IMG/VR virus record: IMGVR_UViG_3300012980_000004
Location: 1-64,000 of that record
Source of the DNA: a virus
Strand: one strand, 5' to 3'
Length of the DNA: 64,000 bases
Each line of letters begins with the position of its first letter. The stretch's first letter is position 1. The notes under the pieces were generated by a model. That model ran no database searches. It was not told the DNA's origin and was given only the letters and a program-made list of their open reading frames with translations. Of the stretch, positions 1-64,000 are shown in pieces. Position numbers and translations under genes: made by a program.

Positions 1-1
1 A

Positions 2-316
2 ACTGCGAGTCCTCCTACAGTAACCCCTGGAACTGGCGGAACAACTGCTGCTAACCTTGGTGGTGGTGGAGGTGGCGGCGCAGGAGCTACCAATAACTAT
101 ATTATTGGCTCAGGTGGAACGGGCGGGAACGGGTCTAATGCTCCAGCTGGCGGTGGTCCTTCTGCTGTTGGAAGCAACGGTGGAAACGCCAGTTCTAACA
201 GTGGAGCAGGAGGTGGAGGTGGAGGGGGAAGTGCTGCTAGCGGTGCTGGAACCGGTACTGGCGGTAATGGTGGTATTGGCGGCTCAGGATTTCTAATCTT
301 GAGATACGTGGCTTAA
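2..316 (+). CDS. C-terminal part of a glycine-rich (putative virion/fibre) protein; 5' end outside window
   Basis: Frame open from window edge to TAA 314-316. Translates to ...NLGGGGGGGAGATNNYIIGSGGTGGNGSNAPAGGG...GGNGGIGGSGFLILRYVA. Missing from ORF track only because it has no in-window start. Confidence 0.6.
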   Translation, partial: TASPPTVTPGTGGTTAANLGGGGGGGAGATNNYIIGSGGTGGNGSNAPAGGGPSAVGSNGGNASSNSGAGGGGGGGSAASGAGTGTGGNGGIGGSGFLILRYVA

Positions 317-345
317 TCGGCTCTCTATCGATAATGTGATTAGCC

Positions 346-2655
346 ATGGCGCAAGTCGTTATCCCTAATCAAAAGCCCCCGATCAACGGCGCGGGCGCAG
401 GCGTGACCATATCCGCCGACGGATTCTATGCTTTTTGGCTTCTCACCCGAGCTTTGCTGGCGTCAGGATGGAAGTATAAAGCCAGTGGCGATGGAACATC
501 CGGTGGTACGAAGGATACATCCGGAAGCATTCTCACTGAGAAATGGGGAGTGGGTGGTGGAGTCCAGCTGAACACATCACTCCAAAGTGGGACGGGACCT
601 AATATTACGGCGAACACTGACGGGACTGCTACAGTAACTTTTGGCGCAGCTAGTTTTACAGCCGGATCAGTTGGTCATTTCCTTGTAATCGCTGGCTGCA
701 CTAATACTAGTGTTTCTCCTCAGCCTAATTCTGGTAACAATGGGACTTTCCGAATTGTTACTTTTACGAGCGCCACGAGCATTAAAATATTTAATCCCGG
801 AGCTGTAACCGAGAATACGGCCACAGCTACTTGGAATGAAAAGCACGGCGCAGGTAACGGCACGATTTCGACAGCAGGAACAGGTGGAGCTACAACTGCT
901 CGAGCCATCTTTACGATCAGTGCCGGGACTCCATTCGTCTCGCCCACTACGTCGCCTGTAAACCGTGGATCTGTCGGAGACCGTCTGACTATAACTGGAG
1001 CCACTATATCGGCAAATAACGGAACATTCATGATCACGAGAGTGATCAGCTCCACTAGCGTAGAAATCGATAATCCTGCGGCTACTTCGGTTGGAGAAAC
1101 GAACAATGGCACTCTCAGCTGGACTGAGATGAGCCCGACGACTCAAACCTATCCCGCTGGTACAGTTGCTATTTCATCTTCAACCAATGCATCGCCCATC
1201 GTCGTCACAATGTCGGCGAATCATAACTTCTTGACTGGTGATACGATAATAATCGCTAATCATACGACAAATACTAATGCCAACGGCAAATGGCAAATTT
1301 TTGTCACTAGCCCTACGGCTTTCCAATTAGTTGGATCCACGGGGAACGGCTCGGGTGGTGCTACTGGCACCGCAATGAATTTGACCACTTCTTCAGGAAT
1401 GCAACTTGGAGCGTGGGAAAACTTACAGGGACCTTCAATGATGAAGATCCCGATAGGCACCAACACACCAACAGGTTCTTTCCTTCGAGGGGAAAGAGTA
1501 ACTGCCACTACTTCAGGAGCAACTGGAACACTTCAAGGAGTGCTAGTTGACACTTCGGGCGGACTCGGATATTTGGTTATCGAGCCGCGATTGAATGGGT
1601 CAGGCTCAGGGCCCCGTGGCTGGACAAGTGGAAGCACTGATACTATTACCGGAGCTTCTTCAGGTGCAACAATCACCTCTTCAACTGCTGCACCTATCGA
1701 ATATGTAAGAGAGCTCGTCATCTGGAAGAATAATCTTTCCAACGGGCATATGTGGATTCAATGCGTAGACCAGTCGGGCGAATCCGCTTCTAGATTCTCG
1801 ACTTTGGCTACTGCAGTAGGCGTAACAAATACTGTAGCTCCAGGAGGAGTGGCTGCGACTTTCCCCGCAGTCGGATCTTGGGTCCTGTTTGGAACTGCCA
1901 ATTCTGGAGCTGCAGGCACTAACTCAACGCAATGGCATAATGTGGCTACTCCAAGCGAATTCGGAAACGTCCATATTCTGTGTGCGACTTGCATTGAGAA
2001 CTCGACTGAGGGAGCCGATGGGTCATGGACTGTCTTGCAGGGAGTCCCAGCAGCCACCGCCGAATATTATATAGCTACTACATTCCAACGGATGGACGGA
2101 GCGGAACAAGGGGACGTAGATCCTTATGTGGCTTGGGCGCCTTCTGGAAATAATACTTTATTTGGCGGAGCCACAGTTACAGCTAATACGAGCAATTATA
2201 CTCCACCCACAGGTGGAATGATGCAGGCTGGTCCTTCTGGCACTTTCGGTGGATTGTGTTCTGGAAGCTTTACGATGGCCCGAGGATGGAGACGCCGTGG
2301 TTTTTCTTCTGGCGATGCATTCCAATTATTCTTCATGGGCGTTTATGGCAACGATGCCGGAACAGCTCTGGTTTCACAAAACGTAGCAAGTCCTGCTCGA
2401 GTATCAAATAATCCAAACCTGACAATTCAGATAAGAGAGCCGATTTGGGTCACATCCACATTGGTTGCTTCTACACCAACAAACGGTCAAATGCGTAAGG
2501 GATATTATCGTTGGTGGTTCGTTACTGAAGGTGGAGCATCAGGTAAGCTCCACTCCAACGGAACGTATATTCAGGTCTGTTCTCAGGTCTCCCAAGGACC
2601 GATGGTTGTTGGTCCTTGGGATGGGCAGACTCCAGGGTTTAACGGTGGTGACTGA
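346..2655 (+). CDS. Large structural-type protein, paralog 1 of a 4-member tandem family (function unknown)
   Basis: 769-aa ORF. Shares ordered motifs with the next three ORFs: WLLTRALLASGWKYKASGDG, LQGPSMMKIPIG, EYVRELVIWK, GDVDPYV, RRRGF, MRKGYYRWWF, GPWDGQT. Virion role inferred from neighbours only. Confidence 0.85.
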   Translation: MAQVVIPNQKPPINGAGAGVTISADGFYAFWLLTRALLASGWKYKASGDGTSGGTKDTSGSILTEKWGVGGGVQLNTSLQSGTGPNITANTDGTATVTFGAASFTAGSVGHFLVIAGCTNTSVSPQPNSGNNGTFRIVTFTSATSIKIFNPGAVTENTATATWNEKHGAGNGTISTAGTGGATTARAIFTISAGTPFVSPTTSPVNRGSVGDRLTITGATISANNGTFMITRVISSTSVEIDNPAATSVGETNNGTLSWTEMSPTTQTYPAGTVAISSSTNASPIVVTMSANHNFLTGDTIIIANHTTNTNANGKWQIFVTSPTAFQLVGSTGNGSGGATGTAMNLTTSSGMQLGAWENLQGPSMMKIPIGTNTPTGSFLRGERVTATTSGATGTLQGVLVDTSGGLGYLVIEPRLNGSGSGPRGWTSGSTDTITGASSGATITSSTAAPIEYVRELVIWKNNLSNGHMWIQCVDQSGESASRFSTLATAVGVTNTVAPGGVAATFPAVGSWVLFGTANSGAAGTNSTQWHNVATPSEFGNVHILCATCIENSTEGADGSWTVLQGVPAATAEYYIATTFQRMDGAEQGDVDPYVAWAPSGNNTLFGGATVTANTSNYTPPTGGMMQAGPSGTFGGLCSGSFTMARGWRRRGFSSGDAFQLFFMGVYGNDAGTALVSQNVASPARVSNNPNLTIQIREPIWVTSTLVASTPTNGQMRKGYYRWWFVTEGGASGKLHSNGTYIQVCSQVSQGPMVVGPWDGQTPGFNGGD

Positions 2656-4376
2656 TGCCCGACGTACAAGTTGAAAATTTCGTCCCGAATACAGCGAATG
2701 ACACGTTTAACGTGCATTGGAAGCTCACTCGTGCTCTAAAAGCATCTGGTTGGCGTTACAAAGCCAGTTCAGATGGGACTACCAAAGACACCACAGGCAA
2801 TCCTGCTAATGACAAATGGGGCGGTGGAGTCACGGTTCAAGGACCTACGACTGCTGCCTTTACTATTGGAGCCGCATCGTCAACTTCTTTCGGTGGACGC
2901 TCTACTTTAACGGGCTTGGCGGGGTTCACTTCTGCTTCTCCGGGTCACTTTCTAACTATCACAGGTGCTACTAACGCTGCGAATAATGGGACGTGGCTTA
3001 TTACTAGTTTCATCTCAGCCACGTCTGTTGTGATTGAGAATCCGGCTGCAGTAGCAGAAACGACTCCAGGAACAGCCACTTATACTGAACTCAGTGCATT
3101 AACAGACACATATCCAGCTGCTATTACTGGAACGAGCGGATCTGGAGCTTGGTGGTGCGCTCAAGGCCCGAGTACGTTGAAAGTCCCTATCGGGTCTTCC
3201 ACTCCGACTGGCACATTCCTTAGAGGTGAAAACGTAACCCAAACCACTTCTGGTGCTAAAGGCGAAATCCTTGGAGTCGTTATTGACTCAGGTGGAAACG
3301 GATATTTAGTAATTGCTCCACGTGTCAGTGGAACTGGTGGCGGACCTCGAGGTTGGTCGACTAATCTGATAACAGGAGCTTCTTCTGGAGCTACAGTTAC
3401 GCCATCTGCTACAGTCATCGAATATGTGCGTGAAATAGTATTCTGGAAAGGGAGTACCACTGCTACTCAAGGACATATTTATTTCCAAGTAATTGACCAG
3501 AACACAAGCACTGAAGGTGCAACAACTGCTGCTACTGGTCGATTCTCCACTCTAGCGGCTCTTGGAACAGCAACAGCTACTATATGTCCTGGTGGCGCTA
3601 CCGGGAATCCAACAGGAAATGGTTTTCCTGTAATTGGTTCATACGTCCCCCTTGGTCAGGGAGGTTCTGGAGCTGCTGGAACTGGTTCTAATAATTGGAT
3701 GTCTAACTCGACATCTGTGGCGTCCAATCATTGTTTCATTTTGGTCGCTAATTGCATAGAAGATACTGCTATCTCCGCCGATGGGACCATGACAGTTGTC
3801 GGCGCTACAGCTGCAAATAGCTATATTGGATGGGGATTCCATCGAGTTGATGATCAAGAAGATGGAGATGTTGATCCTTATGTCTGGGCCATGTATGACA
3901 GTCGTGCAGCAAACTCTCGATCTCGTATTCTCGGAAACCATACGAATGCATCTACCGATATATTTCGTTCAGGATTTTGGGTCGCTTCTGGAGTGACTCA
4001 ATATGTCGGCTGGAGGCGTAGAGGATATCCGACTGGTGATTCATGGATAGAGATGGCAGGTTACGCTAGCGGATGTTATGGTTCCACGCCTTTCTATCTA
4101 CAAAATGCAACTAACGCTAACCCGAGCACAGTAGCCTGTGCATTTGTGACTACTCACGTTCGTGAACCGATTTATATCGCCAGCAATGGATCCAATACTA
4201 CATCGAAATTCCGTAAAGGTATTCTGCGTTGGTGGTTTTTAGTAGCTCGTGAAGCCACTTCAGGCACTAACGCAGCGGATACCTTTGACGGAATTCGTTG
4301 GATCCAGTTTTCTTCTACCAATGCTGCTTTGTTAGTTGGACCTGCTGATCAATCGACTGTGCCTATTAATCCTTAA
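2655..4376 (+). CDS. Paralog 2 of the tandem family (shortest, 573 aa)
   Basis: ATG overlaps upstream TGA (TGATG). Motifs WKLTRALKASGWRYKASSDG, GPSTLKVPIG, EYVREIVFWK, GDVDPYV, RRRGY, FRKGILRWWF. Confidence 0.85.
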   Translation: MPDVQVENFVPNTANDTFNVHWKLTRALKASGWRYKASSDGTTKDTTGNPANDKWGGGVTVQGPTTAAFTIGAASSTSFGGRSTLTGLAGFTSASPGHFLTITGATNAANNGTWLITSFISATSVVIENPAAVAETTPGTATYTELSALTDTYPAAITGTSGSGAWWCAQGPSTLKVPIGSSTPTGTFLRGENVTQTTSGAKGEILGVVIDSGGNGYLVIAPRVSGTGGGPRGWSTNLITGASSGATVTPSATVIEYVREIVFWKGSTTATQGHIYFQVIDQNTSTEGATTAATGRFSTLAALGTATATICPGGATGNPTGNGFPVIGSYVPLGQGGSGAAGTGSNNWMSNSTSVASNHCFILVANCIEDTAISADGTMTVVGATAANSYIGWGFHRVDDQEDGDVDPYVWAMYDSRAANSRSRILGNHTNASTDIFRSGFWVASGVTQYVGWRRRGYPTGDSWIEMAGYASGCYGSTPFYLQNATNANPSTVACAFVTTHVREPIYIASNGSNTTSKFRKGILRWWFLVAREATSGTNAADTFDGIRWIQFSSTNAALLVGPADQSTVPINP

Positions 4377-4401
4377 TTCTCTTGTACCCCTGTGAGGTGA
4401 C

Positions 4402-6393
4402 ATGAGTCACGTTGTCGTCCCCAATAATCAATTATTCAACTCCAGCGAGCCTTTTAACGGATACTGGAAGTTGACGAGGGCGATGCTCGCTGCTGGGTGG
4501 AAATATAAAGCGAGTGCGGATGCCACAGGTGCAGCTAAAGAAACAACCGGAAACTTTGCTCTTGATCGATGGGGTGTAGGTGGTGGAACTAATCTAACGA
4601 CTGTCGGTGGACAATCTGGAACTTCGCCAACATTTGGCACTCCAGCAAATGGATTGTCGACGATTACCGGGCTCACGGGAATGAGCTCTACGCTCTCCCC
4701 GGGCCGATTTCTCACTTTTGCTGGAGCAATAAACGCCGGTAATAACGGAACCTTTAAAATTCAGGCGTTCGTATCTGCAACTTCAGTTACTATTTTCAAT
4801 CCGAGCGCGGTCTCTGAAGTGGGAACTGCTACTACCACTTGGAAAGAACAACAAGGCGGAGCTACAGCCTCTATTACAGCAGCAGGAACTGGTGGAGCTA
4901 TTGCTGGTCGAGCCATAGTTTCTGGCCTGACTGGAATGCTGGCTCCAACTACGGCTCCGTTGAGCCGAGGTTCCGTAGGCGACCGAATCACGATCATTGG
5001 AGCCGCGACTGGTGCAAATAACGGCACCTTCATGATTACTCGAGTGATTTCTAGTACATCGGTAGAAATTGATAATTCTGCAGCTGTAACTGATGCAAAT
5101 AACGGAACCATTACTTGGGTTGAAATCAGTCCGCTTCTTCAAGTCTACGGGACTCATCTCCAAGGTGCTACTGGACTGGGTGCTTGGATAAACCTGCAGG
5201 GACCTTCAACTATGAAGATCCCTGTTGGAACAAATGTTCCTACTGGAACATTTGTCAAAGGCGAAAACGTCACCCAAACGACTTCAGGAGCACAGGGTGC
5301 AATTATCGGAGTCCTCCTCGATTCTGCTGGAGGGAATGGATATTTAGTCATAGAGCCACGTATAAGTGGAACTGGCGGCGGACCTCGAGGTTGGACCAAC
5401 AGTGGGACTGATACTATTACTGGAGCTACATCAGCCGCCACAATAACTTCGACGGCCGGTCCTCCTGTCGAATATGTTCGTGAGATGGTGATTTGGAAGA
5501 ATACTGCTTCAACCGGTCATATTTATATTCAAGCGGTTGATCAATCGAGCGAGTCTGCTTCTCGGTTTTCTGTTCTTGCAGGAACCGCTGGTACAACCAC
5601 TGCTATTTGTCCAGGCGGAGCAACAGGTACTTTCCCATTAGTGGGCTCATGGGTTCCTTTAGGAACTGGTGGAAGCAACGCAGCAGGAACCGGGTCTGCT
5701 TTCTGGAATTTATCTAGTCAAATCACATTTTTAGGTAACTTCCATCTTATTTGTGCTAATAATATTGAAGGCACTGGTGTGAGCGCGGATGGTTCGTGGC
5801 TTATAGCTCAAGGAACTCCAAGCAACACCCCAGGTTCATACCTGGGTATGCTTTATTCGCGGGTAGAAGATGGTGAAGAAGGTGATGTTGATCCATACGT
5901 AACTTGGGCTACCCCTGGTTCTGGCGGATCGGCATACGCTATGACTGGTTCAACTAGGACCACAAACACCAATGCCACAACTAACGTTGACGTGTTTGCT
6001 ATAGGAAATAACGTCACTCTGGCGAATTATACTCCCTACAAAGGATATAGACGGCGAGGATTTGCCACCAGTGATGCTTATCAAGAATTTCAAGGATATA
6101 ACCTTGGATCAGCTAATAATGCGGGTTCAGCAGCCGTCCTTGCGAACGTCCAATATCCGGGTCGCGTTGCTACCCAAGCCACTGCAAACGTTATGGTTCG
6201 AGAGGCCGTCTGGTGCGTCTCCACTCAGATAGGTAATAAGATGAGGAAGGGTTACCTTCGATGGCTTTGGACTGTTGAAGGAGGAGTGGCCAATGCTACT
6301 TACTCCAACGGCACCTGGGTCCAACTTTCTACTACCAATGGTTCAGTAGTTGCTGGTCCTTGGGATGGACAGACGATTCCCACCAACGCTTGA
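4402..6393 (+). CDS. Paralog 3 of the tandem family (663 aa)
   Basis: Motifs WKLTRAMLAAGWKYKASADA, LQGPSTMKIPVG, EYVREMVIWK, GDVDPYV, RRRGF, MRKGYLRWLW, GPWDGQTIPTNA. Confidence 0.85.
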   Translation: MSHVVVPNNQLFNSSEPFNGYWKLTRAMLAAGWKYKASADATGAAKETTGNFALDRWGVGGGTNLTTVGGQSGTSPTFGTPANGLSTITGLTGMSSTLSPGRFLTFAGAINAGNNGTFKIQAFVSATSVTIFNPSAVSEVGTATTTWKEQQGGATASITAAGTGGAIAGRAIVSGLTGMLAPTTAPLSRGSVGDRITIIGAATGANNGTFMITRVISSTSVEIDNSAAVTDANNGTITWVEISPLLQVYGTHLQGATGLGAWINLQGPSTMKIPVGTNVPTGTFVKGENVTQTTSGAQGAIIGVLLDSAGGNGYLVIEPRISGTGGGPRGWTNSGTDTITGATSAATITSTAGPPVEYVREMVIWKNTASTGHIYIQAVDQSSESASRFSVLAGTAGTTTAICPGGATGTFPLVGSWVPLGTGGSNAAGTGSAFWNLSSQITFLGNFHLICANNIEGTGVSADGSWLIAQGTPSNTPGSYLGMLYSRVEDGEEGDVDPYVTWATPGSGGSAYAMTGSTRTTNTNATTNVDVFAIGNNVTLANYTPYKGYRRRGFATSDAYQEFQGYNLGSANNAGSAAVLANVQYPGRVATQATANVMVREAVWCVSTQIGNKMRKGYLRWLWTVEGGVANATYSNGTWVQLSTTNGSVVAGPWDGQTIPTNA

Positions 6394-6402
6394 GAAACAA
6401 TT

Positions 6403-8640
6403 ATGCCGAATATCGTCATCCCTAACACAGTTTTGAACGCATCGGGCGAGAAATTCCATGCCATATGGAAGCTCACCCGTGGACTGCTAGCTGCTGGATG
6501 GAAGTATAAGGCAAGTTCCGATGGAGTCACGAAAGAAGCTGGTACCGGAGACTCTTCCAAGGACATGTGGTCTGTCAGTGGATACATCAATTTATCCACT
6601 GTTCCCGCTCAGACCGGAACCGCTGCCAGTTTGCTTACATATACAAATGGATTTGTCACTGTTCAAGGTCTGACCGGAATGACGGCCAACAGCGTTGGTC
6701 GAGTCCTTACTATTTCGGGAGATACTGATGCGACGGATAACGGAAGCTTCCGTATTGCAACATTCATCTCAGCTTCATCTGTAACTATCTATAATCCGAA
6801 CTTCTTCACTCTTGCTGTTACAACTACTACCGGAAACGGCGTAAGTCCTATCGTAGTTACTACCTCGAGCACAGTTGGCATGACCTCGGGTCAGCAGGTT
6901 GGTATCTCTGGAGTCAACGGAAATACAGCGGCAAACGGAATTTGGACTATCACAGTTGTCAATTCGACCCAATTCAGCCTTAATGGTTCTACTGGAAACG
7001 GTGCATACACAAGCGGCGGCATTATTGGAACCGATGCTGCAAATGGAGCGATTACTTGGAAGGAACAATATGGTGGTGCTGCAGCTAGCGTAACCACCGT
7101 TTTAAATGGTATCGCGACGCTAACTGGCTTGACAGGCATGACCACAGCATCCGTGGGTCATCGAATTACGATCAGTGGAGCTGCGTCTGCTGGAAATAAT
7201 GGAACATTCATCATTGCATCGTTCATTTCAGCGACTTCTGTTACCATTCAGAATGCATCTGCTGTAGCTGGTGATGCTAATAACGGATTGATCAACTGGA
7301 CTGAACGGGACCCAGCGCAGGATCTTTATCCTGCTTCAATATCTGCCGCTTCTGGAACAGGAGCTTGGTTGAATCTACAAGGACCAAGCACTTTAAAAAT
7401 TCCGATTGGATCAACTGTCCCTAACCCTGCTTTTTTAAAGGGAGAAAAAATAACTCAATCCGCTACTGGTGCGGAAGGAGAAATTATAGGGGTAGTTACT
7501 GATTCTTCAAATGCTGGTGGATTCCTGGTCATTGCTCCGCGAGTCCAAGGCAGTGGCGCCGGAGGAAGAGGATGGGACACATCAATTATTACAGCCAGTG
7601 CAGTCCCGACTGGATCTGGTGCCTCAGTCACTCCTTCTGGAACGGCAGTCGAATACATTCGTGAAATAGTATGGTGGAAAGATACTGCTACTACTGGTCA
7701 TATTTATTATCAATGCATCGATCCTGTTAGTGAAGGTGTCACTGCAGCTGCTACAGGAAGGTTCTCTACTCTTGCTTCTCTAGGAACAGCTACCGCAGTC
7801 GTTGCTCCTGGTGGAGCTACAGGTAATCCTACTGTGAATGGATTCCCAATCACTGGAACACTAGCTATAGTTGGTACCGGAGGATCTGGTGCTCACGGTA
7901 CAGGATCCACCGACTGGTTCAGTATTTCATCTTCCCCAAGCGGATTGATCCAAGTTATTTGTGCGAATAATATTGAAGTCACAGGTTCTAGCGCTGATGG
8001 ATCATGGACTGTCGCTATAGGCTCTTCCACCGTCGGAAACAACTTATTTGTCGGCAATTGCTTTATGCGATTGGATGATATTGAAGACGGAGATGTTGAT
8101 CCATATGTTCTTGGTTATCCAGCGAACGCAACCGCTTACAATAGGTCTCGTACAGGTGGAACTACCGCCTTAACCACGAACGACGCATTCGCAGCGAACG
8201 TCTATGTTCAAGGAACAAACACAACTGCCTTCGTAGGATTCCGACGCCGAGGATTTGCTGTAGGAGATGTATTTCAAGAATTCGGTGGATTCGCTTTAAA
8301 TACTGCTAATAGTTCGAATTCAGCTTCGAGCGGTGGAGGCCAAACCAATTCCTTCGGGTTCCCTGATGCTGTTGCATGCACATTTGTGTCGCCAGCTCCT
8401 CGAGTGAGAGAGCCAATTTGGATAATGTCTGTTTCTTTAAACACTGGACAGACATCTATTCAAGGTACGAAAATGCGCAAGGGGACATTACGATGGTGGT
8501 ACTTGGTTCAAGGCGGCCAAGGGACAGATACACTAGATGGAAAACGATGGATTCAACTTGGAGGCGGAAACACGATCGCTACCAACTCTCCCATCGTAGT
8601 TGGTCCTTGGGATCAGACAACCGTCCCTCTTAACGGATAA
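6403..8640 (+). CDS. Paralog 4 of the tandem family (745 aa)
   Basis: Motifs WKLTRGLLAAGWKYKASSDG, LQGPSTLKIPIG, EYIREIVWWK, GDVDPYV, RRRGF, MRKGTLRWWY, GPWDQTTVPLNG. Confidence 0.85.
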   Translation: MPNIVIPNTVLNASGEKFHAIWKLTRGLLAAGWKYKASSDGVTKEAGTGDSSKDMWSVSGYINLSTVPAQTGTAASLLTYTNGFVTVQGLTGMTANSVGRVLTISGDTDATDNGSFRIATFISASSVTIYNPNFFTLAVTTTTGNGVSPIVVTTSSTVGMTSGQQVGISGVNGNTAANGIWTITVVNSTQFSLNGSTGNGAYTSGGIIGTDAANGAITWKEQYGGAAASVTTVLNGIATLTGLTGMTTASVGHRITISGAASAGNNGTFIIASFISATSVTIQNASAVAGDANNGLINWTERDPAQDLYPASISAASGTGAWLNLQGPSTLKIPIGSTVPNPAFLKGEKITQSATGAEGEIIGVVTDSSNAGGFLVIAPRVQGSGAGGRGWDTSIITASAVPTGSGASVTPSGTAVEYIREIVWWKDTATTGHIYYQCIDPVSEGVTAAATGRFSTLASLGTATAVVAPGGATGNPTVNGFPITGTLAIVGTGGSGAHGTGSTDWFSISSSPSGLIQVICANNIEVTGSSADGSWTVAIGSSTVGNNLFVGNCFMRLDDIEDGDVDPYVLGYPANATAYNRSRTGGTTALTTNDAFAANVYVQGTNTTAFVGFRRRGFAVGDVFQEFGGFALNTANSSNSASSGGGQTNSFGFPDAVACTFVSPAPRVREPIWIMSVSLNTGQTSIQGTKMRKGTLRWWYLVQGGQGTDTLDGKRWIQLGGGNTIATNSPIVVGPWDQTTVPLNG

Positions 8641-8643
8641 TCC

Positions 8644-9207
8644 ATGGCTGATCAAGGCGCATCAGAACGACGCAGCACTGAGTCCAGCATTACTACTGCT
8701 GGTCAGACTAGTTCTCTTTGGACTACAACCAGCCCTGCGACTCCGCAAGGACTATCCTATTTTGTAACTAATCTTCTTCCAGAGATCGGGAATGACTCTG
8801 CATCCGCTCAATCACGTCTTCGTGAGACGTTGATCACCAATTTAGGAGTCGCTGCGGAAGTTTCATCCAATCGTGGAACTTCATACTCGAATACTCCTAT
8901 CGGCACTAAAGACGCTCATGATCTTAATGCATTCGATTTACGAGCCAAAGAGGCTTTATTTAGTAGGTTAGGTACTCAAACAACTGAGACTTCGGCTCGG
9001 GGAACTTCATACGTTAATCTCCCCATCGGTCAAGAATCTGCTATATTTACTAATTTCTTATACAAACTCCGAGCTCAAGACTCGGGCAATGCAAATGCGT
9101 ACGTTTATTGGGTGTCGCTCGTACCAACAGTGCAGAGCGCAAACGTTCCCTTCATAGGCCCGCTGATCAATCTTGTAGTTATGGCGGTCTGGCAACAAGG
9201 CCATTGA
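8644..9207 (+). CDS. Hypothetical protein with internal duplication
   Basis: 187-aa ORF 3 nt after paralog 4. Internal repeat NRGTSYSNTPIG / ARGTSYVNLPIG. No recognised domain. Confidence 0.6.
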   Translation: MADQGASERRSTESSITTAGQTSSLWTTTSPATPQGLSYFVTNLLPEIGNDSASAQSRLRETLITNLGVAAEVSSNRGTSYSNTPIGTKDAHDLNAFDLRAKEALFSRLGTQTTETSARGTSYVNLPIGQESAIFTNFLYKLRAQDSGNANAYVYWVSLVPTVQSANVPFIGPLINLVVMAVWQQGH

Positions 9208-12200
9208 TCACGAGTAGCTAATTACTAGGCGGGCATTGACGATAATCGCTTCGTCATTTACGCCTCCACCGGAAAGATTAGCCTGGAGCTCGTACTGAGC
9301 TACGTGATCTGTCCTGATATTTCCACTGGCAGTTCCAGCAGGGATGTCTGCTGCGCTGGTGAAGTTTACTGTGGATGTGCTAGTCGTGGAAGCCGTGGTG
9401 TTCGTCACCGTCTGAGCGTCTGTGACGTTCTGGAGTTGAATATTGACTGTTGCGAGCGAAGAAGTCGACTCGTAATCAACGGACAGTCTGAGGTGACGTG
9501 ACAATCCACCGCTCGTGGCTGGATAGTTTGTCAAATCGATGCTTCGCCCGCCCAGTCTGACGAATGTAGTCGAATTGGTAACTACTACATTAGCTATGAT
9601 CGGTAGATCAATTGCGCTGATAGATCCACTTCCACCACCGCCGCCAGAGGGACCTGTTGCTCCTTGAGGTCCTGTTGCTCCAGTTACACCTTGAGGTCCT
9701 GTTGCTCCTTGAGGACCAGTCGTCCCTAGAGGACCGGTTGGTCCGGTGGCTCCAGTTACGCCAGGAGAGCCTTGAACTCCCGCTCCGGTGGGTCCAGTTA
9801 CACCGGTCACGCCTTGGGGACCAGTAGGTCCTGTCGCTCCGGTGACACCGGGAGACCCTTGCGGAGCTCCTGCAGGCCCTGTGACTCCAGTAACACCTTG
9901 AGGGCCTTGAGCGCCCGTAGGACCTTGCGGACCTGTAGCTCCTTGCGGACCTGTAGGACCGGTAGCTCCCGTCGCTCCGTTAACACCAGCCGGACCTATT
10001 GGTCCCGTTGGTCCTGTGACACCAGGAGACCCTTGAGGAGCTCCCGCGGGTCCAGTAACGCCCGTAACGCCTTGAGGACCTTGAGCTCCTGTCGGTCCTA
10101 TAGGGCCAGTCGGACCGGTCGTTCCGATAGGTCCGGTAGGTCCAGTGGCACCTGTGAGCCCTGTGACACCAGGAGACCCTTGGATACCTTGTGGACCGAT
10201 AGGTCCAGTAGGCCCAGTGGCTCCTGTGACGCCAGGAGACCCTTGGCCTCCTTGAGGTCCTGTGGCGCCCGTAAGTCCAGTTACGCCAGGAGATCCTTGA
10301 GCTCCTTGAGGTCCGGTGGCTCCGGTAAGCCCTGTTACACCTGGAGATCCTTGGGGCCCGATTGTACCCGTCGGACCCTGAGATCCTGTGGGCCCGATTG
10401 CTCCTTGAGGTCCTGTTGCTCCTTGAGGTCCAGTATTACCTCGAGGTCCCGTAGGCCCTGTTGCTCCTTGAGTTCCTGTGAAGCCCTGATCTAGGATGAG
10501 CCTTCGAAAGTGACCAATCGGAATATTCTGAGCGGCATAAGTATGAGAAACATCCGTTGGGGTTGTATGGACTCCAAGCCAGTGAATTCGCTTGGAGTCG
10601 TCCATGAACACAGCCGCAGGACCAGTCGAAAGTCCTATATCGACGTCTGCTACTGTTTCACCCGTTTCCGGATGAATTGCGAAGATGAATGTGTTCCCAA
10701 CGAGGGTCTTGCGGGATTGCCACCAGATCAACGATCCATCGAAGATCAGCCTGGAAAGGTCGGCGTCAGAATTTATTGTAACATCCAGCGTAACTGGAAG
10801 ATCTAATTGATATGTGAATTGGTTGAATCTGACGATTCTTGCTGGCCCAGATCCGTTCCTTGACAGAGCCCATAAGTGGATCCCGTCAAATATCATGTCG
10901 GTAATGCGCTCAGCGCTACCTAATAGATTCGACGGGACTACGGCCGTAAGAACTAGTGTAACAGCTGGTGTATTGAAATCTACTTGGTACTTTTGCAGTA
11001 AATACTGCAACGATGGAGTAGAAGTGAGTGTGAGAGTCCAGATGAATCCTTGATCATCTAGACACGCAGCGAAAATCGCGTCACCTGTTGACGTAACTTG
11101 AGTTACGACACCAGTAGGACTGACTAGATAAAGATCGGCACCATTTCCGATAGCTGGGGTTGTTCCTGCAGCTGACGACCCATTAAGTATTGCAAACCAG
11201 GGCGGTCCGGAGGGAGCCGTGTTTTGCGGACCACCCAAACACATCGCGCGCATACGGAAGCTCTGGACTGTAAACCCAGGTGTAGCCGTGCGATATACTT
11301 GATTATAGGTTGTACCCGATCCCGATCCAGTGAAGTAACCTAGCTCGCAATGGAGTCCGTTGTTTGTAAATATGAAATCGGCTGTTCCATTGTATGGAGC
11401 TGAAAATACTCGGGTTCGAACACCGAGTACATCCTGCATTCCGAAAGTGCCGTCCAGAGTATATGCATGCAGGAAAGTAGCGGTAAGAGATGTGTTTGTT
11501 CTAAGGTCAATTCCCCATAGCTCGATTTGAGCATTGCCGCTATTATATCCAGTGACGAACAAATTATCGCCAATGATAGTTCCGCCTCGAGCGAGACCAC
11601 CATCGGTGAATTGGAATGCTGGAAGCCCCGCCGCAGAGAGAAGGCCGAGGTCGCCGTTCTCTATTTTACGAAGCCAATTGGAACCAAAATTATTAACTGT
11701 AGTACGTGCGGCGATTCCGTTGTCTGCAGGCAGACCTCCTGTAGCTCCACTTATTCCGCCGCCTCCACCACCGCCAGCAGGTCCAGTGGGACCTTGAGGT
11801 CCAGTGGGACCTTGTGGGCCTGCAATACCACCAGGCGAAACACCGGTACCTGCTGGGACTGAACCGCCTACTTGGTTACCCGTATAAGGTAAATTTCTAC
11901 CCACGATCTGAGACGTAGATAGATTTATCGAGAAAACTGAATAGTAACCAACACCAGAAATATATAGGACTTGACCTACTACAATCCAGCTATTGTTTGC
12001 AAGCGTTATTGTTACAAGTGAGTTTAACGCAGGTGGAGTAAAGTTGGCTGTAGTTGTTGTATATGCATTAACACCAGCAGGTCCACTTGCTCCAGTGGGT
12101 CCAGTGGGTCCAGCTGCTCCAGTTGGACCCACTGCTCCTGTAGCTCCAGCAGGTCCCGTTGCACCAGTTATTCCCGCAGCACCAGCTGGACCGGTTACAC

Positions 12201-13854
12201 CGGTTACACCTTGAGGCCCTGTAGCTCCAGCTGGGCCTTGAGGTCCAATAGCTCCTGTTGGTCCAGTTATTCCTGTGATCCCAGGACTACCTTGTGGTCC
12301 TTGTGGTCCTTGCGGTCCAGTCGCACCCGTTATGCCAGCAGGTCCAGTCGCTCCAGTCGCACCAACAGGACCTGTAGGTCCAGTCGCACCCGTGACACCA
12401 TCGGCGCCAGTTGCACCTTGAGGTCCTGTCGACCCGGTTACGCCTGCGGCACCAGTTACACCGGCAGCACCTTGCGGACCAGTCGATCCAATCGGACCAG
12501 TTGCCCCCGCAGCACCAGTTGGGCCAGCCGCTCCAGCAGGTCCAGTTGAACCGGTTACGCCTGCGGCACCAGTTACACCAGCAGCGCCTTGCGGACCAGT
12601 CGATCCAATTGGGCCAGTTACTCCTGGAGATCCTTGTGGTCCAGCAACTCCTGTAAGACCTGTTACACCAGGTGATCCCTGAGGGCCTTGAGGCCCTGTA
12701 GCTCCTTGAGGCCCTGTAGGCCCTGTAGCTCCCGTGATTCCAGCTGCTCCAGGAGATCCCTGTGCTCCTTGAGGTCCGGTTGCTCCCGTGATTCCTGTTA
12801 CACCTGGACCACCTTGTGGTCCTGTAGCTCCGGTGACTCCTGTTACTCCAGGAGAGCCTTGAGGTCCTTGCGGACCTGTAGCACCTGTAAGGCCTGTGAC
12901 TCCGGGGGATCCTTGACTTCCCTGCGGCCCAGTAGATCCAGTCAGACCAGTGATACCGGGAGACCCTTGCGCACCTTGCGGACCAATGGATCCAGTAACG
13001 CCTGGAGATCCTTGTGGTCCTGTAGCGCCCGTAAGACCTGTGATTCCAGGAGATCCTTGGGCACCTTGAGCACCTTGAGCACCTTGAGCACCTTGAGGTC
13101 CTGTTGCACCTGTAAGACCTGTCGGTCCCGCTGGTCCTTGTGGTCCTGTTGCACCTGTAAACCCTGTGATTCCAGGAGATCCTTGTTGGCCTTGGGCTCC
13201 AGTTGGACCTATTCCACCTGCAGGGCCTGTCGGACCAAGAGGCCCTGTAGCTCCAGTAGGACCAGGGGATCCTTGAGGCCCAGTTTTACCTTGAGGCCCA
13301 GTTGGTCCTGTTACTCCAGTTGGTCCTGGGAGACCAGTTGCACCTTGAGGTCCTGCAGGACCTGTCGGACCGGTTACTCCTGTGAATCCGGTGAGGCTTG
13401 CAATATCTTCAAGGAGATATAGCCAAGCATCAAGCTCTGTTGTGGCTCCTCGAGCTCCAGTTTCAGCACCCTCAGTATAGGCCGGGTGACGACGTGGAAG
13501 TTGGTGACTGTTGGTCGGGATGAGAGGGTCGCCAGGATTTCTGGCATAGAACCACAGCTCAGCGATTTTATTGAGCCCGACTCCGTTATCCGCAATGAAT
13601 CGGACTTTGTAAGTCCCCTTCATTGTTGGCGTAATGGTAACGGTTGGATTGGTAGTCGGAGGGTTGAGAACGTCTGTCGAGACTACTAGGTTCGGGTCGA
13701 CAGGAACGCTGATGAGTTGCCATGAATATGTGCCGTACGCGCTTGTCAACGAGAAAGTGACAAGCGAGCCCGTCAAAATATTTAGGTTGGGAACTCCTGA
13801 AGTGACGGAGAGTCCCTGAGTAATGACGATAGTCGGGCCCGGCATTCTGCCCAA
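9208..13854 (-). CDS. Collagen-like repeat fibre protein (1548 aa)
   Basis: Two long Gly-X-Y tracts (e.g. [19 protein letters not shown]) flank a ~470-aa non-collagen central domain. It also has globular N- and C-terminal domains. Long frame-shifted antisense ORFs in the track are repeat artefacts. Confidence 0.9.
9640..10490 (-). repeat. Gly-X-Y triplet repeat tract (C-terminal collagen-like region)
   Basis: Continuous GGN NNN NNN periodicity on the coding (minus) strand. Approximate bounds. Confidence 0.8.
12075..13390 (-). repeat. Gly-X-Y triplet repeat tract (N-terminal collagen-like region)
   Basis: About 430 aa of GxT/GPxG triplets with near-identical reiterated blocks. Approximate bounds. 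Confidence 0.8.
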
Positions 13855-13912
13855 GGTGGCCGATAGGGACCTTAGAGCGTAGTCAATTCCTTATCCTTGA
13901 AATAGATGGAAA

Positions 13913-14158
13913 ATGACCAGCAAAGCTCCGGACCCTGATCTCGTTTCCACGATCATAGTCATGGAACATATTCTGGCTACTTCTCGAAAGAGTCAAAAGA
14001 AGACAGAGAAAAAGCTGGAAGAACTTGCTTTAAAGCACGGAATTCTCAGGCAGGCTGGAGAAAGCCCCGAGGATTTGATCGCTAGAATGCGCGATATTTC
14101 GCGGAATGGATTTCCTGATGAGGAAATACCAACGAAGAAAGAAAAACGCCCGCTGTAA
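13913..14158 (+). CDS. Hypothetical protein (81 aa)
   Basis: ORF track. Divergent from the fibre gene. No motif recognised. Confidence 0.5.
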   Translation: MTSKAPDPDLVSTIIVMEHILATSRKSQKKTEKKLEELALKHGILRQAGESPEDLIARMRDISRNGFPDEEIPTKKEKRPL

Positions 14159-14166
14159 CATTCTCT

Positions 14167-14694
14167 ATGAATACTGGCGGACCATATAGAACTCCAGGAT
14201 CTATGATGGTTTCTGGCGTAACAGGACCTACAGGCTCAATAGGGAAAACAGGAGGCCCGATTGGAGTATCGGGAATGACCGGACCTCAAGGGCCGACACA
14301 GTCCTGGGAAGCTATAGGATCTATTGAGGTCCCAGCATTCCTTGGGTTCAGAGTAGTTTATTTGAAGTCGGGTAACTCTTACGATTTATCTTTGGTGTTC
14401 ATGTCAGGCCAACACTATTTTATTTGTTCCTATTTGGATAATGAATTTGTTTTTAAAGAGAAAGGTCTCTCTACCGCAATGACGGAAGAGCAGATGCTCT
14501 GCTTTCATACTTGTTTAGCGTATTGCGATTTGATAGCAATGGGATTGGGTACCAACGGGAAGCGTTCGGGGAACAACAATCCATTCCATGTTACGGCTTC
14601 CATCTATCCAAAAGTTAAAGATGATCCGATTTGGGCGGAGATTCTTGTCGAAGCTCGGAAAGCCTTCCAAGTGGCTCAAGTCATGATGACTTGA
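14167..14694 (+). CDS. Short collagen-like N-terminus plus globular domain
   Basis: GVTGPTGSIGKTGGPIGVSGMTGPQGP near the N-terminus. The C-terminus ...DDPIWAEILVEARKAFQVAQVMMT resembles the C-terminus of 54172..54867. Confidence 0.65.
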   Translation: MNTGGPYRTPGSMMVSGVTGPTGSIGKTGGPIGVSGMTGPQGPTQSWEAIGSIEVPAFLGFRVVYLKSGNSYDLSLVFMSGQHYFICSYLDNEFVFKEKGLSTAMTEEQMLCFHTCLAYCDLIAMGLGTNGKRSGNNNPFHVTASIYPKVKDDPIWAEILVEARKAFQVAQVMMT

Positions 14695-14777
14695 CCGAGT
14701 GACTTCTTTACTGTAAACTTTGTACATGCTCCTCAATCACCCCACCGCTTACAGGAGGTCAAAATTATGACTCAGCG

Positions 14778-15182
14778 GTGAGGTGCTATTTTGAGTTCGA
14801 GAAACCGGGCCTTACGAAAAGGCTTGCGCGATATTATCGTGAAATTCTGAGTGGGCGTGCAGACCCTGATGCTTGGTGGCTTCGAGGTCATTATCCACCA
14901 CATTATCTAAACGCCATGTGCGCTTATTCTTTCGCCAAAAGATGGCAGAGCCGTGATATTGATCTCATGGCTCTCCAAAGAATCGTAATTTCTGGACATA
15001 ATCCAGAAATGGCTTACCTCTGGGCTCGAGACATACCAGGAGCTAGTATTAAACGGCTCCAACAGGTAGTTCTGGAACATGGAAACCTGGCACAACTCCG
15101 GAAATTCGCTCGAGATATTCCAGGAGCGAATGCTCCTTTACTCGAGAAGCTCGCTCTGGTTCAAGAAGTAATGGCACTGTAG
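14778..15182 (+). CDS. Hypothetical protein with ARDIPGA repeat
   Basis: GTG start. Duplicated WARDIPGASIKRLQQV / FARDIPGANAPLLEKL. Confidence 0.5.
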   Translation: MRCYFEFEKPGLTKRLARYYREILSGRADPDAWWLRGHYPPHYLNAMCAYSFAKRWQSRDIDLMALQRIVISGHNPEMAYLWARDIPGASIKRLQQVVLEHGNLAQLRKFARDIPGANAPLLEKLALVQEVMAL

Positions 15183-15205
15183 AAGTTTTATGACACCGTT
15201 CCAAT

Positions 15206-16006
15206 GTGAAACATTGGACTATTTACTGTCACACACATATTGAGACCAACCGTCGTTACGTTGGTCTTACTTCGCAGACTATGATGCAGCGATGGAAGAC
15301 TCACGTTTCTAAAGCCAAAGCTTCCAAAGGCGGAAGATGGCATTTTCCTAATGCGATCCGTAAGTATGGATCTCAAGCTTTTTCCCACAAAGTGCTTGAA
15401 ATCTGTACTTCACTTGAAGAAGCGAATGAAGCAGAGGATGCTTGGATCAATTCCTTTAGTACAAGATTTCCGGAGTTCGGATTCAACTTAGCTAAAGGCG
15501 GCGAACACAAACCTCATGGAATCAGACAAAATCCGTGGAATAATCCGGAATTTCGAGCTAAACAATTGTCTCGGCCTGTACCATTTAATAATCCTCAAGC
15601 TCGAGCTGCCAATAAAGCGGCTTTGAATACGCCCGAATCTAAAGCAAAAAGATCTATCTCATCTAAAGAAGTGACTTCTAGACCCGAGGTTCTCGCTAAA
15701 ATATCTGCTGCAGCTAAAGGCAGAATCATGAGCTCTGAAACTCGTACCAAAATATCCATTAACAACAAGGCAAGAAGTCGTGATTTAATAGATCAAATAA
15801 ACGCCACCAAACAAAAGAAATATGAAAGAAAATTAAGCAAACTAACTCATAAGATTTGTAAGAATCATGGTAAAATTCCTCTATCCAAATGCTATCAGAG
15901 GAAAGTCGGGAAAATTCAAATTCGTTTCGATTGCAAAAAATGCGTGAAGGACCGAAAGATTAAACGTCGGTTTGCTAGTTTGACTTCACAAACTATTGCA
16001 CTGTAA
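15206..16006 (+). CDS. GIY-YIG homing endonuclease-like protein with NUMOD3-like repeats
   Basis: N-terminal WTIYCHTHIETNRRYVGLT...RWKTH...NAIRKYG...EEANEAEDAWI...GFNLAKGG, followed by reiterated basic (S/T)xExKAK-type DNA-binding repeats. Confidence 0.8.
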   Translation: MKHWTIYCHTHIETNRRYVGLTSQTMMQRWKTHVSKAKASKGGRWHFPNAIRKYGSQAFSHKVLEICTSLEEANEAEDAWINSFSTRFPEFGFNLAKGGEHKPHGIRQNPWNNPEFRAKQLSRPVPFNNPQARAANKAALNTPESKAKRSISSKEVTSRPEVLAKISAAAKGRIMSSETRTKISINNKARSRDLIDQINATKQKKYERKLSKLTHKICKNHGKIPLSKCYQRKVGKIQIRFDCKKCVKDRKIKRRFASLTSQTIAL

Positions 16007-16058
16007 ATTCAGCATTGGTCGCTGTAGATTGGGATTCCATTTTCAATCGAGGTCATTT

Positions 16059-16922
16059 ATGTGCTGCACTCTCCATCCTGCTAAACTCTCTGGAACCATC
16101 CTTTATGCCGGTGAAGCCGATCGGAAGGGGAAGCTTGTCCATGTCACTGGCTATTTGAATCATGCTCGAAATATGATCGATGGGCCTAACGCCATGATTC
16201 TCCCGTTTCCTGCATATCAAGAGATGACAGAAGCCAATTGCATGGACGCCACTGGGACTCGTTGGATTTTCAAGAACATGGTTGATGCGATTCAACCAGT
16301 CACGAAGAGCCTTTCGAGGGGTTTGCTCCTAGGGTCTTCGAGAGCTGTGAAAGTGTTTGATTCTGGAGTCTACACAGTCGTGTTGGCGCAAGATGCACGT
16401 TCTATTCCGGCTGCTTTGGATCGAGTTCCGGAAGAGAAACGCCCAGAGATCAACGAAGAGATTTTTGACGCGTACGCTCGTTGGTACCCGAATCACCACA
16501 TCGCGCTCTGTTGTTTTGCTTCGCGAAAGGACGTGGAGTCAGAGCCCCTTCTATGGTGGTATGACCCGATTCATCCTCAAGACATGTTCGCTCCTGCTCT
16601 CGATGCGCACGACGGTCATGCTCCCGTACTCGGTGGTCAAGTCAGTACAGATCACACTGTTTTGTTCGGGTCCACGATCGCTCCTCGAGGAGCCAAGATT
16701 CATCACTACAAGACCGTGCCAGATCATATTAAATGGATGCTTCCCGATCAAGTCGTAGGTCGTACTTTCCGTTCATCTATGCCGAATGGGGACTTTTCTC
16801 TCCCTCTCGAGCGATTCAAGTTTCTCGACAAGAACAGTTTCCATTCATATGTAAAAGTTAGTCGTACTTGGCCTGTAGGAGCTCGACGCGGAGACAGTCA
16901 TTCAGCCGATATCCTGGTCTAA
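16059..16922 (+). CDS. Hypothetical protein (287 aa)
   Basis: ORF track 15996..16922. I prefer ATG 16059, preceded by GAGG 7 nt upstream. No domain recognised. Confidence 0.6.
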   Translation: MCCTLHPAKLSGTILYAGEADRKGKLVHVTGYLNHARNMIDGPNAMILPFPAYQEMTEANCMDATGTRWIFKNMVDAIQPVTKSLSRGLLLGSSRAVKVFDSGVYTVVLAQDARSIPAALDRVPEEKRPEINEEIFDAYARWYPNHHIALCCFASRKDVESEPLLWWYDPIHPQDMFAPALDAHDGHAPVLGGQVSTDHTVLFGSTIAPRGAKIHHYKTVPDHIKWMLPDQVVGRTFRSSMPNGDFSLPLERFKFLDKNSFHSYVKVSRTWPVGARRGDSHSADILV

Positions 16923-16947
16923 TATGATTAATGTATTGTAGGATCAC

Positions 16948-17400
16948 ATGATCTCTGATGATACTAGCCTTCGAGAACTAAATAGAATCCTTTCGCAGCA
17001 TGAAACCACGTTTCATGCTGCGAATTTATACCCTCGAGGATGGACTGTCGAACTCAGAAATCCTCGAAAAGGGATTTTTATAGTTCGCAACATTCCGTCT
17101 CTCCCAGAGGCTTTAAATCAAGCAATTCAGAGTGTTTTAGAAGCATCTGATCGTCCTCAGGCTCCGCGATCAGTTCCATCTAAAACAGAAGAATCCTCAG
17201 TTTCTGGTAAACAACAAGAAACTAAATCTCCTGTTCTCCATATGAAAGTATCAGTAGAAAATGTGCTGCCAACATCCGTTATGCTGAAACATAAGGCACT
17301 TTGTGCTGTTGGTGGTGGAGACTCTATCTCTTATGCTGATGATTCTACACAAGTTACATGTAAACGATGTTTAAGGATGTTGCCCAGCCATTTGCTTTAA
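16948..17400 (+). CDS. Hypothetical protein (150 aa)
   Basis: ORF track. C-terminal CxxC-like ...VTCKRCLRML. Confidence 0.55.
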   Translation: MISDDTSLRELNRILSQHETTFHAANLYPRGWTVELRNPRKGIFIVRNIPSLPEALNQAIQSVLEASDRPQAPRSVPSKTEESSVSGKQQETKSPVLHMKVSVENVLPTSVMLKHKALCAVGGGDSISYADDSTQVTCKRCLRMLPSHLL

Positions 17401-17900
17401 GAGCAGTATCGAACGAGTGGTTTGTCAGGTAGAACTCCTCTACAACGTCCTAAAACAGAGACGCTTGACAATCGGCTTTTTGTGTGCTAGGCTTCTTAGA
17501 GATACCGAGTCCCAACCAGGCACGGAAATCTAGCCCCGTCGAGTGTAAACTCCCCCAAGCAAGGCAATCCAGGTTTATCATGATGTGTTTCGTAGCCAGA
17601 ACAGCCTCCGTCGTCGAGACCGCGAAAGCGGCCACGGCGTTGTGGCATATTCTGGGTACGAGCGCACAAGAACTTGGACTCGCGTATTCAGCTGCCTCCC
17701 TCCGCCAGCCCAAGTTTTCGAATCCGGAGGATACGTAAGGCGACCTTGCTCTGTGATTGATCCGTAGAGGATCCCGAGAAGGTCGCCCAACGAAAGTTCG
17801 GCGGCCTTCAACGTTTTTGGGGTTCAGATTCAGGAAGAAGACAAGTCATGAGAATCGAAAGAGAGAGTTATTGACCCGTAGCGACTCCCAAATTTGCTAC

Positions 17901-17982
17901 GGGGTGTGTTCTGGACAATGGTAGTCCTAGCTGACTGTAAATCAGTGGCCCTTGGCAAGTGGTTCGATCCCACCACGCCCCA
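17901..17982 (+). tRNA. tRNA-Tyr(GTA), class II
   Basis: Acceptor GGGGTGT/ACGCCCC. Anticodon stem GCTGA/TCAGT, loop CTGTAAA. Long variable arm. T-loop TTCGATC. Confidence 0.8.
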
Positions 17983-18051
17983 CAAAGAAAGATGTAGAGG
18001 AAGAGACATGAAACGTAAGAACAAGCCCGGGAAAGCTGGGCCAAAAAGAGA

Positions 18052-18124
18052 GAGAGGTTAGCTCAATTGGTAGAGCTCGATCCTTTTAAGTTCGATGATG
18101 CGGGTTCGACCCCCGTGCCTCTCA
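18052..18124 (+). tRNA. tRNA-Lys(TTT)
   Basis: Acceptor GAGAGGT/GCCTCTC. D-stem GCTC/GAGC. Loop CTTTTAA. T-arm GCGGG-TTCGACC-CCCGT. Confidence 0.85.
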
Positions 18125-18135
18125 CGCAGTAAAAA

Positions 18136-18209
18136 GGGTCCGTAGCTCAGCAGGTAGCAGCAGTGCGCTCTTAACGCAACGGTCGTCGGTTCGATCCCGA
18201 CCGGACCCA
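18136..18209 (+). tRNA. tRNA-Lys(CTT)
   Basis: Acceptor GGGTCCG/CGGACCC. Loop CTCTTAA. T-arm GTCGG-TTCGATC-CCGAC. CCA encoded. Confidence 0.8.
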
Positions 18210-18289
18210 CCAGGCAGGATGGATGCCTGAGAACTGACATGCGTGTGTCTGCACGCAACGGGAGATAAGTATCTTGAAGGTCTAAATAT

Positions 18290-18360
18290 TGGAGAGTCGT
18301 CTAATGGCAGGACAGCAGTTTCTGACGCTGTTTATGAAGGTTCGATTCCTTCCTCTCCAA
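18290..18360 (+). tRNA. tRNA-Gln(CTG)
   Basis: Acceptor TGGAGAG/CTCTCCA (U1-A72). Loop TTCTGAC. T-arm GAAGG-TTCGATT-CCTTC. Confidence 0.85.
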
Positions 18361-18362
18361 CT

Positions 18363-18390
18363 AAACCCGACGTAAGCCGGGTTTGTTCAT
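18363..18390 (+). terminator. Terminator-like hairpin
   Basis: AAACCCG-acgtaagc-CGGGTTT followed by GTTCATT. The U-tract is weak. Confidence 0.35.
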
Positions 18391-18540
18391 TGAAAATTTG
18401 ACAGGACTTTGGAATCCCGACTTGACCCGGATGCAATACTCTGGGAACAAGCCAACGCGGACCGTGATCGACCCATAATTTTAGTTTGGGGCTGCAGCGC
18501 GTGTTGGTCTGGAAGGACCCTCTCCTGAGATCTGTGAGGA

Positions 18541-18600
18541 GGAGCTAGGGTCCGATTTATCTTCGAATTGAAAGGGCCCTAGCTCCTTCGATTTTTCTGT
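18541..18600 (+). terminator. Terminator-like long hairpin
   Basis: GGAGCTAGGG ... CCCTAGCTCC (10 bp) followed by TTCGATTTTTCTG. Confidence 0.4.
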
Positions 18601-18704
18601 AGAACATTCAAAAGACTTAGCCCTGTGGGGCTGGATGGACTCTGAGGATATTGACATTTTGGGTCGAAAAAGTAGATGAGTCTAAGGAGCCTCGAGCTCC
18701 ACAT

Positions 18705-18777
18705 GGGGTCATAGCTCAGACGGGAGAGCGCCTGCCTTGCAAGCAGGAGGTCGCGAGTTCGATTCTCGCTGATTCCA
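18705..18777 (+). tRNA. tRNA-Ala(TGC)
   Basis: Acceptor GGGGTCA/TGATTCC with G3-U70. Loop CTTGCAA. T-arm GCGAG-TTCGATT-CTCGC. CCA encoded. Confidence 0.9.
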
Positions 18778-18794
18778 CCAAGAATAAGGTTAGG

Positions 18795-18818
18795 AGTGGT
18801 TCGATTCCACTAGGCTAG
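18795..18818 (+). other. Orphan tRNA T-arm plus 3' acceptor strand (tRNA remnant?)
   Basis: AGTGG-TTCGATT-CCACT followed by AGGCTAG. No matching 5' acceptor, D-arm or anticodon arm upstream. Confidence 0.4.
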
Positions 18819-18877
18819 CAATAGTCGCTCTGGTGGGGACAATTTTATTCTGATCAGATGATTTATTTCATCTGCAT

Positions 18878-18949
18878 CTCTCCGTAGCCTAGAGGATCAG
18901 GTCCTGGTCTACGAAACCAGTTACGCAGGTTCGATTCCTGCCGGAGAGA
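18878..18949 (+). tRNA. tRNA-Arg(ACG)
   Basis: Acceptor CTCTCCG/CGGAGAG. Anticodon stem CTGGT/ACCAG, loop CTACGAA. T-arm GCAGG-TTCGATT-CCTGC. CCA encoded. Confidence 0.85.
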
Positions 18950-19007
18950 CCATGACATTCACCTGTCCAAGGTGAAGCAGTCAGATCAGATTCGAAAGAA
19001 TCTGTAT

Positions 19008-33564: not shown

Positions 33565-33816
33565 TCAATTCGCTGTTGGCATCAAATTTTTCCATTGAGT
33601 CTTGAACTCAGGCAAACTATCCAACCAAGATTTCACTTGTTTGGCATCGCCTAAAGATTTGGTGATTTCTTGAGCCTTCATATGGATATGGCGCCGAGAT
33701 TCCTCGTCCCATATCCATGCTCCGTACGGGACTTTATCTACGACTACTCTGACATCCTGCTCAGGGTAGGACTCATGAAGCAAATCAGCAATCTTTTTCT
33801 TAGCAATTTCGAACAT
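33565..33816 (-). CDS. Hypothetical protein (83 aa)
   Basis: ORF track. Confidence 0.5.
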   Translation of the reverse strand: MFEIAKKKIADLLHESYPEQDVRVVVDKVPYGAWIWDEESRRHIHMKAQEITKSLGDAKQVKSWLDSLPEFKTQWKNLMPTAN

Positions 33817-33850
33817 TCTTTATATTCTACGTAACGAGGTTTCTCATTTA

Positions 33851-33924
33851 CGGAGTGTGGCTCAACCTGGTAGAGCACTCGGTTCGGGATCGAGGGATTA
33901 TGAGTTCAAATCTCATCACTCCGA
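33851..33924 (+). tRNA. tRNA-Pro(CGG)
   Basis: Acceptor CGGAGTG/CACTCCG. D-stem GCTC/GAGC. Loop TTCGGGA. T-arm ATGAG-TTCAAAT-CTCAT. Confidence 0.85.
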
Positions 33925-33929
33925 CAATT

Positions 33930-34002
33930 AGGCGCATAACTCAGCGGTAGCAGTGCCATTTTCACACGATGGAAGTCGGGGGTTCGAATCCCTCTGCGCC
34001 TA
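33930..34002 (+). tRNA. tRNA-Val(CAC)
   Basis: Acceptor AGGCGCA/TGCGCCT. Anticodon stem CCATT/GATGG, loop TTCACAC. T-arm GGGGG-TTCGAAT-CCCTC. Confidence 0.8.
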
Positions 34003-34518
34003 CTAAGACTCTTGAACAGCCATGATCACTGCCATGTTCCGAAGTTCTTCACTCATATTCCCAATTTCGGTTATGTAAGGTGGGATCTTGCAACAAAGTC
34101 CGTTATAGCCTTGACCTGGCTCTCCAGGGTCCCAATCCATCGTGAAGTACATTGCCAGATTCACAACAAAGACTGGGCCTTCATTACCAGTTACGATAGT
34201 GTCGCCGCGAATGGCGATTTGGAATCTTCCAGCAAACCCAGCCAACTTAATCAAAGACTCCATGCGTTCAATAATTGCTTGGTTTACGGCATCTTTAGAC
34301 GATCCGGAAATTTTAAATTCTGGAGGGATAAACCGTCTGCGTTTCGGGTTTGAAGCTCTAAGTTCAAAAATGGTATTTCCGTCTATATCAATTGAATAGA
34401 CAGGGAAGCTCCAACCAGCATTCAGATCATATGCTGGTATAGCTCCAGCTGAAAGGACTTCAGCATTGATCTTTACAACTTCGGCCTTATCAGCCGAAAT
34501 CCGATAAACATCGAGCAT
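34003..34518 (-). CDS. Hypothetical protein (171 aa)
   Basis: ORF track. Flanked on both sides by tRNA genes. Confidence 0.6.
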   Translation of the reverse strand: MLDVYRISADKAEVVKINAEVLSAGAIPAYDLNAGWSFPVYSIDIDGNTIFELRASNPKRRRFIPPEFKISGSSKDAVNQAIIERMESLIKLAGFAGRFQIAIRGDTIVTGNEGPVFVVNLAMYFTMDWDPGEPGQGYNGLCCKIPPYITEIGNMSEELRNMAVIMAVQES

Positions 34519-34523
34519 GTTAC

Positions 34524-34595
34524 GGGCCTAGATGGTCAGGTTGACCGGTTTTGCCTGATAAGCAGAATGGCGTGGTTCAATTCCACGTAGGCCCA
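34524..34595 (+). tRNA. tRNA-Ile(GAT), atypical D-arm
   Basis: Acceptor GGGCCTA/TAGGCCC. Loop CTGATAA on a stem extendable to 7 bp. D-arm GGTC-AGGTT-GACC. T-arm CGTGG-TTCAATT-CCACG. Confidence 0.7.
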
Positions 34596-34607
34596 CTATA
34601 CACTAAA

Positions 34608-35558
34608 TTACTGAGGAGGAGAATCCCAAGCCAGTAATCTACCCAGAGGAGCTAGGATTTCTTCAAAAATCAGATCGCCACGAGTCACAGCGATCATTCC
34701 CACTCGAGCGGCTGCTTCAGCCGTCAGGATGGCAGGAAAAATATACTTCGGAGGAGTAGATTCATACTTCACATTTACAGTCACTTGAAGGACTTGGTCC
34801 TTATCTAATGACCTCACGTGGAGTTCATCAGGTTCGTCACCTTGAAATACCATCTCACCCGAATAGAAAGCATCGGCAGTTGTAAAAGGCGTTGGTTCAT
34901 ACCACTTCTTCATCGGAGGAATAGGAGCCATATCTGGAGACAAGAAGTAAATAATGGATTCTCCAGAAGCTGTCCCAGACTCCAAAAGGTAGAAGCTCGG
35001 GGTACCCTGAGGGTCGTAATACCCGACGTAAGTGGCGACTGCGCCAAACCGAGCTCCATTGCTTCGAGCTGGTGTGATTAAATCCACTCGCTTGGGAGCC
35101 TGCGGTAGATCGTCCTTGAGTTTAAAAGCTACCTGCTCAATCGATTGGAATAAATGATCTTTCGGGTCGACCTCTCCAATAGATGTCGAGATTACTTTCG
35201 CATCTTCGTCTGTTTCCGCTAGAGAAACGCGGACCATCGGCAAGTGACTCGTAAAGCTGTGCTTCCCAGGGGTCACGACTCTAGAGTGAGTCGCGTGAGC
35301 AATATAATACTTGTGCCCATCTGGCTCGCAAGACACCATGAACAATTTGTTGAATTCGTCGATCTGAGTCGGATCCGGCTTCGGAGCCCCGAGAATTTTC
35401 TGGCAAGCATCATCATCGCACTTATTCCAAACGTTCAGAATTAGTGCGTCAACGTGATGATCTTGAATGCTAACACGGGCATCCGGGAAAGATATCTTGA
35501 TTAAATTGGCGAGTTTGAAATAAGTAACTGACGGCACGAAATCTTTGATATTGGCCAT
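34608..35558 (-). CDS. Hypothetical protein (316 aa)
   Basis: ORF track. No domain recognised. Confidence 0.65.
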   Translation of the reverse strand: MANIKDFVPSVTYFKLANLIKISFPDARVSIQDHHVDALILNVWNKCDDDACQKILGAPKPDPTQIDEFNKLFMVSCEPDGHKYYIAHATHSRVVTPGKHSFTSHLPMVRVSLAETDEDAKVISTSIGEVDPKDHLFQSIEQVAFKLKDDLPQAPKRVDLITPARSNGARFGAVATYVGYYDPQGTPSFYLLESGTASGESIIYFLSPDMAPIPPMKKWYEPTPFTTADAFYSGEMVFQGDEPDELHVRSLDKDQVLQVTVNVKYESTPPKYIFPAILTAEAAARVGMIAVTRGDLIFEEILAPLGRLLAWDSPPQ

Positions 35559-35561
35559 GAT

Positions 35562-35825
35562 TTACTCGCACTTCTGGGGTGTGGTCACAAGCTTGGCGCA
35601 AGAAACGCTAGCCGATTGGTCTTTCTCAGAATAGGAGACGCACTTATTGGTGGTTGCGCAAAAGGCACATTTGCCTTCCGCAGCACAGAGTCCACAATTC
35701 TTCTGCGAATTGCAGAAACTCGACCAATCTCCTGCATCGGCCATGGGTTCAGGGCGTGATGGAGACCCTGGGCATCCTACTAATACCATTGATGCCAATA
35801 GGACCAAAGATAGAATCAGCTTCAT
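35562..35825 (-). CDS. Cys-rich lipoprotein (PSI-like cysteine pattern)
   Basis: MKLILSLVLLASMVLVGC lipobox, then FCNSQKNCGLCAAEGKCAFCATTNKCV...SCAKL...KCE. Confidence 0.65.
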   Translation of the reverse strand: MKLILSLVLLASMVLVGCPGSPSRPEPMADAGDWSSFCNSQKNCGLCAAEGKCAFCATTNKCVSYSEKDQSASVSCAKLVTTPQKCE

Positions 35826-36018
35826 GTTTTTTCGGCTCCATTGGAGGCTTAGGTTCATCCGATATCTTGATCAAGCGACACTCGCATGTCACATACAAGG
35901 TACACGCATAGGTTATCTGACACGAAGGGCTTTGAGCATAACCTGGAACAGGAGACCCTTGATTGTAGAGGATCTTCAGGCCAGAACCTTTACAGAAAGG
36001 GCAAGGCTGGAGTAGCAT
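35749..36018 (-). CDS. Possible small protein with DnaJ-type CxxCxGxG motif
   Basis: MLLQPCPFCKGSG.... The 3' end overlaps the lipoprotein gene start in another frame. Uncertain. Confidence 0.3.
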   Translation of the reverse strand: MLLQPCPFCKGSGLKILYNQGSPVPGYAQSPSCQITYACTLYVTCECRLIKISDEPKPPMEPKKHEADSIFGPIGINGISRMPRVSITP

Positions 36019-36044
36019 AACTTATTATACCGAAATTAAGTAAA

Positions 36045-36117
36045 CGGGGTATAGCACAACCTGGTAGTGCACGGGCTTTGGGTGCCCGCCATTTCGGTTC
36101 AAATCCGAATACCCCGA
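36045..36117 (+). tRNA. tRNA-Pro(TGG)
   Basis: Acceptor CGGGGTA/TACCCCG. D-stem GCAC/GTGC. Anticodon stem CGGGC/GCCCG, loop TTTGGGT. Confidence 0.9.
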
Positions 36118-36121
36118 CTAT

Positions 36122-36195
36122 GGTGGGTGTACTCGTTTGGTAACGAGGGCAGTCTGTGAAACTGCGGAAGCTCGGTTCGATCCCGGCCACTCACC
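36122..36195 (+). tRNA. tRNA-His(GTG) with encoded G-1
   Basis: G-1 plus acceptor GTGGGTG/CACTCAC. Discriminator C. Anticodon stem GCAGT/ACTGC, loop CTGTGAA. CCA encoded. Confidence 0.85.
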
Positions 36196-36266
36196 CCATT
36201 TGTAGATTCCTGCCATCTCTTTGTAGATTTTCAGGTCAAGACTAGTTCAACCGTCTTTGGTGGTAC

Positions 36267-36746
36267 ATGATTGCTCGGACCAATAGAAATGGCGAGGTGG
36301 TAATCGACTCAGCTCGAGAACCCCTACTTATCTTGTTCAAGAGGATGAAGACGATTCTCCGACAGGACGAAAAGATTCAAGAGTCAGGGTTCACTAAATC
36401 TTACTTGCAACGAACTTTCCAACTGACGGCTCGTGAGGCAACGGACTTCATCAATTCTTTGGAGAAAGAGAAATGCCTGGGAACACGAGATAAGATTGAA
36501 AATGGGAAAGGATGGTACGAAAAGGCCTACGTCATCGTAAACCCTCCTCAGGCTCCAAGCTCTTACCGTCCACCGAACAAAGGGGAGCGGTTCGGATGGA
36601 AAAAGAAGAGTCGGATGAGTGGTAGCCAGCTCTGCGGGCGTTGTGGAGCCATCATTCAAGGAAGAGGCCGACACAACAAAAAAGAGATCGGCCACACTCG
36701 AGAAGTCTGCGACCTCTCGATGGTTCGGGTGATCCAAGACTACTAG
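36267..36746 (+). CDS. Protein with C-terminal zinc-ribbon/IMES-like module shared with 58197..58976
   Basis: C-terminus LCGRCGAIIQGRGRHNKKEIGHTREVCDLSMVRVIQDY, compared with TCARCGGIVKIRMRHGKKSPDHGLGKCNISMVEKIMAD. Confidence 0.65.
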   Translation: MIARTNRNGEVVIDSAREPLLILFKRMKTILRQDEKIQESGFTKSYLQRTFQLTAREATDFINSLEKEKCLGTRDKIENGKGWYEKAYVIVNPPQAPSSYRPPNKGERFGWKKKSRMSGSQLCGRCGAIIQGRGRHNKKEIGHTREVCDLSMVRVIQDY

Positions 36747-37222
36747 GTAGCGGGAGCTGCGGGTTTCCTTGGCAAAAGTAAATCCGCGAGCTCTTGTGGT
36801 AGACCCTTGAACGTTGAAATAGGCACGCGGATTACTAGTGCTTTCCCTGTCTCGTGCTGACAGTAACACACGAATCCAAGGGTCCGCTGGAATGAATCGT
36901 TATAAATGCGGAAGTGAGGATGTTCGCAATGGGCAGTGAACATTGTAGCTAATGTGTTCGCATCAGTGACGACAACATTTTCCGGCTCCAACGGTTTCCC
37001 GAATTTCGGGTATTGGTAGAGCTTCGCGTCTTCGAGCTCCGCAGTCCATGGTTCCTTCTCAAGGTCGCGTCCTTGAGGAACCTCAAAGAAACCGACAAAT
37101 CCTATGCATCCTGTCTCGGCATTGTCGAATGGGACAATTTGCTTGCCCTCTTTTCGCATCTTAACTTCCATCTCGGCGAGCTCGTCAGCGGTCTTGACCG
37201 GGATACCAATCAGCTTCTGCAT
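36743..37222 (-). CDS. Hypothetical protein (159 aa)
   Basis: ORF track. Convergent with 36267..36746 (4-nt overlap). Confidence 0.6.
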   Translation of the reverse strand: MQKLIGIPVKTADELAEMEVKMRKEGKQIVPFDNAETGCIGFVGFFEVPQGRDLEKEPWTAELEDAKLYQYPKFGKPLEPENVVVTDANTLATMFTAHCEHPHFRIYNDSFQRTLGFVCYCQHETGKALVIRVPISTFKGLPQELADLLLPRKPAAPAT

Positions 37223-37279
37223 TCAACACATTACCGAAAGGACTGAAATTATGGATACTCCAGATTGTGACGATATAAC

Positions 37280-37353
37280 GGGGCTGTAGAGGAGAGGCCG
37301 TCCTCGTCTGCCTGTCACGCAGAACATCGTGGGTTCGAATCCCATCAGTCCCG
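37280..37353 (+). tRNA. tRNA-Asp(GTC)
   Basis: Acceptor GGGGCTG/CAGTCCC. Anticodon stem TCTGC/GCAGA, loop CTGTCAC. Discriminator G. Confidence 0.85.
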
Positions 37354-37363
37354 CTGGCACGTA

Positions 37364-37397
37364 GGTTGGCCAAAGTAATACCAACCGGTTTTATTTT
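37364..37397 (+). terminator. Rho-independent terminator-like hairpin
   Basis: GGTTGG-ccaaagtaata-CCAACC followed by GGTTTTATTTT. Confidence 0.5.
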
Positions 37398-37456
37398 GGT
37401 CAGCTTACGGTAAGTCCGATTCTGGCGTTCGTCAGGTTCCCTGCCGTTCGCCGTCT

Positions 37457-37528
37457 GCCCTCGTGTGCATCAGGTGATGCAGCGCCGCTGTCTACGGCGT
37501 GAGGCCGGTTCGATTCCGACCGAGGGCG
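37457..37528 (+). tRNA. Second GTC-anticodon tRNA (Asp-like), T at position 37
   Basis: Acceptor GCCCTCG/CGAGGGC. D-stem TGCA/TGCA. Anticodon stem CGCCG/CGGCG, loop CTGTCTA. One T-stem mismatch. Confidence 0.65.
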
Positions 37529-37555
37529 CTATTGTACTGTGAAGTAGAGGTTGTC

Positions 37556-37777
37556 ATGGCTAAAAAAGGGTTTGCTGCGATGGATCCGAAACGAGTTCGT
37601 GAAATTGCCAGTCAAGGTGGGAAGGCAGCCCATGCTGCTGGTACGGCTCACGAATTCACACAAGAGGAAGCTCGAATTGCCGGTCGAAAGGGCGGATACG
37701 CTTCTCACGCCAAGAGGGCTGGGAAACCGGTTTCAGATGCTGAGGACACACGCAATCGTAAGATTGCTGGAGTCTGA
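37556..37777 (+). CDS. KGG-repeat general-stress protein (YciG/GsiB-like)
   Basis: MAKKGFAAMDPKRVREIASQGGKAAH...HEFTQEEARIAGRKGG. ATG 37556 has GAGG upstream, and this start clears the tRNA. Confidence 0.75.
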   Translation: MAKKGFAAMDPKRVREIASQGGKAAHAAGTAHEFTQEEARIAGRKGGYASHAKRAGKPVSDAEDTRNRKIAGV

Positions 37778-37782
37778 TGAAT

Positions 37783-37855
37783 GGGATCATAGCTCAGACG
37801 GGAGAGCGCTGCGTTCGCAATGCAGAGGTCGCGAGTTCGATTCTCGCTGATTCCA
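37783..37855 (+). tRNA. tRNA-Ala(CGC)
   Basis: Acceptor GGGATCA/TGATTCC with G3-U70. Loop TTCGCAA. Confidence 0.9.
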
Positions 37856-37980
37856 CTGGAGTGAGGTTACAGGGAGCAGTGAGCTTCCCAGGCCGAAAGC
37901 CTGACGTGAGTGCAGATAGGCGAATTACGCCGGAGTAACTTCAAATCAACTTCTTTTGCACGCAGGAGTTGGCTCCTACC

Positions 37981-38199
37981 ATGATAATAGAATGTAATGA
38001 TCCGGAATGTGTGGGGCTGCGGGTGAATATGAAAATTGATACACCCCATGCTTCGAAGTTCTTTCGTTCAAAAGTCACTATGCCTAATGGGACTTACTTC
38101 TATTTTGGCAGGTGTACCAGGCATTCTAAAGTAAATTCTGATACCACCGTTGAAGTCACATTTGAAGAGTGCATTATTGCGGGAGTAATGGAAACTTGA
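37981..38199 (+). CDS. IMES-tail family small protein
   Basis: MIIECNDPEC ... TFEECIIAGVMET. Confidence 0.55.
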   Translation: MIIECNDPECVGLRVNMKIDTPHASKFFRSKVTMPNGTYFYFGRCTRHSKVNSDTTVEVTFEECIIAGVMET

Positions 38200-38201
38200 T
38201 T

Positions 38202-38274
38202 GGGGCTGTAGCTCAGTTGGGAGAGCGCTTCCATGGCATGGAAGAGGTCGCCGGTTCGATCCCGGCTAGCTCCA
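38202..38274 (+). tRNA. tRNA-Ala(GGC)
   Basis: Acceptor GGGGCTG/TAGCTCC with G3-U70. Anticodon stem CTTCC/GGAAG, loop ATGGCAT. Confidence 0.9.
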
Positions 38275-38310
38275 CTAGTAAATCGGAGATTGTCTGCTGT
38301 AAACCCAATT

Positions 38311-38529
38311 ATGGCAGAATTCGAAGCTCCCTCTTTCGTCTATGACGGTATGGACGTATGGATTCCTTGGGATCGTTCCAAAGGAAGTGCCTTGAAATGC
38401 AAGGTGCTCGTTGCGGCTGGCAATATGGCACGAGTGTTCAACGAGTCCCATAAAGTAGACAAATGGATTCGAGTAGACGATCTTTTGGTCCCGACTGAGA
38501 AAGTTATCCAGAAGATTATGGAGTCGTAG
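38311..38529 (+). CDS. IMES-tail family small protein
   Basis: ATG 38311 clears the tRNA. Ends ...LLVPTEKVIQKIMES. Confidence 0.55.
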   Translation: MAEFEAPSFVYDGMDVWIPWDRSKGSALKCKVLVAAGNMARVFNESHKVDKWIRVDDLLVPTEKVIQKIMES

Positions 38530-38539
38530 GCCAACTAAC

Positions 38540-38851
38540 ATGGCTTGGACGTGGGCAGATGACGTGCAGTGCGGAATCCATAGTGGAATTGAACCGTGCT
38601 GTATTGCGTTCTATGTTTTAGTCTGGGATCGTATCCACGAAAGGAAGGATCCCAAACATCCGCTCAAATGGACTCGATATTTAGTTCGGAAGGCTAAGGT
38701 TTGGTATCGAAATCGGGTTAGGAGAAGGTCTTGGCAGCTCCAAAATCAATTCGATGGCGAACAATGGGTCGGATTCAATCATGTGCCCTGTCCTAGATGC
38801 TTTTGGGAAACCCGGATTATCCGCCTAAATAAATGCTCCTGCGGCTCGTAA
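38540..38851 (+). CDS. Cys-rich hypothetical protein (103 aa)
   Basis: CGIHSGIEPCC ... VPCPRCF ... NKCSCGS. Confidence 0.55.
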   Translation: MAWTWADDVQCGIHSGIEPCCIAFYVLVWDRIHERKDPKHPLKWTRYLVRKAKVWYRNRVRRRSWQLQNQFDGEQWVGFNHVPCPRCFWETRIIRLNKCSCGS

Positions 38852-38880
38852 ATCCCGGAATACCCGACGTAAGATAAGGT

Positions 38881-39816
38881 ATGGAAACCGACAAACTCGA
38901 TCGAGCTCTCCGCCCGCAGTCTCTCGCCGATTTCACTGGCCAGAAGCAGGTTGCTGAGAATCTCCAAGTCTTCATCGCAGGCGCGAAAGACCGTGGAGAG
39001 CCACTCGAGCATCTCCTATTCTGTGGAGGTCCGGGACTCGGAAAGACTACTCTGGCGGGCGTCGTGGCCTCCGAGATGAGCAGCCGACTGGTTACGGTCA
39101 ATGCCCCGTCGATCAAGACCAAGGCAGAGATGGCCAAAATTCTGCTTAGTCTGGAGCATGGCGATATCCTTTTCTTGGATGAAATTCATCGCCTCAAGGC
39201 TGAAATCCAGGAGATTCTCTATCCTGTAATGGAAGATTTCAAGCTTGAAATCGCGCAAGGCGAGGGAACTCTTCGGCTCGATCTCATGCCGTTCACGCTC
39301 ATTGGTGCCACGACCCATATGGGCCTCATCAGTGCTCCCATGCGCGACCGATTCGGCGACGTTTGCACCCTCGTTCCGTACACGACCGTGGAACTTGAGG
39401 CCGTCATCACCCGTTCGGCCATCATGCTCAACATGGTTCTCGAAGCCAGCGCTATCCGAGAGATTGCTCAGCGTTCTCGTTCGACGCCCCGAGTGGCACT
39501 CAAGCTCCTGCGCCGGATGCGAGACTACGCAGCGTTTCAGAACACTTGGTTGGTCACACACCAGATGACCAAGGACAGCTTCCAGAAACTCGGAATCGAT
39601 CAGCTCGGTCTAGACCAGACGAGCCGCAAGCTCCTTGGACTCCTGATCGAAAAGGGTCGCCCTGTGGGACTGAACACTCTGGCTTCGCTCCTCGGCGAGC
39701 AGGTCCAAAACATCGAAGAGGCTATCGAGCCATTTTTGCTCGCCCAGGGCTTCATCGAGAAAATGCCTGGAGGCCGAGTGGCGACGGACAAGGCACGCAA
39801 ACATCTGGCTGCGTAA
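38881..39816 (+). CDS. ruvB: Holliday-junction branch-migration ATPase RuvB
   Basis: LRPQSLADFTGQKQV...LLFCGGPGLGKTTLA (Walker A), ILFLDEIHRL (Walker B), LIGATTHMGLISAPMRDRFG, C-terminal winged helix. No ruvA nearby. Confidence 0.9.
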   Translation: METDKLDRALRPQSLADFTGQKQVAENLQVFIAGAKDRGEPLEHLLFCGGPGLGKTTLAGVVASEMSSRLVTVNAPSIKTKAEMAKILLSLEHGDILFLDEIHRLKAEIQEILYPVMEDFKLEIAQGEGTLRLDLMPFTLIGATTHMGLISAPMRDRFGDVCTLVPYTTVELEAVITRSAIMLNMVLEASAIREIAQRSRSTPRVALKLLRRMRDYAAFQNTWLVTHQMTKDSFQKLGIDQLGLDQTSRKLLGLLIEKGRPVGLNTLASLLGEQVQNIEEAIEPFLLAQGFIEKMPGGRVATDKARKHLAA

Positions 39817-40028
39817 TGCATGAATGGCGCGAAGAATCTTGGACTATGGTAAACTCAGCGAAATCTGGATATCGCTCAGTGAATCCTCCAACTTGGTATT
39901 GCCCGTTGTGTAAGACCATAATCAACAGTTGGACCGCTCCTCCATCCGATATGCCAGTTCGTTCTTCTAACGATGGCAATATTTGGACCTGCGAGGATAT
40001 TGTAATAGAACGAATCATGAAAGCATGA
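39816..40028 (+). CDS. IMES-tail family small zinc-ribbon protein
   Basis: TAATG overlap with ruvB. YCPLCK ... TCEDIVIERIMKA. Confidence 0.6.
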   Translation: MHEWREESWTMVNSAKSGYRSVNPPTWYCPLCKTIINSWTAPPSDMPVRSSNDGNIWTCEDIVIERIMKA

Positions 40029-40038
40029 TTCATGAACT

Positions 40039-40303
40039 GCCCCAGTTTCCCCGGAAGGGAAGCTCGAGAAACTGACACGGGTTGCCTCTATGAGGCTCGA
40101 TGATTTGCTATTGTAGCGCATCCATGGGCGATGTTCATGGAAGAGCGGACTCTGGTGAAGCAGACCACAAGGTTGCGGATGCACTGAGCTCTGCCTATTC
40201 AGGTAACTGGATAGGGTTTGGCCGATACCTGCCGGAGCAAGGAAGCGCAGTACCTAATAAGGTCTCTTGCATCGATGGACGGGTTCGACTCCCGTCTGGG
40301 GCA
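40039..40303 (+). ncRNA. 265-nt interrupted or expanded tRNA-like element
   Basis: Perfect 7-bp acceptor-type pairing GCCCCAG(40039-45)/CTGGGGC(40296-302). 5' side has TT plus a D-like hairpin TTCCC-CGGAA-GGGAA. 3' side has canonical T-arm ACGGG-TTCGACT-CCCGT. About 190 nt of structured sequence lie between. No anticodon arm assigned. Confidence 0.4.
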
Positions 40304-40633
40304 CTACGGGATGGGCTGCTTTAGTAATTCAAGATTACCAGGTTCCATAATGAGCCGTCGCAGCAAGAGTTCGCATTCAGAGTGCGAACGTTTGAAGTAT
40401 TTGATAGCAGAGATGAGACTCGTCATGCGCTTATCCCATTCATCAGCAGGGATGGTCGTCTTCTGCTTGTGAAGTTCAGATATCGCCAATTGCGCAAATC
40501 GAATGCGGTCTTCCATATCGTGGATTCGTTCCAGCAACACTTTCATCATTTCATCTCGCGTCATGGGCTTGGCACCCATGGGAGAACATTCGGATTCGCA
40601 TGCAATGCGCTCTGCGATCGCCAGGAAGTTCAC
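40304..40633 (-). CDS. Hypothetical protein (109 aa)
   Basis: ORF track. Helical-looking. Confidence 0.55.
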   Translation of the reverse strand: MNFLAIAERIACESECSPMGAKPMTRDEMMKVLLERIHDMEDRIRFAQLAISELHKQKTTIPADEWDKRMTSLISAIKYFKRSHSECELLLRRLIMEPGNLELLKQPIP

Positions 40634-40662
40634 AACTCAATGACTAATCAATGTCTTAATTC

Positions 40663-40735
40663 GCCGGTTAGGCCCAGGTAGCGGGGCACCTGTTTGGTAA
40701 ACAGGAGATGTGGGGTGCGATTCCCCAAACCGGCT
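40663..40735 (+). tRNA. tRNA-Thr(GGT)
   Basis: Acceptor GCCGGTT/AACCGGC. D-stem GCCC/GGGC. Anticodon stem CCTGT/ACAGG, loop TTGGTAA. T-loop TGCGATT. CCA encoded. Confidence 0.8.
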
Positions 40736-40753
40736 CCAACTGTAATATTGGAT

Positions 40754-41635
40754 ATGATGAAGAACCCCAACCCGAAAATGCTCGTCCGGATCGCTCAAGG
40801 CGATGCGTATGGGGTAGCTTGCGAGTACATCAAGTTCCCTCGAGACCAGGCGACTTACGATCAGGCTATGAAATTTGAGAGCTACGGAAAACATCCGACG
40901 CATAAGCTCGTTCCTGGTCAATACACGGACGACACTCAAATGTCTCTCGCCGTAGCAGAGACGCTCTTGTGGAAGGAAGACCCGACTCCGCCAGACTTTG
41001 CCGAAATGTTCTTCCGCTGCTTCAAGCGTGATTGGAGAGATGGTTATTCGAGAGGCTTCCAAGCAATTCTGGAGAAAGTCTCAAGCGCTGAGGAAATGAC
41101 TAGCGTGCTCAACCCGGACTCCGATAAGAATGGAGCGGCGATGAGGTCTGTTCCGATCGGAGTCCTTCCAAGTCCATATCATGTACTAAGTATCGCTTCG
41201 ATGCAAGCGAAGATCACGCACAACACTGAAGGAGGAGTCAATTCTTCAGTCCTGATCGCTATGTTGAGCCATTTCGCGCTCTATCATGACGAACCCTTCA
41301 TTGACTTCCCTAAATGGGTCAAGAAATATGGAGTGTCAGCTCCGATACCCATTTGGGATGGAAAGCCCGTGACTGGTCCAAACGTCGGGATGAACACTGC
41401 TCACGCAGTTTACACGTTGGTCAGTCGAGAAAAATCACTAATGGACATCGCTCGGCGAACCATTGAATGGGGCGGTGATACAGATTCCGTACTTTCACTG
41501 GCATGGGGAATCGCCAGTACACGAATGCAGGACGAAAAACTTCCGGAATTCTTCGACTCCGGGCTTGAGAATGGAACTTACGGTCGTACCTTCCTCGAAG
41601 GATTTGGTACGCGGCTTATGGAGAGATTTCAGTAA
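40754..41635 (+). CDS. ADP-ribosylglycohydrolase family protein
   Basis: AQGDAYGVACEY, GQYTDDTQMSLAVAE, EWGGDTDSVLSLAWG. ATG 40754 clears the tRNA. Confidence 0.8.
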   Translation: MMKNPNPKMLVRIAQGDAYGVACEYIKFPRDQATYDQAMKFESYGKHPTHKLVPGQYTDDTQMSLAVAETLLWKEDPTPPDFAEMFFRCFKRDWRDGYSRGFQAILEKVSSAEEMTSVLNPDSDKNGAAMRSVPIGVLPSPYHVLSIASMQAKITHNTEGGVNSSVLIAMLSHFALYHDEPFIDFPKWVKKYGVSAPIPIWDGKPVTGPNVGMNTAHAVYTLVSREKSLMDIARRTIEWGGDTDSVLSLAWGIASTRMQDEKLPEFFDSGLENGTYGRTFLEGFGTRLMERFQ

Positions 41636-41665
41636 CGAATATTAACTTAATTTCGAAATGAATGT

Positions 41666-41737
41666 GCGGGCGTCGCCAAGTGGTAAGGCGCTAGCCTTCC
41701 AAGCTAGCATTCGTGGGTTCGAATCCCATCGCCCGCT
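41666..41737 (+). tRNA. tRNA-Gly(TCC), second copy
   Basis: Acceptor GCGGGCG/CGCCCGC. Anticodon stem CTAGC/GCTAG, loop CTTCCAA. CCA encoded. Confidence 0.9.
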
Positions 41738-41761
41738 CCACTCTTTTTGTCACTTTAAAAT

Positions 41762-42019
41762 GTGACAACTGTAGTACATGACACGAACGAGTTGCAGTTT
41801 CTGCTCGATCAAGCCAATGCTATTAACGAGCCACATCTCGACCTGAGCAAGATCTTCGGGACCGAAAAGCCACTTTATGTGTCAGTCGATAATTTATTAA
41901 CCACCATCGCCAAAATTGATCAGCCTCAGGTATCGCTCCATTGGGATGGAAATAAGACACTTTCAGTCAAAAATATTGAAGATGGTGGCGTAGTGGCAAC
42001 TTTTGAGCTTAAATTCTAA
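41762..42019 (+). CDS. Hypothetical protein (85 aa)
   Basis: ORF track (GTG start). Confidence 0.45.
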   Translation: MTTVVHDTNELQFLLDQANAINEPHLDLSKIFGTEKPLYVSVDNLLTTIAKIDQPQVSLHWDGNKTLSVKNIEDGGVVATFELKF

Positions 42020-42022
42020 TTC

Positions 42023-42094
42023 GCGGGCAAAGCCAATCGGTTAGGCATCACGTTCCCAACGTGACATTGACGGGTTCAACTCCCGTCGCCCGCT
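42023..42094 (+). tRNA. tRNA-Gly(CCC)
   Basis: Acceptor GCGGGCA/CGCCCGC (7-66 mismatch). Anticodon stem TCACG/CGTGA, loop TTCCCAA. Confidence 0.8.
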
Positions 42095-42208
42095 CCGGTT
42101 GTTCCTATTGGGTGGAAGGCATGCCTCTTACTGCCTGAAGCTTTGAGAAAGAGAAGGTAAGAGTTCTCTTATCTGGGAGACCGTCTTGGGGCGAATGCCC
42201 CAACCAAT

Positions 42209-42277
42209 GATCCGATTCTCCGGCGAGGCGCATGGTCTGCAAAACCGTGTTCGAGGGTCCAACTCCCTCTCGGATCT
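42209..42277 (+). tRNA. tRNA-Cys(GCA), atypical
   Basis: Acceptor GATCCGA/TCGGATC. Discriminator T. Loop CTGCAAA on a stem extendable to 7 bp. Weak D-arm. T-loop TCCAACT. Confidence 0.6.
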
Positions 42278-42281
42278 CCAC

Positions 42282-42355
42282 GCCCCTGTAGCCTAGCGGA
42301 ACAGGCCGTCGTTTTCTAAACGATAGTTACGCGGGTTCGATTCCTGCCAGGGGTG
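42282..42355 (+). tRNA. tRNA-Arg(TCT)
   Basis: Acceptor GCCCCTG/CAGGGGT. D-stem GCCT/AGGC. Anticodon stem GTCGT/ACGAT, loop TTTCTAA. Confidence 0.85.
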
Positions 42356-42372
42356 CTAATTTTGTATAGTAT

Positions 42373-42795
42373 GTGATGTCCGAAATCAAAGATAACGAAG
42401 CTTCAAAAGAAGGCCCCGTTAGAGCTGAAGAGAACATTAAAGATCGTCAGACTCTTCGAGAAGAAGGATTGAAGCAGCTCGCGGCTCAACTCGCTCCTTG
42501 CGGCCCCATTTTAGAAATGGATCCTGATTTCATTCATAAAGTTCTGGCGATCCCTGAGAAATATTGGTGGCAATTCAGTAAGGCTCAATATACGGCTTCC
42601 AAAATCGAGCCTACGGTTGAAGAAATTGCTCAAATTCTCGATATGGCCAAAGTAGTCCATATTATGGATGAGCCAGGACTAATGAAAAGACCGATCGGAG
42701 TCACCGGACCAATGGGTCCTCAAGGATTCCCTGGCTCTATAGGCCCTTTAAATCTCCAAGGAGCAACAGGACCTGTTGGGTCTCAGAAACGCTAA
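42373..42795 (+). CDS. Protein with C-terminal short collagen-like tract
   Basis: ...IGVTGPMGPQGFPGSIGPLNLQGATGPVGSQKR. Confidence 0.6.
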   Translation: MMSEIKDNEASKEGPVRAEENIKDRQTLREEGLKQLAAQLAPCGPILEMDPDFIHKVLAIPEKYWWQFSKAQYTASKIEPTVEEIAQILDMAKVVHIMDEPGLMKRPIGVTGPMGPQGFPGSIGPLNLQGATGPVGSQKR

Positions 42796-42818
42796 GGGTC
42801 TATTGAGTATCGTCTGGT

Positions 42819-44306
42819 ATGACGATCACCGTCGGAGTCCTAAAACAAGTATCCGATCAGCCCAACGCGGTTGTGGCTACTGTTATATTGAACTCCGACG
42901 CGGTTCTGCCGAATCCACTGACGGCGTTGATCGACCCGGTTATATTCAATCAAATCTATACCCAACTAAATATTAGCCCAAATCAATACTCGATTTCGCA
43001 ACTCACGCTCAACAGCGTGAGTGCTCCGTTCATCGAGGAGATAACATATTCATATTCCATCCGATTCGTCCTCAATGGAACTCCGATTACGAGCTCCCAA
43101 TTCATTGGACCAGCGGGTCCACCCGGTCTAGCCGGAAAGGCTGGAGCCCCTGGAGCTGCAGGCGTTGGCGGACCCGTAGGTCCCACGGGTCCGCAGGGCC
43201 CTCAGGGGGTTACTGGAGTCACCGGACCCTTCGGAGGCCCTCCGGGGCCCACGGGAGTACAAGGCCCGACCGGACCTCAAGGCGGAACGGGTCCGCGTGG
43301 AGCTCCTGGCATCCCAGGATTCACCGGACCTCGAGGAGTAACCGGAGCCACCGGACCAATCGGATATACTGGTCCTCCCGGACAAAATGGTCTTCCTGGA
43401 CCTACTGGTTTTACTGGTCCGACAGGTCCTCAGGGTCCGCAAGGCATTGTCGGACCCGTTGGTCCTACTGGTTCGGTTGGCCCGATTGGTCCGACAGGTG
43501 CTATCGGCCTTCCTCCTAACAGGTATACCGCACCCGATGTCAACACTCTGATTGCATGGCAGCTTGATGAGGTAGCTGGAGCCACTGGACCTTTCCAAAA
43601 TGTTGGAACCTTCGGTCCTCCTGCTAACCTGGATCAACATCAAGGTAATTTCCTCCCACCAGGGATTCCAGTTGTTCCAGGAGCCCCCTTCTTCCGAACG
43701 GGAATTTTGGGAGTCTTCAACAATGCAGTCGATTTTGCCCCTGACCTCGTAGCAGTAGGTGCTGCTGCATTCTTGAAGACCACTTTCACAGGCGGTTTGC
43801 CTATTCAGTTCTCCGTGCACGGATGGGTGAAACTCCATTCAATTCCGGGCACTGGTTTCTTCCGGCTCTTCTCGAAGTGGTTTAACACGACAGGCAATAC
43901 GCCAGGACCTGCTCCTGACGCATTCGCCTTATTGATTAATAACACCAACGGATTCCTATACGTCCAGACTAACGTGGCTGGAGTCAATAAGGCGACACCA
44001 CAGGTAACACGCGACGCTCCATTCCCTCTCAATGAATGGGTGCATGTTGGTGCGACTTATGTGGGTGATGGGATCAACGCTCCTAACCACGGAACAGTCA
44101 AAATTTACGTTAATGGATACCAAGTTTTGGCCGATACCACATGGAATGGAATCATTGATTTCTCTGGTGGAGGCAATTTCTCTATCGGTGGAACTCCGGT
44201 CCTGTTCTCAGGGGTCGATGGAGTCCTAGATGATTGGCGAGTCGATTCCGTCGCCCGGCCCGATTCATATTTCGCCAGTTTGGTTCAACTCGGAAAGCCT
44301 TTCTGA
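42819..44306 (+). CDS. Collagen-like repeat protein with C-terminal LamG/concanavalin-like domain (fibre-type)
   Basis: GPAGPPGLAGKAGAPGAAG...(about 140 aa of Gly-X-Y), then FSVHGWVKL...FRLFSKW...WVHVGATY...GTVKIYVNGYQV...GVLDDWRV. Confidence 0.8.
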   Translation: MTITVGVLKQVSDQPNAVVATVILNSDAVLPNPLTALIDPVIFNQIYTQLNISPNQYSISQLTLNSVSAPFIEEITYSYSIRFVLNGTPITSSQFIGPAGPPGLAGKAGAPGAAGVGGPVGPTGPQGPQGVTGVTGPFGGPPGPTGVQGPTGPQGGTGPRGAPGIPGFTGPRGVTGATGPIGYTGPPGQNGLPGPTGFTGPTGPQGPQGIVGPVGPTGSVGPIGPTGAIGLPPNRYTAPDVNTLIAWQLDEVAGATGPFQNVGTFGPPANLDQHQGNFLPPGIPVVPGAPFFRTGILGVFNNAVDFAPDLVAVGAAAFLKTTFTGGLPIQFSVHGWVKLHSIPGTGFFRLFSKWFNTTGNTPGPAPDAFALLINNTNGFLYVQTNVAGVNKATPQVTRDAPFPLNEWVHVGATYVGDGINAPNHGTVKIYVNGYQVLADTTWNGIIDFSGGGNFSIGGTPVLFSGVDGVLDDWRVDSVARPDSYFASLVQLGKPF

Positions 44307-44686
44307 TGTCTGAAAAAACCGTCCGTTGTACAGACTGCGCCGCTGAGTTCACGCACGAAGAGCTCGAGGGAGCGAATGGTTGCCCCATATGCAAGACCTC
44401 GAGCCTTCCGTGCCGCATAGAAGACGACGTCACACTCAACATAAACTGGCATGAACTCCGGATTCTCGCGATATGGGCTTCCAATTATGCTGGCGAGAAG
44501 CTCAAGGGACAACCAGGTGAGCGCACGCTCAGGAGCATTATCAAGCGACTCCATGCTCAACATCCTGAGCGCACACCTCTAACGTTTGCAGATGAAATCC
44601 AGCAAGTAGCCAATCACTTTGGCGACGCTGAAATAGTGAGCTCTGACGGCACAAGGACTGTAGTCAAGCAAAACAAGCCGTCGTGA
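44306..44686 (+). CDS. Zinc-ribbon protein (126 aa)
   Basis: TGATG overlap. RCTDCAAEF...GCPICK. Confidence 0.6.
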   Translation: MSEKTVRCTDCAAEFTHEELEGANGCPICKTSSLPCRIEDDVTLNINWHELRILAIWASNYAGEKLKGQPGERTLRSIIKRLHAQHPERTPLTFADEIQQVANHFGDAEIVSSDGTRTVVKQNKPS

Positions 44687-44913
44687 ACCTGAGCCCCGAT
44701 CAGATAAAGAAACTCGCTGAAGCAGCGGAGCGAGAAGCCCAACGGGATCTCATGCGACTGCTCTATCGAGCAGGGGCTTGGGTTTCAGCCATTTCACTAG
44801 GAGTAGGTTGGGGTTTTATCCAGCAACATTTATGGTATGGATATGGAATAATTGTTGTTGGAGGTCTCTGTGCAGTAATCTGCATCAAAAAGATTTGGCA
44901 ATACTGGGATTAA
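44683..44913 (+). CDS. Small membrane protein (2 predicted TM helices)
   Basis: AWVSAISLGVGWGFI...YGIIVVGGLCAVICI. Confidence 0.55.
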   Translation: MNLSPDQIKKLAEAAEREAQRDLMRLLYRAGAWVSAISLGVGWGFIQQHLWYGYGIIVVGGLCAVICIKKIWQYWD

Positions 44914-45356
44914 TTGTTCATTACATTATGGCAGACTAAGAAAACATAAGCGTCGTTGAAGAGACGCTCAGCAATCTTTTGCATTGCGGGACCTCGATAA
45001 TAGTTCGGTGCGATCAGAGTAACCAATCTGTCCGCCATGCGGTTAATTGCGTCTCGTCCGCTTTCCGTATTGAACACTTTGTAGAGACGAATCTGCCTAT
45101 ATTTGTGTATCTCACAATTGATACAATGCTGAGGTTCCCAGAAGAAATAAGTATTCCTCCGATTGGCTCGCATGTAGGCCACGTTCCAACTATGACGTTC
45201 CGCTAAGATCCTGTCATTGCTGGTGACTACGTTAGCCTCGACCAGGACTTTGAATTCTTGCGGTTGATTCTTCTTGAGAGCTCGACGTTCAAACTTGAAC
45301 TCTATCCCAAGGTGGTTCACAATTTCTGGACGGTTAAAAAGCTTCACCTCAAACAT
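44910..45356 (-). CDS. Hypothetical protein (148 aa)
   Basis: ORF track 44910..45461. The upstream part overlaps tRNA-Arg, so the start is set at MFEVKLF.... Confidence 0.55.
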   Translation of the reverse strand: MFEVKLFNRPEIVNHLGIEFKFERRALKKNQPQEFKVLVEANVVTSNDRILAERHSWNVAYMRANRRNTYFFWEPQHCINCEIHKYRQIRLYKVFNTESGRDAINRMADRLVTLIAPNYYRGPAMQKIAERLFNDAYVFLVCHNVMNN

Positions 45357-45434
45357 TACATCTCCCGTCAGACGGATTCTGACTCGACGCTCCGATCGTC
45401 GATGAGCTGGTTCAACTCCAGCACGGGAGGCCAT

Positions 45435-45506
45435 GTCCTCGTAGCCTAGCGGAAGAGGCACCGGTCTTCGAAACCGGAAACGCGGGTTCGATTCCTGCCG
45501 AGGACA
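45435..45506 (+). tRNA. tRNA-Arg(TCG)
   Basis: Acceptor GTCCTCG/CGAGGAC. Anticodon stem CCGGT/ACCGG, loop CTTCGAA. Confidence 0.9.
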
Positions 45507-45532
45507 CTAATTGTATTTTAGAAGTAGGAATT

Positions 45533-45742
45533 GTGAGCGAATACACGAAGCAGGGCGTCCGGAATCTCGACAACATCGGCCCGAAGCAATCGCCACCTTT
45601 GACAATGCCAAAGGTTTGCGACCATCGTCGCATACGATCATGTTGCACGCCGGATTGTGGGCACTACATCTGTCCCTGTGGGGTTACATGGGACGATGGT
45701 GCTGAAGGACCATGGCCTCCATTCCGACGCCGACGCAGGTAG
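45533..45742 (+). CDS. Cys-rich small protein (69 aa)
   Basis: GTG start. ...VCDHRRIRSCCTPDCGHYICPCG.... Confidence 0.45.
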   Translation: MSEYTKQGVRNLDNIGPKQSPPLTMPKVCDHRRIRSCCTPDCGHYICPCGVTWDDGAEGPWPPFRRRRR

Positions 45743-46164
45743 AGTCTTGGATGTTCCAAGACCGACACTGGAATCGTCAGAAGTTTCCCTCGAAACACGT
45801 CTTAGTTTGCGAAGACGACACATCTTGTCAGTCCCGCATGGCTAAGCACTTCTCGGAAACGTTCGAACCTCAAGGGACCGTTCAGTTCAGCTTTGTGCCA
45901 GGAGGACGTGCTGCGGCAGGCGTCATTCTTTGGACACCAATTGATTTGGTCATTTTAGACCACGACATGCCGAATGGAAATGGCGCCGATTTGATACATT
46001 GGATGAAAGCTCATAAATATGGGATGCCAGTCATAACATTTTCAGGAATCCCTCAAAACAATGCGACTATGATGAATTTGGGTGCGAGTCATCGATTCCA
46101 TAAAGAAGAAGTCATAGCCGGGAAAGCGGATCCCTTGATCCGTCAAATTCTAGGCTTGCAGTAA
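45712..46164 (+). CDS. Stand-alone response-regulator receiver (REC) domain protein
   Basis: HVLVCEDD...DLVILDHDMPNGNGADL...PVITFSG...FHKE. Confidence 0.75.
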   Translation: MASIPTPTQVESWMFQDRHWNRQKFPSKHVLVCEDDTSCQSRMAKHFSETFEPQGTVQFSFVPGGRAAAGVILWTPIDLVILDHDMPNGNGADLIHWMKAHKYGMPVITFSGIPQNNATMMNLGASHRFHKEEVIAGKADPLIRQILGLQ

Positions 46165-46233
46165 CGCGGTAACACTTGGAGTGGGACAGCTTTCATAAGG
46201 CTGGTCAAGACGGTCCGATTCCGTCTACCGCGA
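46165..46233 (+). tRNA. CAT-anticodon tRNA (Met/Ile2), atypical
   Basis: Acceptor CGCGGTA/TACCGCG. Anticodon stem CAGCT/GGCTG, loop TTCATAA. T-arm GACGG-TCCGATT-CCGTC. D-arm reduced (CAC-TTGGA-GTG). Confidence 0.5.
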
Positions 46234-46239
46234 CTAAGA

Positions 46240-46509
46240 ATGACTAAAAGCATTAGACCAAAACCAAGCTCTCCGCCCAGGCGTCGGACTTCCGGCGCGA
46301 TTAAGCGTCCTTCTCTCCCACCTAAACTGCCGAAGGGCGCAGCCAAAGATGAAGAAGGAGTTTGCCCCGTTTGTGGAGGCAAAGTCATTGAGAAGTATGA
46401 ATCCAATGAAGATGAACGCGGCCGTCATAAAATGATGGCTGTAGGTCTCCATTGCAACAAGTGCGGCTTAAAATTCGAGTTTATGCCACCTAGCTTACTC
46501 AAGAAATAA
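46240..46509 (+). CDS. Basic N-terminus plus zinc-ribbon protein
   Basis: VCPVCGG...HCNKCG. Confidence 0.6.
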   Translation: MTKSIRPKPSSPPRRRTSGAIKRPSLPPKLPKGAAKDEEGVCPVCGGKVIEKYESNEDERGRHKMMAVGLHCNKCGLKFEFMPPSLLKK

Positions 46510-46512
46510 TAT

Positions 46513-46583
46513 TGGGGATTCGTCTAATGGCAGGACAGCAGCCTTTGGAGCTGCCTATCGGGGTTCGAGTCCCTGATCCCCAG
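46513..46583 (+). tRNA. tRNA-Gln(TTG), second copy
   Basis: Acceptor TGGGGAT/ATCCCCA. Anticodon stem GCAGC/GCTGC, loop CTTTGGA. Confidence 0.85.
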
Positions 46584-46612
46584 CCAATGGCATTTTCATA
46601 CGATGACTAAGT

Positions 46613-46870
46613 ATGAAGATAGATCAGAGCCGAGCCGATGCTTGGTACCTGGCTATTAGCGATTTCTTGGAAACTCAAGCTGGAGACCAGGATGCCGCTG
46701 TGCCTGGCTCCTTAGTCTCAGCTCTTTGTAAAGTGCTAGCTGATGCTATGGAAGGCATCGAAGCAGACGAAACCAAAAAACTCGAGGTGGTACTCAAACT
46801 TACCGCTCTCGCCATGGGTTATCAGGAGGAATTCCTAATACTCAAAGACCCGAAAGGCTTGCTAAGTTAG
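46613..46870 (+). CDS. Hypothetical acidic protein (85 aa)
   Basis: ORF track. Confidence 0.45.
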   Translation: MKIDQSRADAWYLAISDFLETQAGDQDAAVPGSLVSALCKVLADAMEGIEADETKKLEVVLKLTALAMGYQEEFLILKDPKGLLS

Positions 46871-46963
46871 GCGGTCATGAATATCGATGCTTTATTAGAT
46901 GAAATCAACTACTCTTTAGACGAGAAGAGGATAGAAGGGATCGGCCCGGCTATCCTTTATTTC

Positions 46964-47326
46964 TCAGCCGATCGCCTCGTAGACTCCGTTACCAGTTCGC
47001 TTGACCAATTTCTGATCGATCAGAGTGTTGATAGCTCGGAAGAACACTCCATGGCTCAGCTTGAGCTTCTGGAAGATGTCACCCGTCGAGACCTCTCCAC
47101 CCTTCTTCTTGATGATTGTGAGGATCTTTCCGGGGACTCGCTCTGCTTCGATCCTGGATAGCCGAGAACGGGCTTCTTTCTTGGTGGCCTTGTGCTTGTG
47201 AACCTTTTTAGGAGCAGACCTGAATCCAATCAGCTTGGATAGCCGATCTTTCATTTCTGCAAGATTCGCCTCCTGGCTTTTGATCTGGACTGACAATTCG
47301 ATGATCTGATCGACTTTGGAACTCAT
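46964..47326 (-). CDS. Coiled-coil plus winged-helix-like DNA-binding protein
   Basis: AAGGAGA lies 7 nt upstream of the ATG. C-terminus ILTIIKKKGGEVSTGDIFQKLKLSHGVFFRAINTLIDQKLVKR. Confidence 0.65.
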   Translation of the reverse strand: MSSKVDQIIELSVQIKSQEANLAEMKDRLSKLIGFRSAPKKVHKHKATKKEARSRLSRIEAERVPGKILTIIKKKGGEVSTGDIFQKLKLSHGVFFRAINTLIDQKLVKRTGNGVYEAIG

Positions 47327-47372
47327 ACGATTCTCCTTCGACAGATTTTACAAATGGAATATTCTAATTTAC

Positions 47373-47445
47373 GGGCCAGTAACTCAGCGGTAGCAGTGCC
47401 TCCCTTACAAGGAGGAAGTCGGCGGTTCGAATCCGTCCTGGCCTA
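47373..47445 (+). tRNA. tRNA-Val(TAC)
   Basis: Acceptor GGGCCAG/CTGGCCT (G1-U72). Anticodon stem CCTCC/GGAGG, loop CTTACAA. Confidence 0.85.
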
Positions 47446-47451
47446 CTAAAT

Positions 47452-47493
47452 GCGGGAGTCGTTCTCGGGGAGAACACCAGCTCGACAAGCTGG
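47452..47493 (+). other. tRNA 5'-half-like element (acceptor strand, D-like and anticodon-like hairpins, no T-arm)
   Basis: GCGGGAG TC GTTCT-CGGGG-AGAAC A CCAGC-TCGACAA-GCTGG. No T-arm or complementary CTCCCGC follows. Confidence 0.35.
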
Positions 47494-47513
47494 ACCAGGT
47501 ACGACTTAATCAA

Positions 47514-47585
47514 TGGCTAGTAGTTCACCGGTAGAACGCTCCCCTGACACGGGAGAGGTAGAGGGTTCAACTCCCTCCTAGCCAA
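47514..47585 (+). tRNA. tRNA-Val(GAC)
   Basis: Acceptor TGGCTAG/CTAGCCA. D-stem GTTC/GAAC. Anticodon stem CTCCC/GGGAG, loop CTGACAC. Confidence 0.85.
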
Positions 47586-47599
47586 CTGTATAATTGCAA

Positions 47600-48106
47600 A
47601 TGATGGATTTTCGTGTATGCAATCGGTGTACTTCAAAGAAGTCCATTACCTGCTTTCCGAAGGCTACTGGCAAGAGTCGTATAACCCCATGTCGAAGACG
47701 CATTTGCAGTGCATGCATTGCACGAAAACGCTACAATCCCGCGAAGAGAGCTGTTAAAGCTAAGATTTATGCAAAAACCCATGTTTCGGAATGTGTCCTT
47801 AGATATTGTAGGAATGCTGACAAAAGGCGTGGCCACGAACATGATCTAAGTTTAGAGTTTGTTCGAGATCTTTTAAGCAAGCCGTGTTCCTACTGCGGAG
47901 ACACATTGCTCAGAATGACTCTAGATCGAATTGAGAATAAATTGGGCCATACCCGAAAGAACGTTGTACCAGCTTGTGTTCGTTGCAATTACGCCCGTCG
48001 AGATATGCCTTATCAGGCATGGCTTGAACTGGTGCCAGCCCTAAAATCTGCACGATTGAAAGGACTATTCGGGGATTGGACTGGTGGTTGGAAGAAATTA
48101 ATATGA
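47600..48106 (+). CDS. HNH homing endonuclease
   Basis: CSYCGDTLLRMTLDRIENKLGHTRKNVVPACVRCNYARRD. Confidence 0.8.
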   Translation: MMDFRVCNRCTSKKSITCFPKATGKSRITPCRRRICSACIARKRYNPAKRAVKAKIYAKTHVSECVLRYCRNADKRRGHEHDLSLEFVRDLLSKPCSYCGDTLLRMTLDRIENKLGHTRKNVVPACVRCNYARRDMPYQAWLELVPALKSARLKGLFGDWTGGWKKLI

Positions 48107-48169
48107 AATAGAGTGGTCCTGTCTCCCGCACCAGTAACGTTCTTCATGACTATTATTTGGAGAGAGACT

Positions 48170-48367
48170 ATGGATGGGACGATCTATAGTCTCAATTTCA
48201 AGCAACGCTCGAAGCAAAAAGTGAATAGCATATTCTTATCAGGGAATCATTCCCCGAAAGAACTGAATAAAGTTCAGGTTCAGGCAATAGTCGGAATACT
48301 CAAAGAGATTGGACCGACTGCGGCGAAGAAAGAAGTTGTCAGATTCAAGAAGTTCAAGCCAACGTAG
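48170..48367 (+). CDS. Hypothetical protein (65 aa)
   Basis: ATG 48170 has GGAGAG upstream. The 3' end overlaps the tRNA by about 10 nt. Confidence 0.4.
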   Translation: MDGTIYSLNFKQRSKQKVNSIFLSGNHSPKELNKVQVQAIVGILKEIGPTAAKKEVVRFKKFKPT

Positions 48368-48432
48368 CCCAATTGGTAGGAGGCACTTGACTTAGGATCA
48401 AGGCAGTATGGGTTCGAATCCCTTCGTTGGCA
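48358..48432 (+). tRNA. TAG-anticodon tRNA (Leu by anticodon) with class I (short variable loop) body
   Basis: Acceptor GCCAACG/CGTTGGC. Discriminator A. Anticodon stem CTTGA/TCAAG, loop CTTAGGA. Variable loop only GCAGT. Confidence 0.7.
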
Positions 48433-48446
48433 CTGTATGGTTTATT

Positions 48447-48773
48447 ATGGAGACGGTCTATTTGACAAAGCGCGAGCTCGACGGACTCGCCGAGTATTCA
48501 TGCACTGTTCCGACCGGAACTACGATCGGCAAGCGTTGGAAGCGTAATGACAATGCTTATCGTCGAGAAATCGCTCATTTAGATTTCTGGAATGGGAGTC
48601 CTGTCTTGGAGCGATTTCCGCCTAATTGGTTAATGGGCGAATATGCGCCCGATCCGAAAGCCAAGCTAGATAAGAAAGGTCAGCCAGAGACTATTTTGAT
48701 CGTCTGGAGAAAAATCGTAGTTCGAGAGGAGAAATGCGATGCTAGAAGCAATAATAGGAGCGATAGCCCTTAG
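48447..48773 (+). CDS. Hypothetical protein (108 aa)
   Basis: ATG 48447 clears the tRNA. Confidence 0.55.
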   Translation: METVYLTKRELDGLAEYSCTVPTGTTIGKRWKRNDNAYRREIAHLDFWNGSPVLERFPPNWLMGEYAPDPKAKLDKKGQPETILIVWRKIVVREEKCDARSNNRSDSP

Positions 48774-48850
48774 GGCCGTCGCCTTATCCGGCTGGTTGCC
48801 GGAGCACGTCTTATAAGCGTGTGGCGGGAGTTCAATTCTCGGACGGCCCA
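48773..48850 (+). tRNA. tRNA-Ile(TAT), atypical architecture
   Basis: Acceptor GGGCCGT(C)/(G)ACGGCCC, extendable to 8 bp. 8-nt linker CGCCTTAT. D-arm CCGGC-TGGTT-GCCGG. Anticodon stem CACGT/GCGTG, loop CTTATAA. T-stem only GAG/CTC. Confidence 0.6.
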
Positions 48851-48853
48851 CTA

Positions 48854-49111
48854 ATGAAGCGTAAATTGGATAGTCATGACTGGCATTCTCATATCCCTTT
48901 GGAAAAGGGTCAGCATCGGCAGTATATCTGGACCTGTTCAAAATGCGGAGCCAAGACATTTCATACCCAAAAGCCTCTTGCACTTCCCAAACGGATGAAA
49001 TATAAGAATGGTTCCTGGGCTAGAGTAGCGGATATCGGAACTCTTAAGAGAGTTCCTTTGCATCTCTATTCATGTCCTGAATTTTCGGCACTTAGAATAA
49101 TGGAATCGTAA
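48854..49111 (+). CDS. IMES-tail family small zinc-ribbon protein
   Basis: TCSKCG ... LYSCPEFSALRIMES. Confidence 0.65.
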   Translation: MKRKLDSHDWHSHIPLEKGQHRQYIWTCSKCGAKTFHTQKPLALPKRMKYKNGSWARVADIGTLKRVPLHLYSCPEFSALRIMES

Positions 49112-49112
49112 T

Positions 49113-49193
49113 GCACAGGTGGGATAAAGGCGAATGGCACAGCCGCTGGTTTCAAAAGCCAGACCTTTGCGGGTTCAAGTCCCGCCCTGTGCA
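49113..49193 (+). tRNA. tRNA-Leu(CAA), atypical (linker insertion, no hairpin variable arm)
   Basis: Acceptor GCACAGG/CCTGTGC. 9-nt linker TGGGATAAA. D-arm GGC-GAATGGCACA-GCC. Anticodon stem CTGGT/GCCAG, loop TTCAAAA. Variable region ACCTTT. CCA encoded, and its last A is the A of the next ATG. Confidence 0.65.
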
Positions 49194-49195
49194 CC

Positions 49196-49459
49196 ATGAA
49201 TAACAAAGTCCGACTTCTAGTCCATGGCGTGACTGTTGAAGAATGGACGAAGCGTTACGGCGTAACGCCGTTCACTCACCCCTGCTACGGGTGCGGGCAT
49301 CCTCTTACGACGACTATTCCATTCGTGCAAGGCCAGCTCCGAGGTCTGCAAGCACCAAAATGTGAATGCGGAGAGCATGATTCCGGGTATAGCCACCCGC
49401 CATACTCTATTGTCCGAGACCCGAAATATGGGGACTTGTTCGATAATTGGGGGAAATGA
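49196..49459 (+). CDS. Hypothetical Cys-containing protein (87 aa)
   Basis: HPCYGCGH...PKCECGEHD. Confidence 0.55.
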   Translation: MNNKVRLLVHGVTVEEWTKRYGVTPFTHPCYGCGHPLTTTIPFVQGQLRGLQAPKCECGEHDSGYSHPPYSIVRDPKYGDLFDNWGK

Positions 49460-49824
49460 GGCTTTTCATTATGACTCTCGAAGCTCACAAGGTGCTCTTC
49501 TGGCTAATTGTAGGCCACTTTGCGATGGATTATCCGTTCCAGGGTGACACCACAGCCATTCAGAAGAGCCCACTGTGCAACAATCCTTTATCCAAGTTAG
49601 TTCCATGGTATTACTGGATGACAGCTCACTGCCTTATGCAAGCAGGTGTAGTGATGCTAGTCACAGGTAGTATCAAGTTCGCATTGTTTGAATTCGTTGT
49701 ACATTTTGTTACTGATTACACAAAATGTCGCAACTGGATCAGCATTCACTTGGATCAAGGAATTCATTTAGCATGCAAATTAAGTTTTGCCATTCTCATC
49801 GCGTTAGATCAGAAGCATTGGTAG
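49456..49824 (+). CDS. Membrane protein, DUF3307-like
   Basis: ATGA overlap. GHFAMDYPFQ, HFVTDYTK, LDQGIHL in hydrophobic context. Confidence 0.55.
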   Translation: MRLFIMTLEAHKVLFWLIVGHFAMDYPFQGDTTAIQKSPLCNNPLSKLVPWYYWMTAHCLMQAGVVMLVTGSIKFALFEFVVHFVTDYTKCRNWISIHLDQGIHLACKLSFAILIALDQKHW

Positions 49825-49903
49825 TATTCGCTGAATTGATCTTTCTTTGGTATATCTTAATGATCGACGTTTATTTACAAATGGATAATGGCGGATGGTT
49901 CAT

Positions 49904-49986
49904 GGCCCAGTGAGGATAATGAGGAATGGCACACTCTGCGGATTTAAAATCCGTACCTTTTGAGGGTTCAATTCCCTCCTGGGCTA
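49904..49986 (+). tRNA. tRNA-Leu(TAA), atypical (same architecture as Leu-CAA)
   Basis: Acceptor GGCCCAG/CTGGGCT. 10-nt linker TGAGGATAAT. D-arm GAG-GAATGGCACA-CTC. Anticodon stem GCGGA/TCCGT, loop TTTAAAA. Variable region ACCTTTT. Confidence 0.65.
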
Positions 49987-50026
49987 CCGAGTCAGATTAG
50001 AATATTCAGAGACGTCAGTTAGTAAC

Positions 50027-50130
50027 GGGGTTGTGACGGAAATGGAAGACGTTAGCTAGGATCAGTACCTGAAGATACTGGACCTGGTGAGGCTCTCAGG
50101 GCCATGTGAGTTCGATCCTCTCCAACCCCA
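50027..50130 (+). ncRNA. 104-nt tRNA-like RNA, anticodon not assignable
   Basis: Acceptor GGGGTTG/CAACCCC. D-arm ACG-GAAATGGAAGA-CGT. Long stem GGATCAGTA/TACTGGACC with 8-nt loop CCTGAAGA. Extra hairpin. T-arm GTGAG-TTCGATC-CTCTC. Confidence 0.45.
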
Positions 50131-50206
50131 CTATTCCCGCAGGATGGTCCTGTGGAAATGAATCGAGGAAATCATGAGAAAGAGACGAAGAAGGCGTAGG
50201 TGAACC

Positions 50207-50824
50207 ATGGACGCGAAAACGCTGATACTCACGAAGGATTATGCTCCTCACAAGATCGTAACCGGGAACCGCGCCTTGATGATGCTGTTCCAGGGCAAGA
50301 TCCGTGTAGTCGAGGAGTATGCGGGTACAGAGCATGTCATGGGCAAGATTGAAGTCGCTCGTCAGAGCGAGTTCAAAAATGTCGTGCAGGCTCTCGGAAC
50401 CCGCGCCGAAATAGGGAAGGATCTCCTGATCCGTCTCCCTTCGGTTGCATCCTTGATCCGTGGAGTAGGAAGCGTCAAGCGTGGTGTGAAGTTCTCACGC
50501 ATCAACGTCTTCACTCGAGACGGATTCAGGTGTCAATACTGCGGTGACCGCAAGAAGATGGCGGAACTCAATTACGATCACGTGCTCCCGAGGAGACTCG
50601 GAGGCAAGACGAATTGGGACAACATCGTCGCTGCGTGCTACGCGTGCAACAGCTTCAAGGCTGACCGTACGCCGGAGCAGGCAGGAATGCGACTCCGTAA
50701 GAGGCCGTACAAGCCGAAGACCTTGCCAATGCTGGGTCCTCGCTTCGACTTCAAGGAAGTCCCCGTCACCTGGCTCCCGTACTGCGCGAGCTACTTTGGT
50801 GAGGACGAGACCGCAGTAGCCTAA
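50207..50824 (+). CDS. HNH endonuclease (McrA-like)
   Basis: CQYCGDRKKMAELNYDHVLPRRLGGKTNWDNIVAACYACNSFKADRTP. High GC. Confidence 0.85.
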   Translation: MDAKTLILTKDYAPHKIVTGNRALMMLFQGKIRVVEEYAGTEHVMGKIEVARQSEFKNVVQALGTRAEIGKDLLIRLPSVASLIRGVGSVKRGVKFSRINVFTRDGFRCQYCGDRKKMAELNYDHVLPRRLGGKTNWDNIVAACYACNSFKADRTPEQAGMRLRKRPYKPKTLPMLGPRFDFKEVPVTWLPYCASYFGEDETAVA

Positions 50825-50828
50825 TGGT

Positions 50829-50850
50829 GGGGAGGGCGAAAGCCCTCCCT
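50829..50850 (+). terminator. Strong GNRA-capped hairpin after the HNH gene
   Basis: GGGAGGGC-GAAA-GCCCTCCC (8 bp). The downstream U-tract is poor. Confidence 0.4.
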
Positions 50851-50861
50851 GCTATGTTCAT

Positions 50862-50933
50862 CAGCGTGTAGCGCAGAGGTAGCGCGCTCCCTTGGGGTGG
50901 GAGAGGTCGGAGGTTCGATTCCTCTCACGCTGA
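50862..50933 (+). tRNA. tRNA-Pro(GGG)
   Basis: Acceptor CAGCGTG/CACGCTG. D-stem GCGC/GCGC. Anticodon stem CTCCC/GGGAG, loop TTGGGGT. Confidence 0.9.
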
Positions 50934-50960
50934 CCCGGTTTCATTATGTAGCGTTAGATC

Positions 50961-51530
50961 ATGAAAAAGCGGCGTATTAGTCTCCGCCAAAATGAGAAGC
51001 AAATTAAGCATTTGCGTGGACCCAATGGGTTTCGCTTATGTAGGTGGTGTCAGAAGGAAGTTCAGCCTCCTCGCAAGACTTTCTGCAATGATGAATGTGT
51101 CCATGAATGGAAGCTCCGTTCAAGTACCAAATATCTTCGAGAGCATGTTTATATACGCGACCTCGGGATTTGTGCTGGATGCAAAGTCGACACGAGGCAT
51201 CAAAAAATTCAAATAGAGGATTTGTTCAAAGAATGTGGGAGGAACGGGAAAGATCCTCGGTATGTGACATTCTTAAAGAATCTGAAGCTCACTCCACATG
51301 AGGCTCAGAAATCTCTTTGGCAGGCCGACCATGTCCGTCCTGTCGAGAATGGCGGCGGGCTGTGCGGGCTCGATGGATTCCAAACTCTATGCACTAAGTG
51401 TCACAAAAGCAAGTCGGCGGCTCAAGCAAGCTACCGCATCAATCCTAAAGGACTTGTCGGAATAAAGAAGGTTCGAGGAGCTGGGAAAATTGACGATATT
51501 CGAGGCATCAAGGGATTCAAGGGTGTATAG
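50961..51530 (+). CDS. HNH endonuclease
   Basis: DLGICAGCK...WQADHVRPVENGGGLCGLDGFQTLCTKCHKSKS. Confidence 0.8.
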   Translation: MKKRRISLRQNEKQIKHLRGPNGFRLCRWCQKEVQPPRKTFCNDECVHEWKLRSSTKYLREHVYIRDLGICAGCKVDTRHQKIQIEDLFKECGRNGKDPRYVTFLKNLKLTPHEAQKSLWQADHVRPVENGGGLCGLDGFQTLCTKCHKSKSAAQASYRINPKGLVGIKKVRGAGKIDDIRGIKGFKGV

Positions 51531-51536
51531 TCTAGA

Positions 51537-51755
51537 ATGGACGAACTACCTCCTATCCCTCAAGATCTAAAATCTTTGGTCATGCACATCCAGTACAGAA
51601 CTGGCCAAACAGACCAATCAGAACAGATTCGACGAGCGCTTAATCTTTACTTGAACATTTTTGATTTGCATTCTCAGGGCTTCCAGTTTGCCGTGTTCAA
51701 ACCAGAACCAGGGAAGATACCTGATATGCAGTTGGTGGAGGATTGGGAATTTTGA
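51537..51755 (+). CDS. Hypothetical protein (72 aa)
   Basis: ORF track. Confidence 0.5.
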   Translation: MDELPPIPQDLKSLVMHIQYRTGQTDQSEQIRRALNLYLNIFDLHSQGFQFAVFKPEPGKIPDMQLVEDWEF

Positions 51756-51756
51756 T

Positions 51757-51843
51757 GGAAGGTGCGCCCCACCGGGTGGGGGCCTGCTTGGAAAGCAGTG
51801 CGGGCGGCGAAAGCTGCCCGGGGTTCGACTCCTCCTCCTTCCG
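51757..51843 (+). tRNA. tRNA-Ser(GGA), class II
   Basis: Acceptor GGAAGGT/TCCTTCC. Loop TTGGAAA. Variable arm GGGCGGC-GAAA-GCTGCCC. T-loop TTCGACT. Discriminator G. Confidence 0.8.
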
Positions 51844-51847
51844 CTAC

Positions 51848-51932
51848 GGAAGCTAAACCGATCGGGGATCGGCGCTGTTTTGAAAACAGATGGGCCTCGC
51901 AAGGGGCTGGGGATCGAGACCTCTGGCTTCCG
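51848..51932 (+). tRNA. tRNA-Ser(TGA), class II
   Basis: Acceptor GGAAGCT/GGCTTCC. Loop TTTGAAA. Variable arm GGGCCTC-GCAA-GGGGCT. T-arm GGGG-ATCGAGA-CCTC. Confidence 0.75.
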
Positions 51933-51971
51933 CTATTCGTAAATTCGCCTCCCCTAGGCGTAAGTTTTTTC

Positions 51972-52505
51972 GTGGATAAGTTGTCTTTCGATGGGCCCAA
52001 ACCTTGCCCGGTATGTGAACATCTTGTGTTCTACAAGAAAGGTCGTAGGCGTTGCAGCCAATGTCGCCGTTGGTGTCATGAGAGCTGTTCCGTACCTTCA
52101 TCTAGAGCCTACGATTCCAGATCCGTTTGCCATGATTGCTTGGGCAATGGACATCTCAAAACATATCACCTAGAGTGGATCCTCAAAGACTTGGAACTTT
52201 GGGAAGATGCGGCTCGAAAAGGCGCCTTGGTTTATATTGCGTCGATTTATTTAGGACAAGACGAAGCCGCTATTGCAACGGTTGCTCGTTTGACCCCAGA
52301 AGAAGTATCAGAACGAGCCCAACACCTCCGCGATAGCCAACTATGGCTGCCTAATGGAAAGCTTGGAATGGACGATTTAGAAGCTATGGAAAACGATCCA
52401 AAAATCGCTTCCGTTCATATGATTCTCGGAGCTCTTTGCGCCGAAGGGCTTATCCGAAGAGAGATCGTCGATAGTGAAGGGAAATTTTCTGCGACTAAGG
52501 GTTAA
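51972..52505 (+). CDS. Cys-rich (zinc-finger-like) protein
   Basis: The track ORF begins inside two tRNA-Ser genes. First usable in-frame start after them is GTG 51972. CPVCEH...CSQCRRWCHESC...CHDC. Confidence 0.5.
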   Translation: MDKLSFDGPKPCPVCEHLVFYKKGRRRCSQCRRWCHESCSVPSSRAYDSRSVCHDCLGNGHLKTYHLEWILKDLELWEDAARKGALVYIASIYLGQDEAAIATVARLTPEEVSERAQHLRDSQLWLPNGKLGMDDLEAMENDPKIASVHMILGALCAEGLIRREIVDSEGKFSATKG

Positions 52506-52519
52506 TTGAAAGGTTTTCT

Positions 52520-52888
52520 GTGGCTAATTACCAAACAACGTCTGAGCTGATTGATCAACAGAAACAATGGGTTCAGGATACACACGGTAAGTGGGTCGGT
52601 CAAATTGAATGGTCTGATGTTGAATATGTTCAGACATCAAGTTTGAAACCGTCCGAGCTGAATAAGGACGGTATGCCTACGAACCCACCCTCTCCTGAAA
52701 AAGGACACCAATCCATATATTCTTCAAGTGAAGAGCTCATTCAAGCTCTCACTAACGCTCTTGAATGTGGAGAACCACTCCCACCATTGGTAGTTAGTGA
52801 AGTAAATGTACTCGATGGTCACCATCGTTGGATAGCAGCAAACCGTGCTAAGTGTGAGACTGTGCCTATTCTTAGAATATCTTTATAG
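52520..52888 (+). CDS. ParB/sulfiredoxin-fold N-terminal domain protein (122 aa)
   Basis: PPLVVSEVNVLDGHHRWIAANRAKCETVPI. Confidence 0.65.
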   Translation: MANYQTTSELIDQQKQWVQDTHGKWVGQIEWSDVEYVQTSSLKPSELNKDGMPTNPPSPEKGHQSIYSSSEELIQALTNALECGEPLPPLVVSEVNVLDGHHRWIAANRAKCETVPILRISL

Positions 52889-52905
52889 TTGCTACAATGG
52901 ATTTA

Positions 52906-52994
52906 GGAAGGTGAACTGGACAAGCGCGCCAGCACGGCTTCGAACACCGTTGGACGTTGAAATATACGTTGGGGATCAAGACCTCCGCCTTCCG
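52906..52994 (+). tRNA. tRNA-Ser(CGA), class II
   Basis: Acceptor GGAAGGT/GCCTTCC. Loop TTCGAAC (C31.A39). Variable arm GACGT-tgaaatat-ACGTT. T-arm GGGG-ATCAAGA-CCTC. Confidence 0.75.
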
Positions 52995-53366
52995 CTAAGT
53001 AAGATGAGTTTTGGCGTAGACTAACCATCTTTGAACATCTTGCTTCAAATCATCGATGGTTTTATTCGGACGATCGTCTGGAGAACCTTTCGGTTTGTCT
53101 AATAAATAGGTGACCTCGGCCACCCAGTCACCAGTATTGGCCATATTGAAAGGTTCCACAATGTCTTTGAATCCTCCGACAACGGTGAGAAGCCAGACCA
53201 AATTGTCTCGCTGATATTTATTGAGTTTGATAGTCCAAGAATCGGGTTCACCATTCTTATCTAGGCCAACTTTAGGCCTTTCGCATCCTATCTTGTGCTC
53301 GATAGGTTGGGTTGTTGAACCGGCTTCACACCAATGGCAATAGTACGTGGGTGAGGATTGAACCAT
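52995..53366 (-). CDS. Hypothetical protein (123 aa)
   Basis: ORF track. Confidence 0.55.
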   Translation of the reverse strand: MVQSSPTYYCHWCEAGSTTQPIEHKIGCERPKVGLDKNGEPDSWTIKLNKYQRDNLVWLLTVVGGFKDIVEPFNMANTGDWVAEVTYLLDKPKGSPDDRPNKTIDDLKQDVQRWLVYAKTHLT

Positions 53367-53386
53367 CTTGAACAGTACAGTTCTTT

Positions 53387-54175
53387 ATGTTAGACGGCTG
53401 CCCTCTCGTACTTGGTCCTGCACGTGAAGCTTGGATTCTTCAAGCCGTATTGGATGGGAAAGCTGAATACTCTTTTACTCCGATCATTGGAGCGTGTATT
53501 GGCCATAAGGGAACATTTCAAGTCTTCGCTGATGCGCTAAAGATCGACGGTATAAGAATCATTCTGAGTGCAGAAACACAGCAGAAAATCGCCGATGCGC
53601 TTGATTGTCTGCTTCTTACTCCGAAACTCGCGGATCTCATATTCTTGCAATCCGACGCTATCTTAGATCCAATGCCTCGAGCCATTGGAGATGGAAGCCA
53701 TATGTCGGATACGCAGTGGATGATCGATCAGAGCCAAGATATCGATAAAGCGTTAGCTAAGTTCTCATCTAAGCCTGCTCTCCCATCGACGCTGGGGAAA
53801 CACTGGTGCATTGACGAGAGTCTCGCAAAACTCCCTGTAGGAACCGCATGTAATTACGGCTGGCACTTTCGAGGCCCGAATTTCCAAGGCATTACAGGGG
53901 AAATCACTGCGAGCCAAGCTAAATGGACGAACGGCTCTTTCATACGACTCATTCAAGGCCGTGGAACTCGTCATGATATGCATCACTCGGACTATAGTCA
54001 GAACTGCATTCTAGTAGCCAGGAAATGTGAGATCGATGGCGTCGAGATGCAATTGGATGACGTCCTAAAAGATCCCGTCCTGTCTACAATAGTAAGCCAC
54101 CAGGGACCCATGACCGTGCTTCGCCAGCCGGGCGTTCCGGTTCAGGCTCCCCCAGGCGACGACAATCCTTATTGA
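53387..54175 (+). CDS. Hypothetical protein (262 aa)
   Basis: ORF track. No domain recognised. Confidence 0.6.
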   Translation: MLDGCPLVLGPAREAWILQAVLDGKAEYSFTPIIGACIGHKGTFQVFADALKIDGIRIILSAETQQKIADALDCLLLTPKLADLIFLQSDAILDPMPRAIGDGSHMSDTQWMIDQSQDIDKALAKFSSKPALPSTLGKHWCIDESLAKLPVGTACNYGWHFRGPNFQGITGEITASQAKWTNGSFIRLIQGRGTRHDMHHSDYSQNCILVARKCEIDGVEMQLDDVLKDPVLSTIVSHQGPMTVLRQPGVPVQAPPGDDNPY

Positions 54176-54867
54176 CTGTAGGTTGGGATATGGGGCTTCT
54201 CGAAGACATCAAAAAGCTTCCAGGATTGAAGCAGATGCTTATGTCCCGCCCTGACTATCAGAAGCTCGTCCAAGAGGCAAAGAAGGTCGGGACTGAGCCA
54301 CCAGCTGGTATTCGAATAGTAGAATCCAACATTATTCCACCCGGACAGATGCTGATCACGGAGCTGCCAGAATTTATCGGCCAAATACCAATCAGGCAAG
54401 AGCTCTCTATACTTCCAGACGACGATCCGAAATTTAAGGTGACCGGATGGCAGATGTCTGAACATATCGGAGTCGGGGTCATAAATCCCAAAAGTATTAG
54501 TGGGATTTCCATGGAGCGCCCAACTCTTATCTTCGAATGGCCTATTCCTGTTTTTCGAGGAATATGGCTCCGGACGTCGTACTATCAAGGTGCAATGTGT
54601 TTAAGCATGGTAGCTCAAGGGCCGATCCATCAAGATACGAAGATTGCTGTTTATGATGGGAAATTTGCCTTCGGTCCCAGTAATACTACTGGGTTTGATC
54701 ATGTATTACCTGACATGCTCCGAGAAAGCGTTTTGGCTTCCCATGAAGTCAAGAGTGCTTATCTTAATCAAAGCATCGCTGAGAATCTGGCGGGGGATCC
54801 TTTCTGGCAGCGATACATCGATGAAGTCCGAACGGTTTTCGAAGTTGCCCAAGTGATGCTGACGTGA
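54172..54867 (+). CDS. Hypothetical protein sharing a C-terminal motif with 14167..14694
   Basis: Ends ...GDPFWQRYIDEVRTVFEVAQVMLT. Alternative start ATG 54190. Confidence 0.6.
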   Translation: MTVGWDMGLLEDIKKLPGLKQMLMSRPDYQKLVQEAKKVGTEPPAGIRIVESNIIPPGQMLITELPEFIGQIPIRQELSILPDDDPKFKVTGWQMSEHIGVGVINPKSISGISMERPTLIFEWPIPVFRGIWLRTSYYQGAMCLSMVAQGPIHQDTKIAVYDGKFAFGPSNTTGFDHVLPDMLRESVLASHEVKSAYLNQSIAENLAGDPFWQRYIDEVRTVFEVAQVMLT

Positions 54868-55394
54868 CTGTAGCGATCTTCTGTGGTAGCCGAGAGTGGA
54901 CGGACCCTCATCCGATACGCGAAGCGTTGGCGCTGCTCCCTCCAGGCTCTACAGTGATCCACGGCGACCAAAGAGGTGCCGACATCATTTCTGAGGCTGA
55001 AGCCAAGGCGATGGGACATGATGTAATAGCTGTTCCAGCTGATTGGGAATTAGGGCCGCCTGCAGGTCCGATTCGCAATGAAGGTATGCTAAAAAGACTG
55101 CTTGCTGCAGCTCATTTCGGTCAAGCCGTTCGAACTTTCGCATTCCATTTCGACCCTCAGCTTGGTTCCGGGACTCGAGATATGGTGCAGAAATCTTTAA
55201 AGGCTCGAGTCCGAGTAAGTGCTTTCATTTGGACTGGTGGAGGGAATATTGATTGCTTCCGTTCTTCAGGTGCCACAGAATGCCCTCATTGCGGGACTGA
55301 GTATTGGCGCCATCCAGACATTACGTCAGTTTTAGACAAAGAGAAACGTCCTTTTTTGCATTTGGCCTGTGATGGCCGATTCTTGAAATTATGA
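54864..55394 (+). CDS. SLOG/DUF2493-like Rossmann-fold protein
   Basis: VAIFCGSREWTD...PGSTVIHGDQRGADIISEAEAKAMG...VPADWE...GPIRNEGM. Confidence 0.6.
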   Translation: MTVAIFCGSREWTDPHPIREALALLPPGSTVIHGDQRGADIISEAEAKAMGHDVIAVPADWELGPPAGPIRNEGMLKRLLAAAHFGQAVRTFAFHFDPQLGSGTRDMVQKSLKARVRVSAFIWTGGGNIDCFRSSGATECPHCGTEYWRHPDITSVLDKEKRPFLHLACDGRFLKL

Positions 55395-55395
55395 C

Positions 55396-55476
55396 ACCCT
55401 CGTAGCCTAGCGGATGAGGCACTTGTTTCCTAAACAAGGTCGAAAGACGACGCTGGTTCGAGTCCAGCCGAGGGTA
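55396..55476 (+). tRNA. tRNA-Arg(CCT) with 13-nt hairpin variable arm
   Basis: Acceptor ACCCTCG/CGAGGGT. Anticodon stem CTTGT/ACAAG, loop TTCCTAA. Variable arm GTCG-AAAGA-CGAC. T-arm GCTGG-TTCGAGT-CCAGC. Confidence 0.75.
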
Positions 55477-55548
55477 CTAAACTCACAGATCTCAGGCTGT
55501 CAAATTCAGTGCGTAAGTTCAGTGTCCTCGCTTGTAATGTAGCGGACG

Positions 55549-57801
55549 ATGGACATCATTTCTCAGCGCTTGCCGACTGATCTCAATCCTGCTCGTTTTT
55601 ATGCTCTAACAAAACTCCTGGCGGGAGTAACGGAGAGTGAAATCGTGGCATTCAATGCCATGGCAGCAAACGTAGAGGATCTAATCATAGACCTGGAGGA
55701 TAAGGTCATATCGATTGCTCGCACCAATAACTCGTTGATGCAAGAAGTCCGTCTAACCACACGACGCCGTCCAAGAGACGCCTTCGAGAGCGATGATTTC
55801 GGGCTCGAAGACCTTCGTCAGACGGCGAGCATGACCGGTTATTCCATGGTCGTGTTCCATGTTCTTGAAGAGCTTTATAAAGCATATCAAGATATTTATG
55901 GAGTCCTTCAGGACTTGCGACCCGGGACCCTCATGCTCTCAGGTACGGGCTTCGATATTCGTGAGTTGAATCCTTCCACAATTCAGATGCTGGCCTTTGA
56001 GATCCAGCTCAATAAAGGTGTGGTCGATAAATTCATCGGTTCGCTTATCCGAACGAGCGCGCTCAAGAAGCGTATTCATATGTCGGCTGAGAACATCACG
56101 AAGATGATGGATCAGTATATTCAGACGCTCACTCACCGTCACACGGTCGAAGGTATCAAGATCCATGGGGATCCGATTTCGACTGACATTGCGATTTCTC
56201 TCTATGAGAACATCGACGCTCATGGAGAGATCCAGGACGGTAAGAAGCCGGATGAACTATCTGCATACTCCCTGCGCAAGGCTCAGATCATTTGCGAAGG
56301 CATCAAGCAGGGAGAGCTTCGCAATTTCGTCCGCGATCCGAAATCTCTTTGCACTACCGCTGAATCACATCTCAGAGGGATGTGGGATGTTGCGCACAAG
56401 CTCGAGCAGATGATGGATGATCGTATTGATGAATTTTATACGATCATTGATCAGCGCAGGCCCAACAACCGAAAGGTCTCAGACCAAGAATTCAGTCTGT
56501 CTTTGCACACTATTCGAGAAGATCTCGACCCACTTGCTGTGCGATACAAGGAGAAATCGGTTCTCCTGACCTCAGAAGAACGATTCAATCTCCATTTCCA
56601 GAACGAGACGTTGGCCGAAGTATCGAGGCTCGTTCGAGAGTATTCGAAGGACTCCAAGAAGCTCGTCGATTACGTCTTGAACCGAAAGCTCGAGCTTCGC
56701 AACTACTTCCAGGATGAAAACTCGTTTTACGTCTGCAAGATCGGTTCAGGTAATCCATTCCTTGGGAGTGCTCCCGGAGAGCTCACGGTAGTTCCGGGGA
56801 CTCGTCCAAATGTCGTGCTGGATGAAATTATTGGGTCCGGATTCGCCGAGGTCAAAGATTTCATTAAGACCATCGAATCGAGCTCCAAATGGGCCGATCT
56901 CTTTTTGGCTACTTCGCCCAGCAAGACGACGGATAAGGCGAACGTGCTGCTCATCGGGCCAATGGGATGCGGCAAGACGGAAATCATGCGAGCAGTGGGC
57001 GGAGACCGGAAGTCGATCGGTATCTTCGCTCAGGGTTCGGACTTCCTGACTTGCTGGAAGGGCGAGGCAGAGAAGAACCCGAAGCGTTTGTTTGAGGCTG
57101 GCCTCAAACTCCAGAAGGAATCACGCAAGCACGTGCATTTCCTCATTGACGAGATCGATTCGGTTCTCAACGACGAAAAAGGAATCGGAAGCACGAATCT
57201 GACGCTCGAGTTCCAGATCCTCATGGATGGAGTGGTCCATTATCCGCATTTGAGTGTGTGGGGAGCAACCAACTCGCCTGAGCGTATTCCGATGCCGATG
57301 ATTCGACGCTTCAGCAAGGTCTTGGTTGTGGGCGAGCTCGATCAATCAGCTCGAGTGAAGCTGTTCAATCAGTTTCTCTCTTATCTGCCTCTTAGGTCCG
57401 ACTCTGCCTTCTTGAACTCAACGGAACAGGTATCGAAGTCGGTCGAAAAAGGTGCCCAGAAACTCGAGGGAGCTACTGGAGATGTCATTCGAAAGGTAGT
57501 GGATCATATTTGGCGAACCAAGATGACTTGGTTTGTCCAAAACCACAACGCGGAGGCTCAGGAGCTTCTCGATAGTCTCAACGATGGTCAGAAGTTCCAA
57601 CTTTCGGACTTCAACGAAGCGAAGCGAATCGCCTTCAAAGAGAAGCTCTCGAAATATATGGTTGTCAGCCCGGAGGATATCGAGAAGTCAGTGGATATTC
57701 ATCTGACGAACATCGCTGTCCACAACGAGATCGAGACCGCTAAGGAGACCTATGCGAGAGCCAAGAAATTCTTGAATTCTCTTGCTTCCGGAGAGGTGTG
57801 A
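55549..57801 (+). CDS. AAA+ ATPase with large N-terminal region (750 aa)
   Basis: VLLIGPMGCGKTEIMRA (Walker A), VHFLIDEIDS (Walker B), VWGATNSPERIPMPMIRRF. Confidence 0.85.
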   Translation: MDIISQRLPTDLNPARFYALTKLLAGVTESEIVAFNAMAANVEDLIIDLEDKVISIARTNNSLMQEVRLTTRRRPRDAFESDDFGLEDLRQTASMTGYSMVVFHVLEELYKAYQDIYGVLQDLRPGTLMLSGTGFDIRELNPSTIQMLAFEIQLNKGVVDKFIGSLIRTSALKKRIHMSAENITKMMDQYIQTLTHRHTVEGIKIHGDPISTDIAISLYENIDAHGEIQDGKKPDELSAYSLRKAQIICEGIKQGELRNFVRDPKSLCTTAESHLRGMWDVAHKLEQMMDDRIDEFYTIIDQRRPNNRKVSDQEFSLSLHTIREDLDPLAVRYKEKSVLLTSEERFNLHFQNETLAEVSRLVREYSKDSKKLVDYVLNRKLELRNYFQDENSFYVCKIGSGNPFLGSAPGELTVVPGTRPNVVLDEIIGSGFAEVKDFIKTIESSSKWADLFLATSPSKTTDKANVLLIGPMGCGKTEIMRAVGGDRKSIGIFAQGSDFLTCWKGEAEKNPKRLFEAGLKLQKESRKHVHFLIDEIDSVLNDEKGIGSTNLTLEFQILMDGVVHYPHLSVWGATNSPERIPMPMIRRFSKVLVVGELDQSARVKLFNQFLSYLPLRSDSAFLNSTEQVSKSVEKGAQKLEGATGDVIRKVVDHIWRTKMTWFVQNHNAEAQELLDSLNDGQKFQLSDFNEAKRIAFKEKLSKYMVVSPEDIEKSVDIHLTNIAVHNEIETAKETYARAKKFLNSLASGEV

Positions 57802-58188
57802 TTGGGGGCTGCGAGAAATAAATCCATTGTTCTTGGCTGGCCTCCCGGTTTCATAAATAATCCCGGCCGGAAGGCTGGAAAGTCTCAACCCTCTAAAGTC
57901 GTCAATGATCTCGATGAGTCTATCCGGCTTCTCAAAACCGGATGCAGAAAGTTCACTAAGCAGAAAAGACGCGATAGGATCTGGTTAGTTATCGATCACT
58001 CTCCTCATTGGAGAAGGCAAACAATGCCGCACCGGTATTCTGCTATTAGTTGGCCAGTCAAAACTGGTTATCCATCCTGTTGGGCTCGAGTGGGTTGGAT
58101 TGTAAATTCAGTCAGGTTCACGTCAAGAAGGCTTGCTCATCAAGAAGCCCAAAAATTACGAGGAATCTCAGAAATTATGGACGTTTAG
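57802..58188 (+). CDS. Hypothetical basic protein, open in-frame directly after the AAA+ TGA
   Basis: No ATG before residue 75. A TTG at the first codon has GGAGAGG 5 nt upstream. Ends ...RGISEIMDV. Confidence 0.4.
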   Translation: MGAARNKSIVLGWPPGFINNPGRKAGKSQPSKVVNDLDESIRLLKTGCRKFTKQKRRDRIWLVIDHSPHWRRQTMPHRYSAISWPVKTGYPSCWARVGWIVNSVRFTSRRLAHQEAQKLRGISEIMDV

Positions 58189-58196
58189 AGTATGTC

Positions 58197-58976
58197 ATGG
58201 ATGACGAGGAAGATTTCCGCATTAAGGTTCGGCCTACCCCAAAGCCGAAGACCAAAGATGTTCCATGGAGCCCCAAGCTCGTAGAGAGGGTGCGGAATAT
58301 TATTCTGACGTCTACGGATGACTATGTCCTCAAGGACGAGATAGCCAAGAAGCTACTCGCTCCGATTCATGATATTGGGCATTGTTTTTCTATTTTGGCC
58401 CGAGAGAGACTTCTAGAAGTTCGGCCTGTCCCTACCGATGAGATCGTTCGCGTGAACGGGGTTCTGGTTCATTGGGAAAACGGCAAATGGATAGAAGGGC
58501 GGGCTTCGATAGACCACTTGTTTATCGCTAAGCCACGACGGGGCATACGAAAGCGTTATGACACGCGCCAAGTAACAAGCAATCAGGAGCGAGCGAACAA
58601 GCGAGAGCGGGCGAAGTATTTGCGCAAGAATCCGCCTGTGGAGTCTAAATGGAACGGCCTGGCACATTTCATTGTCCGTGGAACCAAAGACTTCATTCGA
58701 GCCGCTCAGAAAGCAGGGCTCCCGGAAAACCCTGTTGCAGACTGGGCATGTTCGGGATGTCAAAGAATATTCCCGTACACTGAAACTTACTGCATCAAAT
58801 GCCAAAAGGGACGATTTCCGAAAGAGGAATGGGCTCCCGTCGTGGAAACTCCGAAGCCAACGTGTGCGCGTTGCGGCGGTATTGTTAAGATTCGTATGCG
58901 GCACGGGAAGAAATCCCCAGACCATGGTCTGGGGAAATGCAATATTTCCATGGTCGAAAAGATAATGGCAGACTGA
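58197..58976 (+). CDS. Protein with C-terminal zinc-ribbon/IMES-like module (paralogous to the 36267..36746 C-terminus)
   Basis: CSGCQ...CIKCQ...TCARCGGIVKIRMRHGKKSPDHGLGKCNISMVEKIMAD. Confidence 0.65.
   Translation: MDDEEDFRIKVRPTPKPKTKDVPWSPKLVERVRNIILTSTDDYVLKDEIAKKLLAPIHDIGHCFSILARERLLEVRPVPTDEIVRVNGVLVHWENGKWIEGRASIDHLFIAKPRRGIRKRYDTRQVTSNQERANKRERAKYLRKNPPVESKWNGLAHFIVRGTKDFIRAAQKAGLPENPVADWACSGCQRIFPYTETYCIKCQKGRFPKEEWAPVVETPKPTCARCGGIVKIRMRHGKKSPDHGLGKCNISMVEKIMAD

Positions 58977-64000: not shown

What the first reader, a model, noticed from the sequence alone, without database searches (positions are those of the whole stretch)
17901..55476. Near-complete private tRNA repertoire (about 50 genes, all 20 amino acids)
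Hand-folding gives these anticodons. Ala TGC/CGC/GGC; Arg ACG/TCT/TCG/CCT; Asn GTT x2; Asp GTC x2; Cys GCA; Gln CTG and TTG x2. Glu CTC/TTC; Gly GCC, TCC x2 and CCC; His GTG; Ile GAT/TAT; Leu GAG/CAG/TAG/CAA/TAA; Lys TTT/CTT. Met/CAT x4; Phe GAA; Pro CGG/TGG/GGG; Ser GCT/GGA/TGA/CGA; Thr TGT/CGT/GGT; Trp CCA; Tyr GTA; Val TAC/GAC/CAC. With wobble this set can read essentially every sense codon. The genes are scattered singly or in small groups among small ORFs rather than forming one block. Some encode CCA and most do not. Such a set implies near-independence from host tRNA pools, for example resistance to tRNA-depleting defences.
Basis: partly seen in the sequence, partly recalled or inferred. 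Interest (0 to 1): 0.7.

Follow-up and report, generated by a model that had tools for sequence, protein, structure and literature searches.

The report
Huge-phage tRNA island with Y-RNA cluster
The stretch really is a phage-borne set of about 51 tRNA genes that can read every codon, a trait already known from huge phages. Embedded in it is a less expected cluster of six tRNA-like "Y RNA" genes next to a probable Ro60-type RNA-binding protein.

Summary
Between 17903 and 55477, all on the + strand, I count 51 tRNA genes covering 45 anticodons, all 20 amino acids and an initiator-type tRNA. ARAGORN at default settings, and 39 reach the Rfam tRNA gathering score. Ten structurally odd genes need relaxed settings plus comparative support.

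The element is a huge phage. Its relatives lie on contigs up to 659 kb, and 45 of 76 carry at least 10 tRNAs (up to 47 within 22 kb) around the same conserved gene. GenBank virus Rctr197k has 41 annotated there. Complete phage tRNA sets are published (XacN1, 56 tRNAs; huge phages, up to 67). This is therefore a new member of a known kind. Independence from host tRNA pools is plausible but untested.

The new part lies at 29302-30403. ARAGORN's second "Arg-ACG" there is the tRNA-like domain of a Y-like RNA. Six tRNA-like RNAs of about 130-145 nt sit 4 kb downstream of a probable Ro60-like protein. Four of them are circularly permuted "long tRNA" forms, belonging to a strongly covarying family with 178 hits in relatives.

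The parts
17903..17983 (+). tRNA-Tyr GTA (81 nt, class II)
   Evidence: ARAGORN default. No Rfam hit. Acceptor 6/7. Best relatives' matches are Tyr.
18052..18125 (+). tRNA-Lys TTT
   Evidence: ARAGORN default. Rfam 57.1 bits.
18136..18212 (+). tRNA-Lys CTT, CCA encoded
   Evidence: (57.2 bits).
18290..18361 (+). tRNA-Gln CTG
   Evidence: 59.5 bits.
18705..18780 (+). tRNA-Ala TGC, CCA encoded
   Evidence: (69.8 bits).
18878..18952 (+). tRNA-Arg ACG, CCA encoded
   Evidence: (56.6 bits).
19008..19077 (+). tRNA-Trp CCA (marginal: very small D arm, C-A closing the anticodon stem)
   Evidence: ARAGORN -ps80 only. Acceptor 7/7. Rfam tRNA-Sec model 25.8 bits. Three of the top five relatives' matches are Trp.
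19174..19250 (+). tRNA-Phe GAA
   Evidence: 49.1 bits.
20212..20283 (+). tRNA-Gln TTG
   Evidence: 54.2 bits.
20358..20430 (+). tRNA-Asn GTT
   Evidence: 65.7 bits.
20493..20565 (+). tRNA-Asn GTT (second copy)
   Evidence: 61 bits.
20935..21021 (+). tRNA-Ser GCT (marginal: T loop ATCGTGC)
   Evidence: ARAGORN -ps80. Acceptor 7/7. The syntenic ortholog L099:459-546 is called Ser-GCT at default settings.
21495..21569 (+). tRNA-Glu CTC
   Evidence: 58.9 bits.
21830..21902 (+). tRNA-Thr TGT
   Evidence: 69.2 bits.
22983..23057 (+). tRNA-Thr CGT
   Evidence: 42.5 bits.
23074..23146 (+). tRNA-Met CAT with an initiator-like anticodon stem (GGGCTCATAACCC) but a G1-C72 pair
   Evidence: (64.8 bits). 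The comparison with E. coli tRNA-fMet is from my own knowledge.
23546..25435 (+). 629-aa vWA protein, probable divergent Ro60 (TROVE + vWA); the conserved core gene around which the clade's tRNA arrays lie
   Evidence: Pfam VWA_2 only. More than 1500 homologs at 62-84% identity on contigs up to 659 kb. Foldseek top full-length hits are the TROVE domain and Ro60, including phage phiLo Ro60.
27672..28088 (+). 138-aa weak JAB-domain protein in the conserved vWA-to-ThiF module
   Evidence: Pfam Prok-JAB E 0.0044. The same weak hit appears in relative L099.
28681..29259 (+). 192-aa ThiF/E1-like protein, last gene of the conserved module, directly upstream of the Y-like RNA cluster
   Evidence: Pfam ThiF E 1.4e-20. 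Conserved in L099, L100, L101 and L144.
29302..29438 (+). 'Long tRNA' A: 137-nt permuted Y-like RNA, 7-bp acceptor GAGGGAG/CTCCCTC, anticodon-type loop CGGTAAA
   Evidence: Model R1 77.3 bits.
29441..29585 (+). Y1: YrlA-type Y-like RNA. Long terminal stem with an AAAC(GAA)/TCTC internal loop, then CACAAGC, T arm, acceptor-like hairpin closed by GCAA, D arm and an anticodon-like hairpin
   Evidence: MFE -55.6 kcal/mol with this architecture. Rfam tRNA partial hit 22.1 bits at 29507-29573. Similar elements occur in 37 of 76 relatives.
29591..29722 (+). 'Long tRNA' B (132 nt)
   Evidence: R1 94 bits.
29724..29860 (+). Y2: Y-like RNA with an 11-bp terminal stem. Its tRNA-like core is ARAGORN's 'tRNA-Arg ACG' 29751-29822 (acceptor 4/7)
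   Evidence: (Rfam matches model positions 5-66 only). The homologous element is conserved in L101.
29868..29996 (+). 'Long tRNA' C (129 nt). ARAGORN intron mode mis-calls it as tRNA-Arg CCG with a 38-nt intron
   Evidence: R1 109.4 bits.
30269..30403 (+). 'Long tRNA' D (135 nt), loop ATTTGGA, followed by a C run
   Evidence: R1 69.8 bits.
30827..30903 (+). tRNA-Met CAT with the bacterial initiator acceptor end (CGCGGGG...CCCGCA-ACCA, C1xA72), CCA encoded
   Evidence: (41.3 bits). The initiator rule is from my own knowledge.
30915..30987 (+). tRNA-Glu TTC
   Evidence: 57.6 bits.
32431..32504 (+). tRNA-Gly GCC
   Evidence: 66.9 bits.
32531..32603 (+). tRNA-Gly TCC
   Evidence: 69.4 bits.
32704..32790 (+). 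tRNA-Leu GAG (class II)
   Evidence: 51.9 bits.
33480..33564 (+). tRNA-Leu CAG (class II)
   Evidence: 48.2 bits.
33851..33925 (+). tRNA-Pro CGG
   Evidence: 62.4 bits.
33930..34003 (+). tRNA-Val CAC
   Evidence: 54.2 bits.
34524..34596 (+). tRNA-Ile GAT
   Evidence: ARAGORN default. Rfam 25.7 bits. Ortholog L099:11151.
36045..36118 (+). tRNA-Pro TGG
   Evidence: 59.5 bits.
36123..36198 (+). tRNA-His GTG, CCA encoded, G at -1 opposite C73
   Evidence: ARAGORN -ps90. Rfam 40.7 bits. All five top relatives' matches are His. Sequence.
37280..37354 (+). tRNA-Asp GTC
   Evidence: 55.5 bits.
37457..37529 (+). Second tRNA-Asp GTC (marginal: 6-bp D stem with a 4-nt loop, T at position 37)
   Evidence: ARAGORN -ps80 with a 6-nt loop. 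My hand fold gives CGCCG-CTGTCTA-CGGCG. Rfam tRNA-Sec model 30.3 bits. Four of the top five relatives' matches are Asp.
37783..37856 (+). tRNA-Ala CGC
   Evidence: 65.3 bits.
38202..38275 (+). tRNA-Ala GGC
   Evidence: 60.8 bits.
40663..40738 (+). tRNA-Thr GGT, CCA encoded
   Evidence: (49.3 bits).
41666..41740 (+). tRNA-Gly TCC (second copy), CCA encoded
   Evidence: (68.3 bits).
42023..42096 (+). tRNA-Gly CCC
   Evidence: 46.4 bits.
42209..42280 (+). tRNA-Cys GCA, short D arm, CCA encoded, abuts the next tRNA by 1 nt
   Evidence: ARAGORN default. Rfam Sec model 28.7 bits..
42282..42356 (+). tRNA-Arg TCT
   Evidence: 51.5 bits.
   Evidence: ARAGORN default. No Rfam hit. Acceptor 7/7. Best relatives' matches are Arg-CCG.
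45435..45507 (+). tRNA-Arg TCG
   Evidence: 66.8 bits.
46165..46234 (+). tRNA-Met CAT (marginal: 3-bp D stem, T loop TCCGATT)
   Evidence: ARAGORN -ps90. Acceptor 7/7. Best relatives' match is Met.
46513..46586 (+). tRNA-Gln TTG (second copy), CCA encoded
   Evidence: (57.1 bits).
47373..47446 (+). tRNA-Val TAC
   Evidence: 60.7 bits.
47514..47586 (+). tRNA-Val GAC
   Evidence: 64.9 bits.
48358..48433 (+). tRNA-Leu TAG (76 nt, no long variable arm)
   Evidence: (59.3 bits).
48777..48849 (+). tRNA-Ile TAT (marginal: acceptor 5/7)
   Evidence: ARAGORN -ps90.. Best relatives' match is Ile-TAT.
49113..49196 (+). tRNA-Leu CAA (84 nt, enlarged D region, short variable loop), CCA encoded
   Evidence: ARAGORN -ps90 calls it Gly-GCC with a poor anticodon stem. 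My hand fold of the sequence gives CTGGT-TTCAAAA-GCCAG. Rfam 30 bits. All five top relatives' matches are Leu.
49904..49986 (+). tRNA-Leu TAA (paralog of the Leu-CAA gene)
   Evidence: Rfam 38.4 bits. ARAGORN -ps80..
50038..50131 (+). Doubtful tRNA-like element (acceptor 4/7, GAA-type loop, long extra arm); not counted as a tRNA
   Evidence: ARAGORN -ps90.. No convincing relative.
50861..50936 (+). tRNA-Pro GGG
   Evidence: 64.7 bits.
51757..51844 (+). tRNA-Ser GGA
   Evidence: ARAGORN default. Rfam Sec model 38.7 bits.
51848..51933 (+). tRNA-Ser TGA (marginal: T loop ATCGAGA)
   Evidence: ARAGORN -ps90. Acceptor 7/7 and shares the GGAAG acceptor start with the other Ser genes. Relatives' matches are Ser.
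52906..52995 (+). tRNA-Ser CGA (marginal)
   Evidence: ARAGORN -ps80. Acceptor 7/7. Relatives' matches are Ser.
55396..55477 (+). tRNA-Arg CCT (82 nt, 12-nt variable region)
   Evidence: (57.1 bits).

Best explanation
SHOWN. The region is the tRNA island of a huge bacteriophage. It holds 51 co-oriented tRNA genes spread over 37.6 kb among small ORFs. They carry 45 distinct anticodons, enough to read all 61 sense codons without superwobble.

INFERRED for the tRNAs. The genes are transcribed on the + strand and matured by the host's RNase P, 3' processing enzymes and CCA-adding enzyme; most lack an encoded CCA. They are charged by host synthetases. One gene has the C1xA72 end typical of bacterial initiators, and tRNA-His has G-1 opposite C73, which points to a bacterial host. 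The set gives the phage a full replacement decoding pool, so phage translation continues when host tRNAs are depleted. That depletion could come from tRNA-cleaving defence nucleases or from the phage's own host shut-off. The many structurally deviant tRNAs would be poor substrates for nucleases tuned to host tRNAs.

SHOWN at 29302-30403. Six tRNA-like RNAs of about 130-145 nt lie 3.9-5 kb downstream of, and on the same strand as, a conserved vWA protein. That protein is probably a divergent Ro60. Two RNAs (Y1, Y2) have the YrlA-type layout, with a terminal stem; Y1 also has a closed acceptor hairpin, whereas Y2 keeps only a short acceptor-like stem. Four are circular permutations of the YrlA layout, with an open 7-bp acceptor stem and the stem-internal-loop module closed in the variable-arm position.

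INFERRED for this cluster. The RNAs are cut out of one transcript by tRNA-processing enzymes and form Ro60-type RNPs that act on tRNA or structured-RNA turnover during infection.
For: Reality of the tRNA genes:
- ARAGORN default gives 42 calls on one strand against 0 in 20 shuffles.
- Excluding the Y2 match, 39 tRNA genes score at or above 29 bits on Rfam RF00005 (37 of the 38 gathering-score hits plus 2 found in E-value mode).
- The marginal genes have good acceptor stems and their best matches among relatives' tRNAs share their identity.
- The set has 45 anticodons and all 61 codons are used.

Phage identity and clade trait:
- Collagen-like tail-fibre genes are present.
- Relatives come from IMG/VR viral contigs of 266-448 kb and from other assemblies up to 659 kb.
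- tRNA arrays flank the same vWA gene in 45 of 76 relatives, almost always co-oriented with it.
- GenBank Caudoviricetes record KX853510.1 has 41 annotated tRNAs there.

Literature: single phage tRNAs counter PARIS, retron and anticodon-nuclease defences (PMC11464382, PMC11555353, PMC10264068).

Ro60 and Y-RNA part:
- The highest-ranked full-length Foldseek hits (ranks 1-3, 5, 10) are TROVE/Ro60 structures, E 1.5e-7 to 1e-4.
- Y1 folds into the YrlA architecture and contains a CGAA core (PMC4201824).
- Model R1 finds 178 hits, with 94.9% of cells paired against 58% in shuffles and 1056 double-change cells against 288.
- A strict pattern scan gives 90 hits on the + strand and 0 on the - strand of the vWA loci, and 0 in 1.06 Mb of control loci.
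- Y1, when rotated, folds into the long-tRNA layout.
Against: - There are no expression, processing or charging data.
- The host is unknown, so neither codon compensation nor defence evasion can be tested.
- No tRNA-processing, repair or synthetase gene lies in the window.
- Seven of the ten marginal tRNAs (Trp, Ser-GCT, Asp2, Met 46165, Ile-TAT, Ser-TGA, Ser-CGA) fail both standard detectors and could be decaying copies.
- The Ro60 assignment rests on structure comparison with a mediocre model (pTM 0.49, TM-scores 0.17-0.25). No sequence method finds a TROVE domain.
- Y1 matches the published GNCGAAN0-1G motif only in its CGAA core.
- The anticodon-type loops of the long forms are not conserved between close orthologs, and U33 is present in only 67%.
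Confidence: 0.6

Rival explanations
1. Codon-usage compensation. The phage carries tRNAs for codons that are common in its own genes but poorly served by the host's tRNA pool.
For: This is the classical explanation for phage tRNAs, as discussed in PMC10264068. Duplicated genes (Asn, Asp, Gln-TTG, Gly-TCC) coincide with fairly frequent codons, such as GGA at 40% of Gly and CAA at 59% of Gln.
Against: The set is exhaustive rather than selective. It has 45 anticodons, including cognates for the rarest codons (AGG, CGG, CTA, TTA). The window's codon usage is nearly even, with GC3 of 0.45. A complete set is not what targeted compensation predicts. The host genome is unknown, so a direct test was not possible.
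Confidence: 0.15
2. Broad host range. A complete, host-independent decoding set lets the phage replicate in hosts with very different tRNA pools and codon usage, without any role in defence evasion.
For: This has been proposed for XacN1, which has 56 tRNAs and a wide host range (PMC5852040). Near-identical copies of this phage occur in assemblies with three different run-accession prefixes (SRR128441xx, SRR234463xx, ERR12387305), and relatives occur in many environments.
Against: There are no host-range data. This reading does not explain the structurally deviant tRNAs or the link with a Ro60-like/Y-RNA module. It is not exclusive of the best explanation.
Confidence: 0.15
3. Largely non-functional accumulation. 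The tRNA genes spread by duplication and by mobile-element or homing-endonuclease traffic, and many are decaying pseudogenes.
For: Ten genes are non-canonical and fail default detectors. T-arm-only fragments lie at 18795 and 40279. There is a doubtful element at 50038. GIY-YIG and HNH genes border or lie within the island.
Against: At least 44 of the 51 genes have 7/7 acceptor pairs in the listing, and none has fewer than 5/7. Anticodons are almost non-redundant (45 kinds in 51 genes), which random accumulation would not give. Orthologs keep their order and identity in L099 at about 70-87% DNA identity. Large sets recur across a clade whose core protein has diverged to 52-69% identity.
Confidence: 0.07
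4. The region is a fragment of a cellular genome or another non-viral element rather than a phage.
For: No capsid or terminase gene lies in the window. RuvB, response-regulator and ThiF genes look cellular.
Against: The window has collagen-like tail-fibre proteins with strong PHROG hits. It has no rRNA or ribosomal protein genes. Homologs come from IMG/VR viral contigs and from a GenBank Caudoviricetes record. The gene content of small unknown ORFs is typical of phages.
Confidence: 0.03

Closest known systems
tRNA complements of huge phages (Al-Shayeb et al. 2020, PMC7162821; up to 67 tRNAs per complete genome)
   Same: Uncultivated phages with genomes above 200 kb carry dozens of tRNAs distinct from the host's. 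The window's relatives lie on contigs of 266-659 kb and carry up to 47 tRNAs within 22 kb.
   Different: I could not show which named clade this phage belongs to. That paper does not, in the passages I read, describe the vWA/Ro60-like gene as the anchor of the arrays, nor the long tRNA-like RNAs.
Xanthomonas jumbo phage XacN1 (PMC5852040): 56 tRNA genes for all 20 amino acids
   Same: It has a complete 20-amino-acid set of similar size, spread over a region of similar length (66 kb against 38 kb here).
   Different: No DNA similarity was found in the phage collection beyond tRNA-sized hits. XacN1 was not among the hits for the vWA protein. XacN1's tRNAs lie in direct terminal repeats, and whether this island is repeated is unknown.
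Virus Rctr197k, GenBank KX853510.1 (partial genome, 197 kb, methane-oxidising enrichment culture)
   Same: It has the same vWA protein (58.6% identity over the full length) and a ThiF-like gene, with 41 annotated co-oriented tRNAs on both sides and the same pattern of G34, U34 and C34 isoacceptors.
   Different: The tRNAs form two tight blocks rather than being scattered. Model R1 found no long tRNA-like RNA in that locus.
Bacterial and phage Ro60 (Rsr) with YrlA-type Y RNAs (Chen et al. 2014, PMC4201824; phage phiLo Ro60, PMC12135203)
   Same: A vWA-containing protein whose best structural matches are Ro60 sits about 4 kb from tRNA-like ncRNAs on the same strand. Y1 has the published order of parts: terminal stem with a CGAA core, variable region, T arm, closed acceptor-like hairpin, D arm. 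The M. smegmatis YrlA has a 7-bp acceptor stem that is cut by RNase P and receives CCA.
   Different: The protein has no sequence-detectable TROVE domain and has an extra N-terminal beta-rich domain. Four of the six RNAs are circularly permuted, with native open acceptor ends, a 7-nt anticodon-type loop and the stem module in the variable-arm position. No Rfam family other than tRNA matches them.
Single phage tRNAs that neutralise tRNA-targeting defences (PARIS, PMC11464382; retrons, PMC11555353; anticodon nucleases, PMC10264068)
   Same: Phage-encoded isoacceptors replace or escape cleavage of host tRNAs.
   Different: Those cases involve one or a few specific tRNAs with demonstrated rescue. 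Here the whole repertoire is replaced and nothing has been tested.

Membership tests
tRNA genes (Rfam RF00005 / cloverleaf) | Cloverleaf recognised by a covariance model or by ARAGORN at default thresholds | tested here: met
   41 genes pass ARAGORN default, 39 score at least 29 bits on RF00005, and the union is 44 of 51. Shuffles give 0. The other 7 are found only at relaxed thresholds.
tRNA genes (Rfam RF00005 / cloverleaf) | 7-bp acceptor stem, 7-nt anticodon loop with U33, T arm next to the 3' acceptor strand | tested here: met
   One search lists these features for 50 of the 51 genes. At least 44 have 7/7 acceptor pairs as called. The lowest are Ile-TAT and ARAGORN's fold of Leu-TAA at 5/7; my hand fold of Leu-TAA gives 7 pairs including one G-U. 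Asp2 and Leu-CAA were refolded by hand.
tRNA genes (Rfam RF00005 / cloverleaf) | Mature, CCA-ended, aminoacylated RNA is produced | not testable with these tools
   Needs tRNA-seq and charging assays.
Huge/jumbo-phage tRNA island | Encoded on a phage genome above 200 kb | tested here: inconclusive
   The window itself is 64 kb, and its exact copies in Logan assemblies are 5.5-29 kb contigs. Relatives sharing its core proteins are on viral contigs of 266-659 kb. Tail-fibre genes are present.
Huge/jumbo-phage tRNA island | Many co-oriented tRNA genes interspersed with small ORFs | tested here: met
   The same holds in relatives.
Complete phage tRNA complement (XacN1-type) | tRNAs for all 20 amino acids | tested here: met
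   All 20 amino acids are represented. Trp rests on a marginal call only. His is supported by Rfam at 40.7 bits.
Complete phage tRNA complement (XacN1-type) | Location in long direct terminal repeats | not tested
   The genome ends are not available.
Ro60 / Rsr (TROVE + vWA) | C-terminal vWA domain | tested here: met
   Pfam VWA_2 at residues 431-515, E 1.4e-6, in all 22 family members scanned.
Ro60 / Rsr (TROVE + vWA) | HEAT-repeat TROVE ring | tested here: inconclusive
   The Foldseek full-length top hits are TROVE/Ro60 structures (E 1.5e-7 to 1e-4, probability 1.0), and one BFVD hit is named a TROVE protein. TM-scores are only 0.17-0.25 and the model pTM is 0.49. There is no Pfam TROVE hit even at E of 10 and no Ro60 hit by sequence profile.
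Ro60 / Rsr (TROVE + vWA) | Y RNA gene(s) within about 4 kb on the same strand (criterion of PMC4201824) | tested here: met
   The cluster starts 3.9 kb after the stop codon, on the same strand. In relatives there are 90 pattern hits on the + strand and 0 on the - strand.
YrlA-type Y RNA | 5' and 3' ends pair in a stem carrying the GNCGAAN0-1G motif | tested here: inconclusive
   Y1 and Y2 have terminal stems of 10-11 bp with an internal loop. Y1 has AACGAACAG, which matches the CGAA core but not the full motif.
YrlA-type Y RNA | tRNA-like T and D stem-loops with a closed acceptor-like stem-loop between them | tested here: met
   Met for Y1 (29441-29585): T arm ACGGG-TTCGAAT-CCCGT, an 8-bp hairpin closed by GCAA, and D arm GCCGAATGGAATAGGC. 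It is not met for the four long forms, whose acceptor stem is open.
YrlA-type Y RNA | Bound by Ro60 | not testable with these tools
   Needs pull-down or EMSA.
Canonical tRNA (applied to the four long forms 29302-30403) | Length about 70-95 nt and a match to the tRNA covariance model | tested here: not met
   They are 129-137 nt, and RF00005 gives no hit to any of them even at E of 10 on the 1.26-kb stretch.
Canonical tRNA (applied to the four long forms 29302-30403) | Anticodon loop with U33 and a purine at 37, conserved among orthologs | tested here: inconclusive
   Among 45 family members with 7-nt loops, U33 is present in 67% and a purine at 37 in 93%. The loops differ between the window and its 84%-identity relative L099: CTCACTA against CTCAATA, and CATTCAA against CTATCAA.

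The most novel reading that the evidence does not exclude
The tRNA island is built around a phage Ro60-like RNP system with a previously undescribed RNA partner. These are circularly permuted Y RNAs of about 120-145 nt that are full tRNA look-alikes. They have an open 7-bp acceptor stem, often with an encoded CCA, a D arm, a 7-nt anticodon-type loop and a T arm. The Ro60-binding-type stem and internal loop are inserted as a giant variable arm.

The family is widespread, with 178 hits near the same gene in 77 loci of the clade. In several subgroups the discriminator base matches the anticodon according to synthetase identity rules: TCC with U73 in 7 of 7, GTT with G73 in 4 of 4, and GTA with A73 in 3 of 4. 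These RNAs may therefore be processed, CCA-tailed and even aminoacylated. If so, they would tether a Ro60-type protein to the tRNA-handling or translation machinery, or act as decoys for tRNA-targeting nucleases.
Probability: 0.4. Interest if true: 0.75.

Novelty: new member of a known kind. Interest (0 to 1): 0.5.

Why it matters
As a tRNA repertoire this is one more example, though a very clean one, of a phage carrying a full decoding set. With 45 anticodon species it has every kind normally found in bacteria, by my own recollection more than E. coli itself carries.

It shows that standard tRNA finders miss about a fifth of the genes in such phages because the tRNAs are structurally deviant. 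Published counts for huge phages are therefore probably underestimates, and calls of "missing amino acids" may be artefacts.

It also shows the opposite error. One default tRNA call and one intron-mode call are in fact parts of Y-like RNAs.

The link between the tRNA arrays, a conserved Ro60-like gene and a large covarying family of tRNA-shaped RNAs gives a concrete lead. It can be tested by RIP-seq and tRNA-seq, and it bears on how huge phages manage tRNA supply, turnover or protection during infection.

Tried and rejected
- **DNA search.** A near-identity search of 24 kb of the island against 50,697 phage records gave only tRNA-sized hits.
- **Relatives without tRNAs.** Relatives found through the AAA protein (55549-57801) and through RuvB mostly have no tRNAs nearby. 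The arrays are therefore not tied to those genes. The DUF1365 protein and the single-sequence vWA query found nothing in IMG/VR.
- **Logan copies.** These are 99.9-100% identical to the window, so they give no covariation.
- **Fourth Met-CAT.** It was not found by ARAGORN down to -ps80, by Rfam at E of 10 or less, or by a T-arm scan.
- **'tRNA(tta)' at 37359-37433.** I rejected it as a suppressor. The acceptor stem is poor and the MFE is a long plain hairpin.
- **Element at 50038-50131.** It is left uncounted, with acceptor 4/7 and no homolog.
- **Minus-strand 'Thr' at 39521-39597 (-ps90).** I treated it as noise, because it lies inside the RuvB gene.
- **T-arm-only motifs at 18795 and 40279.** They have no matching acceptor strands.
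- **ARAGORN intron mode.** Its only extra call is long tRNA C.
- **Sequence-based tests for TROVE.** Pfam at E of 10 or less on 22 members and a PDB sequence profile were both negative.
- **Other readings of the giant variable arm.** I considered an intron, a riboswitch and a small ribozyme. No Rfam family matches, and it has no bulge-helix-bulge geometry by my inspection of the folds.
- **tRNA-related enzymes.** Pfam on 20 window ORFs and precomputed Pfam on the Logan copies show no synthetase, CCA-adding enzyme, RNA ligase or RNase.

Full report

ARAGORN with default settings finds 42 tRNA genes in the window. All are on the + strand, the first at 17903 and the last ending at 55477, and there are none in the flanking 26 kb. 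Twenty dinucleotide-preserving shuffles of the window give no calls at default settings, 0.5 per 64 kb at -ps90 and 33.6 at -ps80. The default calls are therefore far beyond chance, -ps90 calls are mostly trustworthy, and -ps80 calls need independent support.

Rfam's tRNA model gives 38 hits at its gathering score. With the more permissive filters it adds Leu-CAG 33480 (48.2 bits) and His-GTG 36123 (40.7 bits).

**2. The marginal genes**

Relaxed ARAGORN runs add ten candidates:

| Gene | Start | Note |
|---|---|---|
| His-GTG | 36123 | Rfam 40.7 bits |
| Met-CAT | 46165 | |
| Ile-TAT | 48777 | acceptor 5/7 |
| Ser-TGA | 51848 | |
| Trp-CCA | 19008 | |
| Ser-GCT | 20935 | |
| Ser-CGA | 52906 | |
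| Leu-TAA | 49904 | Rfam 38.4 bits |
| 84-nt gene | 49113 | Rfam 30 bits, ends in ACCA |
| 73-nt gene | 37457 | tRNA-Sec model 30.3 bits |

I refolded the last two by hand from the sequences.
- Gene 49113 has the anticodon arm CTGGT-TTCAAAA-GCCAG, so it is Leu-CAA.
- Gene 37457 has CGCCG-CTGTCTA-CGGCG, so it is a second Asp-GTC with an unusual 6-bp D stem.

Eight of the ten have 7/7 acceptor pairs as called; the hand-refolded Leu-TAA has 7 including one G-U, and Ile-TAT has 5/7. All ten lie between called ORFs.

As an independent test I aligned each candidate against 1301 default-called tRNAs from related phages. For every one of the ten, the best match has the same amino-acid identity. For example, all five top matches of His are His, all five of Leu-CAA are Leu, four of five for Asp2 are Asp, and Ser-GCT matches its syntenic ortholog in L099.

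A 94-nt element at 50038 fails these tests and is not counted. A '(tta)' call at 37359 is a plain long hairpin.

**3.

One default call must be removed. 'Arg-ACG' at 29751-29822 has only 4/7 acceptor pairs, and Rfam matches only model positions 5-66. It belongs to a larger RNA, described in section 6.

The total is 51 tRNA genes with 45 different anticodons for all 20 amino acids.

Eleven genes encode CCA and four more encode CC only. Of the rest, most have C at position 74, often as CTA. In relatives, about 92% of 1198 tRNAs have C74 and 38% have a full CCA.

One CAT gene (30827) has the acceptor end CGCGGGG...CCCGCA-ACCA with a C1xA72 mismatch. From established knowledge this is the hallmark of bacterial initiator tRNA. 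tRNA-His has G at -1 opposite C73. Both features point to a bacterial host.

**4. Decoding capacity**

The composition of the set is as follows.
- Every four-codon box has G34, U34 and C34 anticodons. For Arg-CGN these are A34, U34 and C34.
- Gln, Glu, Lys, Leu-UUR and Arg-AGR each have both U34 and C34.
- Ile has GAT and TAT.

All 61 sense codons occur in 11,358 codons of the window's larger genes. Usage is fairly even, with GC3 of 0.45. Each codon has either a Watson-Crick cognate or a standard G34/I34 wobble reader.

The claim that the set can read essentially every sense codon is therefore correct. The set is exhaustive rather than tuned to particular codons.

**5. What the element is**

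No phage record is similar at the DNA level. The window does encode collagen-like tail-fibre proteins with very strong PHROG hits. Exact copies occur in Logan assemblies with three different run-accession prefixes (SRR128441xx, SRR234463xx, ERR12387305).

The 629-aa vWA protein in the middle of the island (23546-25435) has more than 1500 homologs at 62-84% identity, on contigs up to 659 kb. With an alignment of these homologs I fetched 72 IMG/VR loci.

Counting those loci plus four others, 45 of 76 relatives have at least 10 tRNAs within 10 kb of that gene. The median is 16.5 and the maximum is 47 tRNAs with 40 anticodons. Almost all are co-oriented with the gene. GenBank's Virus Rctr197k (KX853510.1, Caudoviricetes) has the same protein at 58.6% identity, flanked by 41 annotated tRNAs.

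The closest relative, L099 (84% identity for that protein), keeps the order of the tRNAs from Asn-Asn-Ser-Glu-Thr-Thr-Met through to Pro-His.

Large tRNA sets are therefore a trait of a widespread clade of huge phages. Published precedents are up to 67 tRNAs in huge phages (PMC7162821) and 56 tRNAs for all 20 amino acids in XacN1 (PMC5852040). The finding is a new member of a known kind.

**6. What else is there: a Y-RNA-like cluster**

*Layout of the cluster.* The 1.1 kb after the ThiF-like gene (29260-30410) contains six canonical T-arm motifs (NNNNG-TTCGAMT-CNNNN) and no convincing ORF. Four of the T arms are followed by a 7-nt strand that pairs perfectly with a 7-mer 128-136 nt upstream. 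This defines RNAs at 29302-29438, 29591-29722, 29868-29996 and 30269-30403.

On its own, two of the four (B and D), like most relatives, fold into one architecture; the MFEs of A and C depart from it, although all four match model R1 (69.8-109.4 bits) and the orthologs of C and D in L099 show the canonical fold:
- an acceptor stem;
- a D hairpin with a GG-containing loop;
- a 5-bp stem with a 7-nt loop;
- sometimes a small GNRA hairpin;
- a large variable arm, made of an outer stem, a CTC-containing internal loop and an inner 6-bp hairpin;
- an invariant ACAAG, usually within YACAAGC;
- a T arm, the acceptor strand and a discriminator base.

*The family in relatives.* A strict pattern scan finds 90 such RNAs on the + strand of 49 of 76 relatives' loci. 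It finds none on the - strand and none in 1.06 Mb of control loci.

A covariance model built from 24 members finds 178 hits at E of 1e-3 or less. Exactly four of them are in the window.

On the resulting alignment:
- 94.9% of cells pair, against 58% in shuffles and 29-51% in slid controls;
- there are 1056 double-change cells, against 288 in shuffles;
- 20 of 21 pairs show compensatory changes.

The acceptor and T stems were part of my selection, but the two variable-arm helices were not, and they covary just as strongly. No Rfam family other than tRNA matches the region, even at E of 10.

*The two other RNAs.* Between the long forms lie two further RNAs.

Y1 (29441-29585) folds with an MFE of -55.6 kcal/mol into the following (partial Rfam tRNA hit):
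- a long terminal stem with an AAAC(GAA)/TCTC internal loop;
- CACAAGC and a T arm;
- an acceptor-like hairpin closed by GCAA;
- a canonical D arm;
- an anticodon-like hairpin.

This is the order of parts published for YrlA-type bacterial Y RNAs, including a CGAA core near the 5' end (PMC4201824).

Y2 (29724-29860) has a similar 11-bp terminal stem. Its core is the false 'tRNA-Arg ACG'. A homologous element with the same anticodon-arm sequence occurs in L101.

*Permutation.* If Y1 is rotated, opening the acceptor hairpin and closing the terminal stem with a tetraloop, it folds into exactly the long-form layout. It then aligns better to three of the four long forms than the unrotated sequence does (z of 3.4-3.9 against shuffles). 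The long forms are thus circular permutations of the Y-RNA layout. Their giant variable arm corresponds to the Y RNA's terminal stem and internal loop.

*Packing.* Five of the six RNAs (A, Y1, B, Y2, C) are packed head to tail with 1-7 nt spacers from 29302 to 29996, and the sixth (D) follows after a 272-nt gap. From this I infer that they are released from one transcript by tRNA-processing enzymes.

**7. Is the neighbouring protein a Ro60?**

Y RNAs are, by the published criterion, encoded within about 4 kb of Ro60 on the same strand. The cluster starts 3.9 kb after the vWA gene, on the same strand.

- Sequence methods see only the vWA domain.
- An AlphaFold model (pLDDT 73.5, pTM 0.49) shows a beta-rich N-terminal domain, a helical-repeat region and the vWA domain.
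- In Foldseek against the PDB, the best full-length matches are a 'Trove domain' structure (9kop, E 1.5e-7), Ro60 of Thermus phage phiLo (9l5y) and animal Ro60 structures. These alignments span 520-590 columns. Most other significant hits align only a vWA-domain-sized stretch.
- BFVD gives viral proteins of about 500-550 residues, including one annotated as a TROVE protein.
- TM-scores are low (0.17-0.25).

I therefore rate the Ro60 assignment as probable, not shown.

Phage Ro60 homologs with Y-like RNAs are known from mycobacteriophages, CcrColossus, phage G and phiLo (PMC4201824, PMC12135203). TROVE proteins are noted in a subset of jumbo phages as RNA-repair platforms (PMC7824862).

**8. 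How it most likely works**

*Shown:*
- a complete, co-oriented tRNA gene set on a huge-phage genome;
- many tRNAs that are structurally atypical;
- a conserved vWA...JAB...ThiF gene module and a Y-like RNA cluster at the centre of the island.

The atypical tRNAs include very small D arms (Trp, Met 46165, Cys, Arg-CCG) and Ser tRNAs with A54-type T loops. Leu-TAG, Leu-CAA and Leu-TAA have no long variable arm, whereas Arg-CCT has one.

*Inferred:*
- The tRNAs are matured by host enzymes and charged by host synthetases.
- They keep phage translation running when the host pool is depleted or cleaved.

This agrees with experiments in which single phage tRNAs neutralise PARIS, retron and anticodon-nuclease defences (PMC11464382, PMC11555353, PMC10264068).

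An exhaustive set is not what codon compensation predicts. Without the host genome I cannot exclude compensation or a host-range role.

The Ro60-like/Y-RNA module may handle tRNA or structured-RNA turnover, or act as a decoy. In bacteria the Ro60/Y-RNA operon is linked to tRNA damage (PMC7790460, title and abstract). This last step is speculation.

**9. Verdict**

- As a tRNA repertoire it is a new member of a known kind, of moderate interest.
- The permuted, tRNA-shaped Y-like RNAs beside a probable Ro60 are the part that deserves follow-up.

Noticed in passing
window 29302-30403 (and L099:7299-8313, L100:14458-15875, L101:14397-14520): Cluster of six tRNA-like RNAs of about 130-145 nt, made up of two YrlA-type Y-like RNAs and four circularly permuted 'long tRNA' forms. 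They belong to a strongly covarying family with 178 hits in related phages. No Rfam family other than tRNA matches.
   Followed up: yes
window 23546-29259: Conserved gene module running from a vWA (probable Ro60-like) protein through a 331-aa protein and small ORFs to a weak JAB protein and a ThiF/E1-like protein. It is present in L099, L100, L101 and Rctr197k. L101 also has a Multi_ubiq gene upstream, which suggests a ubiquitin-like conjugation or deconjugation system beside the RNP genes.
   Followed up: partly
window 18795-18811 and 40279-40295: Perfect T-arm motifs (AGTGG-TTCGATT-CCACT and ACGGG-TTCGACT-CCCGT) with no matching acceptor strands. They may be remnants of tRNAs or free-standing T-arm mimics. 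The second follows a 9-bp hairpin that looks like a terminator.
   Followed up: partly
window 37356-37410: Long, nearly perfect hairpin of about 55 nt between the two Asp-GTC genes; the 106-nt stretch containing it has an MFE of about -49 kcal/mol. ARAGORN at -ps80 mis-reads it as a tRNA with anticodon TTA.
   Followed up: partly
window 50028-50131: Structured element of about 100 nt with a T-arm-like hairpin, an 8-bp extra arm and a GAA-type loop, but a poor acceptor stem. Its nature is unclear.
   Followed up: partly
window 48358-48433, 49113-49196, 49904-49986, 55396-55477: Three of the five tRNA-Leu genes lack the long variable arm that bacterial tRNA-Leu normally has, and two of them have an enlarged D region instead. 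tRNA-Arg CCT has a 12-nt variable region. Rctr197k's annotated Leu tRNAs are also short (73-80 nt).
   Followed up: partly
window, 3' flanks of the tRNA genes; relatives L099-L216: After the discriminator, most genes without CCA still have C74, often as CTA (about 24 genes in the window). In relatives about 92% of 1198 tRNAs have C74, with CCA in 461, CTA in 186 and CTG in 131. This may be a 3'-processing signal or decayed CCA.
   Followed up: partly
window 42209-42356 and 45362-45507: Two tRNA pairs in which a short-D-arm, CCA-encoding tRNA (Cys-GCA, Arg-CCG) abuts the next tRNA (Arg-TCT, Arg-TCG) with a 1-nt spacer.
   Followed up: no
window 15206-16006 and 50207-50824: A GIY-YIG gene at the edge of the tRNA island and an HNH endonuclease gene inside it. 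They look like homing endonucleases, as in other phage tRNA regions.
   Followed up: no
window 9208-13854 (- strand) and 42819-44306: A 1548-aa collagen-repeat tail-fibre-like protein on the opposite strand in a GC-rich patch (0.56). A second collagen plus laminin-G protein lies inside the tRNA island.
   Followed up: no
window 40694-41635, 45712-46164, 60181-60534: An ADP-ribosylglycohydrolase gene and two stand-alone response-regulator receiver-domain genes lie among or just after the tRNAs.
   Followed up: no
L004:18065-18140: A more distant relative, found through the AAA protein, carries a tRNA with anticodon CTA, which would be an amber suppressor. This hints that some members of the wider group may recode TAG. 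No convincing suppressor is present in the window.
   Followed up: no
window 30400-30410: A run of C residues directly follows long tRNA D (ATTGCCC followed by at least seven C).
   Followed up: no
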